Shown in pieces: positions 1 to 64,000 of a stretch of 64,000 nt of DNA. The notes beneath the pieces were generated by a model. It had not been told where the DNA came from and searched no databases. It was given only the letters and a program-made list of their open reading frames with translations. Both the position numbers and the translations under genes were made by a program. The stretch comes from a virus (lineage: Duplodnaviria > Caudoviricetes). Numbering within the stretch: position 1 is the stretch's first letter; each line of letters begins with the position of its first letter. The DNA is taken from positions 1 through 64,000 of the IMG/VR virus record IMGVR_UViG_3300032038_000034; one strand, written 5' to 3'.

Positions 1-507
1 TGTAGATTCAACAAGTTCATTAGACATTCTATCAGCCTTAACACCAAACAAACGCAAGCACTTGCGCATCTGTTCAAGCGTAAGCTTATCAAATTCCTTA
101 ATAGCTTCTCTACGCTGCTTATTAATTTTATTAGCTTCAACGGCTTCTGCTTCTCTATTAATTAAAAGGTAATCTTTACCAGCAGTAAGTTTATCGAGTG
201 AAGTAGCAACGCGCTTATGACCACTGAGGAACTTAATAATCATCTCCTGACGGGGGATAGAATCATCAAGAATAACACCTCTAGCACCAACTTTTACACA
301 GAAGGTATCCCAGAAACTGCTAGTCTTTGACAGATGGCCTTCCTCATAACCTAAAACTTTCTCGTAATATTTTTCATCTTCGGGCGTCAGTCCCGTATAT
401 ATCGACCCAGACCTTGTGAAGTAAGGAGCGATGTAGTCAAAACAACTCTTATATTTTACTAATCCGGCCCAGGGATTCTTTTTCTTAATCTTTAATTCAA
501 CTACCAT
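1..507 (-). CDS. Conserved crAssvirus protein downstream of MCP (partial, runs off the window edge)
   Basis: ATG at 507; open frame MVVELKIKKKNPWAGLVKYKSCFDYIAPYFTRSG...RMSNELVEST to position 1; lies directly after MCP. Missing from the ORF track because it is truncated. Confidence 0.8.
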   Translation of the reverse strand, partial: MVVELKIKKKNPWAGLVKYKSCFDYIAPYFTRSGSIYTGLTPEDEKYYEKVLGYEEGHLSKTSSFWDTFCVKVGARGVILDDSIPRQEMIIKFLSGHKRVATSLDKLTAGKDYLLINREAEAVEANKINKQRREAIKEFDKLTLEQMRKCLRLFGVKADRMSNELVEST

Positions 508-529
508 AATTGTATAATTAGTATGTTGT

Positions 530-566
530 GATGCCGGTCGGGGAGCCGAAGCCCCCCTCGGTCATC
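530..566 (-). terminator. Stable stem-loop after MCP (terminator or mRNA-stabilising hairpin)
   Basis: On the minus strand GATGACCGAGGGGGGC-TTCG-GCTCCCCGACCGGCATC: GC-rich stem with UUCG loop; no U-tract on the minus strand. Confidence 0.5.
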
Positions 567-587
567 AATATATCTTTTTTAATGAGA

Positions 588-2096
588 TCAAATACCTTCG
601 TTGCTGATTTCTGTATCTTCAGCATCGCAGTACAAGATACCGCAAGACAATGGGTTGCGAAGCATAATACCCATCTCACCCAGGAAGTGAACCTGGTAAC
701 CATCACGGCTGTTAGAACGCAGTGTAGTGATGCTGTTAGCGTAGCCATTAGGAGCTACAGAACCACCGGTGAACCACTGTACGAACTCACGACCCTTACG
801 GCAAACCTTAACGACGTTAGCCTGACCATCACGCTGACCAAGATCAACGAACAGGAAAGTATAAGACATCAGTGGCTTACCAGTCAGAGGATGCAGCTGA
901 CGGAAGATCTCCATGTTATCGAAGAGAGCGCAACGCTTCAGAGTCAGCTCAATACCGTTCGTCATCTTGTAAGTAGTGAACTGACCACCGAGAGTCAGGT
1001 TCTGACCAGTACCAGTTACGAATACAGTATCAATCAGGTTAAAGCTAGCAACCTTCTCCTTCAGGATGCGGTCGAACTCACGAATACCCATCTCACCAGT
1101 CAGGGCGATGAACTTACGCTCATTAGTACCCAGCAGGTTGTAGCACAGATCGAAGAGGAAGTCCTCGAGCAGCTCGGCTGTCAGGTGAGTGTAGTAACGA
1201 ACGTTAGCTGGGCTAATCTGCTCGAACAGACCAGACATCTTAGCAACGTAACGACCATTCGTACCCTTCAGGTTATAAGTACCATCCTGCTGACGGTTAC
1301 CCTTAGCGAAGAGCAATTCCTTCTCCTCACGACGTTTCCACTCACGAAGAGCAATCCAGTACTGATAGTCAGACCACAGATAAGAAGTCTTACCAGTCTC
1401 AGGATCCTTCAAAGCGATAGCAAGAACAGTGCTGTATGCGTCACCAGTGATATCGTAAGACAGACGGAGAGTCTGCAGCTGGTTGCGCATCTTAAATGGA
1501 GTCTGATATCCGATGATATCTGCCTCATCACTGTACTCCTCGTAAGCAGAACCCATACGGCTTACCTGACGACCAGGCAGCAGGAACTCACCAGGAATAT
1601 AAGCAGCATTGCTCTGATCAACTACATAACACTCGTATACCCAAGCACTACCATCCTGATAAGGAGTACCGCTTACGCGAACCTGGAACTTATAGTCGTC
1701 GAAAGACAGAATAGCACCAGGACCGAACCACTTCTCCTCAAGAGCGAGGAAGATAGGCTGACCATTAGCACCAGCAGTAGCTTGGGGATAATTAGAGGTA
1801 TTAATCTCAGAACCATTAGCCTTAGCCCAACGGATGTTGACTGCATGCTCGCTATCGATCATTACGGACCACTCGAACTCACGGTTCTCAATGACCATCG
1901 TTTTGCCCAGACCACCAGTGATCAAATCGATAGCAGTTGATACACCGTCGTCCTTAGTACCGAATACCAGTGAAAGCAGACCAGAAACCTCATGAGGCTT
2001 AGTCAGCAGGGCGTTAGAAATCATGTTCTCATCTACCAGGTCGCTGAAACGACGTCCGCGATACAGCTGGAGATTATTAAGTAAACTATTATTCAT
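588..2096 (-). CDS. Major capsid protein (crAss-type HK97 fold)
   Basis: 502 aa; strongly biased codon usage; position in the TerL-portal-(acidic protein)-MCP block; no in-frame TAG. Confidence 0.9.
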   Translation of the reverse strand: MNNSLLNNLQLYRGRRFSDLVDENMISNALLTKPHEVSGLLSLVFGTKDDGVSTAIDLITGGLGKTMVIENREFEWSVMIDSEHAVNIRWAKANGSEINTSNYPQATAGANGQPIFLALEEKWFGPGAILSFDDYKFQVRVSGTPYQDGSAWVYECYVVDQSNAAYIPGEFLLPGRQVSRMGSAYEEYSDEADIIGYQTPFKMRNQLQTLRLSYDITGDAYSTVLAIALKDPETGKTSYLWSDYQYWIALREWKRREEKELLFAKGNRQQDGTYNLKGTNGRYVAKMSGLFEQISPANVRYYTHLTAELLEDFLFDLCYNLLGTNERKFIALTGEMGIREFDRILKEKVASFNLIDTVFVTGTGQNLTLGGQFTTYKMTNGIELTLKRCALFDNMEIFRQLHPLTGKPLMSYTFLFVDLGQRDGQANVVKVCRKGREFVQWFTGGSVAPNGYANSITTLRSNSRDGYQVHFLGEMGIMLRNPLSCGILYCDAEDTEISNEGI

Positions 2097-2125
2097 ATAT
2101 TATCTAAATTGTTTAATTAATTAAA

Positions 2126-3298
2126 TCAGAACGCACCTGCAAGTAAGTCCGTAACTGATTTCTGTTTATCATCGGCATTAAATGTTGAATGATTTTTGCT
2201 TGTGTGCCGTAACATTTTTCTAAGTTTTTCAGCAGCGGATGACTCTCCTTTCTTTTCTGCATTAGAGATCAAAGCGTCAGCTTTCATCGTAAAGTATGCG
2301 GATTCAATGAGGTTCTTTGATAGATTTTCATTAAAGTCTTTTTGATATTGCGAAATACCGTTTTGATCTACTTTGAAAATATAATCAAAAAGTGCCTTAC
2401 GATCTTCCTTAGGAATGGCAATGCCACGTACATTTGTAAGAGAGTTGATCTCGTTCGTTACACTTTGGAAGAAGGCTTTTGACTGCTCTTCTTGTTGACG
2501 AGCAAGCTCTTCCTACTGTCGAGTAGCCTCTTCAAGCTCCTGAGTTCTGATCTGCTTCAATCTATCTAATGCATCCTCGGACTCTTCATAAAGCATATCG
2601 TTGTCTTCGTAACGAGCAATCTTCTTATTAATCTGCTCGTCGTTATAATTACTATACTTCAAGAGTTCACGAATAACTGCCTTTTGGTTAACTTCATCTT
2701 CCATGTCGATATTATCGAGTGACAGACTTTCTTGCTGTCTCTGATAGAAATCTTCAAACTTTCCGCCATTTTTAACGTACTCGTCAAGCTGCTTGATACG
2801 ATCATCAGCATATTCTGGGACGGAGTTCTGTTTTACTGTCTCTGCAAAATATTGAGTGAGCGCATCAACAGTAAGAGGTCTATCCTTCTCGTCAATATCG
2901 TCCATATTCCAACCGAGAGAGTTGCCGATTGCATCGAACAGAAGCCCCACTTGCTGAGCTTCGATGAGGTCTGCCTCTGAAGGTTCTGTGTTATCTTCAT
3001 TGTTCTCCTCGTTTTCCACTTCGGTTGTCTTTGTTTCGGTGTTCTTATTATCCAATACACCGTCGGGAATATCACTGTTATCCTCTGTAGCAGAGGTCTT
3101 TTGAGTGTCATCCTCTTTATTGCCGTCCTCAGTATTCACTGGCGGTTCTTTCTTATCTTCATCTTCTTCAAACGGAAGTTCTACTGCAGAATCCAAGGCG
3201 TTCATATCTGTTACACCTTCATGCTCTTCTACATTAGAATAGATGTTACCAAGTACATCTTCAAATCCGCTTGGTATAGTATTCTTCTTTTTTGCCAT
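2126..3298 (-). CDS. Conserved acidic protein upstream of MCP (scaffold-like), 390 aa, one TAG=Gln
   Basis: Track ORF 2513..3298 stops at TAG in ATRQ*EELARQQEEQ; the frame continues to TGA at 2126 (...TDLLAGAF). Confidence 0.85.
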
Positions 3299-3351
3299 AT
3301 TGCAATATAGTTAATTAAGTTATTTGTTTCGCAGTTCATTCTGCGTATTTG

Positions 3352-5250
3352 TTATTGTCCTACGAATTTAATTCTATCAAACCATCCAAAAGGATTTGGT
3401 TGAATTCCATAATGTATATCTTGAAATGGAACAATTCCAGGACCGTGCATTACATCTAATCCATCCAATGCTACTCCGTGTTGTTTTAAATCTTCTATGT
3501 CTGAAACAATAGTTCTTGGAATGTCTTGTGCGGATCTGTAACCTCTTGCATCATAATACGGAGTTCCCCTATTCCACCATATTTCAGGCTAACCTTGCAA
3601 AGAACTGTTCCATACAGAGTTTGAATTTGATGCGTCTTTTGGCACGAATCCGATTCCATTTACTGGCTGTGGACCGCTATCGTCCATATGAATTATTTTA
3701 GTACCTTTTGGAAATCTTTCATCTTTTGCTAGAATTGTGGCAAGTCTATATCTCTAGTTTTCAGTTAACTCTGATAGCGGTTTTTCTCTACCTCCCCATA
3801 AACCAAGATTATAATCAATTACGTCGCCAACAGTATTTCCTTTTCCTCCGCTAGATTTAAATGGTCTTATAAAACTTACCTCGTTGTTAAACCATTGTTT
3901 AGCGTATTCATCAAAAACCCCGGACGTACCATCCTGTGCAGCATCAGACAACCTTGCAGTTTTTAACGCCTTATTCACTTCGCGACTAGTATTATATTTG
4001 GTCATTAAAGAGTTATATGTATTTCTAAGCCTGTCGATATAACTCTTACCTTTTAACAGATTAAATCTGTTTACATAAGGTAGTAGCGCCATTCCAGACA
4101 TTACCGTATTTGCATGAGATTCTTGATCTGTAAGATTATGAACAGATTCGTTTAAATCGTATCCAAAATCTGGAGCCCCCCATGCGGCACTCAAAACTGG
4201 ACCGATTACTGGAATCTACGAAAGACCAATTCCAATCCCTGCACTGCTAGCATCTGCTTTTATCCAATCCTTTCCAACTACTTGAGCGACTCTACCAGCA
4301 AACGTTTGAGGTCTAGGTTTTACTTTATATGTACTGCCACGTTTTATCGTTGGTTGTTGCTACTATTTACGTTCTACTAATTCAGGATCTACAACTTTAC
4401 CGTACTACCTTTTTATAGCTCGAACAGGTTCTTGTCTTTGAACAGTAGTGGCGTCCGACCGTTGTTCTAAACGTCTTTTTATCAATTCTTCAATATTGTC
4501 GCCTTCTGTGCCTAGATAATATCCAGGCAACTTACCATCTTTATAAGCAGGTTTGTTAAACCTAGATTCTTTCAATAATAAATTTGGTTTTGTCCATTGA
4601 CGCACAGCACGTTTAGTATCGTAAGCGTTTCTCCAACGTTTTACTTCCGGAGAACCAGAAACTTCTTTTGCTCGCTTATCTACAAGCTGTTGATAGTTCT
4701 TTTGACCCGGATTATATTTTTGAGGAGAATTCGCATATAATCTAAATGCCGCGTCTAATACGCTTTCGTTTGTAGTTGGAACAGGACCCTCGTCGTCGCC
4801 TATTCCAGCATCCATAAGATCTTTATAGTAGTTTACAAGCTATCTAGATTTTACAGCATCTCCGTATTTATTTATATACTACCCTGTGCCAAGCTTTTTA
4901 AACACAGCAGCTTTTTCTGGAGACAGTAGGTGATAAACAGAAGTATCATCAGTGGGGTTACCTAGCGTAGATTCTTTTGTTGCCAATCCGATGGCTGTAT
5001 TTATATCCAACCCTTGTCTTGTTGCAGCATCTGCGATAGAGTCCAACATGTTGGTTGATAATATAGCTCCTGTCGCAAGCCCTGCGTTAGTTAGTTTTAC
5101 AGCCTTATCTTGTATAAAAGGGATGTCGTTATCCTTGTAAATAATTGGATTTTTTCCTTTCTTATAAGTAGGTAATCCAGCTTCATATACCTACTCTCCA
5201 TTCTTCCAAGCGGCGAACCTTTTTCTAAATTCAGTAGGATCTTTGCGCAT
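3352..5250 (-). CDS. Virion-associated modular protein with N-terminal lytic-transglycosylase(SLT)-like domain, 632 aa, TAG-recoded
   Basis: ATG 5250 to TAA 3352 in one frame joining track ORFs 4405..4815 and 3754..4194; motifs IADAATRQGLDINTAIGLATKES and KYNPG; AAA TAG TAG CAA CAA at 4354-4368. Confidence 0.7.
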
Positions 5251-5407
5251 AAGTATTTCCCTCCATTCTATTAGCTAATAGGTTAGCGATTATATTGTGT
5301 ATAAAGTCATTAGCTTCATCATGCTGTACTAAGCGAAGTATAGCTCTTAGAAGCTCATTATTCTATCTAGTAAGCTCTAAGAGCTCTTGTTCTTCACTTC
5401 TCGTCAT
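5231..5407 (-). CDS. Small hypothetical protein, 58 aa, one TAG
   Basis: MTRSEEQELLELTR(Q)NNELLRAILRLVQ...; ATGA overlap with the upstream gene. Confidence 0.65.
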
Positions 5408-6210
5408 TGTATTTCAGTATTTTTATAAGGCCCGTATTTAGCTTTTCTTATCGGACGATTGTACGCCTTCTAAATACCATTCCATATAAAATCGTACGGA
5501 TATCGGCCATTGTTTACATACATACGGAGCCTTGGTTCTATTATCTTATGTGCAACATATTCAAGACTACCTGGAGTATTGTATCCGTTTACGCCATTTA
5601 TCTTCATGTCCCCATTTGGCCTCGATAAAAATTGCTTCATCCAATTAAAGTTTCTAGGAGTATCGGTGCCGTGTATCTGATATGCATGAGACATTTCTGC
5701 TATTATGTCTGAAGCGGCGTCTTCTGGACTTACGTACATAGTATTAAGAAATGGATCATACGAAGCTCTATTTTCATCTCCTCTCATAATACCAAGTTCT
5801 TGCATAATCCGCATACCAGGAGAAAATCTAGACGTTGTCGGTTTTATTGTAGGTTTGTTTGATTTAAGATATAAATCATATAGTCTATTAACATACGTTC
5901 TAGAATCTTTTGAATTGTCTGGATCGACGAGTCCATAATCGATCGTGTTATAAAACTAATTTCTTAATTCTCCATTCGGAATCATCTGTTTAGCTTTAAA
6001 TACCGCATTATCTTTTGGCGGGCGCACTATAATTTCTGGAAGACTTCCTGCATCAAAATAGGCCTCTCCATTTAATGCGTTTCTAAGAGTTTCTTCTTCT
6101 GGAGAGCTTGTTAGAAAATTATTGTCTTTAAATTTATTCTGCCAAAAAGATAATACTGGTCGATCGTCGTTGTAATAAACTCTATCGAGCATTGGTTTTC
6201 TCAGTCCCAT
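5404..6210 (-). CDS. Zincin-like protein with degenerate AExxH motif, 268 aa, 2 TAG
   Basis: Track ORFs 5956..6210 and 5470..5814 share a frame, joined by TAG; ends at TGA 5404; motif DIIAEMSHAYQIH. Confidence 0.65.
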
Positions 6211-6212
6211 AA

Positions 6213-8699
6213 TTACTTTTCTCCGGATACTTTATTACGAATAGCTGCACGAGCTTTAACTCTTTCGCGTTCAAGAGCTGCATCATCCTTTTGCTTCTGA
6301 AGCTCAGATTCGTGCTTCATCTTTTCTCTTTCGAGTTCTATCTTCTTATCTTCGATATCTTTCTTATACTTAATCTCACGATCTTTGACATACTCTCCAG
6401 AGCGAATCTTTTGCTGCTCCATAGCTACCTTATACATCTCCTCAGGATCGGGTATACCATTGTTGTTGATATCCTTCTCTTCCGTACCACGATAGGTAGA
6501 AATCTCAGCTACAGCAATCTTAGTCTGATTATCAGCATCAATCTTATATCTTTCAAGATCCATCTTAGCTTCCTCAAGCATAAGCTCTTGCTCACGCTGT
6601 TCGTTCTGCATCTGCTGGAGTTGAATAGCCTGTTGCTGTTCTGCTTCTTGAGCTTGTTTTTGAATCTCTTCTTGACGTTGCTGCATCTCTTGAAGCTTCT
6701 GCTTAATGATATTAAAGTTGTCGTTTGTAAGAATCTCTGCTGCTTCCAACAAGCTTGCACCGTTTTGCATAGCTGGTTGAATAAGCTGTTGGAGTTTTTG
6801 TATATTCTCCATGTCTTTAGAGGTATCGCTTACAAACACGTCCATATCTTCATAATAGAACTTATCTGAAATATCGACATAAGCACGTTCACCGTTATCA
6901 AAGATATAGCTAAGCTTCTTTTTACCTGTCTGTTCCCAAGCACCTTTAGCAGTGTTTAAGAGCATATTTAAGGCGTGACGTTTACATTGGTTGTGTGCCC
7001 AGAATAAAGGCTCTGTAATATGTGAAGACTGTACAACAGATCTTTCTACGTTACCTACCAACTCATGAGTACTAATAGCACCCATACGCTGTTCTGTAAT
7101 ACCAGAGATTGTACCTGCTAGTTGTTCGATCTTGTCCATCAACTGAATATACTCAGCGATTACGTTCGACATAGTAAGATCGAGAGAAGTGATTTGATTA
7201 AATGTAGCAGTCTTTCCGCCTTCTCTTCCTGGTACGTTCCAACCTTCTTCATAAGGATTAATAAAGTTTACACCTACAGAGGACAAGTAGTGCATCCATC
7301 TTTCAGGTGAGATATTCATAGACTTAGGAATCTATGTGATATCCATGTTTACTACTTTTCCTTTGTCTCTTGCTATGGCCAATTCCAATCTATACCATAG
7401 TACGATATACATGTACTGTAGAGGTTTAAGAATGCTAACCAAGGACCTAGGACGACTATTGGTATTAGAATAAATGCATCCACAGTAGGGAAGCTTTTGA
7501 GAATTAGGGTTGTCAATTGATATGTGCTGGTACTCAAGAGGTTGAATCCCAAAATAGAGATCGCTGCCAGCGCGATATCCTTCCCAAACTTCAATAATCC
7601 AGTCTGGTTCTACAGACAATTCCATGCCTGTCTTTTTGTATGACTCGTCGACTATTTCTACCTAAGGTTGTCCTGCTTCGTCTAAGTATGTAACATAATA
7701 GATTTTCTTAAATGACTTCCAGCAACAATGCCACACGTTGATCGCATATCTGCTCTTTTGGTCATAAATTGGGTTATCGTATAAATGCATCTGTATGCCG
7801 CCAAAATCGTCAACCATGTTTTTATCTCCATAGTCGCTGGCAGGTCTACCTGTCATCATCTCTTCAAGTTTATTAAGATCCTTCTCGGTAAGCTTATCGT
7901 TGTATCTATCGTATACTTCTTGCATCGGAAGTCTCATTCTTCTGCAGCACCAAGAGCCGTCTTCAATAAACTCTAAGTCAGGACTGTGATCATAGGCAAA
8001 GAACATTGGGTTTACCCTCTCCAAATAAGGCTCATCGTTCTGTACCCCCACATAGTATATTTCGGTACCAGCGATAAGAGCGTCTTTCCAACCTTTAATA
8101 AATTCATTGTCTATATTAAGTTTTTCACGCAGATATACAAGAGTATGATATGCTGTATTCTCTATCACATCTTTGTAGTCTTTCTGCATATATTTAGCAA
8201 TAGCTTCTGGAGGCATTACTTCTCCGTTCTACAGCTATTGTTGAAACTGCTGTGCTTCTTCTGGACTCATACGAGCGGTAATAGCAGCCATTATATACTG
8301 CATCAACAACTCCTTTTCTTTGTCCATAAGTTCTGAAGCTGCCTCCTAAGAAGTTCTAACGACCTGGAAGTTCATTGGCCTCTTTGTCTCTTCACCAATC
8401 AACAAGTCAATCTTTGGTCGTATGATATTGAAATCCTAAGGAGTAGCAGGAAATCCATCTTCAACCTTAAACGGATTTGTTATCCGCTTAAAATCTTTCT
8501 CGTCGAAGATGCTATTATATAAATTATAATAGGTTTCTATCTCCCCGAAGCGAGTTTTTTCCATTCCCCCAGAGATTACATTACCTTCTCCGATAATGTA
8601 GTTTACACAGTCGTGCTGCCACTTCTCATTCTTCTTTGATAGCGGAAGTTTTTGCTACGGGAATGTTGCGTTGTATAAATTATCTTCTACTCTAACCAT
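6213..8699 (-). CDS. Portal protein, 828 aa, 7 in-frame TAG
   Basis: Single frame from ATG 8699 (FP(Q)QKLPLSKKNEKW; FNIIRPKIDLLIGEE) through track fragments 7662, 7332 and 6213; TAGs at 8655, 8436, 8346, 8235, 8229, 7662, 7332. Confidence 0.92.
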
Positions 8700-8702
8700 G
8701 TG

Positions 8703-10730
8703 TTAAAAGTTAAATAACGGTACGTCTTCGGGACCGCGATCCTAGTCATAGTATTGCTAACTAAATAGCGGTAGTTCGAAGAGCTCAACCTATTTATTTT
8801 TATCCTTTGCAGCTGCCACTTTAACTTGATATAATTCTTCTCTATATATCATAGTCATACACAGAGCTATCACACGGTCTACGTTCTTTACCCCGTCGTT
8901 TTCTATTAGCTCTTCTATCAGCGGTTCGCTGTATACTCTCTCTATATTAGGGTGGCCTGGTTCATATTCTTCCATTAGCCATTCGAGGATCAATCCCTCT
9001 CCGTACGCCCTAATAGCTTTTGTCATGTGGCAACCTTTTCGGCGTTGCACTCTACTGTCTTTAAAGACCTCCGTAATAATTTTGTCTGGCTAATCTGCCA
9101 ATAAATAATCGCAATGCTTGTTTGTGAAATATGGGTATATACCTTTACGCTCATTCTCAAACAGAAGTCTTGCATTATAGAATATAAGTAGTTTACGTAC
9201 ATTCTCATAATACTCTTCTGCTGTATCTGGACGTCCAGTATATTCTGCAACAATCACGTCGTTCCATGCTTCTCCTGCACGCACTCGTTTAAATATGAAA
9301 GTAGACCCTAAGGAGTTGGTAAATGACTCATCGTGATCATACGGGTCACAACCCCCAATGTATAGGCCGAATGGCGCGTCTGGGATAGGATATTCCCATA
9401 TGACTACAGATCCTCCTGGTTTGTCATCTTTTTTTAAGTGATACGTTGTTATATCCCCAGACTTCTTTTCTGTAGCTTTAACTCCGCCATCACCGTCCCA
9501 AGCAAGATCTACAACATGTTTCATGTTTCTAATCTTGGTGTTAGTTCTGATTCTAGTCAATTGCTCCATCAACAGTTTTCTAGGGAATATATTCTTTCCT
9601 AACTCTAATACTGCTTCCTGCGGCTTTAGTGGACGCTCAGATATAAATCTATCAATAGATGTTTGTGACGCGCCGCCTTCTTTAATAGTATTTCTTTGTA
9701 CTATTAATTCTTCTATCGCTTTCTCTTTAAGACTATTACCGTCTTTATCCATATATAGATTACTCCATGCTGGTACAAAGAATCCACATTCTGTGGCTTC
9801 CTGTCCGTCATCCCATATGTTTGGAAAGCTTAAAACATTGAATGCTTTCGGATTATAGAAGATATTCTTTAGACCGTCAAAACTACCGCCTTCAGTACCA
9901 CCTGTGCCAAATAAGCACAATAGACCAAAAGCTACACCGTCGTCAGTTTCTACAGCAGGTTGTTCAATACGCCATGCTGTTTCAAGGTTGGGGAACTTAC
10001 CACCTTCTTCAAATAACACTAACTTACCACGAGTACCACGAAGACGTTCTGGGTCATTCTTTAGGGTTATACCTGTTATGCTTGATAAGTAACCTTGTTC
10101 TGTTTGTTTACCGAACTCGTCAGTTACTTTATAACCAGATACACGTTCCATACGAGTACTTGTAAGTCTTTGTTTACTCCATGCAGTATGTTTGTCTACG
10201 AAGTCCATGATCTACCACGCTTTAGTAAGCAATCCGTCTCCAACTAGGAACTTTTGCTCACTTGCTACTGCGAAGTTTTTAGATCCTGGAATCAGCTCGT
10301 AATTTCTAACTAACATAGAAGCACCCTTAAACGAGTAACCTCTCTGTCTGCATTTGAGCGTAGCCATGTGTTTTCCCTGGTTCTCTGCTTCTTCTATTGC
10401 ATTGAAGTAATAATAATCATAATCCCAGAAGTCTGGAAAATTGAGAATACGTTCGCGTCTTTTACGAACATTACCGTATCTATCGGTATATTCTCTCTCT
10501 TCCAGCTTCATGATAGGACTATAATTTAAATAAAAGTAATGATACCCAGTTATAGCATCTCCATCAGGAGCTACATAACCATTTAAGCATCTACTTGTTT
10601 CTTGCTCCCAGAATTGTATATAATCAGTAGTCCCTCTGGGAGCTAAAGTATAACAGCCATGCTCCTAGAAGAACAATGCGCTCTATCTGAACTTATCGCT
10701 GTTATATATCTTTTTATTAAAGTCTACCAT
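8703..10730 (-). CDS. terL: Terminase large subunit, 675 aa, about 7 in-frame TAG
   Basis: Walker A LKCRQRGYS, Walker B LVLFEEGG, nuclease IGGCDPYD; fragments 10212, 9090 and 8790 share a frame; ATG 10730, TAA 8703. Confidence 0.95.
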
Positions 10731-10743
10731 ATGTCTTTATTGA

Positions 10744-13134
10744 TTATTGGTCAAATTCTGTAAAACTAAATACAGAAGTCGTTCTAGCATCGTTAAACGT
10801 GTTTACCTTCTTAACACACGTTCCTGTTATATATGTGGTTGGAACTCTAGTATATGCGTCATAGAATACATTTCCCATATACATATAGTTGTACGAATTG
10901 TCTGGGAGATTATTGTCAACGTTTATAAATATTGGTGTAGACAAGGTATAAATCCTACTAGCATTAGATGAATAACTAGGAGAGTTAGCATAAATCACAC
11001 CGCCAGACGGATATTGTCTAGCAATGTTATATTTGTTGCTATTTTTGTTATACACCAATTGTCCGTTTGTTATCTATACTTCTACATATGTATCTATATA
11101 TCCGCTAAAAATAGGTGCGTGTATATTTACAACATCTACATCATCTCTGTTTGCATAATGATAATCAGCAGTTGTTCCCATATACAACACAGAAGAGGAT
11201 TGACTTTCTTGTTCAGCATCGTCTATAAACTCCCACATAATTGTTTTTACGTAGAATGTTCCAGTAGGAGTTCCAGAAGTTGTATCGGGACTGTTGTAAA
11301 TATTTCCGTTTGCCACATATACGTTTTTCTGCGTAAATGCATTAGCAGCATCATCGCCACCTGTGTGTTGATACAAGTTAAGAACCGTGTATGACGTAGC
11401 ACTAGTATCCGTCCAGTTGCTCCAATCAATTTTTCTCCATTTGCCGTTTTCATCCATTATATACAGTTGCAATCCGCTTCCTTCAAGTACAAAATAAGCT
11501 TTTTCAGTAGCTCCATCACAGAACGATATTTTATTTCCTGTAGTCTTGATATTGAGACTATTGCTAGCTCCAGCCTGGAAGTCGTTTGCTTGCACATGAC
11601 CGGTAAGCGTCATGTTGTTTGCAGAAATACTGTTAGCAACAGTTTGTCCGTCAAGTTGAATCTTATCTGCTTTTATCATTACAGATGATCCAGATCCGTC
11701 AACAACAGCGTCTATAGTTGCTTCTACCCCGTCGACACGAGAACCAAGCGACGTTACAGCAGAACTATCACCAGCAAGAGTTTTAATGCTAGCAGCAGAA
11801 CCACTGTTGTTGGTTGCGAGAACATTAACAAGCGCTGTATCTAATGTAGATGTCGTAACAAGACTAGCAGACATGCCATTTAATTTGGCTTCTACTGTTG
11901 TGTCTGAACTATTACCAGTAATTTTTGTCGCAAGTCTTGCAATGTCGTTTTTATTATTATTAATTGATGACGCGAGTTCTGTAGAAGCTTCTCCATCTCC
12001 AGAACTGACTTTTAATCCGGCCAAATACTTACTTGTTTCAGTGTTAGTCTCGGCCATTAGTCCAGCGACAGCAGAATCAAGCGTAGATTTATTATATGTA
12101 TAAGTATCGTTTTCGCCGAGACTAGTAACTATATCCAATCTCGCTTCAGACTTGTTCGCACGCTGTCTTAATCCAGATACACTATCATATAATCCATTTA
12201 ATTTATATGTAGCAACAAGTGTATTTGTTGCGCTGGTTATATCGGATTTTTGCGCCAAATTTGCAAGGGACGTTACTCCTGTGCCATCTTTAATTACACC
12301 CTCCACTCTTGAACTAAGATCCGTACTAGCCACATAGTTGCCAAGCTGGTTTGTAATATCTGTTCTCAATCCAGCTATTGCTGTCGTATCTCCAGAATTT
12401 GCGGCAGAATATAATTCATTAAATGATTTATTTGCGCTAGCACTGCTTTTTAATCCAGAATACATCCACTCTAACACTTTTTTTGTTTGAGCGTCTGTAT
12501 TTGTATAAGTATTTGACAGTTGTGTAATGGCTTCGCCTCTATCTGTAATTTCTTGGTTTATTGCAGATTGTAATGTATCTAGGCGACCACCTTGTTTCGT
12601 AACTTGATTTACCTCAGACGAAACATTGTTTACACTTTGCCTTAATTGACTCCATTTTGTGACAATAGAACCATCATCTCCGTAGTCCCAAAGACCAACT
12701 GTCTACAAGTATGCTTTTACGTTTTCATTCCAACCGCTGTCATATTGGGTTACACCTTGTGGCCAGTTTTGTTGTATCCATTCGGAGTCTTTAACCATGT
12801 CTTCGACCTTGTCTTGTATGCTATCATCAAGGTCGTTTATCACATCGTCTAAGTTGTTATTAACGTCGTCAATATGATCATTAAGTTCGTCTAAAGTGTT
12901 GTTTAGTTCGTTGACAACGTCATCCATATCGTTCTTAACGCCGTCTATTTTACGATCAACGCTTTCGTCTATTTCCTATTTGCTATATCCGTATTCTTTT
13001 CCTTGATTAAATATCTTACCGGACGCTTTGTCTAGTACGATAGTTCTCCCAGATATTTCGCCATTTTGTACAGCGGTGGCGTAATCTGAATAGGTTAGTT
13101 TTGCCTATGGAAAATAAAATATTGTATTTATCAT
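10744..13134 (-). CDS. Tail fibre/spike-like protein with long coiled coil, 796 aa, TAG-recoded
   Basis: Fragments 12703..12927, 11074..12477 and 10744..11058 share a frame; heptad D/N repeats; IKADKIQLDG motif typical of tail proteins. Confidence 0.75.
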
Positions 13135-13135
13135 G

Positions 13136-13654
13136 TTATCTTACTGTTTCATATAAACCTATAGTACCACCACCTTTAACTCTACCAGCCTCAACCTATT
13201 CTGCTTTAGCCTGCTTCATGGCAATATCTAGAGATTTAACTATATTACCTACATCCTTTAATATTCTCGTTACCTTTATAGCAGTATCTATGTCCATTAA
13301 ACCTTTTGAATAATCGTTAAGAGCTGCTATAAGTCCTTCTGCTGCTGTCTAAGATGCACTAAGTAATCTAGTACCAGGCGTTTCCTGAAACTCTATAAAG
13401 CGTCTTGCAAGCTGTTTTACTTCTTCAGAAGGAACGTAATGTTCATCTTTGAACACGTCCTTGGCTACAACAAATGGCCTCTAATCTATCGGATATGCTT
13501 CATAGGGGGTATTCCACTTATGTAGCCAAACTACGTATTCAATCTCTTTCAATGCTTGTTGTTTATCTTTAGCATTGTTGTAGTGATCTTTAAAGGGTGG
13601 TATAGCTAAATCTTCTGTAGAAATTTTAACTTTATCCCCTTGTATATCAAACAT
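13136..13654 (-). CDS. Conserved hypothetical protein (possible small terminase-like), 172 aa, 3 TAG
   Basis: MFDIQGDKVKISTEDLAIPPFKD...RVKGGGTIGLYETVR; open only if TAG is read through; absent from the track. Confidence 0.7.
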
Positions 13655-13748
13655 ATTGTCTTATAATTTTTGAACTTTCCATAAAATAAATAAAATTAAA
13701 TTAACATTAATAAACTCCGCATTGCAGCGCGGAAACTGTTAATCTTAA

Positions 13749-13838
13749 TTGCGACATGGGGTAGAGTCGAACTACCAACAGGTGCTTCCGTAACACATTA
13801 TATGCCTGTCTCCCGCTTTACCGTTAAGCTACCATGTC
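13749..13838 (-). ncRNA. tRNA-like RNA without a canonical anticodon arm
   Basis: Acceptor GACATGG/CCATGTC, D arm GCTT-AACGGTA-AAGC, T arm GGTAG-TTCGACT-CTACC; the anticodon region is replaced by a branched ACAGG/CCTGT segment; ends GCAA. Confidence 0.65.
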
Positions 13839-13878
13839 AAGTCCTCATTTTAGACACTCGAGGTTGTGTTATAGTTTA

Positions 13879-15087
13879 TTATCCATTTGGAAAATCTGTT
13901 GCAAATTGACTTAAAGGTCTTAATCTACCTGGACCAACATACTTCCACACATCTGCTGTTTGATATTGCGATAACAATTCGTCTTTTACATATATTGGAT
14001 ACGTTTGTCCAGTGTATGGCGTTGTTACATCTCTATTATCCTAATAACTTTCACCAAATGCATTTCCGAATGTGTTCTAATTCCAATTATCAGATGCGTC
14101 GTATACCGGAACTGTATTTGATAATACTTTTATCCAATTAATATTAGGACACTCGGTGAAAACGCTACGTTTTATAGTCGTCAATGTTTCTGGTAATACA
14201 ACATCAAGAAGTCCTTTGCAACAATGGAATGTACCTTCGCCCCACTTTGTACCGATTGTTGTAATACTTCCTAAACTTTTAACGTGTTTGATGGCAGTGT
14301 GTCTCTCCCAACTCATAATGAACGCTAGTTCACCGAGATTTTGTAGATTTGGTAGATCTATTGTGTCCGGAAAAACAGATTCTGGTACATTGCGAAATGC
14401 CTGGTCCCATATTTCGGTGATTCCGGTATTAAGTACAATTTTGTCAACCAGTCCAGAGCAATTATATAAACACTAAACGCCATATACCGTAACATTTGCA
14501 GTGTTTATAGACTTAAGTTTACTACAATCCGAAAATGCATAATAGCCCAAATAAGTAAGATTTTCCGTGTTTCCTATATTTTCAAGATTTGTACACTCTT
14601 CAAAATTCCAACGCTAGTATCCGTTGCTTCCAGAGATCTTGGTAATATTGCTCAGATCAATAGATACAAGGTTTGAACAATTGTTGAACGAATTGTTCTC
14701 CCCATTGATTTCTGTTATATTAACAAACTAAGACAGTTCATCGAACGAAGTAATTGACGAATTGTTTGCAAATTTTCCGTTAAAATTCTATATAAGCGCG
14801 ACTTGTGTGGTTGTAATTCCGGTTCCATCCCCCCAAGATTGTGTTAATATGCGTTGTACTTCTGGATCTTTAAATTCTAGATATTCTTTAGCAGCTTCTA
14901 CTCTCAATTCAGGACCAAATGTGTTATTCAAATACTAAACCTGGCTAGCATATCCGCTAGGACTCTTTAAATATCCAGAATACTACACTGTATTATTAGG
15001 ATCTATAGCCAGTTGATACATCTTCTTTATTATATTAGACGTAACCCACTCTACATTACTATTGTTCTATGTTACTGTTATATTCAT
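13879..15087 (-). CDS. BspA-type leucine-rich-repeat (LRR_5) protein, 402 aa, 9 TAG
   Basis: FKDPEVQRILTQSWGDGTGIT...ITSFDELS; repeats FNNCSNLVSIDL, FEECTNLENI, AFSDCSKLKSI, VVLPETLTTIKRSVFTECPNI. Confidence 0.85.
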
Positions 15088-15090
15088 ATG

Positions 15091-18000
15091 TTACCCTCTC
15101 CATTCAAATAGTACTTCATGCGTAATATAATCTTCAACTCTCAGGTATGTACCCACACAAAACGTGTCGTAATTTACACTGTTTGAAATAGTAATGTATG
15201 CAATTTCGCTATTTAACCACTTGTCTGTAAAATTATAAACCTGTTCGTCTGTGCCAACATTGTCCCAACGGTAACTGTAATCTGCACGGTACCACTGTGA
15301 ATAGAACTTTCCGTTTTCTATTGTTCCGTCGTTGTCTATATAAAAATCACTAAATATTTGTATTTTTTGGTGGTTTCTTACATCTATTGGTTGTGTGGTA
15401 AACGCTTTGTTACGTTCACTAAGACTCGTAATCTACGAATGCCATCCAAAAGTATAACCAATATACATAGCGCCAAAATAATTCTATGTAATCTTATCAA
15501 ACAGTTGAAATGCATTACATGTCTAAGAGGAGTCTTTTACAATCTACAACAATGTAAGATTCTTATAACCATCTAACCATACTCCACTTGGTGTAAGTAC
15601 AGTAGGTCTAATAATACTTACAGATGTAGGCAAACCTAACTCATACTTAGTAACTTTAGAATCGGCGGGTATTAATACGTTTATTGACGTTCCATTTGCA
15701 TCAACCTACTGTAAATTAGCATATCCAGATAGATCTATATCGTCCGTTAATCCAGAGCAATTCTGAATAGAGAATGTTCTAAGATCTCTTACGTTGGACA
15801 AATCTATATTTACGATACCTTCATAAACAGATGTGAGATAAGATGCTCCATCAAGATTAATTCCAGTAATATTTGGTAAAGACTTTAATATACTGTTATT
15901 ATTGTATATAAGTGTCTATAACTAATCTGGAGTGCTCGATACGGTAATCCAATTAGCGTTGCTGTTATATTGTCCACTAGTACTAATTGTTCCGGTTAAC
16001 AAACAACAAATACTCTTATAGAAGCTTGTATCAAAGTTAGCGCCAAACTGTTCTACATATGCAGCATTAATCAAGCCCCATAAAGCAGTACCTTCTTGAG
16101 CTACAACACTATCTTGTACAAGTATAAAATCTTGTGACAATGTAGTAATCATACCTCCAAGTTTTACATCTGCTGTAAGCGTATACTTAGTAGGAGTTGT
16201 AGTAACACTATTTTGTACATACAAAGGAATAAAATACTTATATGTATCGTCAGTAGCTTTGTATCCAGTAGTATAAGATAACTCTGTTACAGAACTATCT
16301 ACAAACGGGTGTTCAATTGTATTTCCAGAAGTGAATGTTGTATAATCTAATCCGTTTGTAAACGCAGAGCACAACTGTCCATCTTTGTACAGCTTGAATT
16401 TAACGTATTCTATAGGCGTCTTTTTGGGATTATTTACATACTTACCATCTTCTTTAAACTGAACTCCAAAGAGTTGATTGCCTGTTTGTTTTCCTATAAC
16501 AAATACATCGGCGTCTTTAAAATATCTATATGCACTAACACTGCTACCTGCATTTGCGGTCTTGAGATCTCCGTTTACGCTTAAGAATATTTCTTGTGGG
16601 TAATCCAAAGCTTTAATATGCACAATTACAGATCCAGATCCACTAATCAATTTAACATCGTAGTCTTGACCAGTGGTATTAGGATAAGTCTTAAGATAAT
16701 AAATAAAGTCTTCTCCAAGTTGTGTTGCTGTAATAGAACAAGCTACATTTCCACTTCCAGCAGGATATATATAAGAGTCGGAAGACATTTGCGAGTTAGG
16801 TGCTGCAAGAGAGAATTGTGTTTCTGCAAAACTTGATTGTAGTCTAAATCTTGTTGCTGAAATTCTAGCAGACGTTCCTTCCTTCAAATATATCTCACCA
16901 TCTACTACATATGCATCCTGTCCAACTGTAATTGCAGTATAATCAAGAGCTTGGTCAATAACAAGTCCACCACTATTCAACGTAAATGCATCTGTACCAA
17001 ACCAAGTAGACAAATATGATGTTTGTATACCTGTTAACGCTGTCGCATCTGTAATCATTACATAACCTTTTGCGAAGTTAGTAACGTTTGGATGAAGTTG
17101 GTAAGAAGCTGTATAATCAATATTGTTGAACTTGGCAATGTATTCCAATTCAGAATAGCTCAAGCCAGGAATGGATTCGTTATCCCAATAGATGTTTTCT
17201 ACCTGCAAGTTTCTTTCTCTAAACAAAGAATCAATATATTCTTGTAAAGTATTATATCCTTGAGTAGCTTCTACATGATTATTCCAATCTTCTGTACCCC
17301 AAGCAATAATAGAATATATCCAATCTGTTACAAACTATCTAGCACAAGCATATTTACCGGTAGTTCCTTTGAACGAAACAGATAACAAACTTCTAGGGAT
17401 TGCAGTATTTATTTCTGCCGAATCTATTGTATACTTATTATATGCTGCGGATGTAACTTCATCTACAGTGTAATCCTCCATTACTGGAGTAACACCATCT
17501 TCTTCGTATACAACATTTCCCTGTTCGTCTGTTACTTCTTGTTGATAAGTATGCGTTGTTACAGTACCTGGCGTACTTGTCCAGAATGACAGCTTATTGG
17601 GATTCCATGTCGTACTGTTAAAGGTGATAGAAGTAAGTGTATCAGGAAGTTCAAGAGTATCGTAGTCAGTACCAATAGCACTAGTTAAAGTCAATAGACC
17701 AGAACCAGCAGCGTTTAGCTTGGTTATTGTTTTTACATTCTCTAAGAATGACAAACCTTTAATACCTTTTTGGCCTCTGATGTTTAGCTCTTCAAGAGCG
17801 TTCATAGAGTTACCAGCTTCAATTGTCACAGACTTATTATTTTCTGAACCCTCTAGATGATTAGCCGTCTCTACAGAAATAGGAACACCTATATTAACTT
17901 TTGTAATAGTAGGACCTACTTCTGATGAATACGAGTTTGTCGTAGAGAATACCTGCAAACCTGCAGCGATACTACTAATATCAATCTCTCTGATAAAGTT

Positions 18001-21000
18001 CGCACCGTATATCTTAAACGGAACTTTTGCACCAGAGTTAATTATAGAAACATCAAAGTGTAAAGGATTTGTTATACTAGCTGCAAATGGTCCAAACTTG
18101 GTAGCCTCTCTTTCAAATGAGAAATATGTGTCAGCATAAGGAGTAATATCAATAGTACCATTTACGTTGTGCATTTCACAACCAAAGTACATACTCTTTT
18201 TCTTAAACTCACCAACACCCCATTTAGCATCGTAATAGTCCATTGACGTTTTTAACCACCAGTGTCTGTGTGTAGTACGAGCACCTTGTAACCAGGCCAA
18301 CCAGTCGTCATTGAATCCCGGAAGAATGTTTCCGTTATCGTCAACGTTTTGTCTGTTCTTTACATACTTAAACAAACCACTTTCATTATAGATAGACTCG
18401 GACCACTCATTCTGATATTCGTTGTCGAGCATGTCAATCACATTCTCGTACTTGAGGCCTGCTTCATATAACGCATCTGCTACTTTTGGAACAATTGTTT
18501 CCATCCAATAAGGCCAAGCTTCGAGAGCGTCAAACAACCAGTTAGATACCATTGTGTCTGCAATCTTATCATTGTTAGTATCTATTCTAGATCTACCAGA
18601 TATTGCTGCAGTATCAGCATCCATCATTGTGTTTCTGTCTATAGGAGGATTAAATGCGATGCCACCAGTGTTACGGTTACCTAGCGCAATATCCATATCC
18701 CAAGGCTCGTAGTGGAAATGTTGTCCGTCGTATGTCTTTATTTGAGCGTTACGCTCTAATGAGTCCACAAGTCCAAAACGCAGTACAAAGATATAATAAG
18801 CAGCCATCTTATACAAATCCAAATGCTAGGGAGCTTCAGCTTCAAACTTAGCTTGGTTTTGATATGTACTTACGATCCATCCTAGCCAGTCTGTAAATGG
18901 TTGTACAGTACGTCTAAATTTATCAGGATCGAATTGCTTTGATGTGGTTATTTCTTCCTTCTCTGGATATACAAGCTCAAAGTCTTCTTCCCAACCAATA
19001 GACGTTGTATCTTCGGTACGACCGCTTATAAAGTCGTCGTATCTACGTTTGCTGTTGTCAGCAACATATCCACGGAAATCTGCAAGAGTACTGTTTACAG
19101 ACAAACACTCGATTCTAAGAACTTTATCGTTGTCCCAAATCTTAGACCCATCATCTTCATCCCACAAAGAATTTCCTTCCTGATCACGTTTAACACAGAA
19201 AGGATCTTGTGCATTGTTTGTACCGTTCTTAGAATCTACTACTTTATAAATAGATCGCTGTCCATATGTGTAATCAGACTTCTTATCGTCCATAAATACA
19301 TACTGTCCTAAGAACGAAGGAGCTGTTTCTCCTTTATCTAAGTTTTGATAAAACACCAAACACGGGAATGAATCAGGAGCTGTTCTTATTGTGTATGGGA
19401 ACAATGTTTCTCCAAAATAATCTCCCCATTGTTTTCCATCTGTGTTAAATCCTCTAAACAGATTGTTTGTTGCAGCATCTGTAGTATTATCTCCAGTTTG
19501 TAGAGATATTACCTGATTTGTGGTAAACAGTTGAGGTGGAGTTCTTAGCTTATATTCGTTATCTACTTTAGCGTTAAACCAAGTGTCCTAAATAAGTCTT
19601 AAGAAGCCACCATTGTGTGTACCAGATGAATCAGCGTAGTTGGCTTGTAATACAAACTTATTAGCTGGAATTGCGTCATCCTTCATTTGATATCTGTTCT
19701 TTGTAAACGGAATATCAGCAGAAGCATCTATTGTCATTGTTGGTCTTGTTTCGTCAACAGAAGACCATGTCCACAGTTTATATGATGTAAGTGGATAGTT
19801 AAGAGTAGATTGGCCGTGCTTTCTAATTCTACCGTGCGTAACAACAAAATCTTTTGTACTATCTTTAAGATTTATTCTTTGAATATCGCACGCAACGTTA
19901 GACCCTGACTTGGTCGTGTCTCTGTCTAGCACAGCAGATAGGTTACCTTTGATTATAATAACATCTGATAAATCTGCGCATAGGTTTTGATCGATTACGC
20001 CAGATTTATAGATATTGTTTTTGGCAATGATATCCTTTTTATTTTCACTATCGTATACAAAGTTGTCGTATGCGTTTGTTATAGTAATCGCTTTAGAATA
20101 ACATCTCATACCATAAACCCTTATACCAGAGTTTACGCCGCCAATTTTAATGTTTCCAGAATTAGAATTAAATACAGACGGATTATAATCTTTCCACCCT
20201 GCTGCGCGTTCTACAATACCATTGTTAACTATAAATATGACGTTTCTCATATCTTCGCTAACATCTTGAGCAGTTCTTGGCTCTACGATAAACGCAAGTT
20301 TAACGCGCTCATTTGCCTTATAGTTTGTAGTAATCACCGGAGTGTTTTGTATGTACAAAGACGCTCTATTCGCAAATATACTAATATGCGGGTCAGAAGC
20401 GATAGTTCCACCAAGCCTAATAAGTTCTTCATCTGTAGAAGAAACATATTCGGACTCGAAATCTATTTCTACTGTCACACCTTTTGTTTCGGCATTTATA
20501 TTATAGAAAGGATTGTAATTAATAACGGCATAAGAATTTTCACCAGACAGTCTTAAACTATTCTCGTACCAACCGTTTGCAGAATTCCACTTTACGCCAG
20601 TAAACGTAGTGGAATATTCGTCATATGTCCATTCGTCTACATTATAACTATCGTTCTGTTTTCCGTAAGCCGACAGTTTTAATCTCAAATCAATACCTGT
20701 AGTTTCGGTTACGTTTAAGGAACTTTGATTGATCTATATGGGAATAGCTATGATTTCTAAATTGTCCCTATATGCCACAAGATATGTCTTCCTTCCTACA
20801 TGAGTAAAGTCCGTAGGAGTAAAAGTAAATGTTGGAGCATTTATGTTTGGTGTACATCTATATGTATTTATGAGCGTTTCTACAACATCTGTATCGTCGT
20901 CTTCGCTCATGTCTCTAAGATACCAAGACACATCATTCTGTTTTTGGTCTACATATCTAATATATCCCCAATCAAACGAAAGTTGCTCGTATTGTGTAGC

Positions 21001-22050
21001 AGTCATTTGAAATTCTGTAGGTCCAACAAGACTTATTCTGTCATTGAAATCATATTTTAGCGAAATACCGTCTATTTTACGTTCACCGCCTTGCGTATAT
21101 GCTACATTTATAATATAGTATATAAGATTGCTGTAGAAATTATAATTGTCTATTGACATCTATCCCCACACCTAAACAGTATGTAGCCCGGCTTTCATGT
21201 TTATTAAATCTTGAGAACCAGATTCTTTATAACTTGCACTAGGAGTAAGGTTGTTTTCTTCAGCAGAAGAAATGTTAAATGTAGAATTTACGGTCTCTTG
21301 AGCACCTTCTTCTAAAGTATTGTCCCCATAATAATATCTACAAGTCTTAAAGCTGAGAGGGCCCTTTATATTTCTGTTGGCATACATACCAAACTACAGC
21401 TACGACAGATTCTTTTGTAGGGCTGTATATTCCAGATCAGTTCCTATATTAAGTTGAACTGCTGTAATATATACAGTCTGTGTTGTTTCTGCACCAGATG
21501 TAGTTCCTTTAAACGACATTTTTATCGTATTGGTACCTAACGACAAATGTTGGGTCATATCCATTACAACGCTTTTATTAGCCGGATCCAGTCGTCGTAT
21601 GTCACGATAACCGTTTTCTGCAATTTCATATGTAACGTTTACAACCTCGTCTAAAGTTTGGTTCTTATCGTTCTTTACTTCCCAAGTATACCGTATCTCT
21701 GCACCACTTTGTCCCTCTATGCCGTATCTAATATAGCTTTCTCTGTTGCTAGTAATAGATATCTCTATTCCGTATTCCGAAGGGGCCACAAAGTTTGTTA
21801 TTTCAAGGTCTTTGTATGCTACAGGATCGTTAAGCCATGCCAAGTGCGCATCATAGCTACTAAACACTCTGTATAAGTGAGCGTCTCTATCTCTATATAT
21901 ATAGATCGGCTTTTTTAGCTTTTCTTGCAACAGCTCTCTAATTCTGGCACCAGACACCGGAAGATTAGATGTATCATTGCCCCCCGTAAGACTGTTTTCT
22001 CCAGACACCCAGTCTGTAAATTCGTTTATTTTTTCAGTATATAAATCCAT
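15091..22050 (-). CDS. Giant structural protein, 2319 aa, with LamG-like, CotH-kinase-like and LRR regions; TAG-recoded
   Basis: Seven track fragments (21400, 21172, 20734, 19588, 18826, 17335, 15922) share one frame, separated only by TAG; ends TAA 15091; motifs ANYADSSGTHNG, FLGQYVFMDDK, DSLERN...PWDMDIALG. Confidence 0.85.
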
Positions 22051-22051
22051 G

Positions 22052-22240
22052 TTATTTTATTTCGTCAGTCCAAGGTGTTTCGTCAGTCCAAGGATATTCG
22101 TCCATCCAATATCCGTTGGCATAACAACTTAATAATTCTGTTAATTTACTCCAGACTAATTTTAGTCCGCTGTATACTCTTATAATATCCCTATTACCAC
22201 TATAAACACCAGTTATTGTGTGATTGTTTATGTGTATCAT
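22052..22240 (-). CDS. Small tail-associated hypothetical protein
   Basis: 62 aa, tightly packed; YANGYWMDEYPWTDETPW C-terminus. Confidence 0.7.
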   Translation of the reverse strand: MIHINNHTITGVYSGNRDIIRVYSGLKLVWSKLTELLSCYANGYWMDEYPWTDETPWTDEIK

Positions 22241-22246
22241 AGTTTA

Positions 22247-23248
22247 TTATGCTGCCCAGGGTCCCTGGTTGTTTGCTTTAGCCCAAGAAATATATGTTAC
22301 GATATCACCCCATGTGCAATGTGGATCGTTGCTGTCAATAACATCATAGAAATCGTCGGCTTGCTTTACATACTTCAGTGCGTTTGTAGCTGTCTTGCCG
22401 CTAGGAGTGTTGTCAAAGATACCGGTATTGTCTGTCTTACCAGAAGCTTCGGTCTGACGAGTAGCAAGATAAATCTCACCGTTCTTGTTGAAACGATATT
22501 CGTCTGTAAATAATGAACTCTTTTCGGTGTTGAATGTACCGAATTCGAGACCGTCACCACCGCCATGTTCGAACTTAATCTTGTTCATATTACCATCGCT
22601 GTCATAACCCTTAGGTTGAATAGCAATACCACCATGGTCTTCGCAACGAAGATCGATAGCGTTTGCACGAACCTTCAAATAGCCGTATTGGCCATTAGAT
22701 GCAGTAGCCTTCTTAGCTTTTGTGCCAGTCTTAACTTCTACATTCATAATGTTGGCTTTATCTGCGGTATTGTCTTTTCCTGCAGCTGCACGAGCCTTAT
22801 TCTTTTCAGCAATAGTAATAGCCTTGTCTTTAGTTGTAAGGATTACGTTTGATGCGTTTAATTGAAGATCTACAGGATATTCATCGATCTCAGCCTGATC
22901 AGTAGCAGAAACCTCTGCACCATTAAGAACCTTTATAGCCAGTTCTTCTGGATCTTTTCTGTGATGAGAATACAATGTAACGTCGTCGCCAGGTTTGATT
23001 TGAAGATCGCTATACGGTTCGATATTAATTTTACCACCTTTTACCTTATTATTCTCGTCGATGTATTGATCTGCATCCGTAGTAACAAGGTTAAGGTTGT
23101 GTTTGTTTGTGCCATCAAAATAGACATGTGTGTCGTTATTTCCTGCACCGTTAGCTCCCAATTCATTTACATCGGCAGCGAGGCTGTTCCATTCAGCTGC
23201 TGTCAGCTGATCGCCTGGATTTTTACTTGCGTTATGCTTTAAATTCAT
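22247..23248 (-). CDS. Tail/structural protein, 333 aa, TAG-free
   Basis: N-terminal KNPGDQLTAAEWNSL motif; biased codon usage. Confidence 0.75.
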   Translation of the reverse strand: MNLKHNASKNPGDQLTAAEWNSLAADVNELGANGAGNNDTHVYFDGTNKHNLNLVTTDADQYIDENNKVKGGKINIEPYSDLQIKPGDDVTLYSHHRKDPEELAIKVLNGAEVSATDQAEIDEYPVDLQLNASNVILTTKDKAITIAEKNKARAAAGKDNTADKANIMNVEVKTGTKAKKATASNGQYGYLKVRANAIDLRCEDHGGIAIQPKGYDSDGNMNKIKFEHGGGDGLEFGTFNTEKSSLFTDEYRFNKNGEIYLATRQTEASGKTDNTGIFDNTPSGKTATNALKYVKQADDFYDVIDSNDPHCTWGDIVTYISWAKANNQGPWAA

Positions 23249-23253
23249 AGTTA

Positions 23254-24618
23254 TTATATTAATGTTATTGGGAACTCACCGATACCGTTACCCCCACTGA
23301 GGATAACTGGGAACGTTCCTTCAAATGTCCAATTTGTTGTTTCTTCTTCTCCTTCGTATGTGAAGTAGTATGTTGATTTATCTACAAGGCCTCTACTTAC
23401 AAGATTTTGATATGCTTGTTCAGTAAGAGTAGACATCCTGTTGGCGACACCAGCGTTACCAGATCCATCGTCAACGGTCTCACCATCGTACCCAGAAATA
23501 CTTATTGCTGTGGGATCCGACTTAGACCATTCTGCATTATCTGGTAAATACACATCCTTCTTCAATACATACTTATCATCAATGATCTGTTGAACAACGG
23601 AAAGCGCTCTCGACATATCTGTAGCAAGAGCATAGTTTCCTCTCTTTTGATAAGTATCGTCTGCGTAATCTAAGATGAAATCTGATTCATCTCTAAGTTC
23701 TTGCCGAGTAGCATAATCTCCAACAGGTTGATACGTGTCCTAAGCATCCTGTTTAGTAATGTAGTTGTCTGATACGTTTTGTAGTATATAGTTATGATCT
23801 TCCTGAGCTTGTTGCTTAGTCATGTATGGCTCTAGATTTATCTCAGGAGCTTTCTCACCTTCTTCGTGCCAAGTCTGTGTATTGGCATCCCATTTATATT
23901 CTATATACTGCGTTTCTTCTCCGTTCTTTACCTCCAACCAATATATCTTATTGGGATTTGGATTGTTAGGAAGTTCTTGTACTATTACTACAGGATCTAC
24001 ATCGAGAGTTACACTTATTTCTGATCCCTGTATTGATATACCGTTTCCAGCAGTTAATGTGTTTTGTTTTCCAGCCAAGCCAGTAGAAAGTTCCTGTTTT
24101 GTTGCACAATTTTCAGGAACGTCCGTAAGCTTAGCGTATTCTTCTAATGTGGATGCGTCGACTTTATTGCTCAACGCTTCAGCTATTACCTTGTTTTGTA
24201 CGGGGTTTGTAGATGTTGGATTCAACCTACTGTCAACTGTAATATCGACAGTCTACGATGGAATGTCTATGTTGTTGATAGACGCAACAGTCGTTTTTAA
24301 CTGTTCTATATCAGATTGCATCTACTCTAGCTGACTAGTAGAAGCATATTGTACATCTATCTCTCCTTTAGAATTCTCAAATTTAAGTAGACCGTTTTTA
24401 TACGATATCTTAAAAACCTCATCGTCTAAAGAGTTTTTAAAAGTTAGCGTATTATCATCTACATCTGTTGTATAAGGTCCGTCACAAACATACTCTTTAT
24501 TATGCGTCCATATACGAAGTTTGTCTTGTATAAAGACAATGGCGTCATTAGGGATGTCTTTAAGATCTCTCTAAAACGCTTGATATGTTTTGTAATTATA
24601 AAATCTGTATTGTTTCAT
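23254..24618 (-). CDS. Tail fibre-like protein, 454 aa, 4 TAG
   Basis: ATG 24618; joins 23740..24225 and 23254..23616; motifs AIVFIQDKLRIWTHNKEY, STNPVQNKVI, KQNTLTAGNGISI. Confidence 0.8.
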
Positions 24619-24650
24619 GGATCGCCATTTAGTAGTTTATATATATGGCT

Positions 24651-24675
24651 AAAGGGGGCTCTTTCGAGTCCCCTA
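24651..24675 (-). terminator. Hairpin downstream of dUTPase
   Basis: AGGGGACTC-GAAA-GAGCCCCCT-TT on the minus strand. Confidence 0.5.
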
Positions 24676-24735
24676 ACCAAATACTGAAGCATTGCCAGAC
24701 TAATGTACGCCGCTTCCCAGGCTTTTATTACGTAA

Positions 24736-25305
24736 TTATTGTGCCTGCTCAGGGGTGTTTACCTCCCCCGCCGCTACCTCTGTTTGCAGTCCGTCGACCT
24801 TTTCCTCCTCTATAGCGGGAGAGTCAGCGGAGCCTGTTGGCGCGCTCTGTGTGTTTTCAGTAGGCACGTCTGTTGATCCATATCCTCCGTCACCTCTATC
24901 AGAATCGGAAAGTTCAAGTGTTTCTGTAAAAGTAGCGTCTGCAATAGGAATAATCAAAAGCTGTGCAAACTTATCGCCTTCGCGATATACGGCCGGAACC
25001 ACATCTGTAGTAGTTCTAAACTTGGCCATGATCTCACCACGATACCCAGAGTCGATTACACCAGGACTGTTTGTGAGTGTGAGTGATTTCTTAAAAATAG
25101 AAGATCTTGGCGTAAGCAGTCCACAGTATCCCTCAGGGATCTCAACTGCCAAATCAGTATGATAAACCAAGATAAGTTGTCCGCACTCATTAATCTCCGT
25201 AGTGATTCTTGTGGCAACTAAATCAAATCCTGCGTCCGTTTTATGGGCGCGTACCGGAGCTACTGCTCGCGGATCAAGTTTCTTAAAATTAATATTCATG
25301 TTCAT
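24736..25305 (-). CDS. dut: dUTPase (trimeric)
   Basis: Motifs AGFDL, PRSS, GVIDSGYRGEI, RGDGGYGST; start moved to ATG 25305 because the track start lies inside the tRNA. Confidence 0.95.
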   Translation of the reverse strand: MNMNINFKKLDPRAVAPVRAHKTDAGFDLVATRITTEINECGQLILVYHTDLAVEIPEGYCGLLTPRSSIFKKSLTLTNSPGVIDSGYRGEIMAKFRTTTDVVPAVYREGDKFAQLLIIPIADATFTETLELSDSDRGDGGYGSTDVPTENTQSAPTGSADSPAIEEEKVDGLQTEVAAGEVNTPEQAQ

Positions 25306-25315
25306 TCTATTTTGT

Positions 25316-25389
25316 TGGTCTTCCCGCAACGACTCGAACGCTGACCAAGAGGGTTAGAGCCTCCTGTGCTACCATTACACCACGGGACG
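25316..25389 (-). tRNA. Amber suppressor tRNA (anticodon CUA), tRNA-Gln-like body
   Basis: CGTCCCG TG GTGT AATGGT AGCAC A GGAGG CT-CTA-AC CCTCT TGGT CAGCG TTCGAGT CGTTG CGGGAAG A CCA. Confidence 0.93.
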
Positions 25390-25442
25390 GGGGTGGCTCT
25401 TTTAACGACTGAGCCAGAAGATGTCGAAATACTCATATTAGA

Positions 25443-25530
25443 TTGCGGCCCTGGGAAGATTCGAACTTCCTACATTCCCGCCGGAACAACCGACATATAA
25501 CAGTGCCTACCACAATTTATACTATGATCA
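25443..25530 (-). pseudogene. Degenerate tRNA-like element
   Basis: Perfect T arm GGAAG-TTCGAAT-CTTCC followed by CAGGGCC-GCAA; no matching 5' acceptor strand or anticodon loop. Confidence 0.4.
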
Positions 25531-25600
25531 AATTTTCATGTTGTGCCCTACTGCAGTCGCGATCTGCTGGATTCTTTATCTGTAGGGCTTACCTCAATTA

Positions 25601-25882
25601 TTACTTACCGCAAATCCAGTTCCAAAGTCGCTTATACCAAGGCTTCTTCTCTGTCTTCTTACATTCACAGGTCATAAAGATTACAACCTCCGAAGTACAC
25701 TTTGCGTTGTTCTTAACAAGATCAAGTTCGTCTGACGTGATTGCAACGTTGTTGCGAACCTTCTCTTCAATGTAGTTGCTATAGATGTCGTTTACAGTCT
25801 CGCAACCGATTGTATTAATCAAGAACTCAGGCTTAGTTACCTTTTTAGTTCTCTTTACAGTCTTTGTATTTTTCTTAGTCAT
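25601..25882 (-). CDS. Hypothetical protein
   Basis: 93 aa, basic N-terminus, KKPWYKRLWNWI C-terminus. Confidence 0.7.
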   Translation of the reverse strand: MTKKNTKTVKRTKKVTKPEFLINTIGCETVNDIYSNYIEEKVRNNVAITSDELDLVKNNAKCTSEVVIFMTCECKKTEKKPWYKRLWNWICGK

Positions 25883-25897
25883 ATCTGTATATATTTA

Positions 25898-26269
25898 TCA
25901 TCCGGCACAATTTGTACATGGGTCTACGCACTTATCACCATCACATGTCTCAGAAGCTTGTGCTTTTGCCCACTCGAGCTTAGCCTCTTCTTCACGCTTG
26001 TTGTAATCTTTCAGGTTAGCAACCCAATCCTTGCTCTTTACAGCGATGACTTTGTTTTTAAATGCCCCGTCATAAAATACAATGATAAGATCGTCCTTCT
26101 TTACATCGAGCTCTCTACTATACTCTCCGCTTCCAAATACAACATGCATTGGCTCTTTTGCCAAATAGATTCGGCTAATCGATTCGCGCTGGCTTTCCAG
26201 TCTGCTTACTTCATTGTTTTCTGTATCAACAACAATGTTACAACCCTGATTGAGATATAATGTCTTCAT
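25898..26269 (-). CDS. Hypothetical protein
   Basis: 123 aa; ATGA overlap with the upstream gene. Confidence 0.75.
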   Translation of the reverse strand: MKTLYLNQGCNIVVDTENNEVSRLESQRESISRIYLAKEPMHVVFGSGEYSRELDVKKDDLIIVFYDGAFKNKVIAVKSKDWVANLKDYNKREEEAKLEWAKAQASETCDGDKCVDPCTNCAG

Positions 26270-26481
26270 TTTATAGTATATTCTTTAGATTTGTTTTCTT
26301 TGTATCTACGCTTTAGCTTAAACTTAAACAGTTGATTAAAAAGAATGTCTTTTGTATAGCTATCGTCTTTCATCAGCTCTACTGTTTGTAGAAACGGATG
26401 TTTGCACACCGTAGCAACAATGTCTTTATCAATCCCTGTTCTGTTAGATACTTCCTTTATTACATGTTCAATGTCTATCAC
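26266..26481 (-). CDS. HU/IHF-like DNA-binding protein (short)
   Basis: VIKEVSNRTGIDKDIVATVC...ILFNQLFKFKLKRR follows the HU helix-helix-beta pattern. Confidence 0.65.
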   Translation of the reverse strand: MIDIEHVIKEVSNRTGIDKDIVATVCKHPFLQTVELMKDDSYTKDILFNQLFKFKLKRRYKENKSKEYTIK

Positions 26482-26894
26482 TTTTCAACTCCAAGTATAT
26501 CGTAGAGTCTAATAAGTCGACTATCCTTAACTAGATCAAAAGGAAGTCCTGCTGTGGCACGGAATATTACTATATCTCCAACACCAATATTCTTATATGG
26601 ACCGTCCTGTGCGTGTTCGCTATTGTAGTAAAGGGGAAGTTTTATAACAACACCCTTTAAATAGTCGGAATCAACTTCTTTAACCTCTGTTTCAACCTTG
26701 TCGAAGTCTTGTGCTTCAACGCCATTTGCATCTTTTGCGGGTGTACCATTTGAAACAGGTTTACTAAACTCTTTCTTTACCTTGATCGGATCCAGGGGCT
26801 TAATCAAAAAGTGATCAAAAAAGCTGTATTTAATATTACCAGCTACACTCTGTGCAAGCTCCGATTGATCAATTATCTTTTCCTCTTCGTTCAT
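26478..26894 (-). CDS. GroES-like co-chaperonin
   Basis: DHFLIKPL...KGVVIKLP...IGVGDIVIF...LIRLYDILGV. Confidence 0.7.
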   Translation of the reverse strand: MNEEEKIIDQSELAQSVAGNIKYSFFDHFLIKPLDPIKVKKEFSKPVSNGTPAKDANGVEAQDFDKVETEVKEVDSDYLKGVVIKLPLYYNSEHAQDGPYKNIGVGDIVIFRATAGLPFDLVKDSRLIRLYDILGVEK

Positions 26895-27307
26895 TTCTTC
26901 AAACTCTTTAAGTGTTCAAGCAATGTAATCATGTTTGTCAATACTGTCTGACGCTCAACCTTTACACATGCAGGAAGCTCTGCAGTATCCTCTTCAATCG
27001 TCTTAAGACCAGTCTTATACTTGTTAAGAAGATTGTCAATCTCGTCGAAGATATTTACAAAAGGAGTTGTTGGTTTATCACTAACTTCCTCAAGATAACC
27101 CTCTTCGATAAGAGCTTTTGCATATTCTGGAGAAATTTGGAATTCAGAATTATAAGAAGACTTAATTTCATCTATTGAACTGTCGTCAGTCTTATAAAAA
27201 TTTTCCTGATGTTTAGAAACATACATTTTTGTTTCCTCAGAATACTCGAACAAATCACCGAGTTCCATCACAAAGAAAGGATTAATTACTCGTAAAACTT
27301 TTACCAT
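26891..27307 (-). CDS. Hypothetical protein (first gene of the late operon)
   Basis: ATG 27307 after an A-rich leader; 138 aa. Confidence 0.75.
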   Translation of the reverse strand: MVKVLRVINPFFVMELGDLFEYSEETKMYVSKHQENFYKTDDSSIDEIKSSYNSEFQISPEYAKALIEEGYLEEVSDKPTTPFVNIFDEIDNLLNKYKTGLKTIEEDTAELPACVKVERQTVLTNMITLLEHLKSLKK

Positions 27308-27340
27308 AATTTTTATTTGTTTAATCAAATTACACCATCG

Positions 27341-27421
27341 TAACGTGTGGTTTGTTTAATGTGGTTGCAAAAAAGATATAAAAATTTTTTAAATGCAACT
27401 ATTTGAGCAAAATTATCGTTA
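27341..27421. promoter_or_regulatory. Back-to-back ECF-sigma-type promoters TGCAAC-N17/18-CGTTA
   Basis: Minus strand: GCAAC (27368-27364), 18 nt, CGTT (27345-27342). Plus strand: GCAAC 27395-27399, 17 nt, CGTT 27417-27420. Located at the strand switch. Confidence 0.65.
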
Positions 27422-27470
27422 ATGGATCAAATATTCCCCCTATAACCCCCTAATATATATAATATTATAT

Positions 27471-27893
27471 ATGACTAAGAATAATAGTAAGACTAAAAAG
27501 AAAAGTATAATAGACGTATATCCAACTATCTATGATGTCGATATAGTAGTGGCGAACAAGTATACTACTATAAAACAGATAAACAAACTATACGAAACAG
27601 TAGATCATAAAGATTTCGATGACGATGATACATGTTTAGCTTATACTCAACCTGGGTATAATAAAGTTACTAATCGTCCTATAATTCTAGTAAAATACTG
27701 TGGTGATACTATACAGAAAGATAAAGATAAGAAGCTAGATCTTATAAATACTTGTGCTCATGAAGCTGTTCATGTGTGTATGAGGATATACTCTAAGACC
27801 GGAGAAGAAGTATATAAAGATGATCATAATGAATTACTTGCTTACCTGCTTGGTTGGGTAACTGAAAATATCTATAAGACATGGACGAAATAA
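27471..27893 (+). CDS. HExxH zinc metallopeptidase-like protein
   Basis: TCAHEAVHVC...NELLAYLLGW. Confidence 0.75.
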   Translation: MTKNNSKTKKKSIIDVYPTIYDVDIVVANKYTTIKQINKLYETVDHKDFDDDDTCLAYTQPGYNKVTNRPIILVKYCGDTIQKDKDKKLDLINTCAHEAVHVCMRIYSKTGEEVYKDDHNELLAYLLGWVTENIYKTWTK

Positions 27894-28402
27894 ATCATAT
27901 AGAGCTGAATGCTATACTATTTTATGCTGACTTTTTAAGTCTTAAGGCTATTTCGCAGCCTGTAACAGATAACTGTAAGTATTTTTATATACACGGGGTG
28001 CCCATCAACAGTGCATTTATATTAGACTTAGAACCTGAATATGACGTAACAAACGAATATTTTAAACAAGCCCTTGTTGAATATTCTGCAATAAAGAATA
28101 AATACGGAGATGAAGGTGTTGAAAGTTTTATAGACGATGTCTGCTGTATAAGAGCGTGTGGGAGTGTTGATGCAGAACGTATGTTGAAGTGCATACACCA
28201 ATATAGCAGTAAACACGAACGTAAATAGGCTGTAAATGCTTATAATACGTGGAAAGATAATCAAATATATACTCATACAACAATCAATGAAAATGGAGAC
28301 CCCGAAGAAAAAGAATGCTCAAAATATGTCTATCACGCTGAAAGAATGCTTGGAAAACAAGGAATGGTTAAAAGGCTACGAAATAATAAATAGAGATACT
28401 AA
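27881..28402 (+). CDS. Hypothetical protein, 173 aa, 2 TAG
   Basis: Track ORF ends at TAG 28226; the frame continues AVNAYNTWKDNQ... through TAG 28391 to TAA 28400. Confidence 0.7.
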
Positions 28403-28428
28403 AAACAGATTAAAAAATCACTTATACG

Positions 28429-28533
28429 ATGACTAACGAATTAACAACTATTATTTGTGTCTCTGTATATCTAGTACTCTGTATAATATTGACTGTTTTT
28501 CATAAACCTATTGACGAGAGCGATTATGAATGA
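28429..28533 (+). CDS. Small single-TM peptide (34 aa)
   Basis: MTNELTTIICVSVYLVLCIILTVFHKPIDESDYE. Confidence 0.4.
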   Translation: MTNELTTIICVSVYLVLCIILTVFHKPIDESDYE

Positions 28534-28613
28534 AATAGAACCGTGCGATTGGGAAGTAATCGAAGATTTTGGAGACGAACCCCAGCATTATCACAAAGAA
28601 CCCAATTATAATT

Positions 28614-29021
28614 ATGACTAATAATAGTAATATTTATGACATTGATGGGGAAATCATCAGAAAAATCGATGATGACCACCAATGGACTGTAGAAGAAGTA
28701 AAAAATAAGATAGAATACTACCGTAATAAGCTTAAGGATCTGGCTGAAGACGATAAGAAAGCCGTCCTTTACGCTACATATATGCGTAATTTATCTAATT
28801 ATTTGCTTGTTTTATACTCTAAAATGACGCCTGACCAGCTCAACGCTGAGATTAATGCCGCTAAAGCATTGACTACTAACGAACAGGTCAAAAAAGCTAT
28901 GGAAGAGCTCCAAGACAGCCTTAATGAGGAAGAAAAAGAGAAAGAAGAGCCTAAAGAGACTGTAATGGACGAATATGTAGACTTTGTTGAAGAACCCGCA
29001 AATACAGAAGACAATGAATGA
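28614..29021 (+). CDS. Hypothetical acidic protein
   Basis: Likely ATG 28614 within track ORF 28569..29021. Confidence 0.7.
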   Translation: MTNNSNIYDIDGEIIRKIDDDHQWTVEEVKNKIEYYRNKLKDLAEDDKKAVLYATYMRNLSNYLLVLYSKMTPDQLNAEINAAKALTTNEQVKKAMEELQDSLNEEEKEKEEPKETVMDEYVDFVEEPANTEDNE

Positions 29022-29289
29022 TTTACAAGCTTACGTCTTCACCTGCATAATAAGCGCAGATAATGACGAATTTGGACTTTCTGAAGAGGATAAGCAAGAG
29101 ATCATATATAGACATGATTTAGGCTCCACTTGGGATTATGTACTAGAACCTATAAAAGATGAGAAGGTACGTAGAAATTTAATAGAATTTTTAGACGATG
29201 AGACAGATAAAACGGATATTCGTACACTGCACGGCAGGTCCATAGACCCAGACCGTAGCAGAAATACAAAAATATTGGAAGACGCATAA
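29014..29289 (+). CDS. Hypothetical protein
   Basis: ATG overlaps the upstream stop; 3' end overlaps the endolysin start. Confidence 0.55.
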   Translation: MNDLQAYVFTCIISADNDEFGLSEEDKQEIIYRHDLGSTWDYVLEPIKDEKVRRNLIEFLDDETDKTDIRTLHGRSIDPDRSRNTKILEDA

Positions 29290-29809
29290 TAAATGGACAA
29301 GTCCAGGGTATCATTACATCATTAAGCCAGATGGAGAAATAGTACCATTACAACCAGAAGACAAGCCTTCAAATGGAGTAGCAGGATACAACAGCACAGC
29401 AATCAACGTCTGCTACATTGGAGGGGTTGATAAGCAAGGAAGACCTGTAGATAATCGCACAGAAGCCCAAAAGAAAGCCTTATCTACCATACTAAAAGAC
29501 CTACACAAAAGATATCCTAACGCAGAGATCTTAGGTCATAGAGATATATGGGGTTCTGACCCTAAAAAGTGGCATAAAATGTGCCCATGTTTTAATGTAA
29601 AAGCAGAGCTTCCAACTCTCCTAGCAGAGAAGAAAGAAGTAAGTGTAAAAGAAGTAGTAAATAACATAAAGGTAGATAGTACAGCACTACACCCAAAACC
29701 AGAGATAAAACCAGTACCTGTTACACCCCTTATGAGTGAGCCAAAACCAGCTAAAAAACAGGGCTTTTTTGGGACTCTAATCAATGCTATTTTAAGTATA
29801 TTTAAATAA
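29198..29809 (+). CDS. Endolysin, N-acetylmuramoyl-L-alanine amidase (T7-lysozyme/Amidase_2 type), 203 aa, single TAG at codon 16
   Basis: IFVHCTAG...GYHYII...NSTAINVCYIGG...LGHRDI...KMCPCFNV; TAG at 29243; amphipathic C-terminal tail. Confidence 0.92.
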
Positions 29810-29810
29810 T

Positions 29811-30104
29811 ATGGAAAATAATAATGCTCAAAAGGAACAAGAACTGATAGATAGTGGTATGTGGAAAAGAGAAATTCTTTCGTTTAACATTAGTGTGATC
29901 GATGAAACATCACCATATGGTGTTCGTAGACTTACATATGATATTGGAGATGACTTTACATCAGATCAAATCGCTTCGTTTGAACAATTCTTTAGAGAAG
30001 TAAACAGAAGGTTTCCAACAGTTAAGATGTTCACTATGGGGACTGGTTTAGTGCCAGTAGACGATGATACCTATAAAGATGTACAAATTAAACTAAATAA
30101 ATAA
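29811..30104 (+). CDS. Hypothetical protein
   Basis: 97 aa, 1 nt after the endolysin stop. Confidence 0.7.
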   Translation: MENNNAQKEQELIDSGMWKREILSFNISVIDETSPYGVRRLTYDIGDDFTSDQIASFEQFFREVNRRFPTVKMFTMGTGLVPVDDDTYKDVQIKLNK

Positions 30105-30130
30105 TGTACGCGTACCTTTAATTATATATA

Positions 30131-30162
30131 AGCCTCAGGGAGAAATCCTTGGGGCTTTTTTT
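30131..30162 (+). terminator. Rho-independent terminator closing the lysis block
   Basis: AGCCTCAGGG-AGAAAT-CCTTGGGGCT-TTTTTT. Confidence 0.85.
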
Positions 30163-30338
30163 ATACACTCCTTCGGAGCACAAACATTCCTTCGGAACGG
30201 TGAAAAATTTTTAAAATTTTTTTGTTCCCAACGTGCTACCTTGTGTGAGTGTGGAAATGAGAAACAGTAATGACAGACGCCCCCGACTCAATCGAAATTG
30301 GAAAGTGCCCCCGTACCTAAGTAACAAAACAAAATGTT

Positions 30339-30647
30339 ATGAACAATTGGCATTCTCGCGAATGCTCAGGCTCAGCATATTGCTGGCCTGAATCCATAAT
30401 CTCTTTCGCTATGGCTCAGAAGATTACGTATTGCATCGTTACGTCCCAGTGGGACAACGATGCCAGTCGCTATGTCGACGAGTGGCATAAAGACAAGCTT
30501 TATGACCTCGACAACAAAGCCGACGTCAAAGCCCTCGCAGTAGACCTGCTCAACTTTAACCTTCAACAAGGTGTTAAGACAAGTCTTAAAACCTATGTTG
30601 AACGTGAAAGTCTCGCGTTCTCTGCTAAGGACCTTGGTATCAAATGA
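30339..30647 (+). CDS. Hypothetical early protein (start may be 30411)
   Basis: Track ORF with biased codons in the 3' part. Confidence 0.6.
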   Translation: MNNWHSRECSGSAYCWPESIISFAMAQKITYCIVTSQWDNDASRYVDEWHKDKLYDLDNKADVKALAVDLLNFNLQQGVKTSLKTYVERESLAFSAKDLGIK

Positions 30648-30762
30648 TACCAATCTCCTTGCTTTGCCCCTTCTTAGGGGCTATCGCTCAGACAACGTTT
30701 TATGACCAATCGGCTTAAGAGTTTATGGATCTTAGTGGAATCAATCCCTAATATTTAAACAT

Positions 30763-31149
30763 ATGAAAGTACAAGACGTAAAGAGGGAATGCCTGGCCAA
30801 TGTCGGGCTTTCCATTGAGTTCAGCAACAGTGAAGTTGACAGTGTTGTATCCTTAGTTAGAGACTTAGACATCTCAATACAAAAGGGTATACGTGACCTA
30901 GAATCATTTACTGCTCATACAAAACAGATTAATTCTGTGTTTGAACAGGAAGATCAAGGCGCACATGGCAGAGCCAATATCAACCTTGACAACGCTACTG
31001 TTACAGTTGACCTCAAATCATTGTTCCGTGCATTTAAACTGCTGGACACAATTTCAAATCACCGTGCATTTAATTCAAGTGGTCTATTTGATGGCGCAGA
31101 TACAGAATGCGAAGCATTGGTAAGCAAAATTAATCGCGGTGAAATCTAA
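30763..31149 (+). CDS. Hypothetical early protein
   Basis: 128 aa, followed by a terminator. Confidence 0.7.
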   Translation: MKVQDVKRECLANVGLSIEFSNSEVDSVVSLVRDLDISIQKGIRDLESFTAHTKQINSVFEQEDQGAHGRANINLDNATVTVDLKSLFRAFKLLDTISNHRAFNSSGLFDGADTECEALVSKINRGEI

Positions 31150-31152
31150 TTC

Positions 31153-31180
31153 TAGGGAGCCATTGCAGCTCCCTTTTTCT
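31153..31180 (+). terminator. Rho-independent terminator
   Basis: AGGGAGC-CATTGCA-GCTCCCT-TTTT. Confidence 0.75.
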
Positions 31181-31348
31181 TGCGTAACAAAACAAAACGT
31201 TTTAAAAAATCGTCGGCTTCGCCGAGTTGGTTTTATACCACTTAACCGACATCGTGTCGATGTGACAATGCGAGAGAGTCTACTCACGCTGTCATATTGA
31301 CATTTATCCGAGTGTTTATCATCAAACCTCAAATTAATATATAGCTTT

Positions 31349-32098
31349 ATGAACTACAGATTAACAAATTTCGAGATTAAGACTGCCCAGGGCAATCGTA
31401 TCTCAGGACAAGAGAACAATGGTTACCTAAGTTGCACAGCATTCAATCCTATGAATCGCTTCGAGAAGTCACACAACATTGCCATCTTCGACAAAGGCAT
31501 GGTCGAGTACTACAAGACCAAACTTCCTGTATCTAAAGGTGGACTCTTACCAGATGAAGGCTGGGACGAGAACGCTATGGATGCACAGGACCGCATCTTT
31601 GTCAATGGTTGCACAGTAGAGTATGACCTCGGAGCCCTGTATTGCCGTAAGTATACATCAGACATCATCGATGCCAATGGTGTTACTGTACCTGGCAAAG
31701 AAGCAGGCAAGGTTATCTGCGACGCAAACGGTAATCCCATTGTCTTCAGCAAGATTTCTGTGTTCTGTCAGTACGCATTCAAGACTGAGGCCATATTCGA
31801 CGATTTCGGTATGCCAGTCATTGACCCAGCTACAGGTAACTCAAAGATTAAGATTATCCGCGACGAAACCGGTAAGCCCATCGAAGAGTGGGTAGCAGGC
31901 TGGTCTCCTATCGAAGTAGGCGAGTCTATGCGTAGACTTCTGACACCGTACACTGCAAGTATTGATACCCAATCTATGGGCGCTGCTAATCAGCAAGCAC
32001 AGCCTGGTGTCCACGTCGAGGAATCTCCTCAGATATTTGGACCTCAGGGCGGAGCTGCACAACCAGCTGCACAACCAGCAGGTGCTACACAGCAGTAG
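31349..32098 (+). CDS. Hypothetical protein with Q/A/P-rich tail; ends in TAG
   Basis: 249 aa, biased codons; terminator 25 nt after the TAG. Confidence 0.8.
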   Translation: MNYRLTNFEIKTAQGNRISGQENNGYLSCTAFNPMNRFEKSHNIAIFDKGMVEYYKTKLPVSKGGLLPDEGWDENAMDAQDRIFVNGCTVEYDLGALYCRKYTSDIIDANGVTVPGKEAGKVICDANGNPIVFSKISVFCQYAFKTEAIFDDFGMPVIDPATGNSKIKIIRDETGKPIEEWVAGWSPIEVGESMRRLLTPYTASIDTQSMGAANQQAQPGVHVEESPQIFGPQGGAAQPAAQPAGATQQ

Positions 32099-32123
32099 TA
32101 CACAACAGAGTCATTGCGAAGAG

Positions 32124-32166
32124 TGCATTGGGGGCTGAGCATATTGCTTGGCCCTCATTGCTTTTT
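32124..32166 (+). terminator. Rho-independent terminator
   Basis: TGGGGGCTGAGC-ATATT-GCTTGGCCCTCA...TTTTT. Confidence 0.75.
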
Positions 32167-32361
32167 GTAGAAGTTCATACATACTATATGTTTAATCGTC
32201 TGAATCTAATCCGCACATTGCGGAACGATTATAATTCTATCATTATGAAACGTTTTTAGAACATCACGCGTCAGTGAAAACCTGTGTTAGACGTGACAGT
32301 GCATAGAACTCCAGTGCCAGAAGAGTAGGAGTTGACAGCTGGAAATAGACAGCAATTATTC

Positions 32362-32407
32362 TCTCTATAAATGGCCTTGCGTGGTTCGAATCCACGATAG
32401 AGAACAA
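32362..32407 (+). ncRNA. tRNA minihelix-like element (acceptor + T arm only)
   Basis: TCTCTAT-11 nt-CGTGG-TTCGAAT-CCACG-ATAGAGA-A-CAA. Confidence 0.55.
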
Positions 32408-32689
32408 AATGCTGACAACATGCAAAAAACTCAATATAAAATATCCAGTAAATCCGGTGTCTGTAGCTACACTAGGGCAGTTTATAAGTCCCAGCCGGCG
32501 AAATTTGGATTTCCAAGATGTTGAGGACGCCAGTTTCTTATTTAACGGTTCATGACAGTTTAATAAGTTTTAGGCGTAAAACACAAGCAAAATAGGTGTC
32601 GACTGGCCAATTCTGCCGCGTCGATATGTGTTTAATATCTGTCACACTTACCACTTAACCAACGGTGGAGAGGACAGCCTCTGACAGAT

Positions 32690-33139
32690 ATAAAGTGGTA
32701 GGTTTGATTGTAAGCAGCGTTGAGAGACCACTGAAAACGAAAAACAATCAAGTTGTGCGTAAGATAAACTGAAATGCTCAAAACCTTGTTATTCCGAGGG
32801 GAAATCAGAATCGCATACCTGTGCGTTAGACTAGCTGAAATGGGTCAAGGTAATCACACTCCTCTCAAGTGTGGTCGTATATGAACATTGTTACACTTGG
32901 TGTTCTGATGCAACATACGAAAGCAAGCGTGTTTCCTCCCTTGGTGGGCCTAAGTCATTGAGTTGCGTCGATGATATGGGATATACATGATAGCAGAGAT
33001 GCGTGTGTATGTTTGGAATCAGTGAAAGCATTTTGAGAGTTTAAATGCAAGTAGCCTCAGTGTGTTCGTTAAGTCGAACAAGCGCAACACTGTGTTAACA
33101 GACGGGGGATTTGCTCGAAAGGGCATTTCCCTCGTTTTT
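32690..33139 (+). ncRNA. Large structured RNA candidate (ROOL-like)
   Basis: ORF-free; stems TTGATTGT/ACAATCAA, CAGTGT/ACACTG, TGTTCG/CGAACA; long-range AAACT..CTCAAAA (32766-32783) / TTTTGAGAGTTT (33031-33042); terminal hairpin plus U-tract. Confidence 0.5.
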
Positions 33140-33311
33140 ATATTAACACATTATGATTGATAATAGATACTCTGTTTGCATATCTTTAAAAACCTGTTTT
33201 TTCATGGTATGTTTTGTTCATAGTTGTTTTGGTTATAGCGATAACCACAACCATACTTGTCTGGGAAGATAGGTATGTTTTGATTGAAATCAATTCTAAA
33301 TAACATATATT

Positions 33312-33404
33312 ATGAAGTACATCAATAAAGAAACATTTTGGAGCATCTTGCTTGTATCTCTAATGATGTTTTGGACATATGTAGTAATTTATATATTCCA
33401 TTAA
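33312..33404 (+). CDS. Small membrane peptide (30 aa)
   Basis: MKYINKETFWSILLVSLMMFWTYVVIYIFH; same ATGAAGTACATCAA start as the next gene. Confidence 0.45.
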   Translation: MKYINKETFWSILLVSLMMFWTYVVIYIFH

Positions 33405-33407
33405 CAT

Positions 33408-33734
33408 ATGAAGTACATCAAATCAAGGATTCTAGCGTTTATTGTGCTATTGCTAGGATTAATCGCCTACTCTCAAGACGTATTTGCACAAAATGTGGTA
33501 CGAAAAGGTCATGTATTTGTACAGCAGTCTGCATCAAAAGACTCTGTTAAAACAGACTATGAGTATCAAGACCGAGATGGCAACAAATATGTCATCTATC
33601 TCTCACCCAAGGGTAAAGCTTATTATTGGGCCGTTTCAAAGAAGACAGGTAAACGCTACAAGCGGTATCTGCCTAAAATAACAGAAATGTTAAAAGAAGC
33701 AGCAGTCAATGAGAAAGCTAAAGGTGATAAGTGA
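33408..33734 (+). CDS. Hypothetical protein with signal peptide/TM
   Basis: N-terminal hydrophobic segment, basic C-terminus. Confidence 0.7.
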   Translation: MKYIKSRILAFIVLLLGLIAYSQDVFAQNVVRKGHVFVQQSASKDSVKTDYEYQDRDGNKYVIYLSPKGKAYYWAVSKKTGKRYKRYLPKITEMLKEAAVNEKAKGDK

Positions 33735-33850
33735 CTTCAGAGGCTACGACTATGTATGTAAGAAATTATGAGGTTCAATACACCTAGGCCCTAGCAGGGG
33801 TGCGACTGTTCAACGCACAATATTAGAAATCAATTCTAAAAACATTAAAT

Positions 33851-34207
33851 ATGAAAAGGTACATAGAGCAGTCAGACATTGCTCACTTTAACGAGTTCAG
33901 AGAGTCTCTCGTAGGCAAAGAGTTCTCTCGTAAGGAGATACAGAAACTATTAGGCGACCAAATGGGTTATCCACAGTCTGATAGATTTCTGATTATGATG
34001 TCCAGCGGTGAAAATCCGCCTATTAAGAAAATACAGCATGATGTGTATGTTGTAGATTCTAAACCGACGTATAGAGACAGATTGCAAGTAATATTTGACG
34101 AATATTACAGAGCAATTGAGGCTATCCCAATTGATGAAGCTATATTGGCTTTAAAAAATGCTGGTTATAAGATATATAAACCAGATATCAAATACGTTGA
34201 AATATGA
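33851..34207 (+). CDS. Hypothetical protein
   Basis: 118 aa; C-terminus EAILALKNAGYKIYKP. Confidence 0.75.
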   Translation: MKRYIEQSDIAHFNEFRESLVGKEFSRKEIQKLLGDQMGYPQSDRFLIMMSSGENPPIKKIQHDVYVVDSKPTYRDRLQVIFDEYYRAIEAIPIDEAILALKNAGYKIYKPDIKYVEI

Positions 34208-34436
34208 TTGTCATCAATCCCCTGCTTTAATTCATTTCCATTTAAATCACACTGTCTGGGAAGATCGTGTGGTTTCTCTATTAGAGAATATAACAGCAAT
34301 AATAAGTTGTTGTTAAGCAGAGCGATACTGCTGTAGAGAACTATGTCCTACCAAGGACAGAGGGCGGCAAAAAACGTTTGCCATAATTCAACATAGCCGC
34401 CCTTTATATCTTGCACATTTTTAAACTCTCTATATT

Positions 34437-34661
34437 ATGGCAAGACAAAGATTCAGCCTCAATGCGTGTGGTTCGTCACGTGGAGGCTATGTAGCACGTG
34501 CACATAAATTATATATGGCACAGCATCACGAACAAGCAAAACAAGTCATTAAACAAATAATGATGCCTCGATATTTTGTACGATGTTGGGGCAAATTGCT
34601 TCAAATAACAGAAATTGAAGCAGCCAGATTAAAACCAACTGGTGCTGTTATTGTTAAATGA
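34437..34661 (+). CDS. Hypothetical protein
   Basis: 74 aa track ORF. Confidence 0.6.
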   Translation: MARQRFSLNACGSSRGGYVARAHKLYMAQHHEQAKQVIKQIMMPRYFVRCWGKLLQITEIEAARLKPTGAVIVK

Positions 34662-34906
34662 CAAACCCTGTACTACAAAGATATCGTAAAGTACTATCTG
34701 GTAAATCAGCGTGTGCCCGTATCACACAAGTGAGTCAGATTACAGGTTTTAAGAAGACAATCCTTCATGAACTAAATAAATTTTTTGCCTCCTTATCCGT
34801 CTGTGAAGATAGATAGGGATTTTATAAGAATTTACATTATTAATTAAATACATTCCCAATCAGCGTAATGGGTAAAGTTTACGCTAAATAAAAACGTTTA
34901 TCAAAA

Positions 34907-35341
34907 ATGTTATTCACAAAAAGTTCTTCAACAGGAATTCAGATAGAGGACCACGTCCTCCTGGTTCCTCAGGCATTCCACAACATTGGAATCAAAGCAA
35001 ATCAGCAACGAATCAAAAAATTCGTTGAGGGTTTGGGCTACAAAGTTCAGTTCTTGCCGAAAGATTCCGACTTTGCCATCGTGATTGGCAAAGCTCTCCC
35101 AAAGGAGATTGAAGCTAAGGCGTTAGCGTTGGAACACGCTAAAATCATCTCAATTGCAAGAGAGGTTACGAATTTGGCACTCCGACTGCCTTCAGAAGAG
35201 AAAGAAGCTGAAGAAGAATTACACAAAATCACAACGTTTGAAAAGATGTGTGACGACTTCGAGACTGCCATTAAGGCCGTATTTGGCGAAACTATCGGAG
35301 TGGAAATAAATCTTGTGGTATGCAACAAGGAAGAATCGTAA
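34907..35341 (+). CDS. Hypothetical protein
   Basis: 144 aa; TTATCAAA leader motif. Confidence 0.75.
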   Translation: MLFTKSSSTGIQIEDHVLLVPQAFHNIGIKANQQRIKKFVEGLGYKVQFLPKDSDFAIVIGKALPKEIEAKALALEHAKIISIAREVTNLALRLPSEEKEAEEELHKITTFEKMCDDFETAIKAVFGETIGVEINLVVCNKEES

Positions 35342-35556
35342 ACCAGCGGAACCCTCCTCGGCCAAAACTGAGGAGGGATGTAGACCTCAACAAGAAACAT
35401 ACTATCATTAAAAAAGATGGTACTGTTACATCTGTTGTAGGTTATGGTACACGTAATGCGTGTGCGGTATTTATAAACTCTCTCAAGGAAAATGCCAATA
35501 AACTCGGTATTAATTTAAAAGGTAATTATTTAATTCTTGGACATGAAGTAAGATGA
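35320..35556 (+). CDS. Hypothetical protein
   Basis: 78 aa, overlaps both neighbours. Confidence 0.6.
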   Translation: MQQGRIVNQRNPPRPKLRRDVDLNKKHTIIKKDGTVTSVVGYGTRNACAVFINSLKENANKLGINLKGNYLILGHEVR

Positions 35557-35939
35557 GAAGATTCGCCCCTTGCCAAGGAGTGCTTGGATCAGCATTAGAA
35601 AAAAAGTTTGAAGCTGCCACTAACGGCGGTTATTCATTCTTTGTTGATCCTGCTATAGATTATATCAGGCAGAAATACAATATACACATTTATAATAGTG
35701 CACCACCGTTTGTTACTCCTGTCACAAAAAAGGTTGTATATGCGTTCTCAGTTAAAGTATGTAATACTCAGCTAGGGTGGAACGGTAGAAAATCTCTCGG
35801 ATGTACCAAATGGTATTCAAACGTGTATCAAGCAAAACGAGCAGCGCTTAAAATAGCTCTCGACTGGATTCTGAGCCAGAAGTCTCAGAAAAGTAAAAGA
35901 ACCAAAAAAGCAATCAATGCAAATAGCAAAACAAAATAA
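35553..35939 (+). CDS. Hypothetical protein
   Basis: 128 aa; ATGA overlap. Confidence 0.7.
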   Translation: MRRFAPCQGVLGSALEKKFEAATNGGYSFFVDPAIDYIRQKYNIHIYNSAPPFVTPVTKKVVYAFSVKVCNTQLGWNGRKSLGCTKWYSNVYQAKRAALKIALDWILSQKSQKSKRTKKAINANSKTK

Positions 35940-36008
35940 AATCGATCCAGGTTTTTGGATTGGTTTGATTCTTATTGCATTATTCCTTTATATGTCAACA
36001 AAGTGCAA

Positions 36009-36404
36009 ATGAGAAAAGAACAGATTATAAGAAGAAAAGCTGTTAATGGCCGTCCAATCGGACCATATATGCGGATAACAGCGTTTCCTGATGCCCACCA
36101 TGTAGAAACGGCTGACATATCGTTATTAAGGAAAAACGTCTACCAGGTAAAGGTGGCCAAATTAGTAATCTCGGATAATATATTTAATCGAATTGCCGAC
36201 GGCAGGCAATCAGCGATTATTCATGACATGTGTCCGAGGTGGAAGAAACTACTTGACAACATCCCCGAAGTAATCCAATTCAGGTCTGAAAAGTACTCTA
36301 ACAAAACAATCGTATTCTCAATCGAATGTGTTAGAGTTGTGTATTATGGATGTGAGCGCATCAAACAGCTGCGTTTGCAGTTAGCAGAACACATTAATGT
36401 ATGA
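36009..36404 (+). CDS. Hypothetical protein, possible degenerate ASCH/PUA-like domain
   Basis: IFNRIADGRQ...PRWKKLL...VIQFRS...IVFSIECVRV resembles the ASCH spacing pattern; start uncertain (35955 or 36009). Confidence 0.5.
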   Translation: MRKEQIIRRKAVNGRPIGPYMRITAFPDAHHVETADISLLRKNVYQVKVAKLVISDNIFNRIADGRQSAIIHDMCPRWKKLLDNIPEVIQFRSEKYSNKTIVFSIECVRVVYYGCERIKQLRLQLAEHINV

Positions 36405-36592
36405 AAACAACTTACATTAAACCAGGACAACTAATAACCATCAGCAACGCTGTTTACAGAGCAAAAAAGCGAACTGGTGGTTGTACTGGGTGCGACTTAA
36501 ACGATGTGTTTACATGTCCATGTATGCCGGATTCAAGATTTGGAGCAAGGTATAACTGTTCCTTGCACGGGGTAATATTAAAGAAGATTTAA
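36401..36592 (+). CDS. Small Cys-rich (CxxC) protein
   Basis: GCTGCDL...CPC...CS; ATGA overlap. Confidence 0.65.
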   Translation: MKTTYIKPGQLITISNAVYRAKKRTGGCTGCDLNDVFTCPCMPDSRFGARYNCSLHGVILKKI

Positions 36593-36962
36593 TTCTTTTG
36601 TCATAATAATAATAGCTAAGGAACCTGTGGTCCGTGAGGATAGCAGGTTCAAATTAATAAATGCATAGAATGCAGCTGAGATCTGGAAACCTCAAGTCCA
36701 GACAACCAACTATTAAATAAACTCTTACATGGGTGACCGGTCTAGTTGGAGAATGCAGAGAGGGTGCATGCATGTTGCAAATTACACAAAATTTGTGTAA
36801 TTTTAGCAACCCCACAGTCGTAATAGAAATCCCGTGTCCCATAGTCGGATGAGAACTAGGCCGACACACGTAGCGACTATCGCTAGAGATAGCGCCTCTT
36901 CGGTAGTAAGGATGCTAAAACGTATGCCGTAAGTGCAACTGTGGGAACAATATTATATACAA

Positions 36963-37247
36963 ATGTTACATATGCTAGATTTAGTAGTTGTAATTGTCCT
37001 TGGCTCAGCACCAACGGTGAGTGAGCAAACTAAACAGGATCTTGAAGAAATGCAGCAAGATCTTAATAATGTTGTATACTACCTAAAAGATGCAAACTCA
37101 ATGATATCAAGGGTTGAGTTTATGACTGACACGCCTATAATAGAAAATGTAGGCCTGCCATCATGGTACAAGGACAAAGCAGTGGGTGTACTGATTTCAC
37201 CCAACATTAAAAAGGGCTTAAAAATGAACTCTAAATTCGTATTTTAA
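36963..37247 (+). CDS. Hypothetical protein
   Basis: ATG within track ORF 36933..37247, followed by a terminator. Confidence 0.65.
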   Translation: MLHMLDLVVVIVLGSAPTVSEQTKQDLEEMQQDLNNVVYYLKDANSMISRVEFMTDTPIIENVGLPSWYKDKAVGVLISPNIKKGLKMNSKFVF

Positions 37248-37267
37248 ATCCCTTTTACCTTGATAAC

Positions 37268-37297
37268 AGGAGTCGGCGACATTTGTCGGCTCCTTTG
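37268..37297 (+). terminator. Rho-independent terminator
   Basis: AGGAGTCGGC-GACATTT-GTCGGCTCCT-TT. Confidence 0.7.
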
Positions 37298-37569
37298 CTA
37301 TTTGTATATAATAATCTTATACGTCCGAGGTGGTTTGGAGGGGTACGAAATCACGCTTTCAGAGAGTAGTACATGTAGGACGTTTTTCTATGGTTTAGTG
37401 CTGTACCAGAAGATCGGTTGAATCAAGGGATATATGGTCTTCCCCCTCTCGTAACCGTGAAAACAGCACATCCTATATAATTTGTGTAGCAATCATTGCG
37501 GCGGCAATGTAGGGTGTACTTTGGGTGTTAGTTTTCGAGTCTTGGTTTTCCCCGTGCTACACAAATTAC

Positions 37570-37641
37570 GGTCTCATCGTCTATCGGTTAGGACGACAGA
37601 TTTTCATTCTGTAAAGAGGAGTTCGACTCTCCTTGAGACTA
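37570..37641 (+). tRNA. tRNA-Glu(UUC)
   Basis: GGTCTCA...ACAGA-TT-TTC-AT-TCTGT...AGGAG-TTCGACT-CTCCT-TGAGACT-A. Confidence 0.93.
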
Positions 37642-37709
37642 CAACAGGTTATTCCAAGTTTCCTTAAAACTGGACCAAACTTTAAGTTTTACAAAAAATC
37701 ATTATCAAA

Positions 37710-38222
37710 ATGAAAAAATTTATTTCTCTCTTAGGGGGAATCCTTATCGGATGCCTCCTGGCTCTGGGGGCAGTTTACCTCTATGAGACGAATGGTCCTG
37801 GTGCAGACAATCAGGAAAAGATGTATGAGTATGTAGACAGCCTTGTGCAGGCTACCAACCTGGATTATGCTAATCCGGTTATGGAAACCGCGGATGAAGT
37901 TGTTATCATGCGTGATCTTTATGCTGGTAAGAAGGCTGACGATGAAGTGTTCCTGTCAATGCCAGAAGATGTGCTAAGAAATGTGGCTGGAACACTGATT
38001 AAGCGGCAAGGGTCTGTATCTAAATCTGAACTTGTATTGGAATATACTCAAAACAAACAAGTTTATGACTACTTACCAACAAACACATCAGCACCGGATA
38101 GTATAAGCGCAGAACACAAGGATGTATCCAAAGTGCTATCTACGTCTTATCATAGGCGAACGGATACGATAGACGGCAAGCCTGTTAAAATCATGGTAAA
38201 AACTGAAGAATCAGTAGAGTGA
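37710..38222 (+). CDS. Membrane-anchored hypothetical protein
   Basis: N-terminal TM helix; 170 aa. Confidence 0.8.
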   Translation: MKKFISLLGGILIGCLLALGAVYLYETNGPGADNQEKMYEYVDSLVQATNLDYANPVMETADEVVIMRDLYAGKKADDEVFLSMPEDVLRNVAGTLIKRQGSVSKSELVLEYTQNKQVYDYLPTNTSAPDSISAEHKDVSKVLSTSYHRRTDTIDGKPVKIMVKTEESVE

Positions 38223-38692
38223 TTATGGAAAGCCGTGCTATTGTTATCCTATACAGCGGTAAGGAAACTCCTGCCGCTGTAATTGAAGCTATTGGAAATA
38301 CACTAGTAGCAAACGGTGTATGTATTCCAGAACTGCTTCAAGTTAAAGTGTTGGATGCCGATAGTGTTGCAAGCGCTATCGTTGCTCGTACAGTCCCCAG
38401 TGACACAAAACAAAAAGACAAAGATGCGTTAGAACACGCAATGAAGTTCTTGTCCACAACATTTGAGACCGAAATTCGAACTGCAAATAGTTCGGATGTC
38501 TTGGGTATATGTGTTTTGGATAGAGCCGTAAGAAAATGCATGAATAATGTAAATTACGGATTCAAAACAGAACTGCGTGCAGCATTAGAGATCATCAAAG
38601 CCGAAACCATATCTCAAAAGCTATGTAGAGCATATGGGTGGTCTATTAATGTATGGAAGGTGTTCAAACAAGCAGCTGAAGGGTATGTTTAG
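38219..38692 (+). CDS. Hypothetical protein; ends in TAG
   Basis: 157 aa track ORF. Confidence 0.75.
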   Translation: MIMESRAIVILYSGKETPAAVIEAIGNTLVANGVCIPELLQVKVLDADSVASAIVARTVPSDTKQKDKDALEHAMKFLSTTFETEIRTANSSDVLGICVLDRAVRKCMNNVNYGFKTELRAALEIIKAETISQKLCRAYGWSINVWKVFKQAAEGYV

Positions 38693-38847
38693 AAACAATA
38701 TCTATCGTTCAGGCAAAACTGTACGATATAAGGCTGCAGAACTACGTCACAAAGACGCAGTGCCTTACAAACGTGCAACCAAGCACAAAACCTCGTATGA
38801 GGAATATCAATAAAACTTTAAGTTAAACTTTTTAAATCATTATCAAA

Positions 38848-39366
38848 ATGGCAGAAAAGAAAGATGAAAAGAAGGCTCCCGCAACAAAGGAAGCCGAGGA
38901 GACAACAGTTGATGCAATTCGCACCGGTAACCAGATTACAGACGACGCTATTACAGCCGCCCTGTCTGAGATCAACAAAGAAAAGGACGATAACAAGAAG
39001 CGCGAGGCTAAGAAGCAGCTCTGTATCGCTACCTATGTAAACCGTAAGACTGTGCTCCAGCTCCAGCAGCGCCGTCGTGAGGATAAGATCACGAAGGAGA
39101 AGCTCGATGCTTCTAAGTCGCTTCTGGAAAGATTGCTCGGTGTCGAGTGTGAGATCAAGGATGGCGAATGCATCCCGACCAAGAAGAAGATTGACGCAAA
39201 ATTGCGTCTCACACCCGTCCAGCATGAGGCCGAGACCAAAAAGATGGAGGAGGAGTTCTCTAAGAAGGTATCTGAGTCCAACAAAGAGTTCGACACCGCT
39301 ATGCGCGAGTTGCGTAACTCTTACGAGGGTCAGTACCGTCACTATGTAGAGAATTACTGGTATTAA
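38848..39366 (+). CDS. Helical, charged hypothetical protein immediately upstream of the motif-array RNA
   Basis: 172 aa; strongly biased codons; TTATCAAA leader. Confidence 0.85.
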   Translation: MAEKKDEKKAPATKEAEETTVDAIRTGNQITDDAITAALSEINKEKDDNKKREAKKQLCIATYVNRKTVLQLQQRRREDKITKEKLDASKSLLERLLGVECEIKDGECIPTKKKIDAKLRLTPVQHEAETKKMEEEFSKKVSESNKEFDTAMRELRNSYEGQYRHYVENYWY

Positions 39367-39377
39367 TCCATCACCCA

Positions 39378-39714
39378 GGTCTTTAGACGTCGAGAACCTC
39401 CGAGTCAGTGACGTTAAAGTAATCGAAAAAGATGAGAGGCAGCGACCATTGCGTGTCCAGGAGCCTAGAGATCAAGTAGATACTATATATATGTGAATAG
39501 ACACATACGTAGAGAGCCCCCGAGCCATTACGTAAAGACCGCCACCGTCCTCACGGTGTAATAATATGAGGCCATTAGATCAAGTTTGCGATGTGCGAAC
39601 CATGAGTCGGTGCTCCAGTCTGAGATGGTATCAAAAGATTGACACTGCGTTGTATATCAAGAATGCGAACACATTCTATTGAGAACCCGCGAGTCAGTGA
39701 TAGGGCAATGTGTT
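39378..39714 (+). ncRNA. Candidate multi-hairpin RNA displaying repeated GARC-N3/4-GAGYC loops
   Basis: Motif at 39394, 39514, 39597, 39683; three copies have clear closing stems. Confidence 0.65.
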
Positions 39715-39859
39715 ATTATTGAGGCAAAATAAAAAGTCGTTTCTAAGCGTTCGACATGCTTAAGTGGACCAGCTACCCACAAGAGCATAGAAAATGCGTC
39801 AGAATGGCTTAAAATAGCCTTAAATCGAGTGTTTTGACTGATCATCAAGACATTCACAA

Positions 39860-40090
39860 GTAAGAATCTTAGCGTGTGTGAGGTAAACTGTTGTGACACG
39901 GGTTCGACCCCCGTACGCTCCACTAACAATAATAAAATTGGGGCGTAATTGGTATAGAACGCAGTGGAAGTAAACACATTAAGCGCTTTGATATAAAAAT
40001 TAACTGGCAATATTAACATTGCAGACTACACGGGCCTCCAGGAGGCAGCGTGAAGTCGGTGTACAGGCTACCTAAGTGCCTGTGAAACGA
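39860..40090 (+). ncRNA. ssrA: Circularly permuted (two-piece) tmRNA
   Basis: Acceptor piece ends GACACGGGTTCGACCCCCGTACGCTCC-A (39922) BEFORE the 5' piece GGGGCGT (39940); G3:U70 pair; tag ORF 40006-40053 GNINIADYTGLQEAA*. Outer ends approximate. Confidence 0.85.
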
Positions 40091-40148
40091 GAGTGAGTTA
40101 AACTGGGCATCTTCGGATGCGGTGGGTTCGAGTCCCACACTCACTCCA
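40091..40148 (+). ncRNA. tRNA-like element lacking D arm and anticodon
   Basis: GAGTGAGT/ACTCACTC 8-bp stem, GCATC-TTCG-GATGC, T arm GTGGG-TTCGAGT-CCCAC. Confidence 0.65.
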
Positions 40149-40212
40149 AAACGTCGTGAGACGCCGTATCTTTCGAATCTAATTACTTTTGCTCCACAGC
40201 GGTGGAGCATTT

Positions 40213-40286
40213 GGTTCCTTAGCTCAGCTGGATAGAGCAACAGATTTCTAATCTGTGGGTCAAAGGTTCGAATCCTTTAGGAATCA
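40213..40286 (+). tRNA. tRNA-Arg(UCU)
   Basis: GGTTCCT...ACAGA-TT-TCT-AA-TCTGT...AAAGG-TTCGAAT-CCTTT-AGGAATC-A. Confidence 0.93.
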
Positions 40287-40307
40287 CAAATTTAAAACAT
40301 AATCAAT

Positions 40308-40703
40308 ATGAGAACAATATCCTACGATTATTTCTGTAACATCTCAGTAAAATTAGAAAAATTTGTTACAGAGAACCCAAAAGTATTAAGTTCACCAGGC
40401 AAATTGCAAAACAAATTACACCTTGCATCAAATAATTGTAAGGAATTACACAAAATTGCTCAACTTTATTGGAGTGGTTGTGTACCATTGAGAAGATTAG
40501 TATTGTCCATCATTGTTGTAAAATTTTGGAAAGATAGTGTAATATTTGAAAATTGTATGGGAGATTGTGCAGTATACCAATATATGGTAGCTAGATACGA
40601 ACCACATCTGCCATATGCAAGGGCAGATATATACACAAAAGCAAAAAGCTTGGAAAAATTTATGTTTGATACATGGGAAAACAAGGATATCGAGAAATGT
40701 TGA
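40308..40703 (+). CDS. Hypothetical protein
   Basis: 131 aa track ORF. Confidence 0.65.
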   Translation: MRTISYDYFCNISVKLEKFVTENPKVLSSPGKLQNKLHLASNNCKELHKIAQLYWSGCVPLRRLVLSIIVVKFWKDSVIFENCMGDCAVYQYMVARYEPHLPYARADIYTKAKSLEKFMFDTWENKDIEKC

Positions 40704-41209
40704 GGGACAGATGTCCTAAAACAGTCGATGACGCTTTGAAATGGCAAAAAGCCAAAGATAAGTGGGTAGAACATACTTATTGTCATTTTGTACGTATTGT
40801 AGGTGACAAATACAGTTCTGAGAACAAATTGTTACAGAAAGCTCCTGAGAATAAGAAGGAGATTGTACGTGCAATTCTCGGTATTGTAAAAGGGAAACCG
40901 AAGAATTTCGTATTCGACAAAAGTATTGATTGGGACGACCTTACTGATGAAGAACGTGTATTTTGGAAGCGCGTTTCATCATGGGTATCGTGGTTCAGCT
41001 CTGAGTATGCATATATCCAAAATGCATACAATATCTCTAAAAAGGCAGGTAAAGATGATATGTCTATTAAAGTAGAAATCATCAATACCTACCTGAACGC
41101 ATTTATGCCTTCAAAAAATGCTGATGAAGAAGAAAAACAAGCTAAATACGCATATGTAGATAGGCTTGTGAATTATTTGATTCGGTGCTTAGAAAGGGAT
41201 TATGTGTAG
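40673..41209 (+). CDS. Hypothetical protein
   Basis: 178 aa track ORF. Confidence 0.75.
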   Translation: MGKQGYREMLRDRCPKTVDDALKWQKAKDKWVEHTYCHFVRIVGDKYSSENKLLQKAPENKKEIVRAILGIVKGKPKNFVFDKSIDWDDLTDEERVFWKRVSSWVSWFSSEYAYIQNAYNISKKAGKDDMSIKVEIINTYLNAFMPSKNADEEEKQAKYAYVDRLVNYLIRCLERDYV

Positions 41210-41624
41210 TATATTTTCCAAATATTTGTTACCCTTAGGGGTAAACGATGCAGATGCTAAGCCTAGCGTAGTTTATGATCATTTGCGTATCGCATACAAT
41301 CAAGGCGCAAGGGGTATATTAGACAACGCTAACGTGTTTGCATTAGAGGACGGTGAAATTAATTGTGACGTGTTGTATGAAATCTGGAGGAATGAAGGCC
41401 TTCATGATGTTCTAACGTGGGTAAATAAAAAGATTACTCTACGTTTGGGAATCGCTGACTATCGAACGATAGGTGTTCGAATGCGAATTGCAACCGGTAT
41501 GCTAAATAAATTAGTAAGTGAAGGACGTTTATCTAGAAAAATGAATATAACAATTCACAACAATTTCATTACAGTGATCAATGGTGAGCTTTCTGCTATA
41601 AATACAGAAGACTTGCCATTTTAG
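41202..41624 (+). CDS. Hypothetical protein with C-terminal EDLPF; ends in TAG
   Basis: 140 aa; SSB-type acidic tip. Confidence 0.75.
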   Translation: MCSIFSKYLLPLGVNDADAKPSVVYDHLRIAYNQGARGILDNANVFALEDGEINCDVLYEIWRNEGLHDVLTWVNKKITLRLGIADYRTIGVRMRIATGMLNKLVSEGRLSRKMNITIHNNFITVINGELSAINTEDLPF

Positions 41625-41726
41625 CCCCGACAACCTAACCCGGATTGGTATTCCGGCGGGGCACTAAGCGTTTCGGTTCCGCGTACAGGAGTGACACCTT
41701 AATAAACCGAGTAAATTTGTTTGATT

Positions 41727-42290
41727 ATGAACCCACGTATTACCCCCGAGGAAGTTGGGATGATCAAAAGAGCTCAAGCAGGTGATGAATCTGCATTTAA
41801 TGCGCTTTTCTATAGGTACAAAGGATTTGTGGAGAATCTCCTCTTTCACTATCTTAAAGATATGGATGAGGCCAAAGACGTTGCAAATATCGTCTTTTTG
41901 AAAGTGCATCAAAAACTCTCTAAATTCACAGCATATGACTCCTTTGGAGGATGGCTGAGAATTTTAACTAATCGTACTGCTATTGACTATTTGCGTTCAC
42001 AAGAAAACAAAAGAGTGGCACCTGATGCGAAAGAAGAAAGACTAACTTCAGACGTTCAGGGTTCTACTGAAGATGACCTAGTCAACCATCTGACGTATAA
42101 AGAACTGCTACCTGAGTTCAACAAGTTGCCAGAGATCACTCGTAAGATCTTCACAATGTTCTATGTGAATAATAATACCATAGAAGAGATTAGTAATTCG
42201 TTCAATCCGAAAATCCCAACAGGAACTATTAAGTCAACGTTGTCGAGAACTAGGAAAAAGTTAAAACAACGCTTAAAATTAAAAGTATGA
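41727..42290 (+). CDS. ECF-type sigma-70 family RNA polymerase sigma factor
   Basis: AQAGDESAFNALFYRY, EAKDVANIVFLKV, SFGGWLRILTNRTAIDYLR, IPTGTIKSTLSRTRKKLK. Confidence 0.93.
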   Translation: MNPRITPEEVGMIKRAQAGDESAFNALFYRYKGFVENLLFHYLKDMDEAKDVANIVFLKVHQKLSKFTAYDSFGGWLRILTNRTAIDYLRSQENKRVAPDAKEERLTSDVQGSTEDDLVNHLTYKELLPEFNKLPEITRKIFTMFYVNNNTIEEISNSFNPKIPTGTIKSTLSRTRKKLKQRLKLKV

Positions 42291-42700
42291 CATTCTTAAT
42301 GTTCGTTCTCGGAATAATTATTATTGCCGGTATCGCACGATACAATCAAAGCAATAAGTTATTCTGGACCCTGTTCATAGCCTTTGTATTAGGCTTTGCA
42401 GGTAAGAAGCTCGTGAATGACACGTTCTTCTCGGAGAAGGAACAAAGTGGAACGTCGCTCAACCAGGCGTACCCCACACAAGGGCTCGCAGTATCGTTAG
42501 ACTCAAACATGTGTCTATTCACAAACGAAAACTGTTCAGCAACCGATGTGGAAACACAAAACCTTGTGAGTCAGGAATATACGCCTGATTTTGTTGAGCA
42601 TACTCCCACTTTGAGTAATGTCCCTGGGGTGACTCAGTGGATAAACCTTCACATTCTTCCAAACCCACCAAATGATATAATACCTCATGATACCTCATGA
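42287..42700 (+). CDS. Two-TM membrane protein coupled to the sigma gene
   Basis: Two N-terminal hydrophobic helices; ATGA overlap with sigma. Confidence 0.75.
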   Translation: MTFLMFVLGIIIIAGIARYNQSNKLFWTLFIAFVLGFAGKKLVNDTFFSEKEQSGTSLNQAYPTQGLAVSLDSNMCLFTNENCSATDVETQNLVSQEYTPDFVEHTPTLSNVPGVTQWINLHILPNPPNDIIPHDTS

Positions 42701-42784
42701 AAGTATCATCTATCTACGTGGAATTGGTTATAGTTAAGCAGACTAACCACCTGCAAGTAATTAATTTATAAACACATTATCAAA

Positions 42785-44167
42785 ATGGGTAAAAACACTA
42801 AAAGTGCTGCACAAGCTGCAGCAGAACAGGCTGCTCCCGCAACTACCACTCGTCTTGACGGAGGTAAGTTAGAGACTCCTGCAACAAAGGGTCTCTCACA
42901 GGGAGAAAAAGTAAACTACATCGCAGCCATTCAGACTGAGCGCGCATTCATGATGCAGAACGTCGAGAATCCGTCTCAGAGCATGATCGATGGCTTCACG
43001 TTGCTCGCACAGGCAACTATTCTCGATGTAGCAGTTGGCGAAATCGCCACTGGTAGAAGTGTTGTCGGAAACATTATTACCGCAAACGAGAACAATTACA
43101 AGGCGCTTCAGGCAATGGCTTTGGAGCGTGGTATTAAACTTCCTGAGTACAAGGCTCTGCCTGCTCCTACAGAAGAGCAGCTGAAGATTCACGGCCTTCT
43201 CGACATTAAGCCCGCCGACGCTAAGGTTCTTAACGTTGAAGCGAGTAACGTGTCTGACCGCGCAATCGAGCAGAAGAAGAAGGAGATCGCCGCTGTCGCC
43301 AAGGCAGTTGACAATCCTGCAGAGATAAAGACGAAGGAACAGTTGAAGGCCTCTTTGACCGCTATGCTGGTTAAGCCTATCACAGACGGTATCGACCGTC
43401 CTGATGCTCGTGTACAGCGCACTATCAAGTTCTATCGTGGTTATTTGACCATCCAGGCCAATGCCGCAGAGGACAAGAAGACTGCTCTGGAGGAGATGAA
43501 GGCTAAGACTCGCCAGGATATGCTGAACGAGATTGCCGAGATCGTTGGTCCATGTCCGTTCTCTCTTAACGGTACCGCCTACTTTCTTCGCAAGCGTGCC
43601 ATTGAGACCGGTTCTCCTATCTCCGCATTCTGCCTCTATCGTCGTAGTGCCGTTCCTGAAAAGGATAATGCCATTGACGATTCTTACGTGGCTGACATAA
43701 CACGTATTCTCTTGCTCTGGTCTTGCAACAGCCGTATCGCTGAATGCAATTCTATCCTGAAGGAGCAGAAGAAGCACGTTGAGAACGAGACTGGCGCTGC
43801 TAAGGCAGCTACAGAAGCCGCTATTCGTTACAACGAAGCAGCTATCGAAGAGATGAAGCAGGTTATCGAGTGGGTTAACAATCCTACATTCGATATCGTA
43901 GACAGTCTGGTTGAAGACTACAATGCAGAAGACCAGGAGTCTGAGAAGTGCAAACTTGCTCACCGCATCGTCTCTAACATCATGTCCACCTATTATCCTG
44001 AGATCGATATCAAGAAGGCAGACAAGGATAGCATGTTGAAGAATGTTCAGCAGCGTGCTGGTATCATTATCAACATGTTCCGTGGTCCTCTTGCTCAGTC
44101 TATCTCTTACGCAGAGGGTAACCTGACGGATATCATTGTTTCTGAGGAGGAGAATGGAGGCGAATAA
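42785..44167 (+). CDS. Abundant hypothetical protein, 460 aa
   Basis: Strong codon bias; TTATCAAA leader. Confidence 0.85.
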   Translation: MGKNTKSAAQAAAEQAAPATTTRLDGGKLETPATKGLSQGEKVNYIAAIQTERAFMMQNVENPSQSMIDGFTLLAQATILDVAVGEIATGRSVVGNIITANENNYKALQAMALERGIKLPEYKALPAPTEEQLKIHGLLDIKPADAKVLNVEASNVSDRAIEQKKKEIAAVAKAVDNPAEIKTKEQLKASLTAMLVKPITDGIDRPDARVQRTIKFYRGYLTIQANAAEDKKTALEEMKAKTRQDMLNEIAEIVGPCPFSLNGTAYFLRKRAIETGSPISAFCLYRRSAVPEKDNAIDDSYVADITRILLLWSCNSRIAECNSILKEQKKHVENETGAAKAATEAAIRYNEAAIEEMKQVIEWVNNPTFDIVDSLVEDYNAEDQESEKCKLAHRIVSNIMSTYYPEIDIKKADKDSMLKNVQQRAGIIINMFRGPLAQSISYAEGNLTDIIVSEEENGGE

Positions 44168-44196
44168 TATTTGTTCTCTCTAAATCTATCAAAGAC

Positions 44197-44658
44197 ATGA
44201 AATTAATAACAACGTTTCTGTGTGCGCTCGCATTTGCCATCGCAGGCATTTCGCTGGCGGATACAGAAGCAAACAAGACGTTAGCTCTGAAACATCAGAC
44301 GCTAAACGCAGCGACCATTACCGCTCAGCCGGTATTGCCTGCGCTGAATTTCGGGACTCGGGTGAATCCGAGTGTGAAAGACAAAACGGAGAAAGAGTAT
44401 GTCCCATATGAGGTAATCGTAGTTAAGGACACTACTGCAAAAGCTCCGAAAGTAATAACCAAGAAGCTCAAGGGTAAGCGTACACCACCAAGGGCTACTG
44501 TAAAGCGTCAGGGATACAGCATTCCAGCTGCAATTCCTGATTCTGCAGTCCAAAACCAAGTACGTGAGGTTCGTGAGGAGCATACCTCGGACAGTGTTGG
44601 ACCTCCTAAAGGTTCCATTTGCCTTATTGTCGACGATAAGGTAGTCTATAAACGATAA
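44197..44658 (+). CDS. Hypothetical exported protein
   Basis: Signal peptide MKLITTFLCALAFAIAGISLA. Confidence 0.75.
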   Translation: MKLITTFLCALAFAIAGISLADTEANKTLALKHQTLNAATITAQPVLPALNFGTRVNPSVKDKTEKEYVPYEVIVVKDTTAKAPKVITKKLKGKRTPPRATVKRQGYSIPAAIPDSAVQNQVREVREEHTSDSVGPPKGSICLIVDDKVVYKR

Positions 44659-44659
44659 T

Positions 44660-46790
44660 CACTCCGGTGTGGGGGATGCATGAGGATTTGTGTGTCCCCC
44701 GGCCAGATTGGCAACACGTCAGAGCTATGTAAACGGTCTCATTAGCCGGGCTCGAAATAGTACAACTTGATCTGAGAATATGTTAGCCTGCTCAACAGGT
44801 GAGAAATGCAAAAGGTAGGATGAAATGCTGTAAGTTTATGCGTACTACATAACTGAATCGCTTACAGTAAGAGGACAGAGCGTTTGTATCAAGTCCTTTG
44901 GCCCTTGAGAACCGACTGGTGAAGGATAACCATAAAAACGCGTAAGACCCCTAGGGGCAAAATGATGCCGTATTCGACACACTAACTGATGATACATAAG
45001 GTTAGCATAACGATACAGGAGTTGCAACATTAAGTTTGACACCAACCACTTAATGATGTATCAATAAGCTGTAGCTTAGTCCTTCATCCGGGCTCTTCGG
45101 AGGTCCAACCGGATGTGTAAGGGAGTGAAAATTATCTGAGTATATTCGCCTAGCAGAAGGTGTGACTGTCTGCGCCGTACCGTAACTACGGTCCTTGGAG
45201 AAATCCTTGCCGTTCGATTCGTGCACAACTCCGTTGAAGGGGTGCCAGGGATGGGGTACAGAGGAAAATATGATGAAGATGACCGCCAGGCCTTGGTCGT
45301 TCATGCGGTATATAAAAGTAGAATGACTGCCAGTGGATGCAACACTTGAAGTTCTTGTGGTTCTGGAGCCCAAGGATGCGCGACTGAAGCCCGCGAAGAA
45401 AGGCTATTGTAAATGATAACACGCATTGGTAAGCGAATGTGATGTTTGAAATAGGAAATGCAATTAGATGACAACTTGACAGTCAGACGTTTGTTTTGGG
45501 TGGTCGATTCGAAGCCTATACATTCCAGTATAGAGGGAGATCGCTTCCTTCGAAAGTAAGATGATAGTTAGATGACGAACTGTATGCGATATACCGTCAT
45601 ACTTTATCGGGAGAAGATTCTAACGAAGATAATACGTAGTAGAAAACAAAAGAGATATTAACATGTTTAACAAAAATTGATGTTCCCAGCTGGTGGAAGG
45701 AATAAAGACAACTTTGTATGTATGCGCCATCACGCCTGGAGTTCGAGTGCCAACCGTTCCTGAGAAGCAAGTAGCAGAATGAGATACAACGATCGCTATC
45801 TAAGCTTGAGTCGCCAAAAGAGCAATCGAATAGGTAGCCGTGGGTAGCGACTTGAAGTAGGACAGCAAATCCTTTGTAGTCCATAAAGCAATATACATTT
45901 AATCGATGGGCAGCTTATCGTGAAGTTATTAGCCACCTCCCTGTCTCGGAGGGGTAAAGAAAATGAGTAATTAGTCTGTCGAAAGACAGTTCGCTGATGA
46001 AAAGGATTCGGCAAATATGAATCTTTAAGTGGGTGACAAGAAGCGATGTATGAGGTGAAATCCCTCCAGTATTCGTGCACTATAAACAAATGAGGCAAGC
46101 ACTTGCCAAGAGAAGAAAACAAGCCGTAGAGTTATTTGGTTCTGGAGCCTAGACTGTCCGATAACGAAGCACGTCCCGTGCAATGACACACGCACGTCAT
46201 GATGAAAAGGGAAAAGGTAAACAGTAGCGTACGCCTTAAAGTATGCGACATCAGAGAAAATCTGTGGTTAAGTAACAATCACTGTGTAATAACTCGTAGT
46301 AGCTTGGGAAATATACTTACAGAGAAATTACGCAATCTTTTGAGGGGTCCTATGAGCATTAGTTGGCCTAGCCAAAATTTTGCCAACGGACAAAAAGACG
46401 TCGGAACTAGTACGCAAGGAACGTATTCGATGCATGTTTTACGAAAAATAGACATAACTACATATGGTTCTAGTAAACTTAGTGATTGAATTCACATATT
46501 CAGCATTTAAAGCTTTAGCACCTGTTGATGATGATGGGCATGGATGATTCTACCGTTGAATCCCCGTTACACGAGTTGAGCTTCATTTTAAGGAATATAG
46601 AAGTGTAACTAGTCGTCAATAAAAACGTGCTTCCCATTAGCACAGCAACTGAAAACATAATAGGTTGAACAAACCGCATCCAGTAGAACCTCCGAGTCGG
46701 ATGTAAAACTATTTTAGAGGTCACGGACACACCCAGAAGTGTCCATAGTTTTTAATCTTATCGTTGGTGGATCAACCACGATATCAAACA
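44660..46790 (+). ncRNA. 2.1-kb non-coding, hairpin-rich region with internal duplication (large RNA candidate or pair)
   Basis: No credible ORF; repeats GGWGAAATCC..ATTCGTGCAC (45197/46054) and TGGTTCTGGAGCC (45358/46137). Confidence 0.55.
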
Positions 46791-46802
46791 GGATAAGAAA
46801 AA

Positions 46803-47477
46803 ATGAGTAACGAAAAAACAATTGATGTAAACATCAAAACCGTATTGGCCGACAACCGTCAGGCCGCAAGTTTAATTGGCGCGCTGATTGGTAAGGCTTA
46901 CGCCAAAGTAGAAAGCCGCGACTGCTGGCAGGGTGGTAAAGAAGGTTTCGAGAACGATAAAGCCAAGGCAACAGCTCCTGGTGCAGCAGGTCTCATTCTC
47001 AATCGCTCTCCTCGCAAGTTCATGTTGAAGATTCAGGACATCCTCGGCGCCCAGATGTACGTACAGCCTCTGACCAAGCAGGTCGGCGTTGTAGTAAATC
47101 TGGACAGTTCCAATGGTTCCTACGACATGTTCTTCCCGCTGGACGGCTCTAACCCCACTGTCGCTGAGAAGCCTATGGCAGAAGCCATTTCTGATGCTCT
47201 GAAGGGTGAAGGTCAGAACTTCTTCCTGGAGCCCTCTAAGGTTGTCGCTGTTGTCAACGAGGGTAACCGCGCTGAGGTCAAGAACATTGACACTCTGATC
47301 GGTGCTCTGAACAAGATGAAGCAGAACATCATCACGACAATCAACGAGAACGAGAAGAAGGCTATCGAGATCGATAAGGAGTGGGCCACTTCTAAGGTTA
47401 ATGGTGTTGACATCAAGGATGTCGTAGCCAGCGCATCTAGTGCTGTACTCAACGTTCATACTGCTACTGAGGAATAG
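46803..47477 (+). CDS. Abundant hypothetical protein; ends in TAG
   Basis: 224 aa, biased codons; TAG GTA TGA. Confidence 0.85.
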   Translation: MSNEKTIDVNIKTVLADNRQAASLIGALIGKAYAKVESRDCWQGGKEGFENDKAKATAPGAAGLILNRSPRKFMLKIQDILGAQMYVQPLTKQVGVVVNLDSSNGSYDMFFPLDGSNPTVAEKPMAEAISDALKGEGQNFFLEPSKVVAVVNEGNRAEVKNIDTLIGALNKMKQNIITTINENEKKAIEIDKEWATSKVNGVDIKDVVASASSAVLNVHTATEE

Positions 47478-47479
47478 GT

Positions 47480-48070
47480 ATGAACAAAAAGACCCTCACA
47501 AACAGATCTATCCAGCTGATTGGTCTGTTGATGTTAGATGAAACAATTGCAGCCAAAGTTAAGGCTGCGGCTAGCGAGGGCAAATCATTTGAAATATTTG
47601 AAGTTGATGACACTACAGGAGTTATTACCCTGGGTGTCACTCGCTTCAGATGGTGGAATCAACTCATCGGATGTCAGGTAAAACTGCCATTCACGAGTTG
47701 GGCACTTGCCGTATGGGATGCCCTTGTGAGTCTTTCTAAAAATGGCAACGCTGTTGCTATTGAAGAAGGGCTAAGTGTGGAAATCGCTAAGAAAGCACAG
47801 CGCGAAAGTGAGTTTAATTGGGTTGTGGAACGACTCAACGATATCTATGATCATGTAGTTAACAATAAGAACGGTGGAGCGTCTCTCGAGGGAGACCCGG
47901 GGAAGTCAGGCCCAAGCGTAGTCGTTCGCGAACATGATCACGGAGAAACGGTGGTAAACGTACACATAAACAACGAAACTCCTCGCGTGTTCCGCTTTCC
48001 TGACGCAACAGGTAAAGCATTTCTTGACTTAGAAATGGGTATTGTAAACGTAACACGATCGCGGAAATAA
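47480..48070 (+). CDS. Hypothetical protein
   Basis: 196 aa track ORF. Confidence 0.75.
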   Translation: MNKKTLTNRSIQLIGLLMLDETIAAKVKAAASEGKSFEIFEVDDTTGVITLGVTRFRWWNQLIGCQVKLPFTSWALAVWDALVSLSKNGNAVAIEEGLSVEIAKKAQRESEFNWVVERLNDIYDHVVNNKNGGASLEGDPGKSGPSVVVREHDHGETVVNVHINNETPRVFRFPDATGKAFLDLEMGIVNVTRSRK

Positions 48071-48086
48071 CGATCCCGTGGGATCA

Positions 48087-48252
48087 GTTCATATAATATC
48101 GAGGTATAATATGAACACTCTAAGAAACTGTTATACAGCAATACTTGGTTCTTTGCCGAGAAATGTATTAAATAAAAAACAATCTCATCTATAATACTCG
48201 AGGGTATTCGGGGAGTAGGGGATCGAGGTCCCCCTCCCCAGAGATTTGTTTT
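48087..48252 (+). promoter_or_regulatory. Structured leader with three UCGAGG-loop hairpins
   Basis: TCGAGG loops at 48099, 48198, 48223 on three different stems. Confidence 0.6.
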
Positions 48253-48344
48253 GCTTTGTATTAATTTGTTTTGATGCAAGGTACGTGTAGGTAATCTCGA
48301 ATTCAACTAATTAACGGATGTCTAACTAAATCAAATGTTTATAT

Positions 48345-48887
48345 ATGACGAAATCAATTAAGTTGAACGCGAGTAAGATTATTTCTATCCGACAGGATAT
48401 TGATAGCAAGAAGAAGAAGTACTGGAGCTATATTAAAGCCGAGAACCTTATGAGTAAAAAGGACATTAAGAATGGCTACCGTACACACGATCTGAAGAAT
48501 CTTTATAATGAGATTACTCAGATGGCACAGAAGCTTGTATACATCAAGGGTATGTTGTTCTACCTGAATATGGGTATCACAACCTTTGATAAGGAGGCTT
48601 TTAAGAAGACCAACAATTATAGTATTTTCATGGCCTGCGAGATGAAGGAGGCCATCTGTCAGCTCAAGATGATTCCTACCCTGGACCAGAAGACTAAGGC
48701 TCAGAAGGGTCTGAAGAATATTGGTAAGGAGGAGGTATTCACTTCTGCAAAGATTGCTTCTATGATTAAGGAGTTGCAGTTGAAGGCTAACAAGTTCGAT
48801 ACTGACATGGAGAAGTTTAATAGCGATACAACAATCACTATCGACGAGACTATGATTCCTATGGTAGAGACTGACTTGACAGCATAG
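48345..48887 (+). CDS. Helical hypothetical protein; ends in TAG
   Basis: 180 aa, biased codons. Confidence 0.8.
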   Translation: MTKSIKLNASKIISIRQDIDSKKKKYWSYIKAENLMSKKDIKNGYRTHDLKNLYNEITQMAQKLVYIKGMLFYLNMGITTFDKEAFKKTNNYSIFMACEMKEAICQLKMIPTLDQKTKAQKGLKNIGKEEVFTSAKIASMIKELQLKANKFDTDMEKFNSDTTITIDETMIPMVETDLTA

Positions 48888-49004
48888 AAAATAATCCCGA
48901 TCAGAAAGCTGGTGCATGTGTTTATACACATGAGCGGATCGTTCCCGTAACTGATCACAATATTTCCCAATAAATAACATGTTTAACAAATTCATTTATC
49001 AAAG

Positions 49005-49175
49005 ATGAAAACAAGATACAAACAACTTATCGTTTCATTTGCTCTGTCTAACGAAAGATTAGAGCGAGAAACAAAAGATTACGATATCCTTCATGTCGTA
49101 AACACTACCGAAGGTATCGTATACGTAATGAAGAAGAAAAGCTTCATTAAGAGACTTATTAACAAGATTTTTTAA
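49005..49175 (+). CDS. Small hypothetical protein (56 aa)
   Basis: MKTRYKQLIVSFALSNERLE...KRLINKIF; TTATCAAA leader. Confidence 0.55.
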   Translation: MKTRYKQLIVSFALSNERLERETKDYDILHVVNTTEGIVYVMKKKSFIKRLINKIF

Positions 49176-49195
49176 TTTAATTATATTATCAAAAT

Positions 49196-49909
49196 ATGAG
49201 TAAGAATAACACCGTAGACACTGCCCAGAAGGGTCAGACTGCAACTAAGAATAATATCCCCACAGGTAAAGTAAAAACTCTTGCTGACGCTACAGAGCGT
49301 CGTAAGACACGTGAAGAACAGTTCCGTAATTTCCGTATCAACGCCTTGCGTCGTCGTTGTAAACGCATGGGCTTCGATGAGGAGAAGACGGAAGAGCTCG
49401 TAAAGAAGCTCATAGAACAGATGAATGCTCCCAAAGAGTATAACATCGTAGTAATGTTCGATAACTCCGACTATAACATGCTTAAGGAAGCTGTTGAGAA
49501 CGCCAAGATTAAATACAACGTTCTGATAAGCGGAAACACCAAGGCCCGAGTATCACTTGCATACATGTCTCTTGAGGGCGACCAGAATGTTCTGGCCAAG
49601 TTGCGAGAGATTGCACCGCCTAGCGCCAAGATATATCCGTATGCCAAGAAGATGGAATCCGTGCTGCCAAAGGCAGAGCCGAAGAAGAAGAAACCTTCTA
49701 ACAACAGTAAGGAGAAGGCCGCTGCTGTAAAAGCTGCACGCAAGGAGAAGAATATTCACATCCATCGCAGCAAGAAGACCGGAAAGGTCACTAAGAGAGT
49801 AGTGCTAAAAACGCTCTCTGCCGTGAAGAAACGTAAGCCTAGTGTAGTTGTCCACCTGAACCCTAAAAAGGCGTCAGAAGGCTCTAAAACAGCTAAGAAG
49901 GCCGCTTAA
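49196..49909 (+). CDS. Lys-rich hypothetical protein
   Basis: 237 aa; histone-like basic tail. Confidence 0.8.
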   Translation: MSKNNTVDTAQKGQTATKNNIPTGKVKTLADATERRKTREEQFRNFRINALRRRCKRMGFDEEKTEELVKKLIEQMNAPKEYNIVVMFDNSDYNMLKEAVENAKIKYNVLISGNTKARVSLAYMSLEGDQNVLAKLREIAPPSAKIYPYAKKMESVLPKAEPKKKKPSNNSKEKAAAVKAARKEKNIHIHRSKKTGKVTKRVVLKTLSAVKKRKPSVVVHLNPKKASEGSKTAKKAA

Positions 49910-49938
49910 CGTATGTTTAACTTAATCGCAGAAATAAT

Positions 49939-50712
49939 ATGGGAAGTAGCAACGTACGTATTAAGGTTCGTAGAAGAAAAGTAGCGAATCTTGCAGCCTA
50001 TAGCCGTCAGCATACCGTTAACAATATACCAAAGAAGAAACCAACGTTTGAACAGAAGGATCTTCTCAAGGTAGAGTTCAATGATGGTAAGGATGTACAT
50101 TTTGTACAAAAGAGCACCAAATGGGACGAGAAAAAATATCCACAACCTAAGAATCTCCGTAAGAGATGCCACGGCCAAAAGTGGGTAAAATACAAAGACG
50201 GTACCGTAGAACTTAAGAAGTGGGATCATCCGTCAGAGTTCCCTAATCCACGCGACTATCAAAAGAAGTTGTGGAAGAACCTAGGCAAAGCCGCCAAGAT
50301 GAAGGCATATGAGGACGAGAAGATGAAGAAATGGGAGCGTAAGCACCCTAAGCCTTGTCCTACTGACGACCTCTTTAAAGACGAATTTATCCCTATGTGG
50401 GAGAAGGAACGTGAAGAGGCCTTGATACGCATTAGAGACTTCGTCGTCTCGATGTTTGACAAATTACCGCTGACTGGACGCTTTAAGATGAGCGAAAAGA
50501 ATGCGGTCTACCAAGAGAAGAAGATAGCCGACATAAAGGATATCAACGGGGAAGGTCATAAAGTAAACGAACTTGGACCTGAATCCAAACTTCTCAATAA
50601 GGCCCAAAAGATTACTAATAAGACACACGCGAAGAATCCTTCGCTAGTGGCTACTAATCTGAAGGACCACAAGCGCAAGAAAGGTCGTATGATATTGCCA
50701 AAAGCGGCATAA
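49939..50712 (+). CDS. Lys/Arg-rich hypothetical protein
   Basis: 257 aa, very basic. Confidence 0.8.
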   Translation: MGSSNVRIKVRRRKVANLAAYSRQHTVNNIPKKKPTFEQKDLLKVEFNDGKDVHFVQKSTKWDEKKYPQPKNLRKRCHGQKWVKYKDGTVELKKWDHPSEFPNPRDYQKKLWKNLGKAAKMKAYEDEKMKKWERKHPKPCPTDDLFKDEFIPMWEKEREEALIRIRDFVVSMFDKLPLTGRFKMSEKNAVYQEKKIADIKDINGEGHKVNELGPESKLLNKAQKITNKTHAKNPSLVATNLKDHKRKKGRMILPKAA

Positions 50713-50929
50713 ATACGATAGATAAAAGATAGGAATAGGTACACCTCTCAATGATGTGTAAAATACTGATAAATATGCGTATCGGCAGACCTAAGAGTGT
50801 AGGGATCGCTATTTGGTTAATGGTTAATGTCACTCTATTGCCAGGATAAATCCAAGTAAACTCCGATGTCCTATCTTTCTAATATAATGCACAGTAAAGC
50901 CTCTACATAGTACGTAACTGTGTGTAAAA

Positions 50930-51003
50930 GAGTGAGTTAGCTCAGTTGGTAGAGCAGCGAGTTAAGTCGGCTATGTCGCAGGTTCGAGCCCTGCACTCAC
51001 TCC
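50930..51003 (+). ncRNA. tRNA-like RNA with defective anticodon arm
   Basis: GAGTGAGT/ACTCACTC stem; normal D and T arms; anticodon arm AGCGA-GTTAAG-TCGGCT (6-nt loop, bulge). Confidence 0.65.
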
Positions 51004-51030
51004 TAGTATTAACTAAAGAACCTATGAGTC

Positions 51031-52923
51031 ATGTGGATACGAAATCGAATAGTCTACGTATACGACGTAGAGATATTCCCTAATTGTTTCCACTGTTGCT
51101 GTAAAGATACAGAGACCGGTAGACTATACAAATTTGAAATATCAGAAAGAAGGAATCAGCTAGAAGATCTAGTTGATTTCTTTTATTATACACACGAAGA
51201 TTATTTCAAATTGTTTTGTGGTTACAATAATCATCACTATGATGATGTAATCATAAACTATATGATAGACTACAGGAAAAAACTAGCAAGTTTACCTTAC
51301 TGGAAAATTTGTAATTCTTTGTTTAATCTATCTACTACGATAGTGGAAGACGAAGATGGGAGCCGTGAGAAGCTCAAACGATGGAAGTATGCACATTGCT
51401 TCGAATCGATGGACTTGCTCACAATGCAGTTTAGTCAAAAGCTTAGAGTGGGTTTGAAAACCATGCAGGTTACAATGCACTATAAGAATGTCTATGAGTA
51501 CGAAGGAGACTTCGATCAACCTTTGCCTGTAGATAAAATTGACGAAATGATAGCATACAACATAAACGATGTTGAGTCGACTACAGAGTTATTAAACCGC
51601 TTGAAAGAGCAAATCGATTTGAGGTTGTTTATCGAGAAAGAACACGGCATAGATTGTCTTTCTATGGACAGTGTTAAGATGGCAGAGACCTTCCTGTTAG
51701 AAGAATATTCTAAGAAGTCAGGTATTCCTAAAAATGTTATAAAGGAAATGCGTTCTCCTATGGATTATATTCCGTTGAAGGATGTTATTCTGCCATTTAT
51801 AAAATACAAAAATCCAAAGTTACAAGACGTTCTTGAGGATATGAAGAAACAGGTCGTATACTCTAAAGAGCGCAAAGGCTATGAGAAGAAGTTTGTTCTC
51901 TCAAATGTGGTGTATTCAGTAGGTGTAGGTGGAATCCATTCCATCCACACTCCAAAGATATTCCTCCCTAAAGATGACGAGCACATTGGACACGCCGATG
52001 TTACGTCCATGTATCCGTCCTTATTGATTAAATATCAATTTGGCCCTCGTCACTTAGGAAAACTTTTTTGCGATATATTCGAAGGTATTTACTATGAACG
52101 AATAGAAGCAAAACGTACTGGTCAAAAGATTAAGAATCTGTTTCTAAAGATCGTGCTTAATTCTCCTACAGGAAAGATGCAACAGGAGGTAAGTTGGATG
52201 TACGATCCGTTCAATGTTTTTAAGATTAGGATAAACGGTCAACTAATTCTTTTAATGCTCGTAGACAGGCTTTTAGAGCTCGGCTGTGAAATTATACAGG
52301 TGAACACTGACGGCGTTGTCTACAGGGCTAAAAACAGCCTTAAAGATGGAATTGAGAGAGCCATTAAAGAGGTAGAACAGATCACTCAACTTGGTTTTGA
52401 AGTGGATGAGTACGAAGCATTCTATCAATATGCCATCAATGACTACTTTGGGGTCATGAAGGGATATTCAGAGTCGAAAGACCCAGATCTGATAGAGAGA
52501 AAAGGTATGTTTATAACTAAAACAAAGCTTGGGAAGGGATTAGCACCTGTAATCATTCCCAAAGCTGTTATAGAATACTTTGTCAACAAGATACCGGTGA
52601 CAGAAACTATTGAGAAGGATAGAGATATCCGTGATTTCTTAATGTCTCAAGCTGTAGATAAGAAATTTAAAGTTGTACACGGTGAAAAACCTATACAACG
52701 TATCAATAGATTTTATGCAAGCACAGATGGTCCTTATCTCTATAAAGTAGATCCAAATGGAGACAGAGATAAAACCAATATGTTAACTAAATCAGGAGTA
52801 ACAATCCTGAATAAATTTGATGATACCCCGATAGAAGATCGCAAGATTAACTATCGTTACTATATCAGTGAAGCCAAAAAAGTGATAGCAGACTTTACTG
52901 AACAACAGCTATCGTTATTTTAG
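51031..52923 (+). CDS. polB: DNA polymerase, family B
   Basis: ExoI YDVE, ExoII GYNNHHYD, ExoIII YNINDV, motif A DVTSMYPS, motif B KIVLNSPTG, motif C NTDG; C-terminal QQLSLF; ends TAG TAA. Confidence 0.95.
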   Translation: MWIRNRIVYVYDVEIFPNCFHCCCKDTETGRLYKFEISERRNQLEDLVDFFYYTHEDYFKLFCGYNNHHYDDVIINYMIDYRKKLASLPYWKICNSLFNLSTTIVEDEDGSREKLKRWKYAHCFESMDLLTMQFSQKLRVGLKTMQVTMHYKNVYEYEGDFDQPLPVDKIDEMIAYNINDVESTTELLNRLKEQIDLRLFIEKEHGIDCLSMDSVKMAETFLLEEYSKKSGIPKNVIKEMRSPMDYIPLKDVILPFIKYKNPKLQDVLEDMKKQVVYSKERKGYEKKFVLSNVVYSVGVGGIHSIHTPKIFLPKDDEHIGHADVTSMYPSLLIKYQFGPRHLGKLFCDIFEGIYYERIEAKRTGQKIKNLFLKIVLNSPTGKMQQEVSWMYDPFNVFKIRINGQLILLMLVDRLLELGCEIIQVNTDGVVYRAKNSLKDGIERAIKEVEQITQLGFEVDEYEAFYQYAINDYFGVMKGYSESKDPDLIERKGMFITKTKLGKGLAPVIIPKAVIEYFVNKIPVTETIEKDRDIRDFLMSQAVDKKFKVVHGEKPIQRINRFYASTDGPYLYKVDPNGDRDKTNMLTKSGVTILNKFDDTPIEDRKINYRYYISEAKKVIADFTEQQLSLF

Positions 52924-52953
52924 TAACCAACTTAGAGCCCCCGAGTCAATAGT

Positions 52954-53520
52954 ATGATTATTGAAGTAAATACAAGACTTCTGGATGCAAATCCAGAACT
53001 GAATTCAAATCAATTATTGTTCCTAAGTATTGTATTGGATAAGAATCAGCCAAAATATCAAGACGTCCAAAAGGTCATCAACCTTGTCAGTGATGACGAT
53101 ATACAGTACTTAGTCGACCAACATTTGGTCACCTCGATAGAGAGAGGTGATTCAGTTACATATGAGCCAACGGAAGAGTTAAAGCAAAGTATAGCACCTA
53201 AGAAGGACTATTTTGACCTCTTCTACGATATGTATCCCGTGTATGTTGTTCGAGCAGATGGCAGTAAATCTTATTTGCGTGCGAACGTAAACAAGTGTCG
53301 TCATTTCTTTAACCTCAAATGTGGTCGTAGCTCAGCTATGGCAGAACATATCATCAAGTGTCTGGATTATGAAATATCTAAACGGATGCGTGAAGGTAGC
53401 CTTAGTTATATGATGACTATGTGGAATTGGTTAACACGTAGTCAATGGGAGGCCATTGAAGATGAAATGAACGACAAGAAGCAAACACCAGTAAACTCTT
53501 ATGGAACAGAACTTATCTAA
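52954..53520 (+). CDS. Replication-associated protein (putative initiator/helicase loader)
   Basis: Between PolB and DnaB; FDLFYDMYP...WNWLTRSQWE pattern. Confidence 0.6.
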   Translation: MIIEVNTRLLDANPELNSNQLLFLSIVLDKNQPKYQDVQKVINLVSDDDIQYLVDQHLVTSIERGDSVTYEPTEELKQSIAPKKDYFDLFYDMYPVYVVRADGSKSYLRANVNKCRHFFNLKCGRSSAMAEHIIKCLDYEISKRMREGSLSYMMTMWNWLTRSQWEAIEDEMNDKKQTPVNSYGTELI

Positions 53521-54424
53521 CATACGTCCAATGAGCGTTGTTGCTCAAGAAGCAATCAACTATATCAAAGGACGAAGAGAGCATAACATTGTTTCTCTTA
53601 AAACTAGATGGGAAAAGTTTAATAAGCAGTGTATGGGAGGTATAGAACCAAATACCGTTTACACCATAGCTGGTATATCTGGAACTGGTAAGTCGAGCTG
53701 GGTTAATAGTTTGACAACCGATATAATTGATTTGAATCCAACTGAAGACATAGTCATTCTAAACTTCTCGTTAGAGATGGTTGGATTTAGGCAAGTAGGA
53801 AGGACGCTTTCGAGTAAACTTCGTAAAACGACTTCTGACTTGTATAGTTCTGAAAAGGACCTGGATGACGAAACGTTTAAACGTGTTATTGCAGTATCTA
53901 ATCAGCTGAAGGAATATCCTATATATTTTGTGGATAACCCAAGCACTCCTTCAGAGGTAGAAAAAACTATAAAGAATTTCTATGAAACGTATGTAAAGGG
54001 TTCTAAGAAACACTTTATTATCGTATACGATCACACGTTGCTGACTAAACAAGTAGGTTCTGTAATAGAGACTACTTCGGAACTTGAGCGAGTATTTATA
54101 CAAGCTAAAAAGTATCCGATGACATCAGTGATTCAGATTGCACAAATGAATAGAAATATCGAGTCTTCAGAAAGGATAAATAACCCATCGAGTCATTACC
54201 CGATGCGAAGTGATTTATCGTCATCTGATGCGATGTTTCAGGCAAGTGATTACGTGCTTGTCATGCATAGACCAGAGATATTGAACATTCAAGAGTACGG
54301 ACCAAACCGTTTACCTACACAAAATAAGGTTTACATGCATATGTTGAAAAACAGAGACGCAGGCAAACCTTGTATTCTTGAATTCGAGAACGATTTGATG
54401 TACAATAACCTGATCGAACGTTAA
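53501..54424 (+). CDS. dnaB: DnaB-family replicative helicase
   Basis: AGISGTGKS, FSLEM, IVYDH, IAQMNR, SDLSSSDAMFQASD, KNRDA. Confidence 0.92.
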   Translation: MEQNLSNIRPMSVVAQEAINYIKGRREHNIVSLKTRWEKFNKQCMGGIEPNTVYTIAGISGTGKSSWVNSLTTDIIDLNPTEDIVILNFSLEMVGFRQVGRTLSSKLRKTTSDLYSSEKDLDDETFKRVIAVSNQLKEYPIYFVDNPSTPSEVEKTIKNFYETYVKGSKKHFIIVYDHTLLTKQVGSVIETTSELERVFIQAKKYPMTSVIQIAQMNRNIESSERINNPSSHYPMRSDLSSSDAMFQASDYVLVMHRPEILNIQEYGPNRLPTQNKVYMHMLKNRDAGKPCILEFENDLMYNNLIER

Positions 54425-54465
54425 TGCTCAGATGACAAGTATTAACAATTAAAATAGGCTGATTT

Positions 54466-54933
54466 ATGATTACGACATATACTTTTGGTAAGAAGAATAA
54501 TAATAGTTACAATCCCTTTCACACTAGTAGCAAACCCAACTATTCTAAGATTCTTGATGATATCATTATTGCTGATGTAATTAAGAAGAATAGTTATCTG
54601 TTCAATAAGACGGACAATACGGCAGCTATCGACACCACTCTCCTGGGTGCATCGTACGATTCTGATTTCGATAAGGCTGTTAAGTTCCTTGCCAATTACA
54701 AGAAGCCGAAGAAGAATTATATTCTCCCCTTCGCGCTGAATAAAATGTATACTCTTTCTGACGGTACTCCCATTATCTTCTACGATGATGAGATTCAGAT
54801 TGGTTTTGATACGTATAGCTACGCTGATTTCAGCGACATTTCGTTCATTAACGCTCTGACACCTAAGAAAAAGAAGATTATTATTGATATCTATACGTTT
54901 GGCAACGCTAATATCAATATTAATATTCTTTAA
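54466..54933 (+). CDS. Hypothetical protein
   Basis: 155 aa track ORF. Confidence 0.75.
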   Translation: MITTYTFGKKNNNSYNPFHTSSKPNYSKILDDIIIADVIKKNSYLFNKTDNTAAIDTTLLGASYDSDFDKAVKFLANYKKPKKNYILPFALNKMYTLSDGTPIIFYDDEIQIGFDTYSYADFSDISFINALTPKKKKIIIDIYTFGNANININIL

Positions 54934-54954
54934 TCATTAGAACTATAAGTCAAT

Positions 54955-55701
54955 ATGATAACATTACCTACTCAAAAAGTTCCTGCAACTTCAACTAATC
55001 CGCAGTATTTAATCTTATACGGTCTTCCTAAGAGCGGTAAGACGAGTGCTGTAGCTCAGTTGGAGAATAATCTCATCATAGACCTTGAAGGCGGATCTAA
55101 GTTTATTGATGCGCTAGCTGTTCAGGCACGTACCATCAATGATCTTGGAGAGATTGCACAAGCCATTCGAGCTAAGAACGATGAGGTAGGACATAATTTT
55201 TATAGACACATTACTATCGACAATGCTACACGTCTCGAAGATATTTGTATGAGCTACGCGTGCACACTTTACAGACAGACCGAATTAGGAAAGAACTGGA
55301 AAGGAAACGATGTTACAACACTTGCACGAGGAGCAGGTTATAAGTATTTAAGAGATGCAGTAAAGAAGGTAATTGATATGTTCAAGGACCTTTGTGACGA
55401 ATTTATTCTGATAGGACACGTTAAAGATTCTATTACTGATAAGGATGGACAAGAAGTCAATGCTAGAGAAATCGACCTTGTTGGAAAACTCGGACGAATT
55501 GTATGCGGACTCGCAGATGCGGTCGGCTACGTTTATCGAAAAGAAAATGAGACTCATGTCTCGTTTAAAGGCGGCGATGGAGACTCCGTCCTCGAAGCAA
55601 GAGCGAAACATCTTGCGGGAAAAGATATCATCATTTCTACAGGAAATGAAGACGGATCAATAACAACCTATTGGGATCGTGTTTACAAACCAGAAGTATA
55701 A
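54955..55701 (+). CDS. AAA_24/Sak4-like ATPase
   Basis: LILYGLPKSGKT, IIDLEGG, ITID, ILIGH, ADAVGYVYR. Confidence 0.85.
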   Translation: MITLPTQKVPATSTNPQYLILYGLPKSGKTSAVAQLENNLIIDLEGGSKFIDALAVQARTINDLGEIAQAIRAKNDEVGHNFYRHITIDNATRLEDICMSYACTLYRQTELGKNWKGNDVTTLARGAGYKYLRDAVKKVIDMFKDLCDEFILIGHVKDSITDKDGQEVNAREIDLVGKLGRIVCGLADAVGYVYRKENETHVSFKGGDGDSVLEARAKHLAGKDIIISTGNEDGSITTYWDRVYKPEV

Positions 55702-55718
55702 CTCAGAGTTTAAGAATT

Positions 55719-56327
55719 ATGTATAGTACAAAAACAGCAACAACAAATAACCAGGAGTTTAATAGCTCCTATATGCCTGTAGGCATCAACGAGAATGTAA
55801 CCTTGAAAGAGGTTAATGTAAACAAAACACCTAATGGTCGTGACTTCTTGGAGATAATCTTTGAGAATGAGAACGGTCAGACAGCAACTATGACAGAGTG
55901 GAAGAACGAAAAGAATCAGTGGATTGCTACCGACGAAGATTTGCAGCGTCGTGACGATGCACAGTTTGGTCGTATTCTGCAGGTTATAGATGCAGCAAAC
56001 GGTAACCATACCGACTTCGAAGGAAGTTCGTTTGTGGAGATGATTAACTGGGTAAAAGCTCAGCTTGAACCAGCTACAAATCCTGCAAACATGCGTCAAG
56101 GTATGCGTTTGAAGGTTGTTTACGACAAGAAGGGTTATACGAAAGTTAGCTCTCTTGGTACTTTTGTTGAACCTATGAGTGTAGAAGAGTCTCAGATTAA
56201 GCTTTGGAAGAATGATCTTCTTGAGCGTCCTGTTGTAGCAGATGTTGAACCTGCTGCAGATCCGCTCGGTGTAACTACCGCTCCGGTGACTGAGACTTCA
56301 ACAGGTGCTGACGACCTGCCTTTTTGA
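55719..56327 (+). CDS. Single-stranded DNA-binding protein (putative)
   Basis: Follows the Sak4-like gene; ends GADDLPF; true ATG at 55719. Confidence 0.75.
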   Translation: MYSTKTATTNNQEFNSSYMPVGINENVTLKEVNVNKTPNGRDFLEIIFENENGQTATMTEWKNEKNQWIATDEDLQRRDDAQFGRILQVIDAANGNHTDFEGSSFVEMINWVKAQLEPATNPANMRQGMRLKVVYDKKGYTKVSSLGTFVEPMSVEESQIKLWKNDLLERPVVADVEPAADPLGVTTAPVTETSTGADDLPF

Positions 56328-56424
56328 TTCGTGGTATTATAAACCACGAAAAATGTATATCGGAAACGGTTTACTAGAGCAAATGGTCAGTGGTGGAGGT
56401 TGACTTCTGGTCAACCCTTGGTTA

Positions 56425-56522
56425 AGTATAGATGCTAAAGCGGCCGAGTACCCTAGAGGGAAAGCATTTGACGTCTAAGGCGTGCGGTGCACACAGAGGT
56501 TCGAGTCCTCTCTATACTACAA
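56425..56522 (+). ncRNA. tRNA-like RNA (acceptor + T arm, non-canonical interior)
   Basis: AGTATAG/CTATACT-A-CAA; AGAGG-TTCGAGT-CCTCT. Confidence 0.55.
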
Positions 56523-56540
56523 TAATTTAAATTAAGTACT

Positions 56541-56819
56541 ATGATATCAGAAAAGTTAAGAAGATGTTCTAATTGTGGAAGGTTCATGAATGAAGGTTAT
56601 CTTCTTGGGGTTTATTACGCCTGTAGTGATAAGTGTAGAAATAAAATTTACAGAAAACATAATGGCGTAAAAACAGACGAAGAGGCTAAAATAATGTACC
56701 TGAAAGACTGTTATATGCTTGAAGATAAGGACATCGAAGGACTTACTTCTGAGCAAATATCAGAGAAATACAAAGATTGTGAAATATCAGATGATGTATT
56801 TTGGACACAGTGGTGGTAA
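56541..56819 (+). CDS. Small Zn-finger-like protein
   Basis: CSNC...CSDKC. Confidence 0.7.
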   Translation: MISEKLRRCSNCGRFMNEGYLLGVYYACSDKCRNKIYRKHNGVKTDEEAKIMYLKDCYMLEDKDIEGLTSEQISEKYKDCEISDDVFWTQWW

Positions 56820-56948
56820 ATAATTATGAAGAAAAAAGATTATCACAAACCAGGATATTGGAAAGACTGGTATTGGAACAAAGGCGGACGAGAAAAAGTC
56901 CAAGCAACACGTTATATTGCAGAATATGAACGTGAAAAAAGGAAAAAT

Positions 56949-57020
56949 GGTTGTGAGGCTTAAAAGTAGGAATAAAGCTAGTGCGCGCGCTAAGTGGTTC
57001 GAATCCACCCACAACTTCAA
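56949..57020 (+). ncRNA. tRNA-like RNA with a 4-nt loop in place of the anticodon
   Basis: GGTTGTG/CACAACT, GCTT/AAGC, TAGTG-CGCG-CGCTA, GTGG-TTCGAAT-CCAC. Confidence 0.6.
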
Positions 57021-57040
57021 TACAAAAGAGCTTATAAGCC

Positions 57041-58015
57041 ATGTATAGTACAAAAACAGCTATTACAATGAGTCTTAGAGACTTGTTGGATAAAGTGGAT
57101 GACTATACTATCTATTCTTATTATCTTGGAGCATTTAAGCCCGGAAAACTTATGAATAGTCCTTTACGAAGTGATGATAGAATGCCGTCTTTTGCTATAT
57201 TTCCTACAAAAGATGGTGCACTCCTATTCAAAGACCACGGTACTGGAATAGCGGGAAACGCATTGAAGTTCTTAAAGCTTTATAGAGACATTCAAACAAG
57301 AGAAGAACTTGAACGAGAATTGTTGAGGATTGTACGAAAAGTAAATCCAAACTTAAACGTTGTTACTAAGACTAATGGTCATTTGGTAACATCGGGATTA
57401 CCAGCAGATATCGGAATAGTTCGTCAACCATTTACAGAAGTTGATAAACAGTATTGGAAGCAATTCCATATATCTATTGATACGTTGAAGAAATTCAATG
57501 TGTTTAGCATTAAATATTTTCTTTGTAATAGAGTCGTCAGAGGAACCTACAAAGAAACTAGTCCTATGTATGCATATAAGGTTTATGATCGATTTAAGAT
57601 TTATAGACCTTTAGCTTCAAAGTATACTAAATGGCGTACCAATCTGACAAATAGGCACGTTCAGGGATTAGCCGAGTTGCCCGAAGCAGGCGGAGATCTA
57701 CTTATAATCACAAAGTCTTTAAAAGATGTTATGTGTTTATATGAGATGGGTTTTAATGCTATATCGCCTTCTAGTGAGACTACATTTATCCCAGAAGATA
57801 TATTGAAGTCTCTACGTAGTAAGTGGAAGAAGATTGTTATACTGTTCGATCGAGATGCAACGGGGATGAAAAAAGCTCGAGAGTATAGTAAACAATATAA
57901 GATGGATGCTATATTTGTCCATAAGAAGTTTAAATCGAAAGATATTTCAGACGCAGTAAAAAACAATAATTTTAACACGGTCAAAGATTGGCTGTATAAA
58001 ACGTTGAACATATGA
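57041..58015 (+). CDS. dnaG: DNA primase (crAss DnaG/TOPRIM type)
   Basis: SPLRSDDRMPSF, FKDHG, LIITKSLKDVM, LFDRDATG, KDISD. Confidence 0.88.
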   Translation: MYSTKTAITMSLRDLLDKVDDYTIYSYYLGAFKPGKLMNSPLRSDDRMPSFAIFPTKDGALLFKDHGTGIAGNALKFLKLYRDIQTREELERELLRIVRKVNPNLNVVTKTNGHLVTSGLPADIGIVRQPFTEVDKQYWKQFHISIDTLKKFNVFSIKYFLCNRVVRGTYKETSPMYAYKVYDRFKIYRPLASKYTKWRTNLTNRHVQGLAELPEAGGDLLIITKSLKDVMCLYEMGFNAISPSSETTFIPEDILKSLRSKWKKIVILFDRDATGMKKAREYSKQYKMDAIFVHKKFKSKDISDAVKNNNFNTVKDWLYKTLNI

Positions 58016-58266
58016 TAGAGACATTGATCCTCGGCATAGTGATTGGTATCGTAGGTACTATTGCTGGAGCCGCATATGCAGCATATAAGTGGAGTAAAAA
58101 CCCATATGTGCTGAAAAAGTTTAATAGTGGTTATAGTGTACTTGCTTGCGATATTGGTTTCGAAGGAGATCCGAATGGCTACATTGGATTGAGAAAGAAC
58201 AATAAAATAATCGCAGGCATTAAATACAACGATAACGGAGTTACAGATATCGTATATGATATCTAA
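58012..58266 (+). CDS. Small membrane protein
   Basis: N-terminal TM helix. Confidence 0.65.
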   Translation: MIETLILGIVIGIVGTIAGAAYAAYKWSKNPYVLKKFNSGYSVLACDIGFEGDPNGYIGLRKNNKIIAGIKYNDNGVTDIVYDI

Positions 58267-58651
58267 ATCTAAAAGCAGAGTTAAGAATGCGACAGCAGTC
58301 GATAAGTATGGAATCCATTTCAGGAGCAAACTCGAACTCTATACTTATGAAGCTTTTATGGATGCAGGGATACCTGTAAAATATGAGCCAAAGCATTTTA
58401 CTCTGTTACCTAAGTTCGAGTATCTTGGAGAGAAAATACGTCCTATTACATATCTTCCAGACTTTATAGGCAGAGGATTTGTAGTAGAATGTAAAGGTCT
58501 TATGGGAGATTCGTTTCCTCTAAGATACAAACTCTTCAAGTATTATTTAAAGCGTCATCATTCCAAGATGCGCTGCTACCTGGTGAGAAATCATAAACAG
58601 GTAGATGAAATGATCCAAGAACTAAAAAGTCAGAGACAAGATGGAAAATAA
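58256..58651 (+). CDS. PD-(D/E)xK endonuclease (T7 endonuclease I/DUF1064-like)
   Basis: FRSKLE, YLPDF, VVECKG. Confidence 0.85.
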   Translation: MISKSKSRVKNATAVDKYGIHFRSKLELYTYEAFMDAGIPVKYEPKHFTLLPKFEYLGEKIRPITYLPDFIGRGFVVECKGLMGDSFPLRYKLFKYYLKRHHSKMRCYLVRNHKQVDEMIQELKSQRQDGK

Positions 58652-59411
58652 ATTTTCGTTTATAAAAAACGGTGACAAGATTATGCCAGTGCCTTCGGGT
58701 ATTAATTACTCATTAAAGGCTGGTAAAGTTTATGAACTTCACAATACACCAATGGATGAGCCATGTTTATCTGAAATAGACTCGTTTATTTTCCCTGAGG
58801 ACTATTATCTTAGTGACTCAGATGAGAAGTTTATGAACAAGATTGTTACTACATACAGAAAGACTGATAAACTTACCACAGGTGTATTGTTTAGTGGTCT
58901 TAAAGGTAGCGGTAAGACTCTTATGGCTAAAGCAACAGCTATGAGATCTAACCTTCCCATCATTGTAATTAGCGGTTCTGTACGAGCAAATGACATAGAA
59001 TCATTCTTTTCACAAGTAAGTGATGACGTATGTATCATTATGGATGAACTTGACAAAAACTGGTATCTGCCAGCATTGTTAGGATTCTTCGATGGTGTTA
59101 AACCTACGTGTAAAAAGTTGATTCTTTGCACTGCAAACGACGAACAAGATATCAATAAGTACTTAAATGATCGTTGCTCTCGTATACGTTATAAGCGTAC
59201 ATTTAAGAGTATCGATAAGAATGTAGCTAAAACTGTATTGTTGAAGTATTTCGATACAGAAGAGGCCGCAGATGGTGCTGCTGAGTTTTGTTGTAGTGCA
59301 ATGGGTGTAGTATCGTACGATAATGTTGTTATCTTCGGAGAAGAACATCAAAATAACCCTAATGAATCTTTTGATGATATACTTAAAGATCTTAACATTG
59401 CACACAAATGA
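58641..59411 (+). CDS. AAA+ ATPase
   Basis: GLKGSGKT, IIMDELDK, CTAN, RCSRIRY. Confidence 0.85.
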   Translation: MENKFSFIKNGDKIMPVPSGINYSLKAGKVYELHNTPMDEPCLSEIDSFIFPEDYYLSDSDEKFMNKIVTTYRKTDKLTTGVLFSGLKGSGKTLMAKATAMRSNLPIIVISGSVRANDIESFFSQVSDDVCIIMDELDKNWYLPALLGFFDGVKPTCKKLILCTANDEQDINKYLNDRCSRIRYKRTFKSIDKNVAKTVLLKYFDTEEAADGAAEFCCSAMGVVSYDNVVIFGEEHQNNPNESFDDILKDLNIAHK

Positions 59412-60403
59412 TGGACATATCAGTTCCTTATTACGAAGATAAAACTAGAATATCCAATTCGAACATAGGCTGGTTCCTAAACAAGGGGCCAGCCTTTTTA
59501 CATAAGATGCTAACAGAAGATGTTCCTGAAGAAAAGAATCCAGTACTCGAAAGAGGAACGATGATTCATGAATATATTCTGCAACCTGAAGAGTTCCGAA
59601 AAGACTATGTGATCTGGGACAAAAGTAGGCCTACTTCTGCACAGCAGGAGAAGTTCTGTCAGGCACTTGCATCTTCACTAGAAATAGAGCCAAATAGAGC
59701 CATTCTAGACGCTTATAAACAAGCATATAGTACAGCAGGAAAGTCAGAAGACAAAATGCTATCAGAAGGCCTTAAAATAGCCTCTACGTTGAAGGATTAT
59801 ATTGACTTCCTGAAAGAAAATGATGGAAGGATTATGATCTCCCATTGGGATTATCAGATGCTTGAGAAAATCAAGCATAATATACGCAATCATAAACTTG
59901 CTTGGAACATAATAGATGCACCATTAAGGGCAACTGAATTATGTGATTACGAAGCACACCACGAATTCCATATAAATTGGGAGTGGGAAATGCAAGTAGC
60001 ATGCAAGTCTCTATTAGACGGTCTTACTCTTGATTTTAAGAATAAGAAAGCTATTATCTATGACTTAAAGACTACAGCCAAGCTGTGGCACTTTGAGGAT
60101 AGTATAGAGATGTATGATTACTGTAGACAGCTTGCATATTATACAATGGCTGTTAAATGGTATCTCAAGAACGAATGTAACGAAAACACAGATGATTGGA
60201 CATTTGAATATTATATCATTGGAATCGACACTACTGGATCGTATGAAATACGTGTATTCAGGATTGAAGAGTTCATGGTGCAAAGCCGCAACTATGTCAT
60301 ACAGGACGCGTTGACGGATATTGCTTGGCACCAAACCAATGATAAGTGGGAACATAGTAGAAGTTATTATGAAGGCGATGGCTCAGAGTCATTGAACCTA
60401 TGA
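59408..60403 (+). CDS. PD-(D/E)xK exonuclease (RecE/exonuclease VIII-like)
   Basis: ISNS, GTMIHEYILQPE, CKSLLD, IYDLKTT, YCRQLAYY. Confidence 0.85.
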   Translation: MMDISVPYYEDKTRISNSNIGWFLNKGPAFLHKMLTEDVPEEKNPVLERGTMIHEYILQPEEFRKDYVIWDKSRPTSAQQEKFCQALASSLEIEPNRAILDAYKQAYSTAGKSEDKMLSEGLKIASTLKDYIDFLKENDGRIMISHWDYQMLEKIKHNIRNHKLAWNIIDAPLRATELCDYEAHHEFHINWEWEMQVACKSLLDGLTLDFKNKKAIIYDLKTTAKLWHFEDSIEMYDYCRQLAYYTMAVKWYLKNECNENTDDWTFEYYIIGIDTTGSYEIRVFRIEEFMVQSRNYVIQDALTDIAWHQTNDKWEHSRSYYEGDGSESLNL

Positions 60404-60894
60404 GTACACAGATGAAACTAATAATCCCCCTTCTTGATAAAAATATCACGAAGGAGGATTTAAGTAGTAAAGCAGGATTTGTAGATGCATATATATTTGA
60501 TAAAAACAGACCTGCAATAGACAATTGTATATTTTTAATGTACGATATGTCAAAAACAACAGCTGAAACCGGAAAGCGAGAACACAATTTCGCAAAATGT
60601 ACAAATATTCACAGCATTAAAGTAGAATATATTGGCGGCAAACCATTTAAAATTTTTGCTTTTAAAATAATTGGCAAAGATGTAAAGGATTTGTTAAACG
60701 GTTATAAGCCAAAACAGTATAACAATGTAGTTCGTATATTATCGTTCTGGAGAGGTTATGATGATGATGTCAATAAAACAATGTTGATAAATAAACCAGA
60801 ACGAATTAGTCGTGACTGGAAGACAATTCCAGAATACGACTACCGCCCATCGCCACAGATGGGTTTTGGAATAAATAAAGGCGAGGCTCTGTAA
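60400..60894 (+). CDS. Hypothetical protein (start may be 60412)
   Basis: 164 aa; last gene of the rightward block. Confidence 0.75.
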   Translation: MSTQMKLIIPLLDKNITKEDLSSKAGFVDAYIFDKNRPAIDNCIFLMYDMSKTTAETGKREHNFAKCTNIHSIKVEYIGGKPFKIFAFKIIGKDVKDLLNGYKPKQYNNVVRILSFWRGYDDDVNKTMLINKPERISRDWKTIPEYDYRPSPQMGFGINKGEAL

Positions 60895-60917
60895 AAAGAG
60901 TCCCGCCTTTTATTTTT
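60872..60917. terminator. Bidirectional terminator between the convergent blocks
   Basis: AAATAAAGGCG-AGGCTCT-GTAAAA-AGAGTCC-CGCCTTTTATTTTT. Confidence 0.85.
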
Positions 60918-60942
60918 CCATTAGAGTTTATTTTTACGCTCG

Positions 60943-63900
60943 TTATAATCCTCCTAAACCAGAAAATTCGTTCATTCCACCTAAGTTATTGAGTCCGCCT
61001 AGATCGTTAAGATTTCCAAATTCAGAACTATTTTTACTTGAACCAGAAGATTTCTTTCCTGGGGCAGCTTCGTGCCAGTAACCTTCCCACCAAACCATCT
61101 TCTTAAACCATTTTGTCTTGGCTTTAACACCTTCAGTGCTCTTAGAAGTATAGATGTTATGCAAACCTAAGCTTGAAAATGTCTAAAGCAAATCTCTAAA
61201 AGCTTTTGGTGTATTCTTATAACCGCCAGATTTGACTTTTTCCCAATCTTCATATTGAGTACCGTGTTCTTGAAATCCTTTGTAGGCGTCTTTTACAAGG
61301 TCAATAAATTTAAGTTTCTTGTCGATATCGCTCTTAGATGGCGTAATACTATTTATAAGGTCCATAAACGTATTTGCATCAAACCACGTATAACGAACAA
61401 TAGCAAGTCTGATTAATATGTGGTCTATTACTTGATTCCAGTATTCGTCATCGCTTCCGTCATCTACCATTTTGTTATGAAACGTTGTCTGAATCAAAGC
61501 CAACACACCAATGGCAGCAAGTTCGGAAACTATTCTATTGAACGCGTAAATATCAGATTCTGGAATTTCAAGCTCCTCCCTCTTCTACTTTGATTTCTCG
61601 TTGTAGCGAGATCTGAATGGATGCACCAGCGTATATAGACCGTATTTAATTGCGTTCTTTGTATGACTAGGAGTGTCTACTCCTTTTGGAGTTATTTTAA
61701 ATTGACGTATTTGCTGCCAAATATAATTAAACAGTTCTCCAAATGCACACATGTGGAATGCAGCAGAGACAATACCATCTTCTATCTCTCCGGTTTGGAA
61801 GTTATATCCGCCTTTATCAGCCCAATAGTCTTGTTTAAGTTCAGCCCTAGCTTTTGATGCTCTGTTCTCGTCGATTGGTGAATCATCGTCAATCTGGAAG
61901 TCTCGTAGAGATCTAAAACGTTCACTTATACCTACAAGCATAAATGTACGCATAACAACAGTAAACGCTGTAATTACATTAGACTGAATCTTTGTACGCT
62001 CATTTCCAGGCACTATAAGGTTTGATACTGTAGCACGGTTACGCATACGTTTACCTACACGATTCTCAAGTTCGGGAGTAACAGCACGACCATATTTGTT
62101 ATTTGTCGTTACAAATTCTCCGTTCTTGTCTGTTTTATACGCATCAAATAACGTGTGCGTTGACATAAAGAACTTTCGCTTAGCAACGCTCATAGGAATA
62201 CCTTTAGATTGTGCATACTCGTAGTACTCTTGGCGATTCATATACGCATTAGCATCTTCTATATACCTATAGCTATTCATAGTAATAGCAAACACCTATG
62301 CGTTTATAGTATGCTCTCCTAAAGAGAACGGAAGCATTAGTACTCCATCTCCTAAGAAACGTCCAAGCTGACTTCTATCCATACCTCTGAAGTTAACCGC
62401 TCCGGTTTTAGCAAGTCCAAACTTAACCATGCCGGAAGAAATCTTATCGTACGATTTACTCTTACCGGCGCTTATAATAGCAGCTGGTAATCTACCAAGC
62501 ATTTTAAGCGTGCCAATAATATAATCGTCTGCGCCCATATATCTTCCAGCTACAGCATCCATTGCTATCTATACAGCTGGATCTAAATAGGCTACTAGAC
62601 CAGCAAGCCAGTTTAATGCAAGTAAACCGGTAGTAGTAAGAGCTCTTAAACCAGGTATCCACTTCAACATTTGACGAACCCATTTATCAGTATAAGTTAC
62701 AAGGTTGTCCTCGTTTATATCGAAGTTTCTCTGACGTTCATAGAATGCTCTGTTTACAATACCTTTCAAGAATGTCTTTTGGCGATCTCTATTTGTTTTA
62801 GCACGTTCTAGTTTATCAATAGCTGTCAAGAATAATGGAAGCATCTTAGACTTTGCTTTGTAGTTCTATGACATTTCATAGAAATCTATAACGGATCCAA
62901 GGATATCAGAATTAATCTCATTTGGATTATCCAATCTTCTGAGATATCTGACAGGAATATTCATAGCACGAGTACCATCAGGTCTAAGCTCATAGTCTAC
63001 GTTGATATCCGTATCAGACTCATTTATTCCAAAATGACGTCTAAACCAGTATAGAATGGGTTTACCTATATTCCACCATCTATTTCTATGGAACATCTGA
63101 CCAGTTCTAGCTCCTTGTTGCGGCAATCTTCCATCATACGTGCCTGCAAACGGTATATCCTCATAAGCATTGCGCATAGTATTCATAAGCGCTGTATAGT
63201 ATGTTTTTAGGGCCGCAGGGCCGTTTTCTATGTATTTCTTATACTTTTCATTAGTATAGCTTACATCGTCGCTAGAACGCTTTGTATCATCTGTAATAGG
63301 CTGTATAGGCTTATTGGCTGTAGCATCAAATCTCTCGTCCACATAGTCCTTATCTGAAGCTTCTGCATCGATTACAGAATATGCCTGTGTTGGTTGTTTG
63401 ATAGTAGCATCTATAAGACCTTTAGATGTGCTAACCTGTTGTGCAGGTGGCTGCGTGATAGAGAATATACTAAGCTGGCCTTTTTTAGACATTTGTCCAT
63501 TTGCGCCGCGTATGGTATATTGAAAATTCTCCATCTCTCTAGCTAATTCTGTAGCCACACGAGGATCGTTTGTGCCATATTTATTCTCCAAACGTTTCTT
63601 AATCTTCTTTTGTATATGAACATACATTGTTTCCTGCGTGCCGCCTGGAAGATTTACCATTATAGGCAACGATGTCATTAAAGACTTATACATCTAGGCT
63701 TGTGCTTTCGTCCATTTAGAACCAGTATTGGTATGTTTTAGATTTTCAATAAGCTCGTCATAATGTCTAAGATTGGCCCAAAACTCTTCATATCCAGGAC
63801 GAATCTCACCAGTTTCCAAATTAAGTACCTGTTCCAATCTAGGACTATATAATCCTTTCTTGGTTTTTATTATGGAAATGAGTTTATTGCGAGTGTAACG

Positions 63901-64000
63901 TAAATCAGCAATAGTTGATGATGCTGTCTTAGGGAACAAGCGTCCAATTTCTTCCCATATCTCTGGGTTTATTACTGTATATGTATTATCGCGTTCAAAC
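60943..64000 (-). CDS. C-terminal >1000 aa of a giant virion (cargo/ejection-type) protein, TAG-recoded
   Basis: Seven track fragments (63694, 62866, 62569, 62296, 61585, 61183, 60943) share one frame, separated only by TAG; ends TAA 60943. Confidence 0.85.

Follow-up and report, generated by a model that had tools for sequence, protein, structure and literature searches.

The window, the whole 64,000-nt stretch analysed here, belongs to a 102.8-kb crAss-like phage (Suoliviridae-like) from the rumen whose late arm is TAG-recoded. Besides seven anticodon-less tRNA mimics, the phage encodes three canonical tRNAs and a permuted tmRNA (Table 1).

Table 1. Positions and anatomy of the tRNA-shaped elements and associated RNA genes; the last column gives the span matched by the scan with the numbers of acceptor and T-stem pairs
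Feature	Position	Strand	Description	Scan match (acceptor; T stem)
Element 1	13752-13838	-	87 nt including discriminator G, then CAA; 7-bp acceptor GACATGG/CCATGTC	13753-13838 (7/7; 5/5)
Element 2	25446-25507	-	62 nt; discriminator G, then CAA; acceptor GGCACTG/CAGGGCC with one A.G mismatch	25447-25507 (6/7; 5/5)
Element 3	32362-32404	+	Minimal mimic, 42 nt plus discriminator A, then CAA; z = -2.1	32362-32403 (7/7; 5/5)
Element 4	40091-40146	+	8-bp acceptor including G(-1):C73, then CAA; z = -3.4	40092-40145 (7/7; 5/5)
Element 5	50930-51002	+	G(-1):C73; acceptor AGTGAGT/ACTCACT; 45 bits (Rfam tRNA)	50931-51001 (7/7; 5/5)
Element 6	56425-56519	+	95 nt; 7-bp acceptor, T arm and long interior that is invariant across relatives	56425-56518 (7/7; 5/5)
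Element 7	56949-57017	+	Discriminator T, then CAA; acceptor GGTTGTG/CACAACT	56949-57016 (7/7; 4/5)
Suppressor tRNA	25316-25389	-	Canonical, anticodon CTA, not a mimic; 49.1 bits	
tmRNA	39874-40053	+	Permuted two-piece gene, acceptor piece then coding piece; tag ends ...LQEAA; RF04321, 53.7 bits	
tRNA-Arg(TCT)	40213-40287	+	Canonical; A-CAA trailer as in mimics; 69.6 bits	

Anatomy of the seven elements and their treatment by annotation tools

The pattern scanned for in the window was a TTCRA loop on a 5-bp T stem, with a 7-bp acceptor abutting the stem directly. All seven elements proposed in a first-pass annotation of this DNA were recovered at or within the spans given to them, and all lie on the strand of their flanking genes. 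A paired acceptor had been described in all but one element, and six of the seven have 7/7 pairs, the exception being element 2; N-CAA, described as the usual tail, ends six of the elements, and the remaining one has C-CTA. The elements thus share with canonical tRNAs a 7-bp acceptor stacked on a 5-bp T stem with a TTCRA-type T-loop, and by folding and direct reading none (0/7) has an anticodon arm with a 5-bp stem and a U33-containing 7-nt loop. The states previously given for the anticodon arm (absent, a UUCG or other 4-nt loop, or branched) were all seen in the folds, along with a 5-nt loop (25447) and an unpaired form (50931).

Element 1, flanked by late ORFs at 13879-15087 and 13136-13654, has a canonical D arm and T arm, with a region of ~37 nt containing a weak hairpin in place of the anticodon arm. 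Element 2 carries a small hairpin with a 5-nt loop and the T arm GGAAG-TTCGAAT-CTTCC, and sits 57 nt upstream of the suppressor tRNA; the span originally assigned to it, 25443-25530, also takes in a separate hairpin upstream. Element 3 stands at the start of a ~1 kb ORF-poor stretch and consists of the 7-bp acceptor and T arm with an 11-nt linker, AAATGGCCTTG, where the anticodon arm would be. Element 4, comprising a UUCG-capped (tetraloop) hairpin and a T arm, begins 38 nt past the tmRNA tag stop codon, right behind the terminal hairpin of the coding piece, and its reported position after that piece agrees with the Rfam-defined span of the tmRNA. In element 5 the D and T arms are perfect and the anticodon-stem positions are unpaired, while element 6 has a long or branched interior, as in element 1, and ends 22 nt before a 92-aa ORF at 56541. 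In element 7, which has a D-like arm and a 4-bp T stem, the place of the anticodon arm is taken by a 4-bp stem capped by a CGCG loop, and the end of a 45-codon ORF runs into the 5' strand of the element. The context of key genes noted earlier was also found, with element 5 ending 30 nt before the polB ATG (51031) and element 7 ending 24 nt before the primase ATG (57041). Most elements in the window are preceded, at a distance of 1-6 nt, by the end of a hairpin.

The mimics matter for annotation. The sole mimic called by ARAGORN is element 5 (50931-51003), as ‘tRNA-Leu(taa)’, and the ARAGORN tmRNA span engulfs element 4. Against the Rfam tRNA model (RF00005, gathering threshold 29 bits), element 5 scores 45 bits via a local end across the anticodon arm and element 1 (13752-13838) scores 43 bits via a 31-nt insertion at the same place; element 4 (40092-40146, 22.4 bits) and element 6 (56442-56519, 13.5 bits) fall below the threshold, elements 2, 3 and 7 gave no match in this search, and the Rfam search of the elements returned nothing besides this weak tRNA likeness. 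Elements 1 and 5 are a pitfall, the former scoring above the tRNA threshold in Rfam and the latter called tRNA-Leu by ARAGORN and Rfam, although neither can decode. The tRNAscan cut-offs used in crAss studies miss the remaining mimics entirely (PMC7886860), and no description of anticodon-less tRNA-shaped elements was found in the crAss literature.

Slot conservation and covariation among related phages

The elements were compared across about 130 related phage loci. In 985 kb of related loci there were 67 strict pattern matches on the gene strand, compared with four on the opposite strand and one to seven in shuffled sequence. Conserved slots lie 30 nt ahead of polB, ~25 nt ahead of the primase, ahead of the suppressor tRNA, directly behind the tmRNA coding piece and within the late operon, and are occupied by a canonical tRNA (Met, Leu, Trp, Ser, Ile) in a few relatives and by a mimic of 37-134 nt in most. 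The T-arm-plus-acceptor pattern occurs at a fixed offset before polB in 33 of 61 unique relatives, as opposed to 1.2% of random positions, with occupants ranging from tRNA-Met, Ile and Ser through to mimics; in two relatives (L006 and L016) extra ORFs lie between the mimic and polB. The primase slot is filled in six of six genomes (G001 has tRNA-Leu there, the other five a mimic), and the slot 3' of the tmRNA is filled in 24 of 24 unique relatives, by tRNA-Met in three and by mimics with 14-49-nt interiors in the rest. In G001, G003 and G004, mini-elements lie right next to the suppressor tRNA or ahead of it, and element-3-like mini-elements of 41-42 nt with the same architecture are present in relatives. 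The mimics of a genome are as numerous as its tRNAs or more so. Their acceptor sequences differ widely among relatives, and some slot occupants have lost the TTCGA loop (e.g. cr272_1, with ATTATAA).

The paired stems covary. In the tmRNA slot, the T stem is fully paired (5/5) in 83% of elements versus 25% with swapped partners, and the acceptor (7/7) in 71% versus 5% with foreign 3' strands; the corresponding values for the polB slot are 64% versus 6% for the T stem, among 32 distinct T stems, and 49% versus 11% in the control for the acceptor. Ten aligned members of the element-1 family have covarying acceptor and T stems, an invariant D arm and an interior of conserved single-stranded GGAGACA...GCACCT blocks with a covarying inner hairpin, and RNAalifold identified ten pairs with compensatory changes in this family. 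The interior of element 6 is invariant in six relatives although their acceptor and T stems differ, and members of this family occupy the polB slot, the primase slot or a slot of their own, depending on the phage. G(-1):C73 is found in 16 of 24 tmRNA-slot elements as well as in element 5.

The sequences bordering the elements are also distinctive. The 3' trailer N73-C74-W-A is common to mimics and true phage tRNAs, with C74 in 59/70 mimics and 36/36 phage tRNAs, at a background C frequency of 0.18, and A76 in 49/70 and 32/36, respectively. The 45 nt upstream of the elements are more structured than random 45-mers (mean -7.8 vs -5.6 kcal/mol, p = 7e-5). The true tRNAs (Glu, Arg) have near-identical D and anticodon arms among carrier genomes, apart from one of four tRNA-Arg copies with a different anticodon stem, whereas the mimics vary most in precisely these regions. 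The selective keeping of the acceptor/T half proposed at the outset is accordingly borne out: stems covary and slots are conserved, while the anticodon region has been lost, shrunk or expanded.

Proposed processing signals and competing explanations

The first-pass annotation had proposed two functions for the mimics, punctuation of polycistronic phage RNA and decoys for tRNA-targeting factors, an interpretation that is partly supported as a whole. Of the two, punctuation fits the anatomy best because of the fixed RNA and gene junctions, the hairpins just upstream and the trailer as in real tRNAs. The elements are best read as tRNA-derived processing modules, a phage counterpart of organellar t-elements with proposed cleavage by host enzymes, a reading that is given an even chance on the basis of strand bias, slot conservation with changing occupants, covariation, the shared trailer and upstream structure. 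As in t-elements, the folds are tRNA-like but non-canonical, the T-arm motif is conserved, and the elements border an RNA or gene on the same strand. Minihelices made of acceptor and T arm serve as substrates for RNase P, RNase Z and the CCA-adding enzyme. Under the processing model, the mimics would be transcribed within long phage RNAs and each would fold as an acceptor/T-arm stack, in which a frequent GG-containing linker could imitate the D-loop side of the tRNA elbow, and host tRNA-maturation enzymes would take the mimic for a pre-tRNA. An RNase P cut at its 5' end would free the upstream RNA (an mRNA or the tmRNA coding piece), usually with a hairpin at its end, and the 3' tRNA-processing pathway (RNase Z or an equivalent) would cut behind the discriminator, freeing the downstream mRNA (polB or primase) with a short conserved leader. 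As such enzymes would need the top half only, the anticodon domain could degenerate, be reduced to a tetraloop, disappear or grow, and a slot could be held equally well by a real tRNA or by a mimic. Several points weigh against this model: the public RNA data are assembled rumen metatranscriptome contigs, in which RNA termini cannot be seen, and at least one of them spans element 5 into polB; a cut 20-30 nt before a start codon would leave a 5'-monophosphate mRNA, an end that destabilises rather than helps in many bacteria; and the TTCGA loop is missing from some slot occupants. Nor does processing alone explain the conserved interiors of the element-6 and element-1 families.

A possible neutral explanation is that tRNA genes are often gained and then decay, the mimics being functionless pseudogenes on the way out. 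Canonical tRNAs do occupy the same slots in some relatives, occupants of the tmRNA slot form what looks like a series of stepwise degeneration, from full cloverleaves bearing 3-5-nt ‘anticodon’ loops to 45-nt forms, and a few occupants have degraded T loops. However, decay would strike every arm, and the acceptor and T stems stay paired by compensatory changes; further, C74 is kept, the tmRNA-3' and primase slots are never empty, and several genomes retain minimal forms of 41-45 nt whose stems covary. It had been stated at the outset that orthologous normal tRNAs with random mutation spectra would count against a function. Normal tRNAs were indeed found in some orthologous slots, differing in identity (Met, Ile or Ser before polB, Leu before the primase, Met after the tmRNA), but the mutation spectrum is not random. 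Judged from the related loci, the mimics are not random wrecks, and neutral decay is disfavoured given the covariation and considered improbable.

The decoy proposal, in which mimics that have been excised and given CCA ends would accumulate as small RNAs and sequester host factors recognising the acceptor/T half or the CCA end, so sparing the real tRNAs during infection, is unlikely but compatible with processing, with which it could coexist. Suggested targets are tRNA-tail nucleases, acceptor-end toxins and tRNA-binding enzymes. The idea gains plausibility because Cas12a3, a defence nuclease that cleaves tRNA CCA tails, recognises its targets by acceptor stem, T arm and tail and still cuts tRNAs after stepwise elimination of their loops (PMC12851939), so that the parts kept in the mimics (acceptor stem, T arm and C74 trailer) are exactly those engaged by this enzyme; the number of mimics per genome, at least that of tRNAs, points in the same direction. 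A decoy, however, needs no fixed position, yet the mimics keep the same gene and RNA junctions across relatives at 62-99% PolB identity, and no particular host tRNA appears to be imitated, as acceptor sequences vary so widely. No such defence is known for the host of this phage.

Other roles would concern the interiors or the DNA itself. At least elements 6 and 1 could be trans-acting small RNAs with a functional protein- or RNA-binding interior, for which the tRNA scaffold provides a frame for excision and stability, and elements 4 and 5 might be charged by HisRS through G(-1):C73; G-1 and C73 form the main HisRS identity set and are functional in microhelices. The invariant interior of element 6 within differing stems, the presence of its family in different slots, the single-stranded blocks and covarying inner hairpin of element 1, and the G(-1):C73 pair in the tmRNA slot and element 5 are consistent with this suggestion, to which little probability is attached. 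It cannot be a general explanation because the 14-49-nt interiors of most mimics vary freely. The G(-1):C73 pair occurs within a single homologous lineage and could be just an eighth base pair passed on by descent; neither a target nor a partner was identified, and Rfam gives only a weak likeness to tRNA. Alternatively, the shared tRNA-like sequence may persist as a hot spot at which gene cassettes or homing-endonuclease genes are swapped. The element-6 family occurs in three different slots among relatives; the 92-aa ORF (56541-56819) is missing in a relative with 99% PolB identity, where element 6 lies directly before the next ORF; L006 and L016 carry their extra ORFs at the polB slot; and in one metatranscriptome contig the primase leader follows immediately on a 3' half of element-6 type. 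Recombination, however, requires sequence identity rather than kept pairing, and from relative to relative the stems are different and covary, while the strict strand bias and tRNA-type trailer point to a role at the RNA level. Recombination as the explanation is considered very improbable, and gene shuffling at the mimics may be a by-product of the RNA-level role. An extended model, itself unlikely, would combine several of these ideas: Crassvirales would punctuate their RNA with a modular set of expendable tRNA top halves, the mimics, once excised and CCA-tailed, would act in trans as sponges for immune nucleases or toxins or as chargeable His-type G-1:C73 minihelices, and the element-6 family would bear a conserved effector module.

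Significance and relation to known tRNA-shaped units

Crassvirales rank with the most abundant viruses of gut and rumen, and the maturation of their long transcripts is nearly unstudied. If the elements are processing signals, it is host RNase P and the tRNA 3'-end machinery that set the transcript ends of the phage's replication genes and of its tmRNA, and the phage offers these enzymes only the half of a tRNA that they read; this would be the analogue, in a bacterial virus, of punctuation by tRNAs in organelles. The relatives would then constitute a natural series of the minimal tRNA shape accepted by these enzymes. The mimics also mark junctions of gene swapping between phages.

An anticodon-less acceptor/T-arm module is encoded by mycobacteriophage DS6A, as a TLD-only gene of the tmRNA tRNA-like domain (PMC4131195). 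The tmRNA tRNA-like domain resembles the mimics in this respect, and element 4 adjoins the tmRNA gene. Element 4 was considered as such a domain and rejected: GAGTGAGT and ACTCACTC pair within the element, with no part taken by the coding piece, and G3:U70 is absent. The GGGGCGT of the coding piece (39941) pairs instead with ACGCTCC of the upstream acceptor piece, including the G3:U70 alanine identity pair, and the true acceptor piece of the permuted tmRNA is 39874-39925. Canonical phage tRNAs (RF00005) share with the mimics the acceptor stem, the T arm, sometimes the D arm, and the trailer, but only two of seven mimics reach the Rfam threshold, by skipping the anticodon arm.

Units within polycistronic RNA whose tRNA shape sets the ends of neighbouring RNAs via RNase P and RNase Z are familiar from mitochondrial tRNA punctuation and from bacteria, where tRNAs and mRNAs are cotranscribed, for instance in the E. 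coli tufB operon; there the units are functional tRNAs, whereas most phage mimics have no usable anticodon arm. Non-decoding tRNA-like folds that recruit RNase P or RNase Z to free an adjacent RNA include the tRNA-miRNA units of murine gammaherpesvirus 68 and the MALAT1 mascRNA, although these are eukaryotic, linked to Pol III in the herpesvirus, and have no sequence relation to the phage mimics. The plant mitochondrial t-elements, like the mimics, are non-canonical tRNA-like folds with a T-arm motif (GGTTCRANYCC) that adjoin mRNAs; they guide RNase P and RNase Z to cut at the ends of mRNAs, with canonical tRNAs serving other junctions likewise (Forner et al. 2007, PMC1920247). Plant t-elements differ in belonging to an organelle genome, in being few per genome and in having experimentally mapped ends, where the phage set is known from sequence, while the phage mimics are distinguished by a graded series down to 41-nt forms and by rapid turnover of slot occupants between relatives.

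Elements without a canonical anticodon arm in a recoded phage

The window covers the first 64 kb of a virus record of 102,772 bp, and the closest named relatives of the phage are the crAss-like phages cr272_1 and cr273_1 (Crassvirales, Suoliviridae, Buhlduvirus). The late arm is amber-recoded, as reading TAG as sense merges the broken ORFs of the minus strand (2-25 kb and 61-64 kb) into long genes, including one of 2319 aa with 15 TAG codons; the standard code applies in the replication arm on the plus strand. Besides a tRNA with a CTA anticodon, ARAGORN and Rfam detected tRNA-Glu, tRNA-Arg and a permuted tmRNA in the window, and no additional tRNA-model matches came from the other 39 kb of the genome.

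All seven tRNA-shaped elements reported in the first-pass annotation were recovered by folding and a pattern scan, and their described context was borne out, with polB starting 30 nt after element 5, primase 24 nt after element 7, and element 4 following the tmRNA coding piece. In five of the seven, the 7-bp acceptor is perfect and directly adjoins a TTCGA-looped T stem whose 5 bp are likewise all paired; the T stem of element 7 is 4 bp, and the acceptor of element 2 has a single A.G mismatch. In none of them is an anticodon stem of 5 bp capped by a 7-nt loop, and these elements, which retain the acceptor stem and T arm, are referred to here as mimics. Only elements 5 and 1 reached the threshold of the Rfam tRNA model, both by skipping the anticodon arm, and mimics account for two annotation artefacts of ARAGORN, the 'tRNA-Leu(taa)' at 50931 and the extension of its tmRNA call to 40144. 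The strict pattern, run across 985 kb of related loci, matched 67 times on the gene strand, compared with 4 times on the opposite strand and 1-7 times in shuffles; 23 of the gene-strand matches were ARAGORN tRNAs and 44 were not. The total DNA retrieved contained 106 unique strict elements, comprising 36 tRNAs and 70 mimics (37-134 nt).

Coordinates of the tRNA-shaped elements and of associated features in the window
Feature	Position	Strand	Observation
Element 1	13752-13838	-	anticodon region long, branched
Element 2	25446-25507	-	replacement hairpin with 5-nt loop
Element 3	32362-32404	+	anticodon arm missing; element 42 nt
Element 4	40091-40146	+	replacement hairpin with UUCG loop
Element 5	50930-51002	+	anticodon arm unpaired
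Element 6	56425-56519	+	anticodon region long, branched
Element 7	56949-57017	+	replacement hairpin with CGCG loop
G(-1):C73 pairs	40091/40146; 50930/51002		GAGTGAG acceptor lineage
Element-6 interior	56443-56481		about 40 nt, CCGAGTACCCTAGAGGGAAAGC...GACGTCTRAGGCG
92-aa ORF after element 6	56541-56819	+	Cys-rich
Hairpin ahead of element 1	13839-13880		covarying stem CCTC/GAGG vs CCCT/AGGG
Hairpin upstream of element 5	50897-50922		loop TACGTAA, covarying stem
ORF-poor stretch	32200-33400		about 1.2 kb, directly after element 3
polB leader	51003-51033		CTAGTATTAACTAAAGAACCTATGAGTCATG
Primase leader	57018-57043		CAATACAAAAGAGCTTATAAGCCATG
tRNA, CTA anticodon	25316-25389	-	
Permuted tmRNA	39874-40053		
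Late genes broken up by in-frame TAG	2126-24618; 60943-63999	-	
Example of merged late gene	15091-22050		2319 aa

Several other identities were considered and rejected. Variation between TCTAAGG and TCTGAGG had suggested an unusual suppressor tRNA or tRNA-Gln for element 6, but its sequence allows no anticodon stem, and the variable A/G site pairs with U in a conserved interior helix. A tRNA with an intron or a long variable arm was discarded for element 1, since neither a 7-nt loop nor a stem emerges in any of the ten relatives. That element 4 belongs to the tmRNA, as the ARAGORN span and a weak cyano_tmRNA alignment had suggested, is contradicted by its self-pairing and by the presence of tRNA-Met in the same slot of some relatives. 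Remnants of att sites of integrated elements were rejected given that both acceptor strands are present.

Conserved slots with changing occupants

The positions at which these elements occur are conserved across relatives as slots, with occupants that change. Anchored on the polB start codon, and hence independently of any RNA structure, a T-arm-plus-acceptor pattern ended 25-31 nt before the ATG in 33/61 unique relatives, which have PolB identities of 62-99%, whereas random positions gave 1.2%; a few of these relatives carry a canonical tRNA-Met, Ile or Ser, and most carry unrelated-looking mimics. A tRNA-shaped element precedes the conserved primase leader in all six complete genomes, being tRNA-Leu(TAA) in one (G001) and a mimic in the other five. 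Anchoring on the tmRNA tag placed an element a few nucleotides past the terminal hairpin of the coding piece in 24/24 unique relatives, three of them tRNA-Met and the remainder mimics, whose interiors measure 14-49 nt and in some cases include an 'anticodon' loop of 3-5 nt. The tag was used to reach orthologues of element 4 after searches with the neighbouring proteins of elements 3 and 4 (ORFs 31349-32098 and 40308-40703) had returned no relatives; no true orthologues of element 3 were recovered, and the mini-elements that share its architecture lie at other sites. Mini-elements also abut or precede the suppressor tRNA of relatives, and several relatives have a member of the element-1 family within the late operon. 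In the polB-slot element of cr272_1 (L031 / L155:10210-10295), the acceptor and two hairpins are kept and the 'T loop' reads ATTATAA, indicating that the TTCGA consensus is dispensable in some relatives.

Covariation, assessed with the T loop located from sequence alone, pointed to selection on the acceptor/T half. In the tmRNA slot, T stems were fully paired in 83% of cases, compared with 25% when partners were swapped between sequences, and 71% of acceptor 3' strands had a perfect upstream partner, compared with 5% for the strand of another element. In the polB slot, 64% of T stems were fully paired (6% when swapped) across 32 different T-stem sequences, and 49% of acceptors were perfect, against 11%. 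In ten relatives of element 1, RNAalifold reported compensatory double changes at 10 pairs; the D arm is invariant, and the inner hairpin varies and in part covaries. For the true tRNA-Glu and tRNA-Arg, the D and anticodon arms are near-identical across carrier genomes and only the acceptor varies, except that the anticodon stem differs in one copy of tRNA-Arg. The first-pass annotation had set selective retention of the acceptor/T half against normal tRNAs decaying at random; normal tRNAs do occupy some orthologous slots, but the mutation spectrum of the mimics is not random, so these occupants count against that claim only formally.

Mobility at mimics is evident. A relative with 99% PolB identity (L082:6018-6112) lacks the 92-aa ORF, and the next small ORF comes straight after element 6, such that the 92-aa ORF looks like a recent cassette insertion at the mimic. 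Extra ORFs lie between mimic and polB in L006 and L016, with a Cys-rich motif that may resemble that of HNH homing endonucleases, and in one metatranscriptome contig the 3' half of an element-6-type mimic is joined to the primase leader.

Proposed RNA processing and alternative roles

It is established that the stack of acceptor and T arm together with the elbow, and not the anticodon, is what RNase P, RNase Z and the CCA-adding enzyme recognise. The anatomy of the elements fits processing modules separating upstream RNA from downstream mRNA, a reading given about an even chance; at element 4, processing would set a defined 3' end for the coding piece of the two-piece tmRNA. The mimics share their 3' trailer with true phage tRNAs: C74 was found in 59/70 mimics and 36/36 true phage tRNAs (background C 0.18), and A76 in 49/70 and 32/36, respectively. 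A GG is kept in the linker after the acceptor strand in 18/22 short mimics, and might substitute for D-loop G18-G19 in forming the tRNA elbow with the T loop. Upstream of elements, the 45 nt exceed random 45-mers in structure (p = 7e-5), and most elements in the window have a hairpin ending 1-6 nt ahead of them that could cap the upstream RNA once RNase P has cut. Rumen metatranscriptome runs contain the phage, and four were compared over 39.3-57.1 kb; their contigs, which are assembled from mixed strains and do not show RNA ends, both bridge and stop near elements, and a depth drop after 56525 is not interpretable in such contigs. No phage-encoded tRNA-processing enzymes were found among 20 ORFs scanned near the elements, and a sigma-70 promoter scan of 39-58 kb showed no excess (51 matches vs 45 in shuffles).

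Other features were observed in the flanks. In many relatives, the TACGTAA-loop hairpin precedes the polB-slot element by about 8 nt, and it may be a 3'-end cap or regulatory site; the ACGTAAC motif upstream of element 5 was not enriched within the window. Both leaders between mimic and start codon are highly conserved across relatives and contain a GAACC...GAGTC motif. The ORF-poor stretch may be a non-coding RNA with its 5' end set by element 3. The small hairpin ahead of element 1, shared with relatives L145-L154, has a conserved loop (...CTGTMTAAMA...), and together with a related motif after the element may represent late-operon signals.

Processing leaves three features unexplained, namely the interior of element 6, the conserved single-stranded blocks of element 1 and the G(-1):C73 pair. 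The element-6 interior, compared in the window and in L083, L084, L085, L086 and L020, is invariant in six relatives with differing stems, in a family that lies ahead of polB, ahead of primase or in a slot of its own depending on the phage. The G(-1):C73 pair, which is the histidine (tRNA-His) identity set, is kept in the lineage of elements 4 and 5 and in 16/24 tmRNA-slot elements. Given these three features, mimics may also have trans-acting roles. A decoy role is newly plausible from the way in which Cas12a3 recognises tRNA, cleaving the CCA tail while gripping the acceptor stem and T arm, the half that mimics retain, with the other arms dispensable (PMC12851939); however, the fixed positions of the mimics argue against decoys as the whole story, and this placement is accommodated by the processing reading.

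Relation to known tRNA-like signals

Full-text literature searches found no description of mimics of this type in crAss-like or other phages; crAss studies applied tRNAscan cut-offs or mentioned only low-scoring 'pseudogenes', and the corresponding gaps in RefSeq cr272_1 are without annotation. Processing signals resembling tRNAs are known from organelles, archaea and eukaryotic viruses, and the systematic, slot-based use of such elements in an abundant phage order appears to be new. The anatomy of the phage elements matches plant mitochondrial t-elements, which were found through the same T-arm motif and have been mapped to mRNA ends (PMC1920247).

Follow-up and report, generated by a model that had tools for sequence, protein, structure and literature searches.

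In the CsrB/RsmZ-CsrA/RsmA systems, a short motif is repeated in the hairpin loops of a non-coding RNA and is also present over the initiation regions of the target mRNAs. The coat proteins of the phages MS2 and PP7 act on a hairpin at the start of the replicase gene, which in MS2 contains a bulged A, and the T4 RegA and gp43 (DNA polymerase) operators place several replisome genes under translational control. We know of no multi-copy decoy RNA in any of these phage systems. Long intergenic regions of the crAss-like phage phi14:2 are highly transcribed, and their role is unknown (bioRxiv 10.1101/2020.03.07.982082).

The locus described here belongs to a crAss-like phage of the rumen with a genome of 102,772 bp (102.8 kb), and the window, i.e. 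the whole stretch of DNA under study, comprises its first 64,000 nt (IMG/VR record IMGVR_UViG_3300032038_000034). A sequence-only reading had proposed that positions 39378-39714 encode a Csr/Rsm-like sponge RNA. The likeness to CsrB/RsmZ holds insofar as a motif that acts at the RNA level is located on start codons and is repeated four times in a non-coding RNA. In contrast to CsrB/RsmZ, the motif is a bulged 3-bp stem-loop (GARYC-N2-3-GARYC) and not (A)GGA, the phage genome lacks CsrA, and the array has no Rfam match to CsrB or RsmX/Y/Z. The picture of a CsrB-like string of hairpins had to be given up, because the RNA has a pseudoknot, long-range helices, invariant linkers and a junction to the adjoining tmRNA. 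It also has only four sites. With the operators of MS2/PP7 and T4 the locus shares a small RNA element on the start codons of replication genes, but the sequence is unrelated, the phage has no RegA homologue, and binding at this locus is putative. A permuted tmRNA (RF04321) lies directly downstream on the same strand and is structurally continuous with the array, but the Rfam model covers only 39874-40053, and the phage cr114_1 has a tmRNA without an array. The transcripts of phi14:2 also come from a crAss-like phage and are abundant non-coding RNAs, but they are from another family and another genome location, and no structure, motif or link to gene starts was described for them (bioRxiv 10.1101/2020.03.07.982082).

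The nearest named relatives are cr273_1, cr272_1, cr131_1, cr7_1, cr124_1 and a Bohxovirus, all of them Crassvirales of the family Suoliviridae, subfamily Oafivirinae. The public runs that contain the stretch are from bovine and sheep gut samples. The stretch is situated in a block of + strand genes with the order 172-aa ORF, array, permuted tmRNA and tRNA-Arg. No ORF covers 39367-39832, also when TAG is decoded as Gln, so that the absence of ORFs reported by the sequence-only reading was confirmed and a coding role of 39378-39714 was rejected. Elsewhere in the genome, a suppressor tRNA with the anticodon CUA is encoded at 25316-25389 (-), and a late-arm ORF at about 81.6 kb contains TAG codons in frame; TAG is probably recoded in the late genes of this phage. 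A gene for an ECF-type sigma factor (Sigma70_r2/r4) is found at 41721-42290, and in all relatives it lies 1.5-2 kb downstream of the tmRNA.

In the whole 102.8-kb genome, the pattern GARCC-N2-3-GAGYC occurs seven times on the + strand and not at all on the - strand, and four of the seven instances lie within 39378-39714. For comparison, the looser pattern of the sequence-only reading is expected about once per strand in Markov shuffles, so the motif is more frequent than in shuffled sequence. For 20 related full-length records, GARYC-N2-3-GARYC was counted 150 times on the gene strand versus 16 times on the other strand, and a reversed-pattern control gave about one instance per strand per genome. 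Every motif-bearing relative among these 20 has a cluster of three to four copies at the equivalent position upstream of the tmRNA, spaced by 85-160 nt, and the dispersed copies are situated downstream of the cluster.

The middle dinucleotides of the two halves occur in the combinations AC/GU, GU/AC, GC/GC, AU/AU and GC/GU, while AC/AC and GU/GU are essentially missing among bona fide sites. These combinations indicate two Watson-Crick pairs, of position 3 with 4′ and of position 4 with 3′. For motif copy 3 (alignment A6), pairing of the mini-helix reaches 98%, and GC/AU and CG/UA occur as alternatives. The outer pair covaries as well: gene-start variants such as UAACC..GAGUA and AAACC..GAGUU replace G1-C5′ by U-A or A-U. 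Comparative analysis thus describes the motif as a 3-bp stem (G1-C5′, R3-Y4′, Y4-R3′) with base 2 bulged and a loop of 6-7 nt (C-NNN-GA). Variants such as GAACU-AU-AAGUC gain an additional U5-A2′ pair. The alternative register (1-5′, 2-4′, 3-3′) was rejected, because its middle pairs never fit, whereas the register with a bulged base 2 accounts for every combination; it also explains why the two halves may swap their order. The bulged register implies that the element works as RNA, and action at the RNA level is supported by its strand specificity and by the covariation of both the surrounding stems and the motif's own pairs.

Two covariance models were built and all loci were re-aligned to them. 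By the strong covariation across about 30 distinct relatives (Oafivirinae), the stretch makes up most of a conserved, structured RNA, about 450-500 nt in length, which fills the region between the 172-aa ORF and the permuted tmRNA. The features of the region, as predicted from these comparisons, are as follows.

38848-39366 (+): 172-aa ORF, which adjoins the array in all relatives
39378-39540 (+): P1 domain, a closing helix (39378-85/39533-40) around hairpin 1, a variable part, hairpin Ha and hairpin 2
39394-39406 (+): motif copy 1, GAACCUCCGAGUC, with the stem GACGUC/GACGU
39491-39506 (+): hairpin Ha, with a conserved loop of the GAAUUAAC type
39514-39526 (+): motif copy 2, GAGCCCCCGAGCC, with the stem UACGUA/UACGUA
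39543-39571 (+): H-type pseudoknot, with the stem 39543-47/39554-58 and pairing of the loop 39549-53 with 39567-71
39578-39582 (+): GAUCA linker, invariant in alignment A1
39588-39653 (+): P3 domain, a long-range helix (39588-93/39648-53) around motif copy 3 and a branch hairpin (39609-39646)
39597-39608 (+): motif copy 3, inside the P3 domain
39654-39666 (+): nearly invariant single-stranded linker AUAUCAAGAAUGC
39668-39714 (+): hairpin 4, with the stems 39668-80 and 39699-39714 and motif copy 4 (39683-39695)
39737-39807 and about 39827-39856 (+): two conserved, covarying hairpins that link the array to the tmRNA, the latter with a GAUCA loop
39874-40053 (+): permuted (two-piece) tmRNA (Rfam RF04321, 53.7 bits; ARAGORN 39833-40144, tag GNINIADYTGLQEAA)
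46676-46704 (+): fifth motif hairpin (motif at 46686), with a CAUCC/GGAUG stem, about 105 nt before a 224-aa gene

All four copies are located where the sequence-only reading had placed them (39394, 39514, 39597 and 39683), and so is the fifth hairpin, which is kept in relatives with covarying stems. The closing stems that it had named exist, and its larger closing helix (GGUCUUUA/UAAAGACC) covaries: cognate duplexes have a mean of -11.2 kcal/mol versus -7.2 kcal/mol for non-cognate ones. Hairpin Ha is 97% paired, with compensatory changes at four of its five pairs. In the pseudoknot, the stem is 95% paired and the pseudoknot helix 90%, the latter again with compensatory changes at four of five pairs. 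The P3 domain has compensatory changes at every pair, and for the two linking hairpins this applies to 24 of the 36 predicted pairs.

For domain A (Ha, hairpin 2 and the pseudoknot; 36 matches, 26 distinct), 86% of the cells are paired versus 63% in shuffles, and the covariation score is 0.579, compared to 0.177 for shuffles and 0.05-0.12 for slid partners. Domain B (the long-range helix around motif copy 3, the branch hairpin and hairpin 4; 40 matches, 31 distinct) shows compensatory changes at 33 of 33 pairs, 79% paired cells versus 60% in shuffles, and a score of 0.509 versus 0.216. The stem covariation in homologues is thus well above the shuffled controls in both domains.

Two “degenerate copies ending AGATCAAGT” that had been reported to alternate with the hairpins are not instances of the motif: the one at 39577 is the invariant GAUCA linker, and the one at 39469 is in the variable, non-conserved part. 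Words of the type (G)AUCAAG are found at 39469-39477, 39577-39585, 39655-39662 and 39840-39850, in single-stranded linkers and one hairpin loop. Two of them are invariant across relatives, and they may represent a second recognition element.

Known RNA families gave no assignment. In 39370-39725, no Rfam family matched at E ≤ 10 except for two chance matches. RAGATH-20/RAGATH-22 (RF03048, RF03098) had no match at E ≤ 10 in 39200-40400, 39370-39725 or 44000-61000, and the Rfam models of GOLLD and ROOL, large ornate phage-associated RNAs, did not match at the array locus.

The stretch ends at 39714, outside of the RF04321 match, and conserved covarying structure continues unbroken from 39378 up to the tmRNA. 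The + strand of the locus has a single terminator-like site, which lies at 40190-40209. A second tRNA-like end (GGTGGGTTCGAGTCCCAC ACTCACTCCA) was observed at 40085-40150, downstream of the tag frame of the tmRNA. Rumen metatranscriptome contigs from three studies cover the stretch, and two runs of one study each have a single contig that extends over 38849-40013, at a depth 6-7 times that of the contig just upstream. This is a weak hint that the 172-aa ORF, the array and the tmRNA share one transcript, as contigs cannot prove transcription, strand or RNA ends.

A different leader class precedes other + strand genes, including the 172-aa ORF. It consists of AACTTTAAGTT, about 15 nt, and then ATCATTATCAAA directly before the ATG, and it was found at 37670-37709, 38808-38847, 42745-42784, 49156-49195 and 40268-40307. 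RNA-library contigs start at about 38849 in two runs, near the leader of this class at the 172-aa ORF. The class may represent a promoter with a very short leader.

The sequence-only reading had also claimed that the motif recurs at the starts of six replication genes. Six copies were indeed found, and they are conserved across relatives.

51018-51030 (+): copy abutting the polB ATG (51031), ending at -1
52935-52947 (+): copy 6 nt before the ATG (52954) of a 188-aa ScpB-like gene
54940-54951 (+): variant copy GAACTATAAGTC (GAACUAUAAGUC), 3 nt before the ATG of a RecA-like gene
55706-55718 (+): degenerate copy GAGTTTAAGAATT (GAGUUUAAGAAUU), abutting the ATG of an SSB-like gene
57028-57040 (+): variant copy GAGCTTATAAGCC (GAGCUUAUAAGCC), abutting the primase ATG
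60386-60398 (+): copy with swapped halves, GAGTCATTGAACC (GAGUCAUUGAACC), 1 nt before the ATG of a 164-aa gene

The gene-start copies are without the supporting stems of the array copies. At polB and at least five further replication genes, they abut or overlap the AUG or end 0-8 nt before it, at syntenic places across genera. Among the polB leaders of 80 IMG/VR loci, a copy precedes polB in 44, and in 39 of these 44 it ends exactly at -1 of the ATG (gap 0). Other clades have GUAUC-UUA-GUAUC, GAAUC-AUA-GAAUC or the swapped form GAGUC-UUU-GAACC at the same position. For the 188-aa ScpB-like gene, the motif was present in 38 loci with a gap of 2-8 nt, and in one clade the AUG of the RecA-like gene lies within the loop of the motif. 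Conserved copies also precede the SSB-like, primase and 164-aa genes. A relaxed form of the motif was detected in 48/58, 42/60, 41/54, 38/45, 25/34 and 13/17 distinct leaders of the six genes, versus only 10/63 helicase leaders and 6/38 leaders of a 155-aa gene, which served as control genes of the same block.

Further sequences were observed near these starts. AGTATTAAC is present at 51005-51013 and 54438-54446, some 20-30 nt ahead of the ATG codons of polB and the 155-aa gene, respectively, and is conserved at both places in relatives. T-arm-like sequences (GAGGTTCGAGTCCTCTC and GTGGTTCGAATCCAC) with acceptor-like flanks lie at 56430-56520 and 56975-57012, upstream of a 92-aa gene and of the primase gene; ARAGORN calls no tRNA for either of them. 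A tRNA-Leu is located 27 nt upstream of polB. Together, this suggests tRNA-punctuated mRNA processing at polB, the 92-aa gene and the primase gene.

The array and the dispersed copies change together in individual lineages. In G012 and G019, all four array copies read GAGCC-UAUUA-GAGCC, and the 4-5-nt spacer recurs in the fifth hairpin and in the gene-start copies, whereas every other lineage has spacers of 2-3 nt. In G001, base 2 is U in the array (GUGCC, GUACU) as well as at polB and at the 188-aa gene (GUAUC, UUAUC). In G002, the order of the halves is swapped in array copies 1 and 4 as well as in the polB copy. Such concerted changes make one trans-acting reader, common to all copies, likely. 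The clade G015-G018 retains a three-copy array and has almost no gene-start copies, which argues that the RNA has a role independent of the gene-start operators. In the Uncouvirinae phage cr114_1, a tmRNA is present and is immediately preceded by a CDS; model R2 had no match anywhere in its genome, and no motif was found at polB or the next gene. The joint absence of the array and of the gene-start copies in this single outgroup lends weak support to a linkage of the two.

We searched for proteins that might read the motif. Candidate binders named by the sequence-only reading were the 172-aa protein and the proteins encoded at 49196 and 49939, and a recognizable RNA-binding family or fold was found for none of them. 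None of the 144 homologues of the 172-aa protein has a Pfam family, and the protein has no PHROG family. Its AF2 model (pLDDT 76) comprises a helical hairpin and a beta-hairpin, and the best Foldseek match in the PDB, with an E value of 0.9, is not significant. The predicted structure thus contains no recognizable RNA-binding fold, a result that speaks neither for nor against binding. For the proteins at 49196 and 49939, neither a family nor a look-alike in the Atlas was found. CsrA/RsmA (PF02599) was searched for in all six frames of the complete phage genome and gave nothing at E ≤ 0.1, with the controls being detected, and no RRM was present in the genome. The sole match to RegA (PF01818), with 12.9 bits at a cut-off of 25, is in a giant late ORF at 81.6 kb and was taken as chance. 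The surrounding ORFs have no RNA-binding or nuclease family, the only informative family being the ECF sigma factor. A presence/absence comparison with cr114_1 did not narrow the list of binders, as most early ORFs have no homologue in that phage. The pseudoknot 17-mer had 36 matches in GTDB genomes; model R2 confirmed none of the 11 that were checked, among them all five Bacteroidales/Prevotella contigs, so that no clue to the host was obtained.

A bulged hairpin of only 3 bp would not stop a ribosome by itself. The exact placement of the motif on start codons, its conservation and its concerted evolution point to a trans-acting reader. Beyond the observed motif, fold, conservation, synteny and concerted evolution, we infer a protein reader, repression and a decoy role of the array. 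A single reader would bind every copy of the motif; it would probably be an RNA-binding protein, encoded by the phage or the host and possibly a dimer. By occupying the initiation region of a gene, the bound reader would repress translation in the manner of the MS2 coat protein, T4 RegA and T4 gp43. Competition by the four-site RNA for this reader would set the timing of replisome synthesis. By analogy with these systems and, for the multi-site competitor, with CsrA and CsrB/RsmZ, we regard it as quite possible, falling just short of probable, that a shared RNA-binding factor represses initiation and that the four-site RNA competes for it. The sponge reading is plausible. It is weakened by the searches for a binder, which named no protein. 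Against a decoy, the pseudoknot, the long-range helices and the invariant linkers exceed the needs of a plain decoy, the RNA is contiguous with the tmRNA, and the G015-G018 clade has an array with almost no gene-start copies.

The latter observations fit the main competing explanation, in which the array serves as a functional domain within the phage tmRNA or some other RNP, its mini stem-loop docks onto the ribosome or a translation factor, and the gene-start copies promote initiation. The array could then extend the acceptor piece far in the 5′ direction, in the position that permutation would give to the pseudoknot ring of a one-piece tmRNA. The covarying structure that reaches from 39378 to the tmRNA without a break, the lack of a terminator-like site ahead of 40190, the pseudoknot and invariant linkers, the array of G015-G018, and the little use of Shine-Dalgarno pairing by the presumed Bacteroidota hosts (general knowledge) are all in its favor. 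We nevertheless consider it rather unlikely, since the Rfam model of the permuted tmRNA begins only at 39874, cr114_1 has a tmRNA without such an upstream domain, and the lineage differences in spacer length and base 2 fit a fast-evolving phage partner better than the conserved ribosome.

Cleavage offers another explanation, in which the mini stem-loop is the site of an endoribonuclease that cuts the polycistronic replication mRNA by the start codons and processes the array/tmRNA precursor. In its favor, the copies occupy short gaps between genes, with 0-8 nt between copy and AUG, and a tRNA or tRNA-like T-arm ahead of polB and the primase gene suggests punctuated processing. However, in the clade with the RecA-like AUG inside the motif loop, cleavage on the 3′ side of the motif would eliminate the start codon. 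In addition, the neighboring genes include no nuclease family, and the array hairpins within long-range helices suggest one intact folded RNA, so that this explanation appears improbable. Highly improbable is an element at the DNA level, i.e. origin iterons or a promoter/operator recognized by a DNA-binding protein, for example the phage ECF sigma factor, although direct repeats are clustered in an ORF-free region near replication genes, the sigma factor gene is 2 kb downstream, and GAAC-like words resemble ECF -35 boxes. The orientation is nearly always that of the transcript (150 versus 16), three internal pairs of the motif covary around a bulge, and the covariation of the pseudoknot and the long-range helices can only be that of RNA; a double-stranded DNA site working in either orientation is thus not borne out. 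The halves are 2-5 nt apart versus 16-17 nt for a promoter, and the turning points of the GC skew are at about 27 kb and 61 kb rather than at 39.4 kb. A promoter or origin is largely excluded by the strand bias, the GC skew and covariation of a kind that only RNA can show.

The reading that we prefer, a repressing reader and a competitor RNA, amounts to a translational operator together with its competitor. By analogy, both would be of known kinds in a new form, and their function is proposed. Full-text literature searches found no account of the array RNA or of a translational repressor in crAss-like phages. If the decoy model is true, this would be, to our knowledge, the first described phage-encoded sponge RNA for a translational regulator. 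For the Oafivirinae, we tentatively suggest, as a possible though not a probable circuit, that a factor recognizes the mini stem-loop at the start codons of replisome genes, and that the four-site RNA, co-transcribed with the tmRNA, competes for it and times replication.

crAss-like phages are among the most abundant viruses of the gut and the rumen, and the control of their gene expression is very little understood. Their hosts largely lack Shine-Dalgarno-based initiation, which raises the question of how phage mRNAs are chosen for translation. One conserved RNA module, present on the start codons of the replisome genes and in a structured RNA beside the tmRNA, offers a concrete and testable entry point. 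If true, the circuit would tie the control of replication to the translation-rescue and recoding machinery of the phage.

Follow-up and report, generated by a model that had tools for sequence, protein, structure and literature searches.

Transfer-messenger RNA (tmRNA) frees stalled ribosomes, and its circularly permuted form is tied to three bacterial lineages and to phages borrowing from them. A preliminary description of the present DNA, a window of 64,000 nucleotides from a phage whose relatives belong to Crassvirales, Suoliviridae, Oafivirinae and whose source is bovine rumen, placed a permuted tmRNA with its own tag peptide at positions 39,860 to 40,090 and proposed that it had arisen by an independent, compact permutation. 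This raises the question of whether the locus encodes a working tmRNA and, if so, from where the gene came. In the present study we conclude that this amber-recoded crAss-like phage probably has a functional ssrA in circularly permuted form, host-matured and host-charged, and a stripped descendant of a Bacteroidota one-piece gene.

The gene was recognised by the programs that the preliminary description had named as checks. ARAGORN returned a permuted tmRNA ('tmRNA*') at 39833-40144 of the window with the tag GNINIADYTGLQEAA, which is the tag read beforehand, and the Rfam model tmRNA_permuted (RF04321) scored 53.7 bits against a gathering cut-off of 47 (E 1.1e-7 for the whole window). RF04321, into which RF01849-51 have been merged, covers only the tRNA domain common to permuted tmRNAs, and the one-piece model RF00023 is unable to align permuted genes. 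Four relatives scored 70.6, 66.4, 46.2 and 35.3 bits with RF04321, two of them under the cut-off. The gene ends that ARAGORN gives for the phage tmRNA are arbitrary, the 3' end being the tag stop plus 91 nt in the window and in the relative L001 alike. These calls, the covariation and the intact tag frames in 35 of 35 relatives bear out a phage-borne permuted tmRNA with a conserved tag of its own, and the T arm, acceptor strands, A73, 17-nt A-rich spacer, resume context and frame were all found where they had been placed.

The permuted order is evident in the tRNA-like domain, the 3' half of which (39898-39922) lies upstream of the 5' half (39940-39946) on one strand, the + strand, which carries all the parts of the locus described here. 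The T arm ACGGG-TTCGACC-CCCGT (39898..39914), located by ARAGORN, the Rfam alignment and covariation, carries a consensus T loop in a domain without an anticodon arm; it is 97-99% paired across relatives, and its outer pairs show compensatory changes. It is followed by the 3' acceptor strand ACGCTCC (39915-39921) and the discriminator A73 at 39922, and the 5' acceptor strand GGGGCGT (39940-39946) forms seven pairs with ACGCTCC, G3:U70 included. Among 35 relatives the acceptor stem is 98.4% paired with four of its seven pairs compensatory, and G1-C72, G2-C71 and G3:U70 are each present in 35/35; the alanine identity attributed beforehand to G3:U70 and A73 is present in the window and invariant in all 35. 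C74 stands at 39923 and the CCA tail is not encoded in the window; A73-C74 occurs in every one of the 35 relatives, and ACCA is encoded in only three. The A-rich intervening segment of 17 nt (39923..39939), which must be removed to free both acceptor ends, corresponds to a spacer of 16-415 nt among relatives with no conserved sequence.

The acceptor piece begins with the 3' strands of helix 2 (39871..39897), assigned by covariation and by alignment with host tmRNA 3' regions: H2c AGCGT (39871-75), H2b GTGT (39876-79) and H2a ACTG-T-TGT (39887-94), then GAC, with a conserved internal loop GAGGTAA between H2b and H2a. Upstream lies a conserved hairpin (39827..39855) of an 11-bp stem and a 7-nt loop CUGAUCA, in which 89.5% of cells are paired and 10 of 11 pairs have changed on both sides among the 35 relatives; most relatives have GATC as the loop core, and L028, L034, L040 and L041 have GGCC, both palindromic. 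The coding piece opens at 39940..39987 with the 5' acceptor strand, a D-loop analogue and the 5' strands of helix 2, as judged from covariation and Bacteroidota 5'-end homology: H2a (39959-65), H2b (39974-77), the bulge AUUAA and H2c (39983-87). Across relatives H2a is 89.6% paired (six of seven pairs compensatory), H2b 90% and H2c 72.6%, and the supported register is ACAC/GTGT plus GCGCT/AGCGT with AUUAA bulged out. The long helix 2 proposed at the outset therefore stands, its three segments covarying, but one of the two pairings suggested for it, ACACATTAAG/CTTAGCGTGT, does not: it is possible in the window, yet its pairing in relatives (56.6%) scarcely differs from that in shuffles (56.3%), and it does not covary.

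Helix 2 is followed by an A/U-rich single-stranded linker of 18 nt (39988..40005), which lies at the position of pseudoknot 1 in hosts and ends in the resume context TTAACT. An alignment with six host tmRNAs reveals that the host block of about 38 nt corresponding to pseudoknot 1 is absent from the phage; some relatives have a small hairpin at this position. Pseudoknot 1 is important in the tmRNAs that have been studied, and its absence between helix 2 and the resume codon concerns a feature that is typical rather than strictly defining. Downstream of the tag, a hairpin analogous to helix 5 (40030..40051) holds the tag 3' end and part of the stop codon, and is 77.5% paired with five of eight pairs compensatory in the 35 relatives. 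A single H-type pseudoknot follows (40058..40082; S1 GGTG/TACC, S2 CAGGC/GCCTG), with the conserved loop motif CTACCWAAGTG; S1 is 92.9% and the inner S2 89.1% paired, with compensatory changes, in the same set.

The tag frame itself (40006..40053), identified by ARAGORN and from relatives, runs from GGC to GCG TGA over 15 codons and encodes (A)GNINIADYTGLQEAA. In the window TTAACT precedes GGC, so the resume context and the tag ending in TGA are as first read, and the frame, whose lack of conservation in relatives had been named as an argument against the gene, is intact in 35 of 35. Variability by codon position is 1.66/1.21/3.30 in the tag versus a flat 2.64/3.21/2.84 in an upstream control. 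The 35 stop codons are TAA (23) and TGA (12) and never TAG, which suits an amber-recoded phage. In most relatives the tag ends in EAA or VA, unlike the LAA of hosts, and its role as a degradation signal is for this reason not assured.

Taken as a whole, the 68-pair model is 80.0% paired in 35 distinct relatives compared with 65.9% in shuffles, and 329 cells are changed on both sides compared with 125; none of 500 shuffles reaches the observed value of pairing or covariation, slid registers give at most 49%, and the mean column identity among the relatives is 30%. Minimum-free-energy folding of the precursor and co-folding of the pieces both find the acceptor stem but miss the T arm. The co-folded pieces show 22 of 38 model pairs, and the dimer energy gain was -17.3 kcal/mol against -7.3 (sd 3.2) in shuffles, one of 100 of which reached the observed value; these predictions lend the two-piece model weak support.

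The phage tmRNA is present in 39 of 41 assessable sources, comprising the window, five GenBank crAss records and 35 IMG/VR loci, and the permuted gene order is identical in the 36 sources found by rule and in L010, L012 and L035. A strict motif combining the DYT codons of the tag with the pseudoknot loop CTACCWAAGTG occurs in 96 IMG/VR contigs. One complete relative with terminal repeats, G001, is without the gene, which indicates that the phage tmRNA is dispensable. Annotation pipelines will miss some members of the family, namely those that score under the Rfam cut-off and those with a group I intron; a Pfam search of the ORF in the L043 spacer and of the ORF in the L010 intron gave no family.

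The locus ends with a tRNA-like element without an anticodon (40091..40146), defined by T arm covariation and acceptor pairing. Its acceptor AGTGAGT/ACTCACT is extended by G-1:C73, its T arm is GTGGG TTCGAGT CCCAC, and in place of the D and anticodon arms there is a UUCG-capped hairpin. At 98.8% pairing and with four of five pairs compensatory, a T arm of consensus form follows the coding piece in 35/35 relatives; the 7-bp acceptor varies in sequence and was found in 24 of 35 by a strict rule, and with at least six of seven pairs in all 35, three of these picks being judged wrong. A His-like G-1:C73, considered as a family trait, was discarded, being present in only 11 of the 35 relatives. tRNA-like 3'-end signals are familiar from the tRNA punctuation of mitochondrial transcripts and from MALAT1 mascRNA. 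As in those systems, a tRNA shape adjoins another RNA and processing enzymes would set the end; unlike them, the phage element is known from sequence and may stay attached as a 3' cap. Its most likely role is to have the 3' end of the coding piece defined, and perhaps capped, by tRNA-processing enzymes of the host. The element could instead be nothing but a decaying neighbour tRNA gene with no part in tmRNA maturation, a less probable reading though by no means a negligible one. The locus sits in a tRNA cluster, with tRNA-Arg next at 40213, similar anticodon-less elements occur elsewhere in the phage genome, and in some relatives the element is near full size and is called by ARAGORN as an odd tRNA (L003, L007, L037 and L042, with a different anticodon each time). 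Against decay, the T arm is kept with compensatory changes while the anticodon region varies or vanishes (45-82 nt), a pattern that points to selection on the acceptor-T minihelix alone, and contigs from RNA libraries join the element to the coding piece.

Rumen RNA-seq libraries from two studies are the source of these assembled contigs, which cover the locus although they are unable to show ends or strand and may contain DNA. Some bridge the spacer, representing precursor or DNA form, and some bridge the junction between coding piece and tRNA-like element; one exact contig runs 4 nt past A73 and stops at 39926, the unprocessed form. Contigs of one study stop at 40147-40151 and none of four runs covers 40154-40207, but these are assembled contigs whose stops carry no conclusion. 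The only terminator-like hairpin (40190-40209) comes after the locus. A promoter scan gave two promoter-like sites where 2.7 were expected by chance, so that no start site can be named. Searches of the phage genome for SmpB, a CCA-adding enzyme and a release factor of the RF-1 family found none, whereas B. thetaiotaomicron was positive in the same searches.

Following what is established for two-piece tmRNAs, we propose that a single precursor would be transcribed from the + strand, in which the acceptor strands 39915-21 and 39940-46 pair across the 17-nt spacer. Host RNase P would cleave before G39940, host 3' trimming would take the spacer back to A73/C74, and the host CCA-adding enzyme would complete the non-encoded tail, which would leave two pieces, the acceptor piece measuring some 55-95 nt and the coding piece some 150 nt, joined through the acceptor stem and the three segments of helix 2. 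In this form the RNA could be charged by host AlaRS through G3:U70 and A73 and delivered by host SmpB and EF-Tu to ribosomes stuck at mRNA ends. Translation would then resume at GGC 40006, add (A)GNINIADYTGLQEAA and stop at TGA, freeing the ribosome and leaving the peptide marked.

With regard to the origin of the gene, a 22-nt motif taken from the 5' ends of relatives matches at least 120 genome stretches. Among the 80 matches listed, 77 carry Bacteroidota names; of the three others, two (G003 and G004) draw one identical phylum sample, which had been considered as an outgroup from another phylum but contains Bacteroidota-like tags. ARAGORN finds a standard tmRNA in 65 of the 80 listed loci, and in both loci checked (L047 and L057) the tmRNA starts at the motif; the window's own 5' end is without it. 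The resume codon is GGC in 61 of 61 host tmRNAs, in which CCA is not encoded and the contexts include TTAACT, TTAAAT and TTAAAC. The Bacteroidota one-piece tmRNAs (RF00023, Gly-first tags; Prevotella, Bacteroides and Prolixibacteraceae, L046-L124) resemble the phage family in the sequences of the 5' tRNA-like domain and helix 2, and the two also agree in their acceptor variants (GGGGCTG, GGGGATG and GGGCTTG), in resuming at GGC with its contexts, and in a 3' end TCCA-C without encoded CCA. They differ in that the host genes are one-piece, of 363-402 nt, with the pseudoknot 1 block and tags like GENNYALAA, and the phage gene is permuted and about half that size, with a single pseudoknot and a tag that is longer and has DYT at its core. 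Host tmRNAs usually carry three further pseudoknots beyond pseudoknot 1. The phage parts sum to about 210 nt compared with an average of 396 nt for the sampled host genes, in agreement with the compactness first proposed.

The lineage models for alpha- and beta-proteobacterial and cyanobacterial two-piece tmRNAs, also named beforehand as a check, did not claim the gene, none of them reaching its gathering score: among the matches listed cyano_tmRNA was best with 34.4 bits against a cut-off of 70, and beta_tmRNA gave 8.7 bits over 17 nt. Judged on these scores and on the discrete Bacteroidota characters, an origin separate from the alpha- and beta-proteobacterial and cyanobacterial lineages is largely supported. 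Sequence identity adds little: phage segments are 65.1% identical to Gly-tag hosts and 62.0% to Ala-tag hosts, and 34 of 35 phage sequences lie nearer to the Gly-tag hosts, the window copy being the exception, a comparison that as an indication of Bacteroidota origin is too weak to stand alone. From its sequence characters the phage gene looks derived from the one-piece tmRNA gene of its Bacteroidota hosts, and, the host lineage having a one-piece gene, the phage line seems to be where the permutation took place.

The same gene is found in the RefSeq crAss records cr273_1 (NC_055904), cr272_1 (NC_055903), cr131_1 (NC_055902), cr7_1 (NC_055895) and cr124_1 (NC_055899), all five of which have, in the corresponding position upstream of a sigma-factor-like gene, a feature 'transfer-messenger RNA, SsrA'; the records give a bare label with arbitrary ends of the ARAGORN style. 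The best match reaches 81% identity across 40% of a query of 601 nt. ARAGORN run on cr273_1, cr131_1, cr7_1 and cr124_1 found all four permuted, with related tags, and the spacers of these phages measure 70-79 nt versus 17 nt in the window. Bohxovirus PV686213 has a homologous gene that lacks annotation. With the two-piece tmRNAs of alpha- and beta-proteobacteria and cyanobacteria (RF01849-51) the phage gene has in common the permuted order and a tRNA-like domain made from two strands; it differs from them in the failure of the lineage models, the Bacteroidota-like characters and the tRNA-like element after the coding piece. Permuted tmRNA transcripts are cleaved by tRNA-processing enzymes, according to the available text of PMC11915505.

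The preliminary description had listed permuted tmRNAs from those three lineages, a background that was incomplete given the five labelled crAss records and the two-piece tmRNAs published for marine phages, namely Methylophilales phage Melnitz, pelagimyophages and cyanophages (PMC9004378, available text). The marine-phage genes are likewise phage-encoded permuted ssrA, and the available text reports no phage SmpB; they group with alpha or cyano host lineages, the Melnitz gene carries a glutamine riboswitch (PMC9004378), and they were presumably acquired already permuted. The available texts of PMC6235969, PMC13503771, PMC12291355 and PMC9805569 treat tmRNA as a mere ARAGORN or annotation item. 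The gene is thus already labelled in public records and the category of phage two-piece tmRNA already published, while our literature search found no description of the crAss family in the texts available, the supplements of PMC11915505 (79 phage tmRNA sequences) and PMC9004378 (53 two-piece phage tmRNAs) being places that may list it. A permutation within phages of gut and rumen Bacteroidota would, if true, be another independent case of the same rearrangement. It would illustrate how little of tmRNA is needed, with no pseudoknot 1 and a single pseudoknot, and structural and mechanistic studies with the SmpB and ribosomes of Bacteroides would gain a minimal tmRNA of natural origin. Why crAss-like phages, abundant as they are, should supply a ribosome-rescue RNA themselves, and one whose tag differs from that of the host, is a further question that can be tested.

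A benefit to the phage might be sought in its genetic code, the genome being amber-recoded in the late arm. The preliminary description considered rescue of ribosomes stalled at UAG during the code switch; more broadly, late amber suppression may let ribosomes read past host UAG stops as far as the 3' ends of mRNAs, or may stall them at UAG, and so raise the demand for rescue. Four genomes (the window, cr273_1, cr7_1 and cr131_1) combine tRNA(CUA), many in-frame TAGs in late genes and tmRNA, the absence of TAG-ended tags points the same way, and tmRNA acts at unassigned UAG in RF1-less E. coli (PMC6207430, available text). However, G001 is equally recoded and has tRNA(CUA) without tmRNA, so recoding does not require it, and the tmRNA gene lies in the + strand arm, where no long frame contains more than two in-frame TAGs, compared with as many as 15 in the late arm. 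Furthermore, recoding is near-universal in the six genomes examined, so that no correlation can be drawn and the association is inseparable from ancestry. We consider a code-switch helper possible but doubtful. Equally tentative is the fuller account in which an independent two-piece gene was born inside the phage lineage from a Bacteroidota one-piece gene and halved, its coding piece was ended by an anticodon-less minihelix as one of several host-read punctuation marks, and it was kept because late amber suppression floods the cell with ribosomes running to the ends of host messages.

A quite different role would be that of a decoy, binding host SmpB, AlaRS or ribosomes and damping trans-translation without productive tagging, in the manner of the RNA of mycobacteriophage DS6A that consists of a tRNA-like domain (TLD) only. 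The loss of pseudoknot 1 and most of the body would fit such an RNA, strong inhibition of tmRNA by a TLD-only molecule, which may titrate SmpB, is reported (available texts of PMC4131195 and PMC11915505), and the restriction by tmRNA of UAG-carrying viruses in an RF1-less host, described in the available text of PMC6207430, would give the phage a motive to interfere. A decoy needs no frame, though, and the intact frames, the codon-like variation, the conserved resume context and the TAA or TGA stops render this role improbable. Finally, tmRNA genes are common integration sites, and the locus could be a relic, made of host ssrA fragments captured by an ancestral element and persisting without function. 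Phages integrating into ssrA carry its 3' part (PMC4383910 and PMC9004378, available texts) and one relative has lost the gene, but we regard a relic as very improbable: although the sequences diverge widely, neither half has been lost, the frame persists and every helix is maintained with compensatory changes, and the fixed order with a processing-compatible layout recurs in the 39 sources that have the gene, of 41.

ARAGORN calls a permuted tmRNA ('tmRNA*') on the plus strand at 39833-40144 of the window, which is the initial 64 kb of an IMG/VR virus record of 102,772 bp (completeness 100%, CheckV), with the tag GNINIADYTGLQEAA* encoded by 40006-40053, and the Rfam family RF04321 (tmRNA_permuted) matches over 39874-40053 with 53.7 bits, above its gathering score of 47. 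Both searches agree with the two-piece tmRNA proposed from the sequence in the preliminary description, and direct reading finds its parts where that description had placed them: on the plus strand the T arm ACGGG-TTCGACC-CCCGT at 39898-39914, the 3' acceptor strand ACGCTCC at 39915-39921, the discriminator A at 39922, an A-rich spacer of 17 nt at 39923-39939 and the 5' acceptor strand GGGGCGT at 39940-39946. The outer gene ends given by ARAGORN carry no meaning, since the 3' end is simply placed 91 nt after the tag stop, in the window as in one relative. The gene is real and well conserved, and presumably functions as a tmRNA. Databases already carry a label for it; what is new here is the probable separate origin, the minimal build and the tRNA-like end piece.

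By blastn against 50,697 phage records the locus is matched in crAss-like phages (Suoliviridae, Oafivirinae). Five RefSeq records (cr273_1, cr272_1, cr131_1, cr7_1 and cr124_1) bear a 'transfer-messenger RNA, SsrA' feature at this place, and Bohxovirus PV686213 contains the homologous stretch without a tmRNA annotation. ARAGORN calls a permuted tmRNA in 19 of 38 IMG/VR loci gathered through a neighbouring sigma-factor-like protein and in four of five GenBank loci. A search rule was applied that demands a T arm, a 3' strand NNNNTCC with A as the next base and, downstream of these, a 5' strand that begins with GGG and pairs with the 3' strand at every position. It recovers the permuted arrangement in 36 of 44 sources, which represent 35 distinct sequences; the locus L035 is missed by this rule and called by ARAGORN. 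In two further relatives, L010 and L012, the coding piece is present and a group I intron interrupts the acceptor piece within its T loop (L010:3650-4520 and L012:2866-3162; RF00028, 81.6 and 83.6 bits), and ARAGORN misses these genes because they are permuted and intron-bearing at once. The L010 intron bears, on its other strand, an ORF of 210 aa without a Pfam match. The contigs of L016, L033 and L038 end short of the region and are not assessable. Thus the gene is present in 39 of the 41 assessable sources, L029 and L030 having no tmRNA, and a strict motif (Asp-Tyr-Thr codons plus the pseudoknot loop) is found in 96 IMG/VR contigs. Among relatives the spacer between the halves ranges from 16 to 415 nt and takes insertions (L043, L026, L037, L042); that at L043:4331-4745 contains a 131-aa ORF with no Pfam match, and that at L026:4695-4870 an insert with a second T-arm-like motif, bordered by repeated CCAGCTCCAC.

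According to PMC11915505, tmRNA genes take three forms (standard, intron and permuted), permuted transcripts are cleaved by tRNA-processing enzymes, RF04321 was derived from alpha, beta and cyano sequences, and the database holds 79 unique phage tmRNA sequences. PMC9004378 counts tmRNA in 402 of 18,146 phage genomes, with 133 distinct gene forms, 53 of them two-piece by ARAGORN and 50 of these 53 from marine or aquatic phages, and PMC4131195 gives the phage ssrA genes on record in 2014 and reports that the form of DS6A, consisting of the tRNA-like domain only, is inhibitory. In the literature searched on crAss-like and phage tmRNA we found no description of the crAss two-piece family.

The structure is supported by covariation. 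A 68-pair model drawn from the window was scored on the 35 distinct sequences, aligned with MAFFT at a mean column identity of 30%; 80.0% of cells are paired as against 65.9% in shuffles and 329 cells are changed on both sides as against 125, values reached by none of 500 shuffles in either case; in slid registers the paired share is 38-49%. The acceptor stem scores low in this count because MAFFT set the GGGGCGT of the window one column off the GGGNNNN of the others; in the register shared by most sequences the stem is paired at 98.4% across the 35, with changes on both sides at four of seven pairs and with G1-C72, G2-C71 and G3:U70 invariant in all 35. Helix 2 consists of three segments: ACGCAGT with ACTG-T-TGT (89.6% paired, compensatory at six of seven pairs), ACAC with GTGT (90%) and GCGCT with AGCGT (72.6%, a figure depressed by the misalignment of one group in which a hairpin is inserted at the AUUAA bulge). 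The alternative pairing of ACACATTAAG with CTTAGCGTGT, put forward in the preliminary description, does no better than shuffles (56.6% against 56.3%) and was abandoned. A hairpin downstream in the tag region encloses the tag 3' end and part of the stop codon, and is followed by a single H-type pseudoknot at 40058-40082, in which S1 shows compensatory changes and 92.9% pairing. Only 18 A/U-rich nt separate helix 2 from the resume codon, whereas in six aligned host tmRNAs a further block of about 38 nt lies here, at the position of pseudoknot 1. Directly 5' of the acceptor piece lies a strongly covarying hairpin (39827-39855), the loop core of which is a palindrome, GATC in most relatives and GGCC in four, hinting at loop-loop pairing or a dimeric binder.

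The tag varies as a coding sequence does. Its frame is open in 35 of 35 distinct sequences, with the core [G/D]-N-x-N-[I/V]-[A/V]-D-Y-T and the ends GL[Q/K]EAA, [C/H/N]VA, KLAA or GLVA, and stops with TAA in 23, TGA in 12 and TAG in none. Variability, taken as the summed pairwise difference per position, is 1.66, 1.21 and 3.30 at codon positions 1, 2 and 3 of the first nine tag codons, and 2.64, 3.21 and 2.84 in the nine triplets immediately upstream. The conservation of the frame in relatives, on which the earlier proposal depended, thus holds, and this codon-like frame argues against the reading of the RNA as a mere decoy. As to origin, the lineage models of the known permuted groups in Rfam do not accept the phage gene, cyano_tmRNA giving 34.4 bits against a cut-off of 70, with lower-scoring clan members not displayed. 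From the 5' ends of relatives such as L015 and L042 a 22-nt motif was taken, from which the window's own 5' end has diverged; scanned against 185,579 species genomes, it matched at least 120 stretches. Among the 80 matches listed, 77 bear names that we take to be Bacteroidota, and two of the remaining three (genomes G003 and G004) draw one common phylum sample, the tags of which are Bacteroidota-like. In 65 of the 80 loci ARAGORN detects a one-piece tmRNA of standard form, which begins at the motif in the two loci checked (L047 and L057).

The 61 host tmRNAs with canonical tags measure 363-402 nt; all 61 resume at GGC, and the 5' strand is GGGGCTG, GGGGTTG, GGGGATG or GGGCTTG, three of these four being also found in the phages; the resume contexts include TTAACT, which is that of the window. 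Host genes end in TCCA-C, the CCA not being encoded, and the phages have A73-C74 in 35 of 35 and ACCA in three. Tags of other classes of the phylum begin with Ala, and in an identity test 34 of the 35 phage sequences are nearer to the Gly-tag hosts, the window being the exception, which mildly supports an origin from such hosts. With moderate confidence, the alpha, beta and cyano groups being judged through their lineage-model scores, we conclude that the family descends from a Bacteroidia one-piece tmRNA that underwent permutation in the phage line. Three matched assemblies named Paratractidigestivibacter, Clostridium and Gemmiger (L045, L067, L119) have a Bacteroidota-type gene with the tag GENNYALAA as their sole full-length tmRNA, and two of them draw one common phylum sample; their names or bins look wrong.

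Ten run rows recorded as RNA, all from ruminant gut or rumen, contain part of the stretch. Contigs of four runs (X1-X4) from two studies were compared, these being assembled contigs with no end or strand information and possibly derived from DNA. They cover the tmRNA locus: three bridge the spacer (39560-40013 in X1 and X2, 39560-40151 in X4), two run from the coding piece into the tRNA-like element (39984-40130 and 39984-40147; X1, X2), and an exact contig, 39560-39926 (X3), extends 4 nt beyond A73. All that follows from this is that RNA libraries contain the unprocessed form. Contigs also connect the region 39378-39714 with the acceptor piece.

A second T arm stands 3' of the pseudoknot in 35 of 35 sequences (98.8% paired, compensatory at four of five pairs) and forms, with a covarying 7-bp acceptor-like stem (AGTGAGT/ACTCACT, GCGTCTT/AAGACGC, GGGAGAG/CTCTCCC or GGTGAGG/CCTCACC, for example), an element of 45-82 nt. 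In the window it measures 54 nt, a UUCG hairpin replacing the D and anticodon arms, and in four relatives ARAGORN takes it for an odd tRNA, each time with a different anticodon. Since T arm and stem are kept while the anticodon region varies, the conserved part is the acceptor-T minihelix, the shape that tRNA-processing enzymes recognise; an extra G-1:C73 pair is present in only 11 of 35. We read the element as a putative processing signal for the 3' end of the coding piece, which it would perhaps also protect. A whole-genome scan gives four further elements with acceptor stem and T arm intact and the anticodon region missing or odd: a bare 42-nt minihelix at 32362-32403, 50931-51001 and 56425-56518 on the plus strand, and 13753-13838 on the minus strand. 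That at 50931-51001 has the same acceptor, AGTGAGT/ACTCACT, as the element 3' of the tmRNA, and a trailer N-C-A-A or a near variant is common to true tRNAs and anticodon-poor elements. The sole terminator-like site within 39300-40420 is an 8-bp hairpin at 40190-40209 followed by a short T run, immediately 5' of tRNA-Arg(TCT) at 40213-40287.

With TAG read through, minus-strand frames of the window reach 2,321 codons with 15 in-frame TAGs; the plus-strand frames flanking the tmRNA have few or none, and a tRNA(CUA) lies at 25316-25389. The window genome, cr273_1, cr7_1 and cr131_1 combine tRNA(CUA), long frames open under TAG read-through and the tmRNA. The complete genome behind L029, G001, shares the first two and has neither an RF04321 match at E <= 0.01 nor an ARAGORN call, hence the tmRNA is not required for recoding. 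This genome has terminal repeats, and with TAG read through one of its frames extends over 5,504 codons; its branch either lost the tmRNA or never gained it. In RF1-less E. coli tmRNA acts at unassigned UAG, according to PMC6207430, and by analogy the code switch would be a plausible motive for a phage tmRNA, as an idea and not a finding. SmpB, a CCA-adding enzyme and a class-I release factor were not found in the phage genome, so every partner must be the host's. PV686213, which has no tRNA(CUA) by ARAGORN, may reassign both UAA and UAG: its 5,400-codon frame (73754-89954, minus strand), homologous to the giant frame of the window genome, opens only when its 64 in-frame TAGs and its 31 in-frame TAAs are all read through. 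A close relative carries a tRNA with anticodon UUA (L018:2170-2243), and the tmRNA tag of PV686213 nevertheless stops with TAA.

Follow-up and report, generated by a model that had tools for sequence, protein, structure and literature searches.

Comparative evidence for a large structured non-coding RNA in an ORF-free gap of Suoliviridae phage genomes

The window analyzed here, a 64,000-nucleotide stretch of the genome of a crAss-like phage from the ruminant gut, contains an ORF-free gap of 2144 nt (44659..46802, + strand) in which dozens of helices, one pseudoknot and one long-range helix have been kept by compensatory substitutions. The conservation of these pairings supports the presence of a large, conserved, base-paired non-coding RNA element whose class is absent from Rfam. 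We lean toward the view that the gap is the gene locus for a trans-acting structural RNA of about 2 kb that is read from the + strand and ends at a terminator, or for a tight string of RNAs, and consider this reasonably likely.

A syntenic gap was found in all five Suoliviridae subfamilies (Oafivirinae, Loutivirinae, Boorivirinae, Bearivirinae, and Uncouvirinae). In all relatives it is 2.0-2.5 kb long and flanked by an ORF of about 130-165 aa and an ORF of about 180-220 aa. The RNA locus keeps invariant blocks and has diverged less than the protein gene next to it, the downstream protein showing 12-43% identity across the same loci; several unpaired or junction sequences of the RNA are also invariant. 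A covariance model of the 5' core, R1, gave one match per locus in 87 of 100 sources. Two further loci (L057 and L059) carried the invariant 17-nt element that served as search motif (44906..44922) within a 1.46-kb gap, but had neither an R1 match nor a match to a phage record, and probably reflect chance.

Covariation and architecture of the element

All hairpins named in an earlier note on this DNA are present in the sequence, but hairpins are no denser here than expected by chance: the folding energy of the window sequence was indistinguishable from that of dinucleotide shuffles (MFE z of 0.02 for 44722-45672 and -0.14 for 45673-46660). The evidence for an RNA is therefore comparative and does not come from hairpin density. 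Over the whole region, 15 lineages gave a consensus energy of -312 kcal/mol and 85 clean covarying pairs, compared with -109 to -130 kcal/mol and 5-11 pairs in five column-shuffled controls. For counts on the two halves, structures were supplied by RIBOSUM RNAalifold on occupancy-filtered columns because default RNAalifold on the gappy alignments gave few pairs. Both sides had changed at 77 pairs (256 cells) in the 5' half, against 47.1 +/- 3.6 pairs and 86.5 +/- 7.7 cells in shuffles and 29-39 pairs in slid controls, and at 80 pairs (258 cells) in the 3' half, against 47.9 and 90.1 in shuffles; for each half, 0 of 500 shuffles reached these values. Among 66 distinct sequences of the 5' core, drawn from four named subfamilies, paired cells amounted to 92.1% (65.2% in shuffles) and double-change cells to 469 (136 +/- 11 in shuffles, 0 of 500 reaching the count), in an alignment fitted to the model structure, which favors pairing. 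The features are collected in Table 1.

Table 1. Features of the ORF-free gap, in window coordinates
Feature	Position	Strand	Basis or remark
G+C-rich hairpin GGGGGAUGCAU/GUGUGUCCCCC	44671..44701	+	just past upstream stop codon
5'-most covarying helix GAGC...GCUC, around conserved GGUCUCAUUAGCC hairpin	44722..44753	+	alignments A2, A4
5' core domain	44764..45030	+	covariance model R1
5' core helices, first three	44767-44773/44818-44824, 44787-44790/44796-44799, 44873-44876/44893-44896	+	
5' core helices, last three	44903-44906/44922-44925, 44948-44951/44954-44957, 44981-44987/45000-45006	+	
Pseudoknot, GCGU (44880-44883, loop of hairpin 44873-44896) with ACGC (44938-44941)	44880..44941	+	
17-nt element UGAGAACCG-WY-UGG-N-GA on freely varying stem	44906..44922	+	invariant in 24 lineages
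Hairpin among those in the earlier note	45087-45115		sequence
T-loop-like hairpin, stem and UUCGAUU loop	45208..45225	+	sequence, A4
Conserved block GACCGCCAGGC...GCGGUAUAUAAAAG with GCGCG...CGCG, nested helices	45283..45406	+	three covariation-counted helices
Central-core long-range helix, AGUGC (45746-45750) with GCACU (46077-46081)	45746..46081	+	
Conserved hairpin CCGUAGAGU...AGACUGUCCGAUAACGAAGC	46125..46170	+	covariation-counted helices, 3' half
Hairpin CAUCC(A)G...CGGAUG with GAACCUCCGAGUC loop (46686-46698)	46677..46702	+	
Intrinsic-terminator-like hairpin GGACAC...GUGUCC, then U-rich tract	46725..46754	+	hairpin at 46725-46744
Conserved hairpin AUCGUUGG...CCACGAU with AUCAAAnAGGAU	46759..46795	+	directly 5' of next gene's ATG

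The G+C-rich hairpin at the start of the gap is not conserved in relatives, where this region is variable and unaligned, and may mark where the transcript of the upstream gene ends, or be a spacer. The minimal 5' boundary of the RNA is the covarying helix that follows it, which occurs as GAGC/GCUC, GCAUUC/GAAUGC, GCAC/GUGC, GUUCC/GGAAC, or GUAC/GUAC, with both sides changed in four of its five pairs. The pseudoknot of the 5' core lies outside the model, yet 89.9% of its cells were paired in the 66-sequence alignment, where the second pair was CG in 29 cases, UA in 8, GC in 7 and AU in 4; it also appeared in the MAFFT-only alignment A2 (CG 11, GC 5, AU 4, UA 2).

Beneath the 17-nt element, the stem has three variable pairs that each take three to five standard pair types, and 95.8% of cells are paired. 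In a kink-turn, a bulge of three nucleotides precedes tandem sheared G.A/A.G pairs, with a canonical stem on one side and a non-canonical stem on the other. The UGA-GA-A-CC / GG-N-GA arrangement of the element fits this consensus and makes it a candidate kink-turn, although the invariant sequence offers no covariation bearing on the fit. In the hairpin that appears to resemble a T-loop, all five pairs of helix 45208-45212/45220-45225 covary.

The family-wide variants of the long-range helix are all compensated (AGUGC/GCACU 29, ACUGC/GCAGU 13, ACUAC/GUAGU 5, and AGUAC/GUACU 1). This helix spans roughly 190-330 nt and brackets a variable insertion of about 160 nt (45775-45933) that is missing from many relatives; contigs from RNA libraries skip 45774-45934. 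Further toward the 3' end are the CTGTC-GAAA-GACAG hairpin (45978-45991) and the conserved hairpin at 46125..46170, capped in the window by a repeated GGUU-CUGG-AGCC mini-hairpin (46137-46149). The GAAC..GAGTC hairpin that the earlier note placed near the end of the region was recovered as the GAACCTCCGAGTC hairpin loop at 46686-46698. This loop belongs to a set of seven + strand occurrences of GARCC-N(2-4)-GAGYC across the window (1.3 +/- 1.1 in shuffles), a motif that recurs at 39394-39683 and before the polB start; relatives keep it at this site as GAGCCUUUGAGCC, GAGCCUUGAGCC, or GAGCCGCCGAGCC.

At the terminator-like site the relatives keep a hairpin and T-run while their stem sequences differ, and this hairpin is likely the 3' end of the RNA. 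The last hairpin of the gap has covarying inner pairs (UGG/CCA, UUA/UAA, UUU/AAA) and is probably an expression signal of the next gene rather than a part of the RNA. The extent that best explains these observations is at least about 44722 to about 46754, or about 2.03 kb on the + strand.

Continuity, transcription and level of action

The same stretch could hold a tight string of at least two separate structured RNAs, co-located, co-inherited and mutually non-homologous, such as a 5' RNA spanning 44722-45670 (about 0.95 kb) and a 3' RNA spanning 45680-46754 (about 1.1 kb). We judge this rather unlikely but a serious contender. The consensus fold indeed forms two large domains that split near 45670-45680, and helices spanning more than 250 nt between the halves were not above a parallel-stack control (28 vs 31 stacks), so that no covarying helix joins the halves beyond that control. 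The predicted domain-closing helix AAUAUGUU/AACAUGUU is almost constant within the Oafivirinae set, and other subfamilies do not keep its 3' strand. The inter-half and closing helices thus give no covariation support for a single 2-kb molecule. Several observations nevertheless argue for continuity: the junction showed no terminator-like or promoter-like site, Oafivirinae conserve its sequence (AACAUGUUUAACAAAAAUUGAUGUCCCC), every subfamily keeps the total length within the same narrow range, and an RNA-library contig, which may be DNA, crosses 45676 and continues into homologous sequence of a relative.

The locus is covered by contigs from four metatranscriptome studies of the ruminant gut (Logan contigs), which weakly indicate that it is transcribed. 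In one run, the summed contig depth was 58-165 over 44487-47022, compared with 2-10 upstream and 0-2.4 downstream, with depth over conserved blocks inflated by contigs of related phages. Depth in run X2 was flat across genes and gap, and run X7 left parts uncovered; both are uninformative either way. Strand, ends and level could not be read from the RNA libraries because all matching runs were contigs, among which DNA may be present.

These depths bear on the idea of a cis-acting giant leader or attenuator, in which the structured RNA would govern how far its terminal hairpin-plus-U-run terminators are read through into the genes from 46803, which run on to the replication module. Such a leader would account for the pair of terminator-like hairpins that close the 3' end, for the conserved hairpin that comes after them directly before the next ATG, and for the presence, in the first terminator-like hairpin, of the GARCC..GAGYC loop that is also found beside replication-gene start codons. 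However, a conserved core of about 2 kb with pseudoknots is far above the size known for any leader, the RNA changes much more slowly than the downstream protein, and in one RNA library depth falls at least 20-fold right past the locus, a weak, contig-based observation that fits a stable RNA. Overall, we find the leader improbable.

Compensatory changes show only that a single strand forms base pairs, and the locus adjoins the replication module (polB at 51031), as would suit a DNA-level element whose ssDNA hairpins act as a replication origin, packaging site or recombination site. We consider this very unlikely, since RNA is indicated by the better consensus fold of the + strand (-312 vs -268 kcal/mol on the - strand) and by the excess of G-U over A-C cells (133 vs 82) among pairs predicted on both strands. 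Structure is also conserved in the + strand terminator-like hairpins. The locus has no iterons or tandem repeats and is represented by contigs in RNA libraries, and origins are not known to contain 2 kb of invariant single-stranded junctions together with a pseudoknot and conserved terminators.

Repeats, coding content and genomic surroundings

The earlier note had read the region as two tandem homologous RNAs of about 800 nt, duplicated and then diverged, an account that we now find hardly credible. Its exact repeat is real: the 13-mer TGGTTCTGGAGCC occurs at 45358 and 46137, inside the single 21-nt stretch that forms the best local match between the window's halves (score 30; shuffles gave 23.4 +/- 2.5, and 4 of 200 attained the score), and the GGWGAAAUCC...AUUCGUGCAC resemblance is likewise present in the window. 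The duplicate-copy reading fails for lack of homology between the halves: nhmmer searches with a profile of either half against the other found nothing in both directions (E > 1), the conserved cores differ in sequence and in helices, and the offsets of the supposedly collinear repeats disagree (779 vs about 857 nt). Both copies of the 13-mer sit in variable peripheral stems, as hairpin caps that occupy one of the two sites in each closest relative; the GGTTCTGGAGCC cap is at the first site only in L064 and at the second only in L028. Among the aligned sequences, the first AUUCGUGCAC is found in the window only, as is ATTCGTGCAC at 45217, where most others have GATTCAGCAC.

The gap lies between a 153-aa gene and a 224-aa gene, with the preceding stop at 44658 and the following ATG at 46803. 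Its longest ORFs are 96 aa on the + strand and 107-108 aa on the - strand, and each + strand frame holds 44-54 stops of all three kinds. The gap stayed closed with TAG or TGA read as sense, and any single stop reassignment gave a + strand frame of at most 378 nt. No positionally kept ORF was found among 24 related lineages, and the 10 longest ORFs of the gap had no Pfam match, bearing out the earlier statement that the region encodes no plausible protein. Although the phage encodes a suppressor tRNA with a CUA anticodon and TAG is recoded in related phages (PMC7886860), these findings, together with substitutions that follow a paired-helix pattern, leave decayed protein genes or genes hidden by an alternative genetic code with next to no probability. 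In public records the gap region is blank or filled with spurious small ORFs.

All neighboring genes of the locus are on the + strand, and its surroundings, to a distance of 7 kb, include genes for tRNA-Glu, a permuted tmRNA, tRNA-Arg, and tRNA-Leu; besides a tmRNA and several tRNAs, these phages have a UAG-suppressor tRNA. A sigma-70/ECF-type factor (41721-42290) was the sole match to Pfam or PHROGs among the flanking genes, the others matching neither. Searches with phmmer against PDB sequences found no match for the 460-, 224-, and 153-aa proteins, the ESM Atlas had no usable match, and when the 224-aa downstream protein was modeled with AlphaFold2 (pLDDT 79), Foldseek returned no PDB structure at E <= 0.001. 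The 224-aa and 196-aa neighbors are not paralogues, and a related-locus search with a single protein returned no relative. From the Pfam, PHROGs, phmmer, ESM Atlas, and Foldseek searches, no partner protein or function could be inferred.

Relation to known RNAs and possible roles

When the whole window was scanned with cmscan against Rfam 15 at gathering thresholds, only tRNAs and the permuted tmRNA were returned, and the locus itself had no match to GOLLD, ROOL, introns, rRNA, RNase P, tmRNA, 6S, or other catalogued Rfam 15 models. Between 44300 and 47100, an Rfam scan at E <= 10 gave four chance-level matches, none of them GOLLD or ROOL. We also found no description of this RNA in the literature; a paper on UG/Abi reverse transcriptases that came up repeatedly is unrelated. 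Of the earlier proposal of a GOLLD-sized or new class of ornate phage RNA, duplicated and diverged, the novelty of the class agrees with these scans, and the duplication is not supported by the comparison of the halves. The locus has the properties by which phage RNAs are informally called ornate, being longer than 500 nt and non-coding, with covarying helices and pseudoknots.

GOLLD, a large non-coding RNA of phages and prophages, resembles the element in its tRNA-rich neighborhood and its many covarying helices and pseudoknots. However, its Rfam model is unmatched even at this permissive threshold, and the locus is fixed in synteny, is about 2.0-2.5 kb long and has a host range of Bacteroidota-infecting crAss-like phages; GOLLD is roughly 0.8 kb. 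ROOL (rumen-originating, ornate, large) is likewise an ornate large RNA of rumen and gut metagenomes that is often phage-associated, but the locus lacks its Rfam match, has other conserved motifs and is limited to one phage family. The element is about 3.5 times the size of ROOL, and 2.5-3.5 times that of GOLLD or ROOL. By cryo-EM, GOLLD and ROOL reportedly form RNA-only homo-oligomeric assemblies (a cage). The element shares with rRNA domains purine-rich invariant loops and a size and complexity comparable to 16S rRNA, but neither SSU nor LSU models scored on either strand of 44300-47100 at E <= 10. Group I and group II self-splicing introns are common in crAss-like phages (PMC7886860) and are likewise large structured RNAs with invariant junction nucleotides in phage genomes of the same order. 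Unlike them, the locus interrupts no gene, its flanking ORFs being complete and unrelated; it also lacks an intron-encoded protein and matches no intron model in Rfam.

An RNA from this locus would probably be made within an early or middle + strand transcription unit and would probably end at the hairpin and U-run terminator near 46754. Some relatives have almost no spacer that could hold a promoter of its own. The RNA may adopt a compact tertiary fold, in which an invariant core is built from distant segments, with kink-turn-like and T-loop-like modules, and variable peripheral stems are arranged around it. It would act in trans as a structural RNA, either by forming a scaffold or assembly made of RNA alone, as GOLLD and ROOL do, or as a binder or decoy that uses its invariant loops to engage a conserved host or phage macromolecule. 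We also put forward, tentatively and as a possibility only, that one RNA of about 2 kb forms an rRNA-sized tertiary machine (an RNA-only multimer or a ribozyme/RNP) whose loops engage a core host process, e.g., translation.

A single RNA of about 2 kb would exceed in size every structured RNA that we know from phages or bacteria, ribosomal RNAs and introns aside. Its size, pseudoknot and invariant junctions would place it among the most complex non-ribosomal RNAs and make it a good target for cryo-EM and function discovery, and R1 provides a sensitive RNA marker for Suoliviridae. Of the crAss-like phage groups in the human gut virome, this family (the delta group) is reportedly the largest (PMC7886860), and a conserved 2-kb structured RNA in each subfamily would be a major unannotated gene of Suoliviridae genomes. 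If the machine-like reading is true, the RNA would be an infection factor both central and family-defining, in a phage family that ranks among the most abundant of the human and animal gut.

Conservation and RNA structure of the gap

The window is part of a 102.8-kb IMG/VR phage record. In it, a 153-aa gene ends with its stop codon at 44658, a 224-aa gene begins with the ATG at 46803, and the 2144 nt between them (44659-46802) form a gap. The nearest named relatives of the phage are Suoliviridae/Oafivirinae crAss-like phages (cr272_1, cr273_1, cr130_1, cr131_1, cr124_1, cr7_1 and a Bohxovirus), and every relative examined carried a gap of 2.0-2.5 kb at the same spot. Syntenic gaps were present in several Oafivirinae and in Loutivirinae (cr53_1), Boorivirinae (cr50_1, cr1_1, cr10_1), Bearivirinae (cr6_1) and Uncouvirinae (cr125_1), flanked by an ORF of about 130-165 aa on one side and one of about 180-220 aa on the other, with a sigma-factor gene upstream and the replication module downstream. 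Public annotations leave the stretch empty or show small ORFs of mixed polarity. An invariant 17-mer from the gap was found in at least 109 IMG/VR stretches; among the matches listed, most came from contigs about 100 kb long in which the gap is organised alike. Clustering of full-length gap sequences gave 24 clusters at 93% identity for Oafivirinae, Loutivirinae and Boorivirinae, with 15 Oafivirinae-type clusters at 95%, and Bearivirinae and Uncouvirinae contained further divergent groups. Invariant nucleotide blocks persisted despite pairwise identities of mostly 50-62%; the downstream protein at the same loci was only 12-43% identical.

Comparative evidence for a structured RNA was very strong. 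For 15 lineages aligned by MAFFT without structural information, RNAalifold gave a consensus fold of -312 kcal/mol with 294 pairs, of which 85 changed in a compensatory way and had no more than 10% non-pairs, whereas five column-shuffled control alignments gave -109 to -130 kcal/mol and 5-11 compensatory pairs each. For the 5' half (alignment A4) the count was 77 of 159 pairs with 256 cells changed on both sides, compared to 47.1 +/- 3.6 pairs and 86.5 +/- 7.7 cells in shuffles and 29-39 pairs in slid controls; for the 3' half (alignment A5) it was 80 of 129 pairs and 258 cells, compared to 47.9 pairs and 90.1 cells, and in both halves 0 of 500 shuffles reached the observed values. The unusual hairpin density pointed out in the earlier note is by itself no more than chance, because the MFE z-scores of the window's own sequence were 0.02 (44722-45672) and -0.14 (45673-46660) and carried no thermodynamic signal.

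R1, a covariance model of the 5' core with 253 positions, gave a single match at each locus in 87 of the 100 sources. Of the five named subfamilies four were matched; the exception was Uncouvirinae, none of whose records scored, although IMG/VR loci sharing 80-84% identity with them did. The 17-mer occurrences inside ORFs gave no match. Across 66 distinct core sequences, in an alignment fitted to R1 that therefore favours pairing, 92.1% of cells paired (65.2% in shuffles) and 469 changed on both sides (136 +/- 11 in shuffles). A pseudoknot and a central helix, contained in no model, covaried as clearly as the modelled core. The pseudoknot joins GCGU (44880-44883) to ACGC (44938-44941), with a variable pair that is CG 29, UA 8, GC 7 and AU 4 times, and is present in the plain MAFFT alignment too; the central helix pairs AGUGC (45746-45750) with GCACU (46077-46081) and varies across the family as AGUGC/GCACU, ACUGC/GCAGU, ACUAC/GUAGU and AGUAC/GUACU. 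Two IMG/VR contigs (L057:2570, L059:3796) also carry the 17-mer, on a 4-bp stem within an ORF-poor gap of 1.46 kb. Neither had a match among 50,697 phage records or to R1, and the resemblance is due either to chance or to very distant kinship.

Alternative readings of the locus

It is possible, though rather unlikely, that the locus encodes a string of separate RNAs: the consensus fold is split near 45670-45680 into two large domains, no half-to-half helix exceeds the parallel-stack control, and outside Oafivirinae the helix predicted to close the first domain is not retained, but the junction has no terminator or promoter consensus, its sequence is conserved in Oafivirinae, and total locus length is constant across the family. 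We consider it improbable that the stretch is one giant cis leader, and still less probable that it is an element working at the DNA level.

The region had originally been read as two tandem homologous RNAs of about 800 nt, duplicated and diverged, which now seems very improbable: a profile HMM of each half found no match in the other half (E > 1), and the conserved cores of the two halves are different sequences. The exact 13-mer repeated at 45358 and 46137 is genuine, and chance would yield about 0.03 such repeats in 2.1 kb, but we do not take it for a relic of duplication. As a small GGUU-CUGG-AGCC hairpin it caps variable peripheral stems (45358-45370, 46137-46149), it occupies one site only in the closest relatives (the first in relative L064, the second in L028), and the first ATTCGTGCAC is confined to the window among aligned sequences. 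We read the repeated caps as modular or convergent, without descent from an 800-nt duplication. The presence of one and the same mini-hairpin on two different variable stems of the window points to swapping, or to a favoured tetraloop hairpin being used convergently.

Hidden or decayed genes have a negligible likelihood and are excluded for practical purposes, since there is no plausible ORF (longest 96 aa on +, 107-108 aa on -; 44-54 stops of all three kinds per + strand frame), no recoded frame (none longer than 378 nt opened with TAG or TGA reassigned, as related phages do; PMC7886860) and no Pfam match for the window gap's ten longest ORFs. The longest ORFs of 24 related lineages were scattered, with no shared place. 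The ORF-free region of the earlier note was thus borne out, and the decayed genes it had named as counter-evidence did not appear in the Pfam search.

Anatomy and surroundings

Features of the RNA locus and its neighbourhood
Feature	Position	Strand	Details
CUA-anticodon tRNA	25316-25389	-	ARAGORN label 'tRNA-Pyl'
GARCC-N(2-4)-GAGYC copies	39394, 39514, 39597, 39683, 46686, 51018, 52935	+	
Permuted tmRNA	39833-40144	+	53.7 bits, Rfam tmRNA_permuted (gathering score 47)
Sigma-70/ECF-type sigma factor	41721-42290	+	Sigma70_r2 1.4e-11, r4_2 4.8e-08
137-aa protein	42287-42700	+	N-terminal hydrophobic segment
153-aa protein	44197-44658	+	immediately upstream of RNA; signal-peptide-like start, basic (pI 9.7)
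First covarying helix, 5' side	starts 44722	+	
5' core	44764-45030	+	six nested helices and pseudoknot
Invariant 17-nt element	44906-44922	+	UGAGAACCG-WY-UGG-N-GA, presented by one hairpin
T-loop-like hairpin	45208-45225	+	
Conserved GC-rich helices	45283-45406	+	
Central core	45746-45750/46077-46081	+	long helix, brackets variable insertion
Conserved hairpin	46125-46170	+	
Variable region	~46190-46430	+	
Further covarying hairpins	up to ~46640	+	
First 3'-end hairpin	46677-46702	+	displays GAACCUCCGAGUC loop
Second 3'-end hairpin	46725-46744	+	followed by U-run
Hairpin before downstream gene	46759-46795	+	AUCGUU(NNN)...(NNN)AACGAU, then AUCAAAAAGGAU; adjoins ATG at 46803

In the stem of the 17-nt element, 3 of 4 pairs show three to five standard pair types, and the element, read as UGA-GA-A-CC / GG-N-GA, is a candidate kink-turn whose sequence fits the consensus of that motif. 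The insertion at 45775-45933 (about 160 nt in the window) occurs in the window, the Bohxovirus and relative L098, is lacking in other relatives, and is exactly what the RNA-library contigs omit. Because relatives keep a hairpin and U-run at the 3' end with different stem sequences, the second 3'-end hairpin is a plausible intrinsic terminator. Across Oafivirinae the hairpin adjoining the ATG hardly varies, its inner pairs covary, and it probably belongs to the downstream gene as a candidate signal for translation or transcription.

The + strand holds seven copies of the loop motif GARCC-N(2-4)-GAGYC (1.3 +/- 1.1 in shuffles) and the other strand one; most are carried by hairpins whose stems are unrelated. 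Of the seven, four lie close together where ORFs are sparse (39.4-39.7 kb), another stands immediately before the polB ATG, and the copies at 46686 and 39394 are identical; the pattern suggests a shared RNA operator or processing signal. Relatives keep the sigma-factor gene, there annotated 'sigma-W factor', at about 2.4 kb upstream of the locus. The 137-aa and 153-aa proteins are probably membrane or secreted proteins and not obvious RNA partners. The tmRNA, with the ARAGORN tag peptide GNINIADYTGLQEAA, is flanked by tRNA-Glu (37570) and tRNA-Arg (40213). The CUA-anticodon tRNA is an amber suppressor, which fits the TAG-to-amino-acid recoding of late genes reported for delta-group crAss-like phages.

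Expression, known RNAs and proposed role

Neighbouring genes all lie on the + strand, as do the terminator-like hairpins of the locus; the consensus fold reached -312 kcal/mol on + and -268 on -, and pairs predicted on both strands contained 133 G-U versus 82 A-C cells. Ten RNA-labelled ruminant-gut runs contain part of the stretch, and contigs of four runs from four studies were compared with 41000-50500. Summed contig depth in a sheep-gut run was 58-165 over 44487-47022 against 2-10 upstream and 0-2.4 downstream, with a modest excess in two other runs and a flat profile in one; these depths carry neither strand nor ends, may include DNA carry-over, and draw on contigs of related phages also recruited by the conserved blocks. 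They give a weak hint of abundant RNA.

GOLLD and ROOL are ornate phage RNAs that form RNA-only multimeric cages (10.1101/2024.12.08.627333). By analogy, the locus resembles them in its variable peripheral stems, invariant core from distant segments and pseudoknot, and its surroundings are likewise rich in tRNA, tmRNA and suppressor tRNA. Unlike a member of either family, it had no GOLLD or ROOL match in Rfam 15 at gathering thresholds or E <= 10 and is therefore neither. The earlier suggestion of a new class of ornate phage RNA is supported in that no Rfam 15 family matched (cmscan); at about 2.0-2.5 kb the element is larger than GOLLD (roughly 0.8 kb). The same searches ruled out group I/II introns, RNase P and rRNA-like models, and mimicry of rRNA is therefore not supported. 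Full-text literature searches turned up no account of this RNA; Yutin et al., when discussing recoding, mention only regions where short ORFs have mixed polarity.

On balance, we favour a structural RNA of about 2 kb that would act in trans as a scaffold, in assembly or as a decoy; an early or middle + strand transcription unit would include it, and its end would lie at the putative terminator near 46754.
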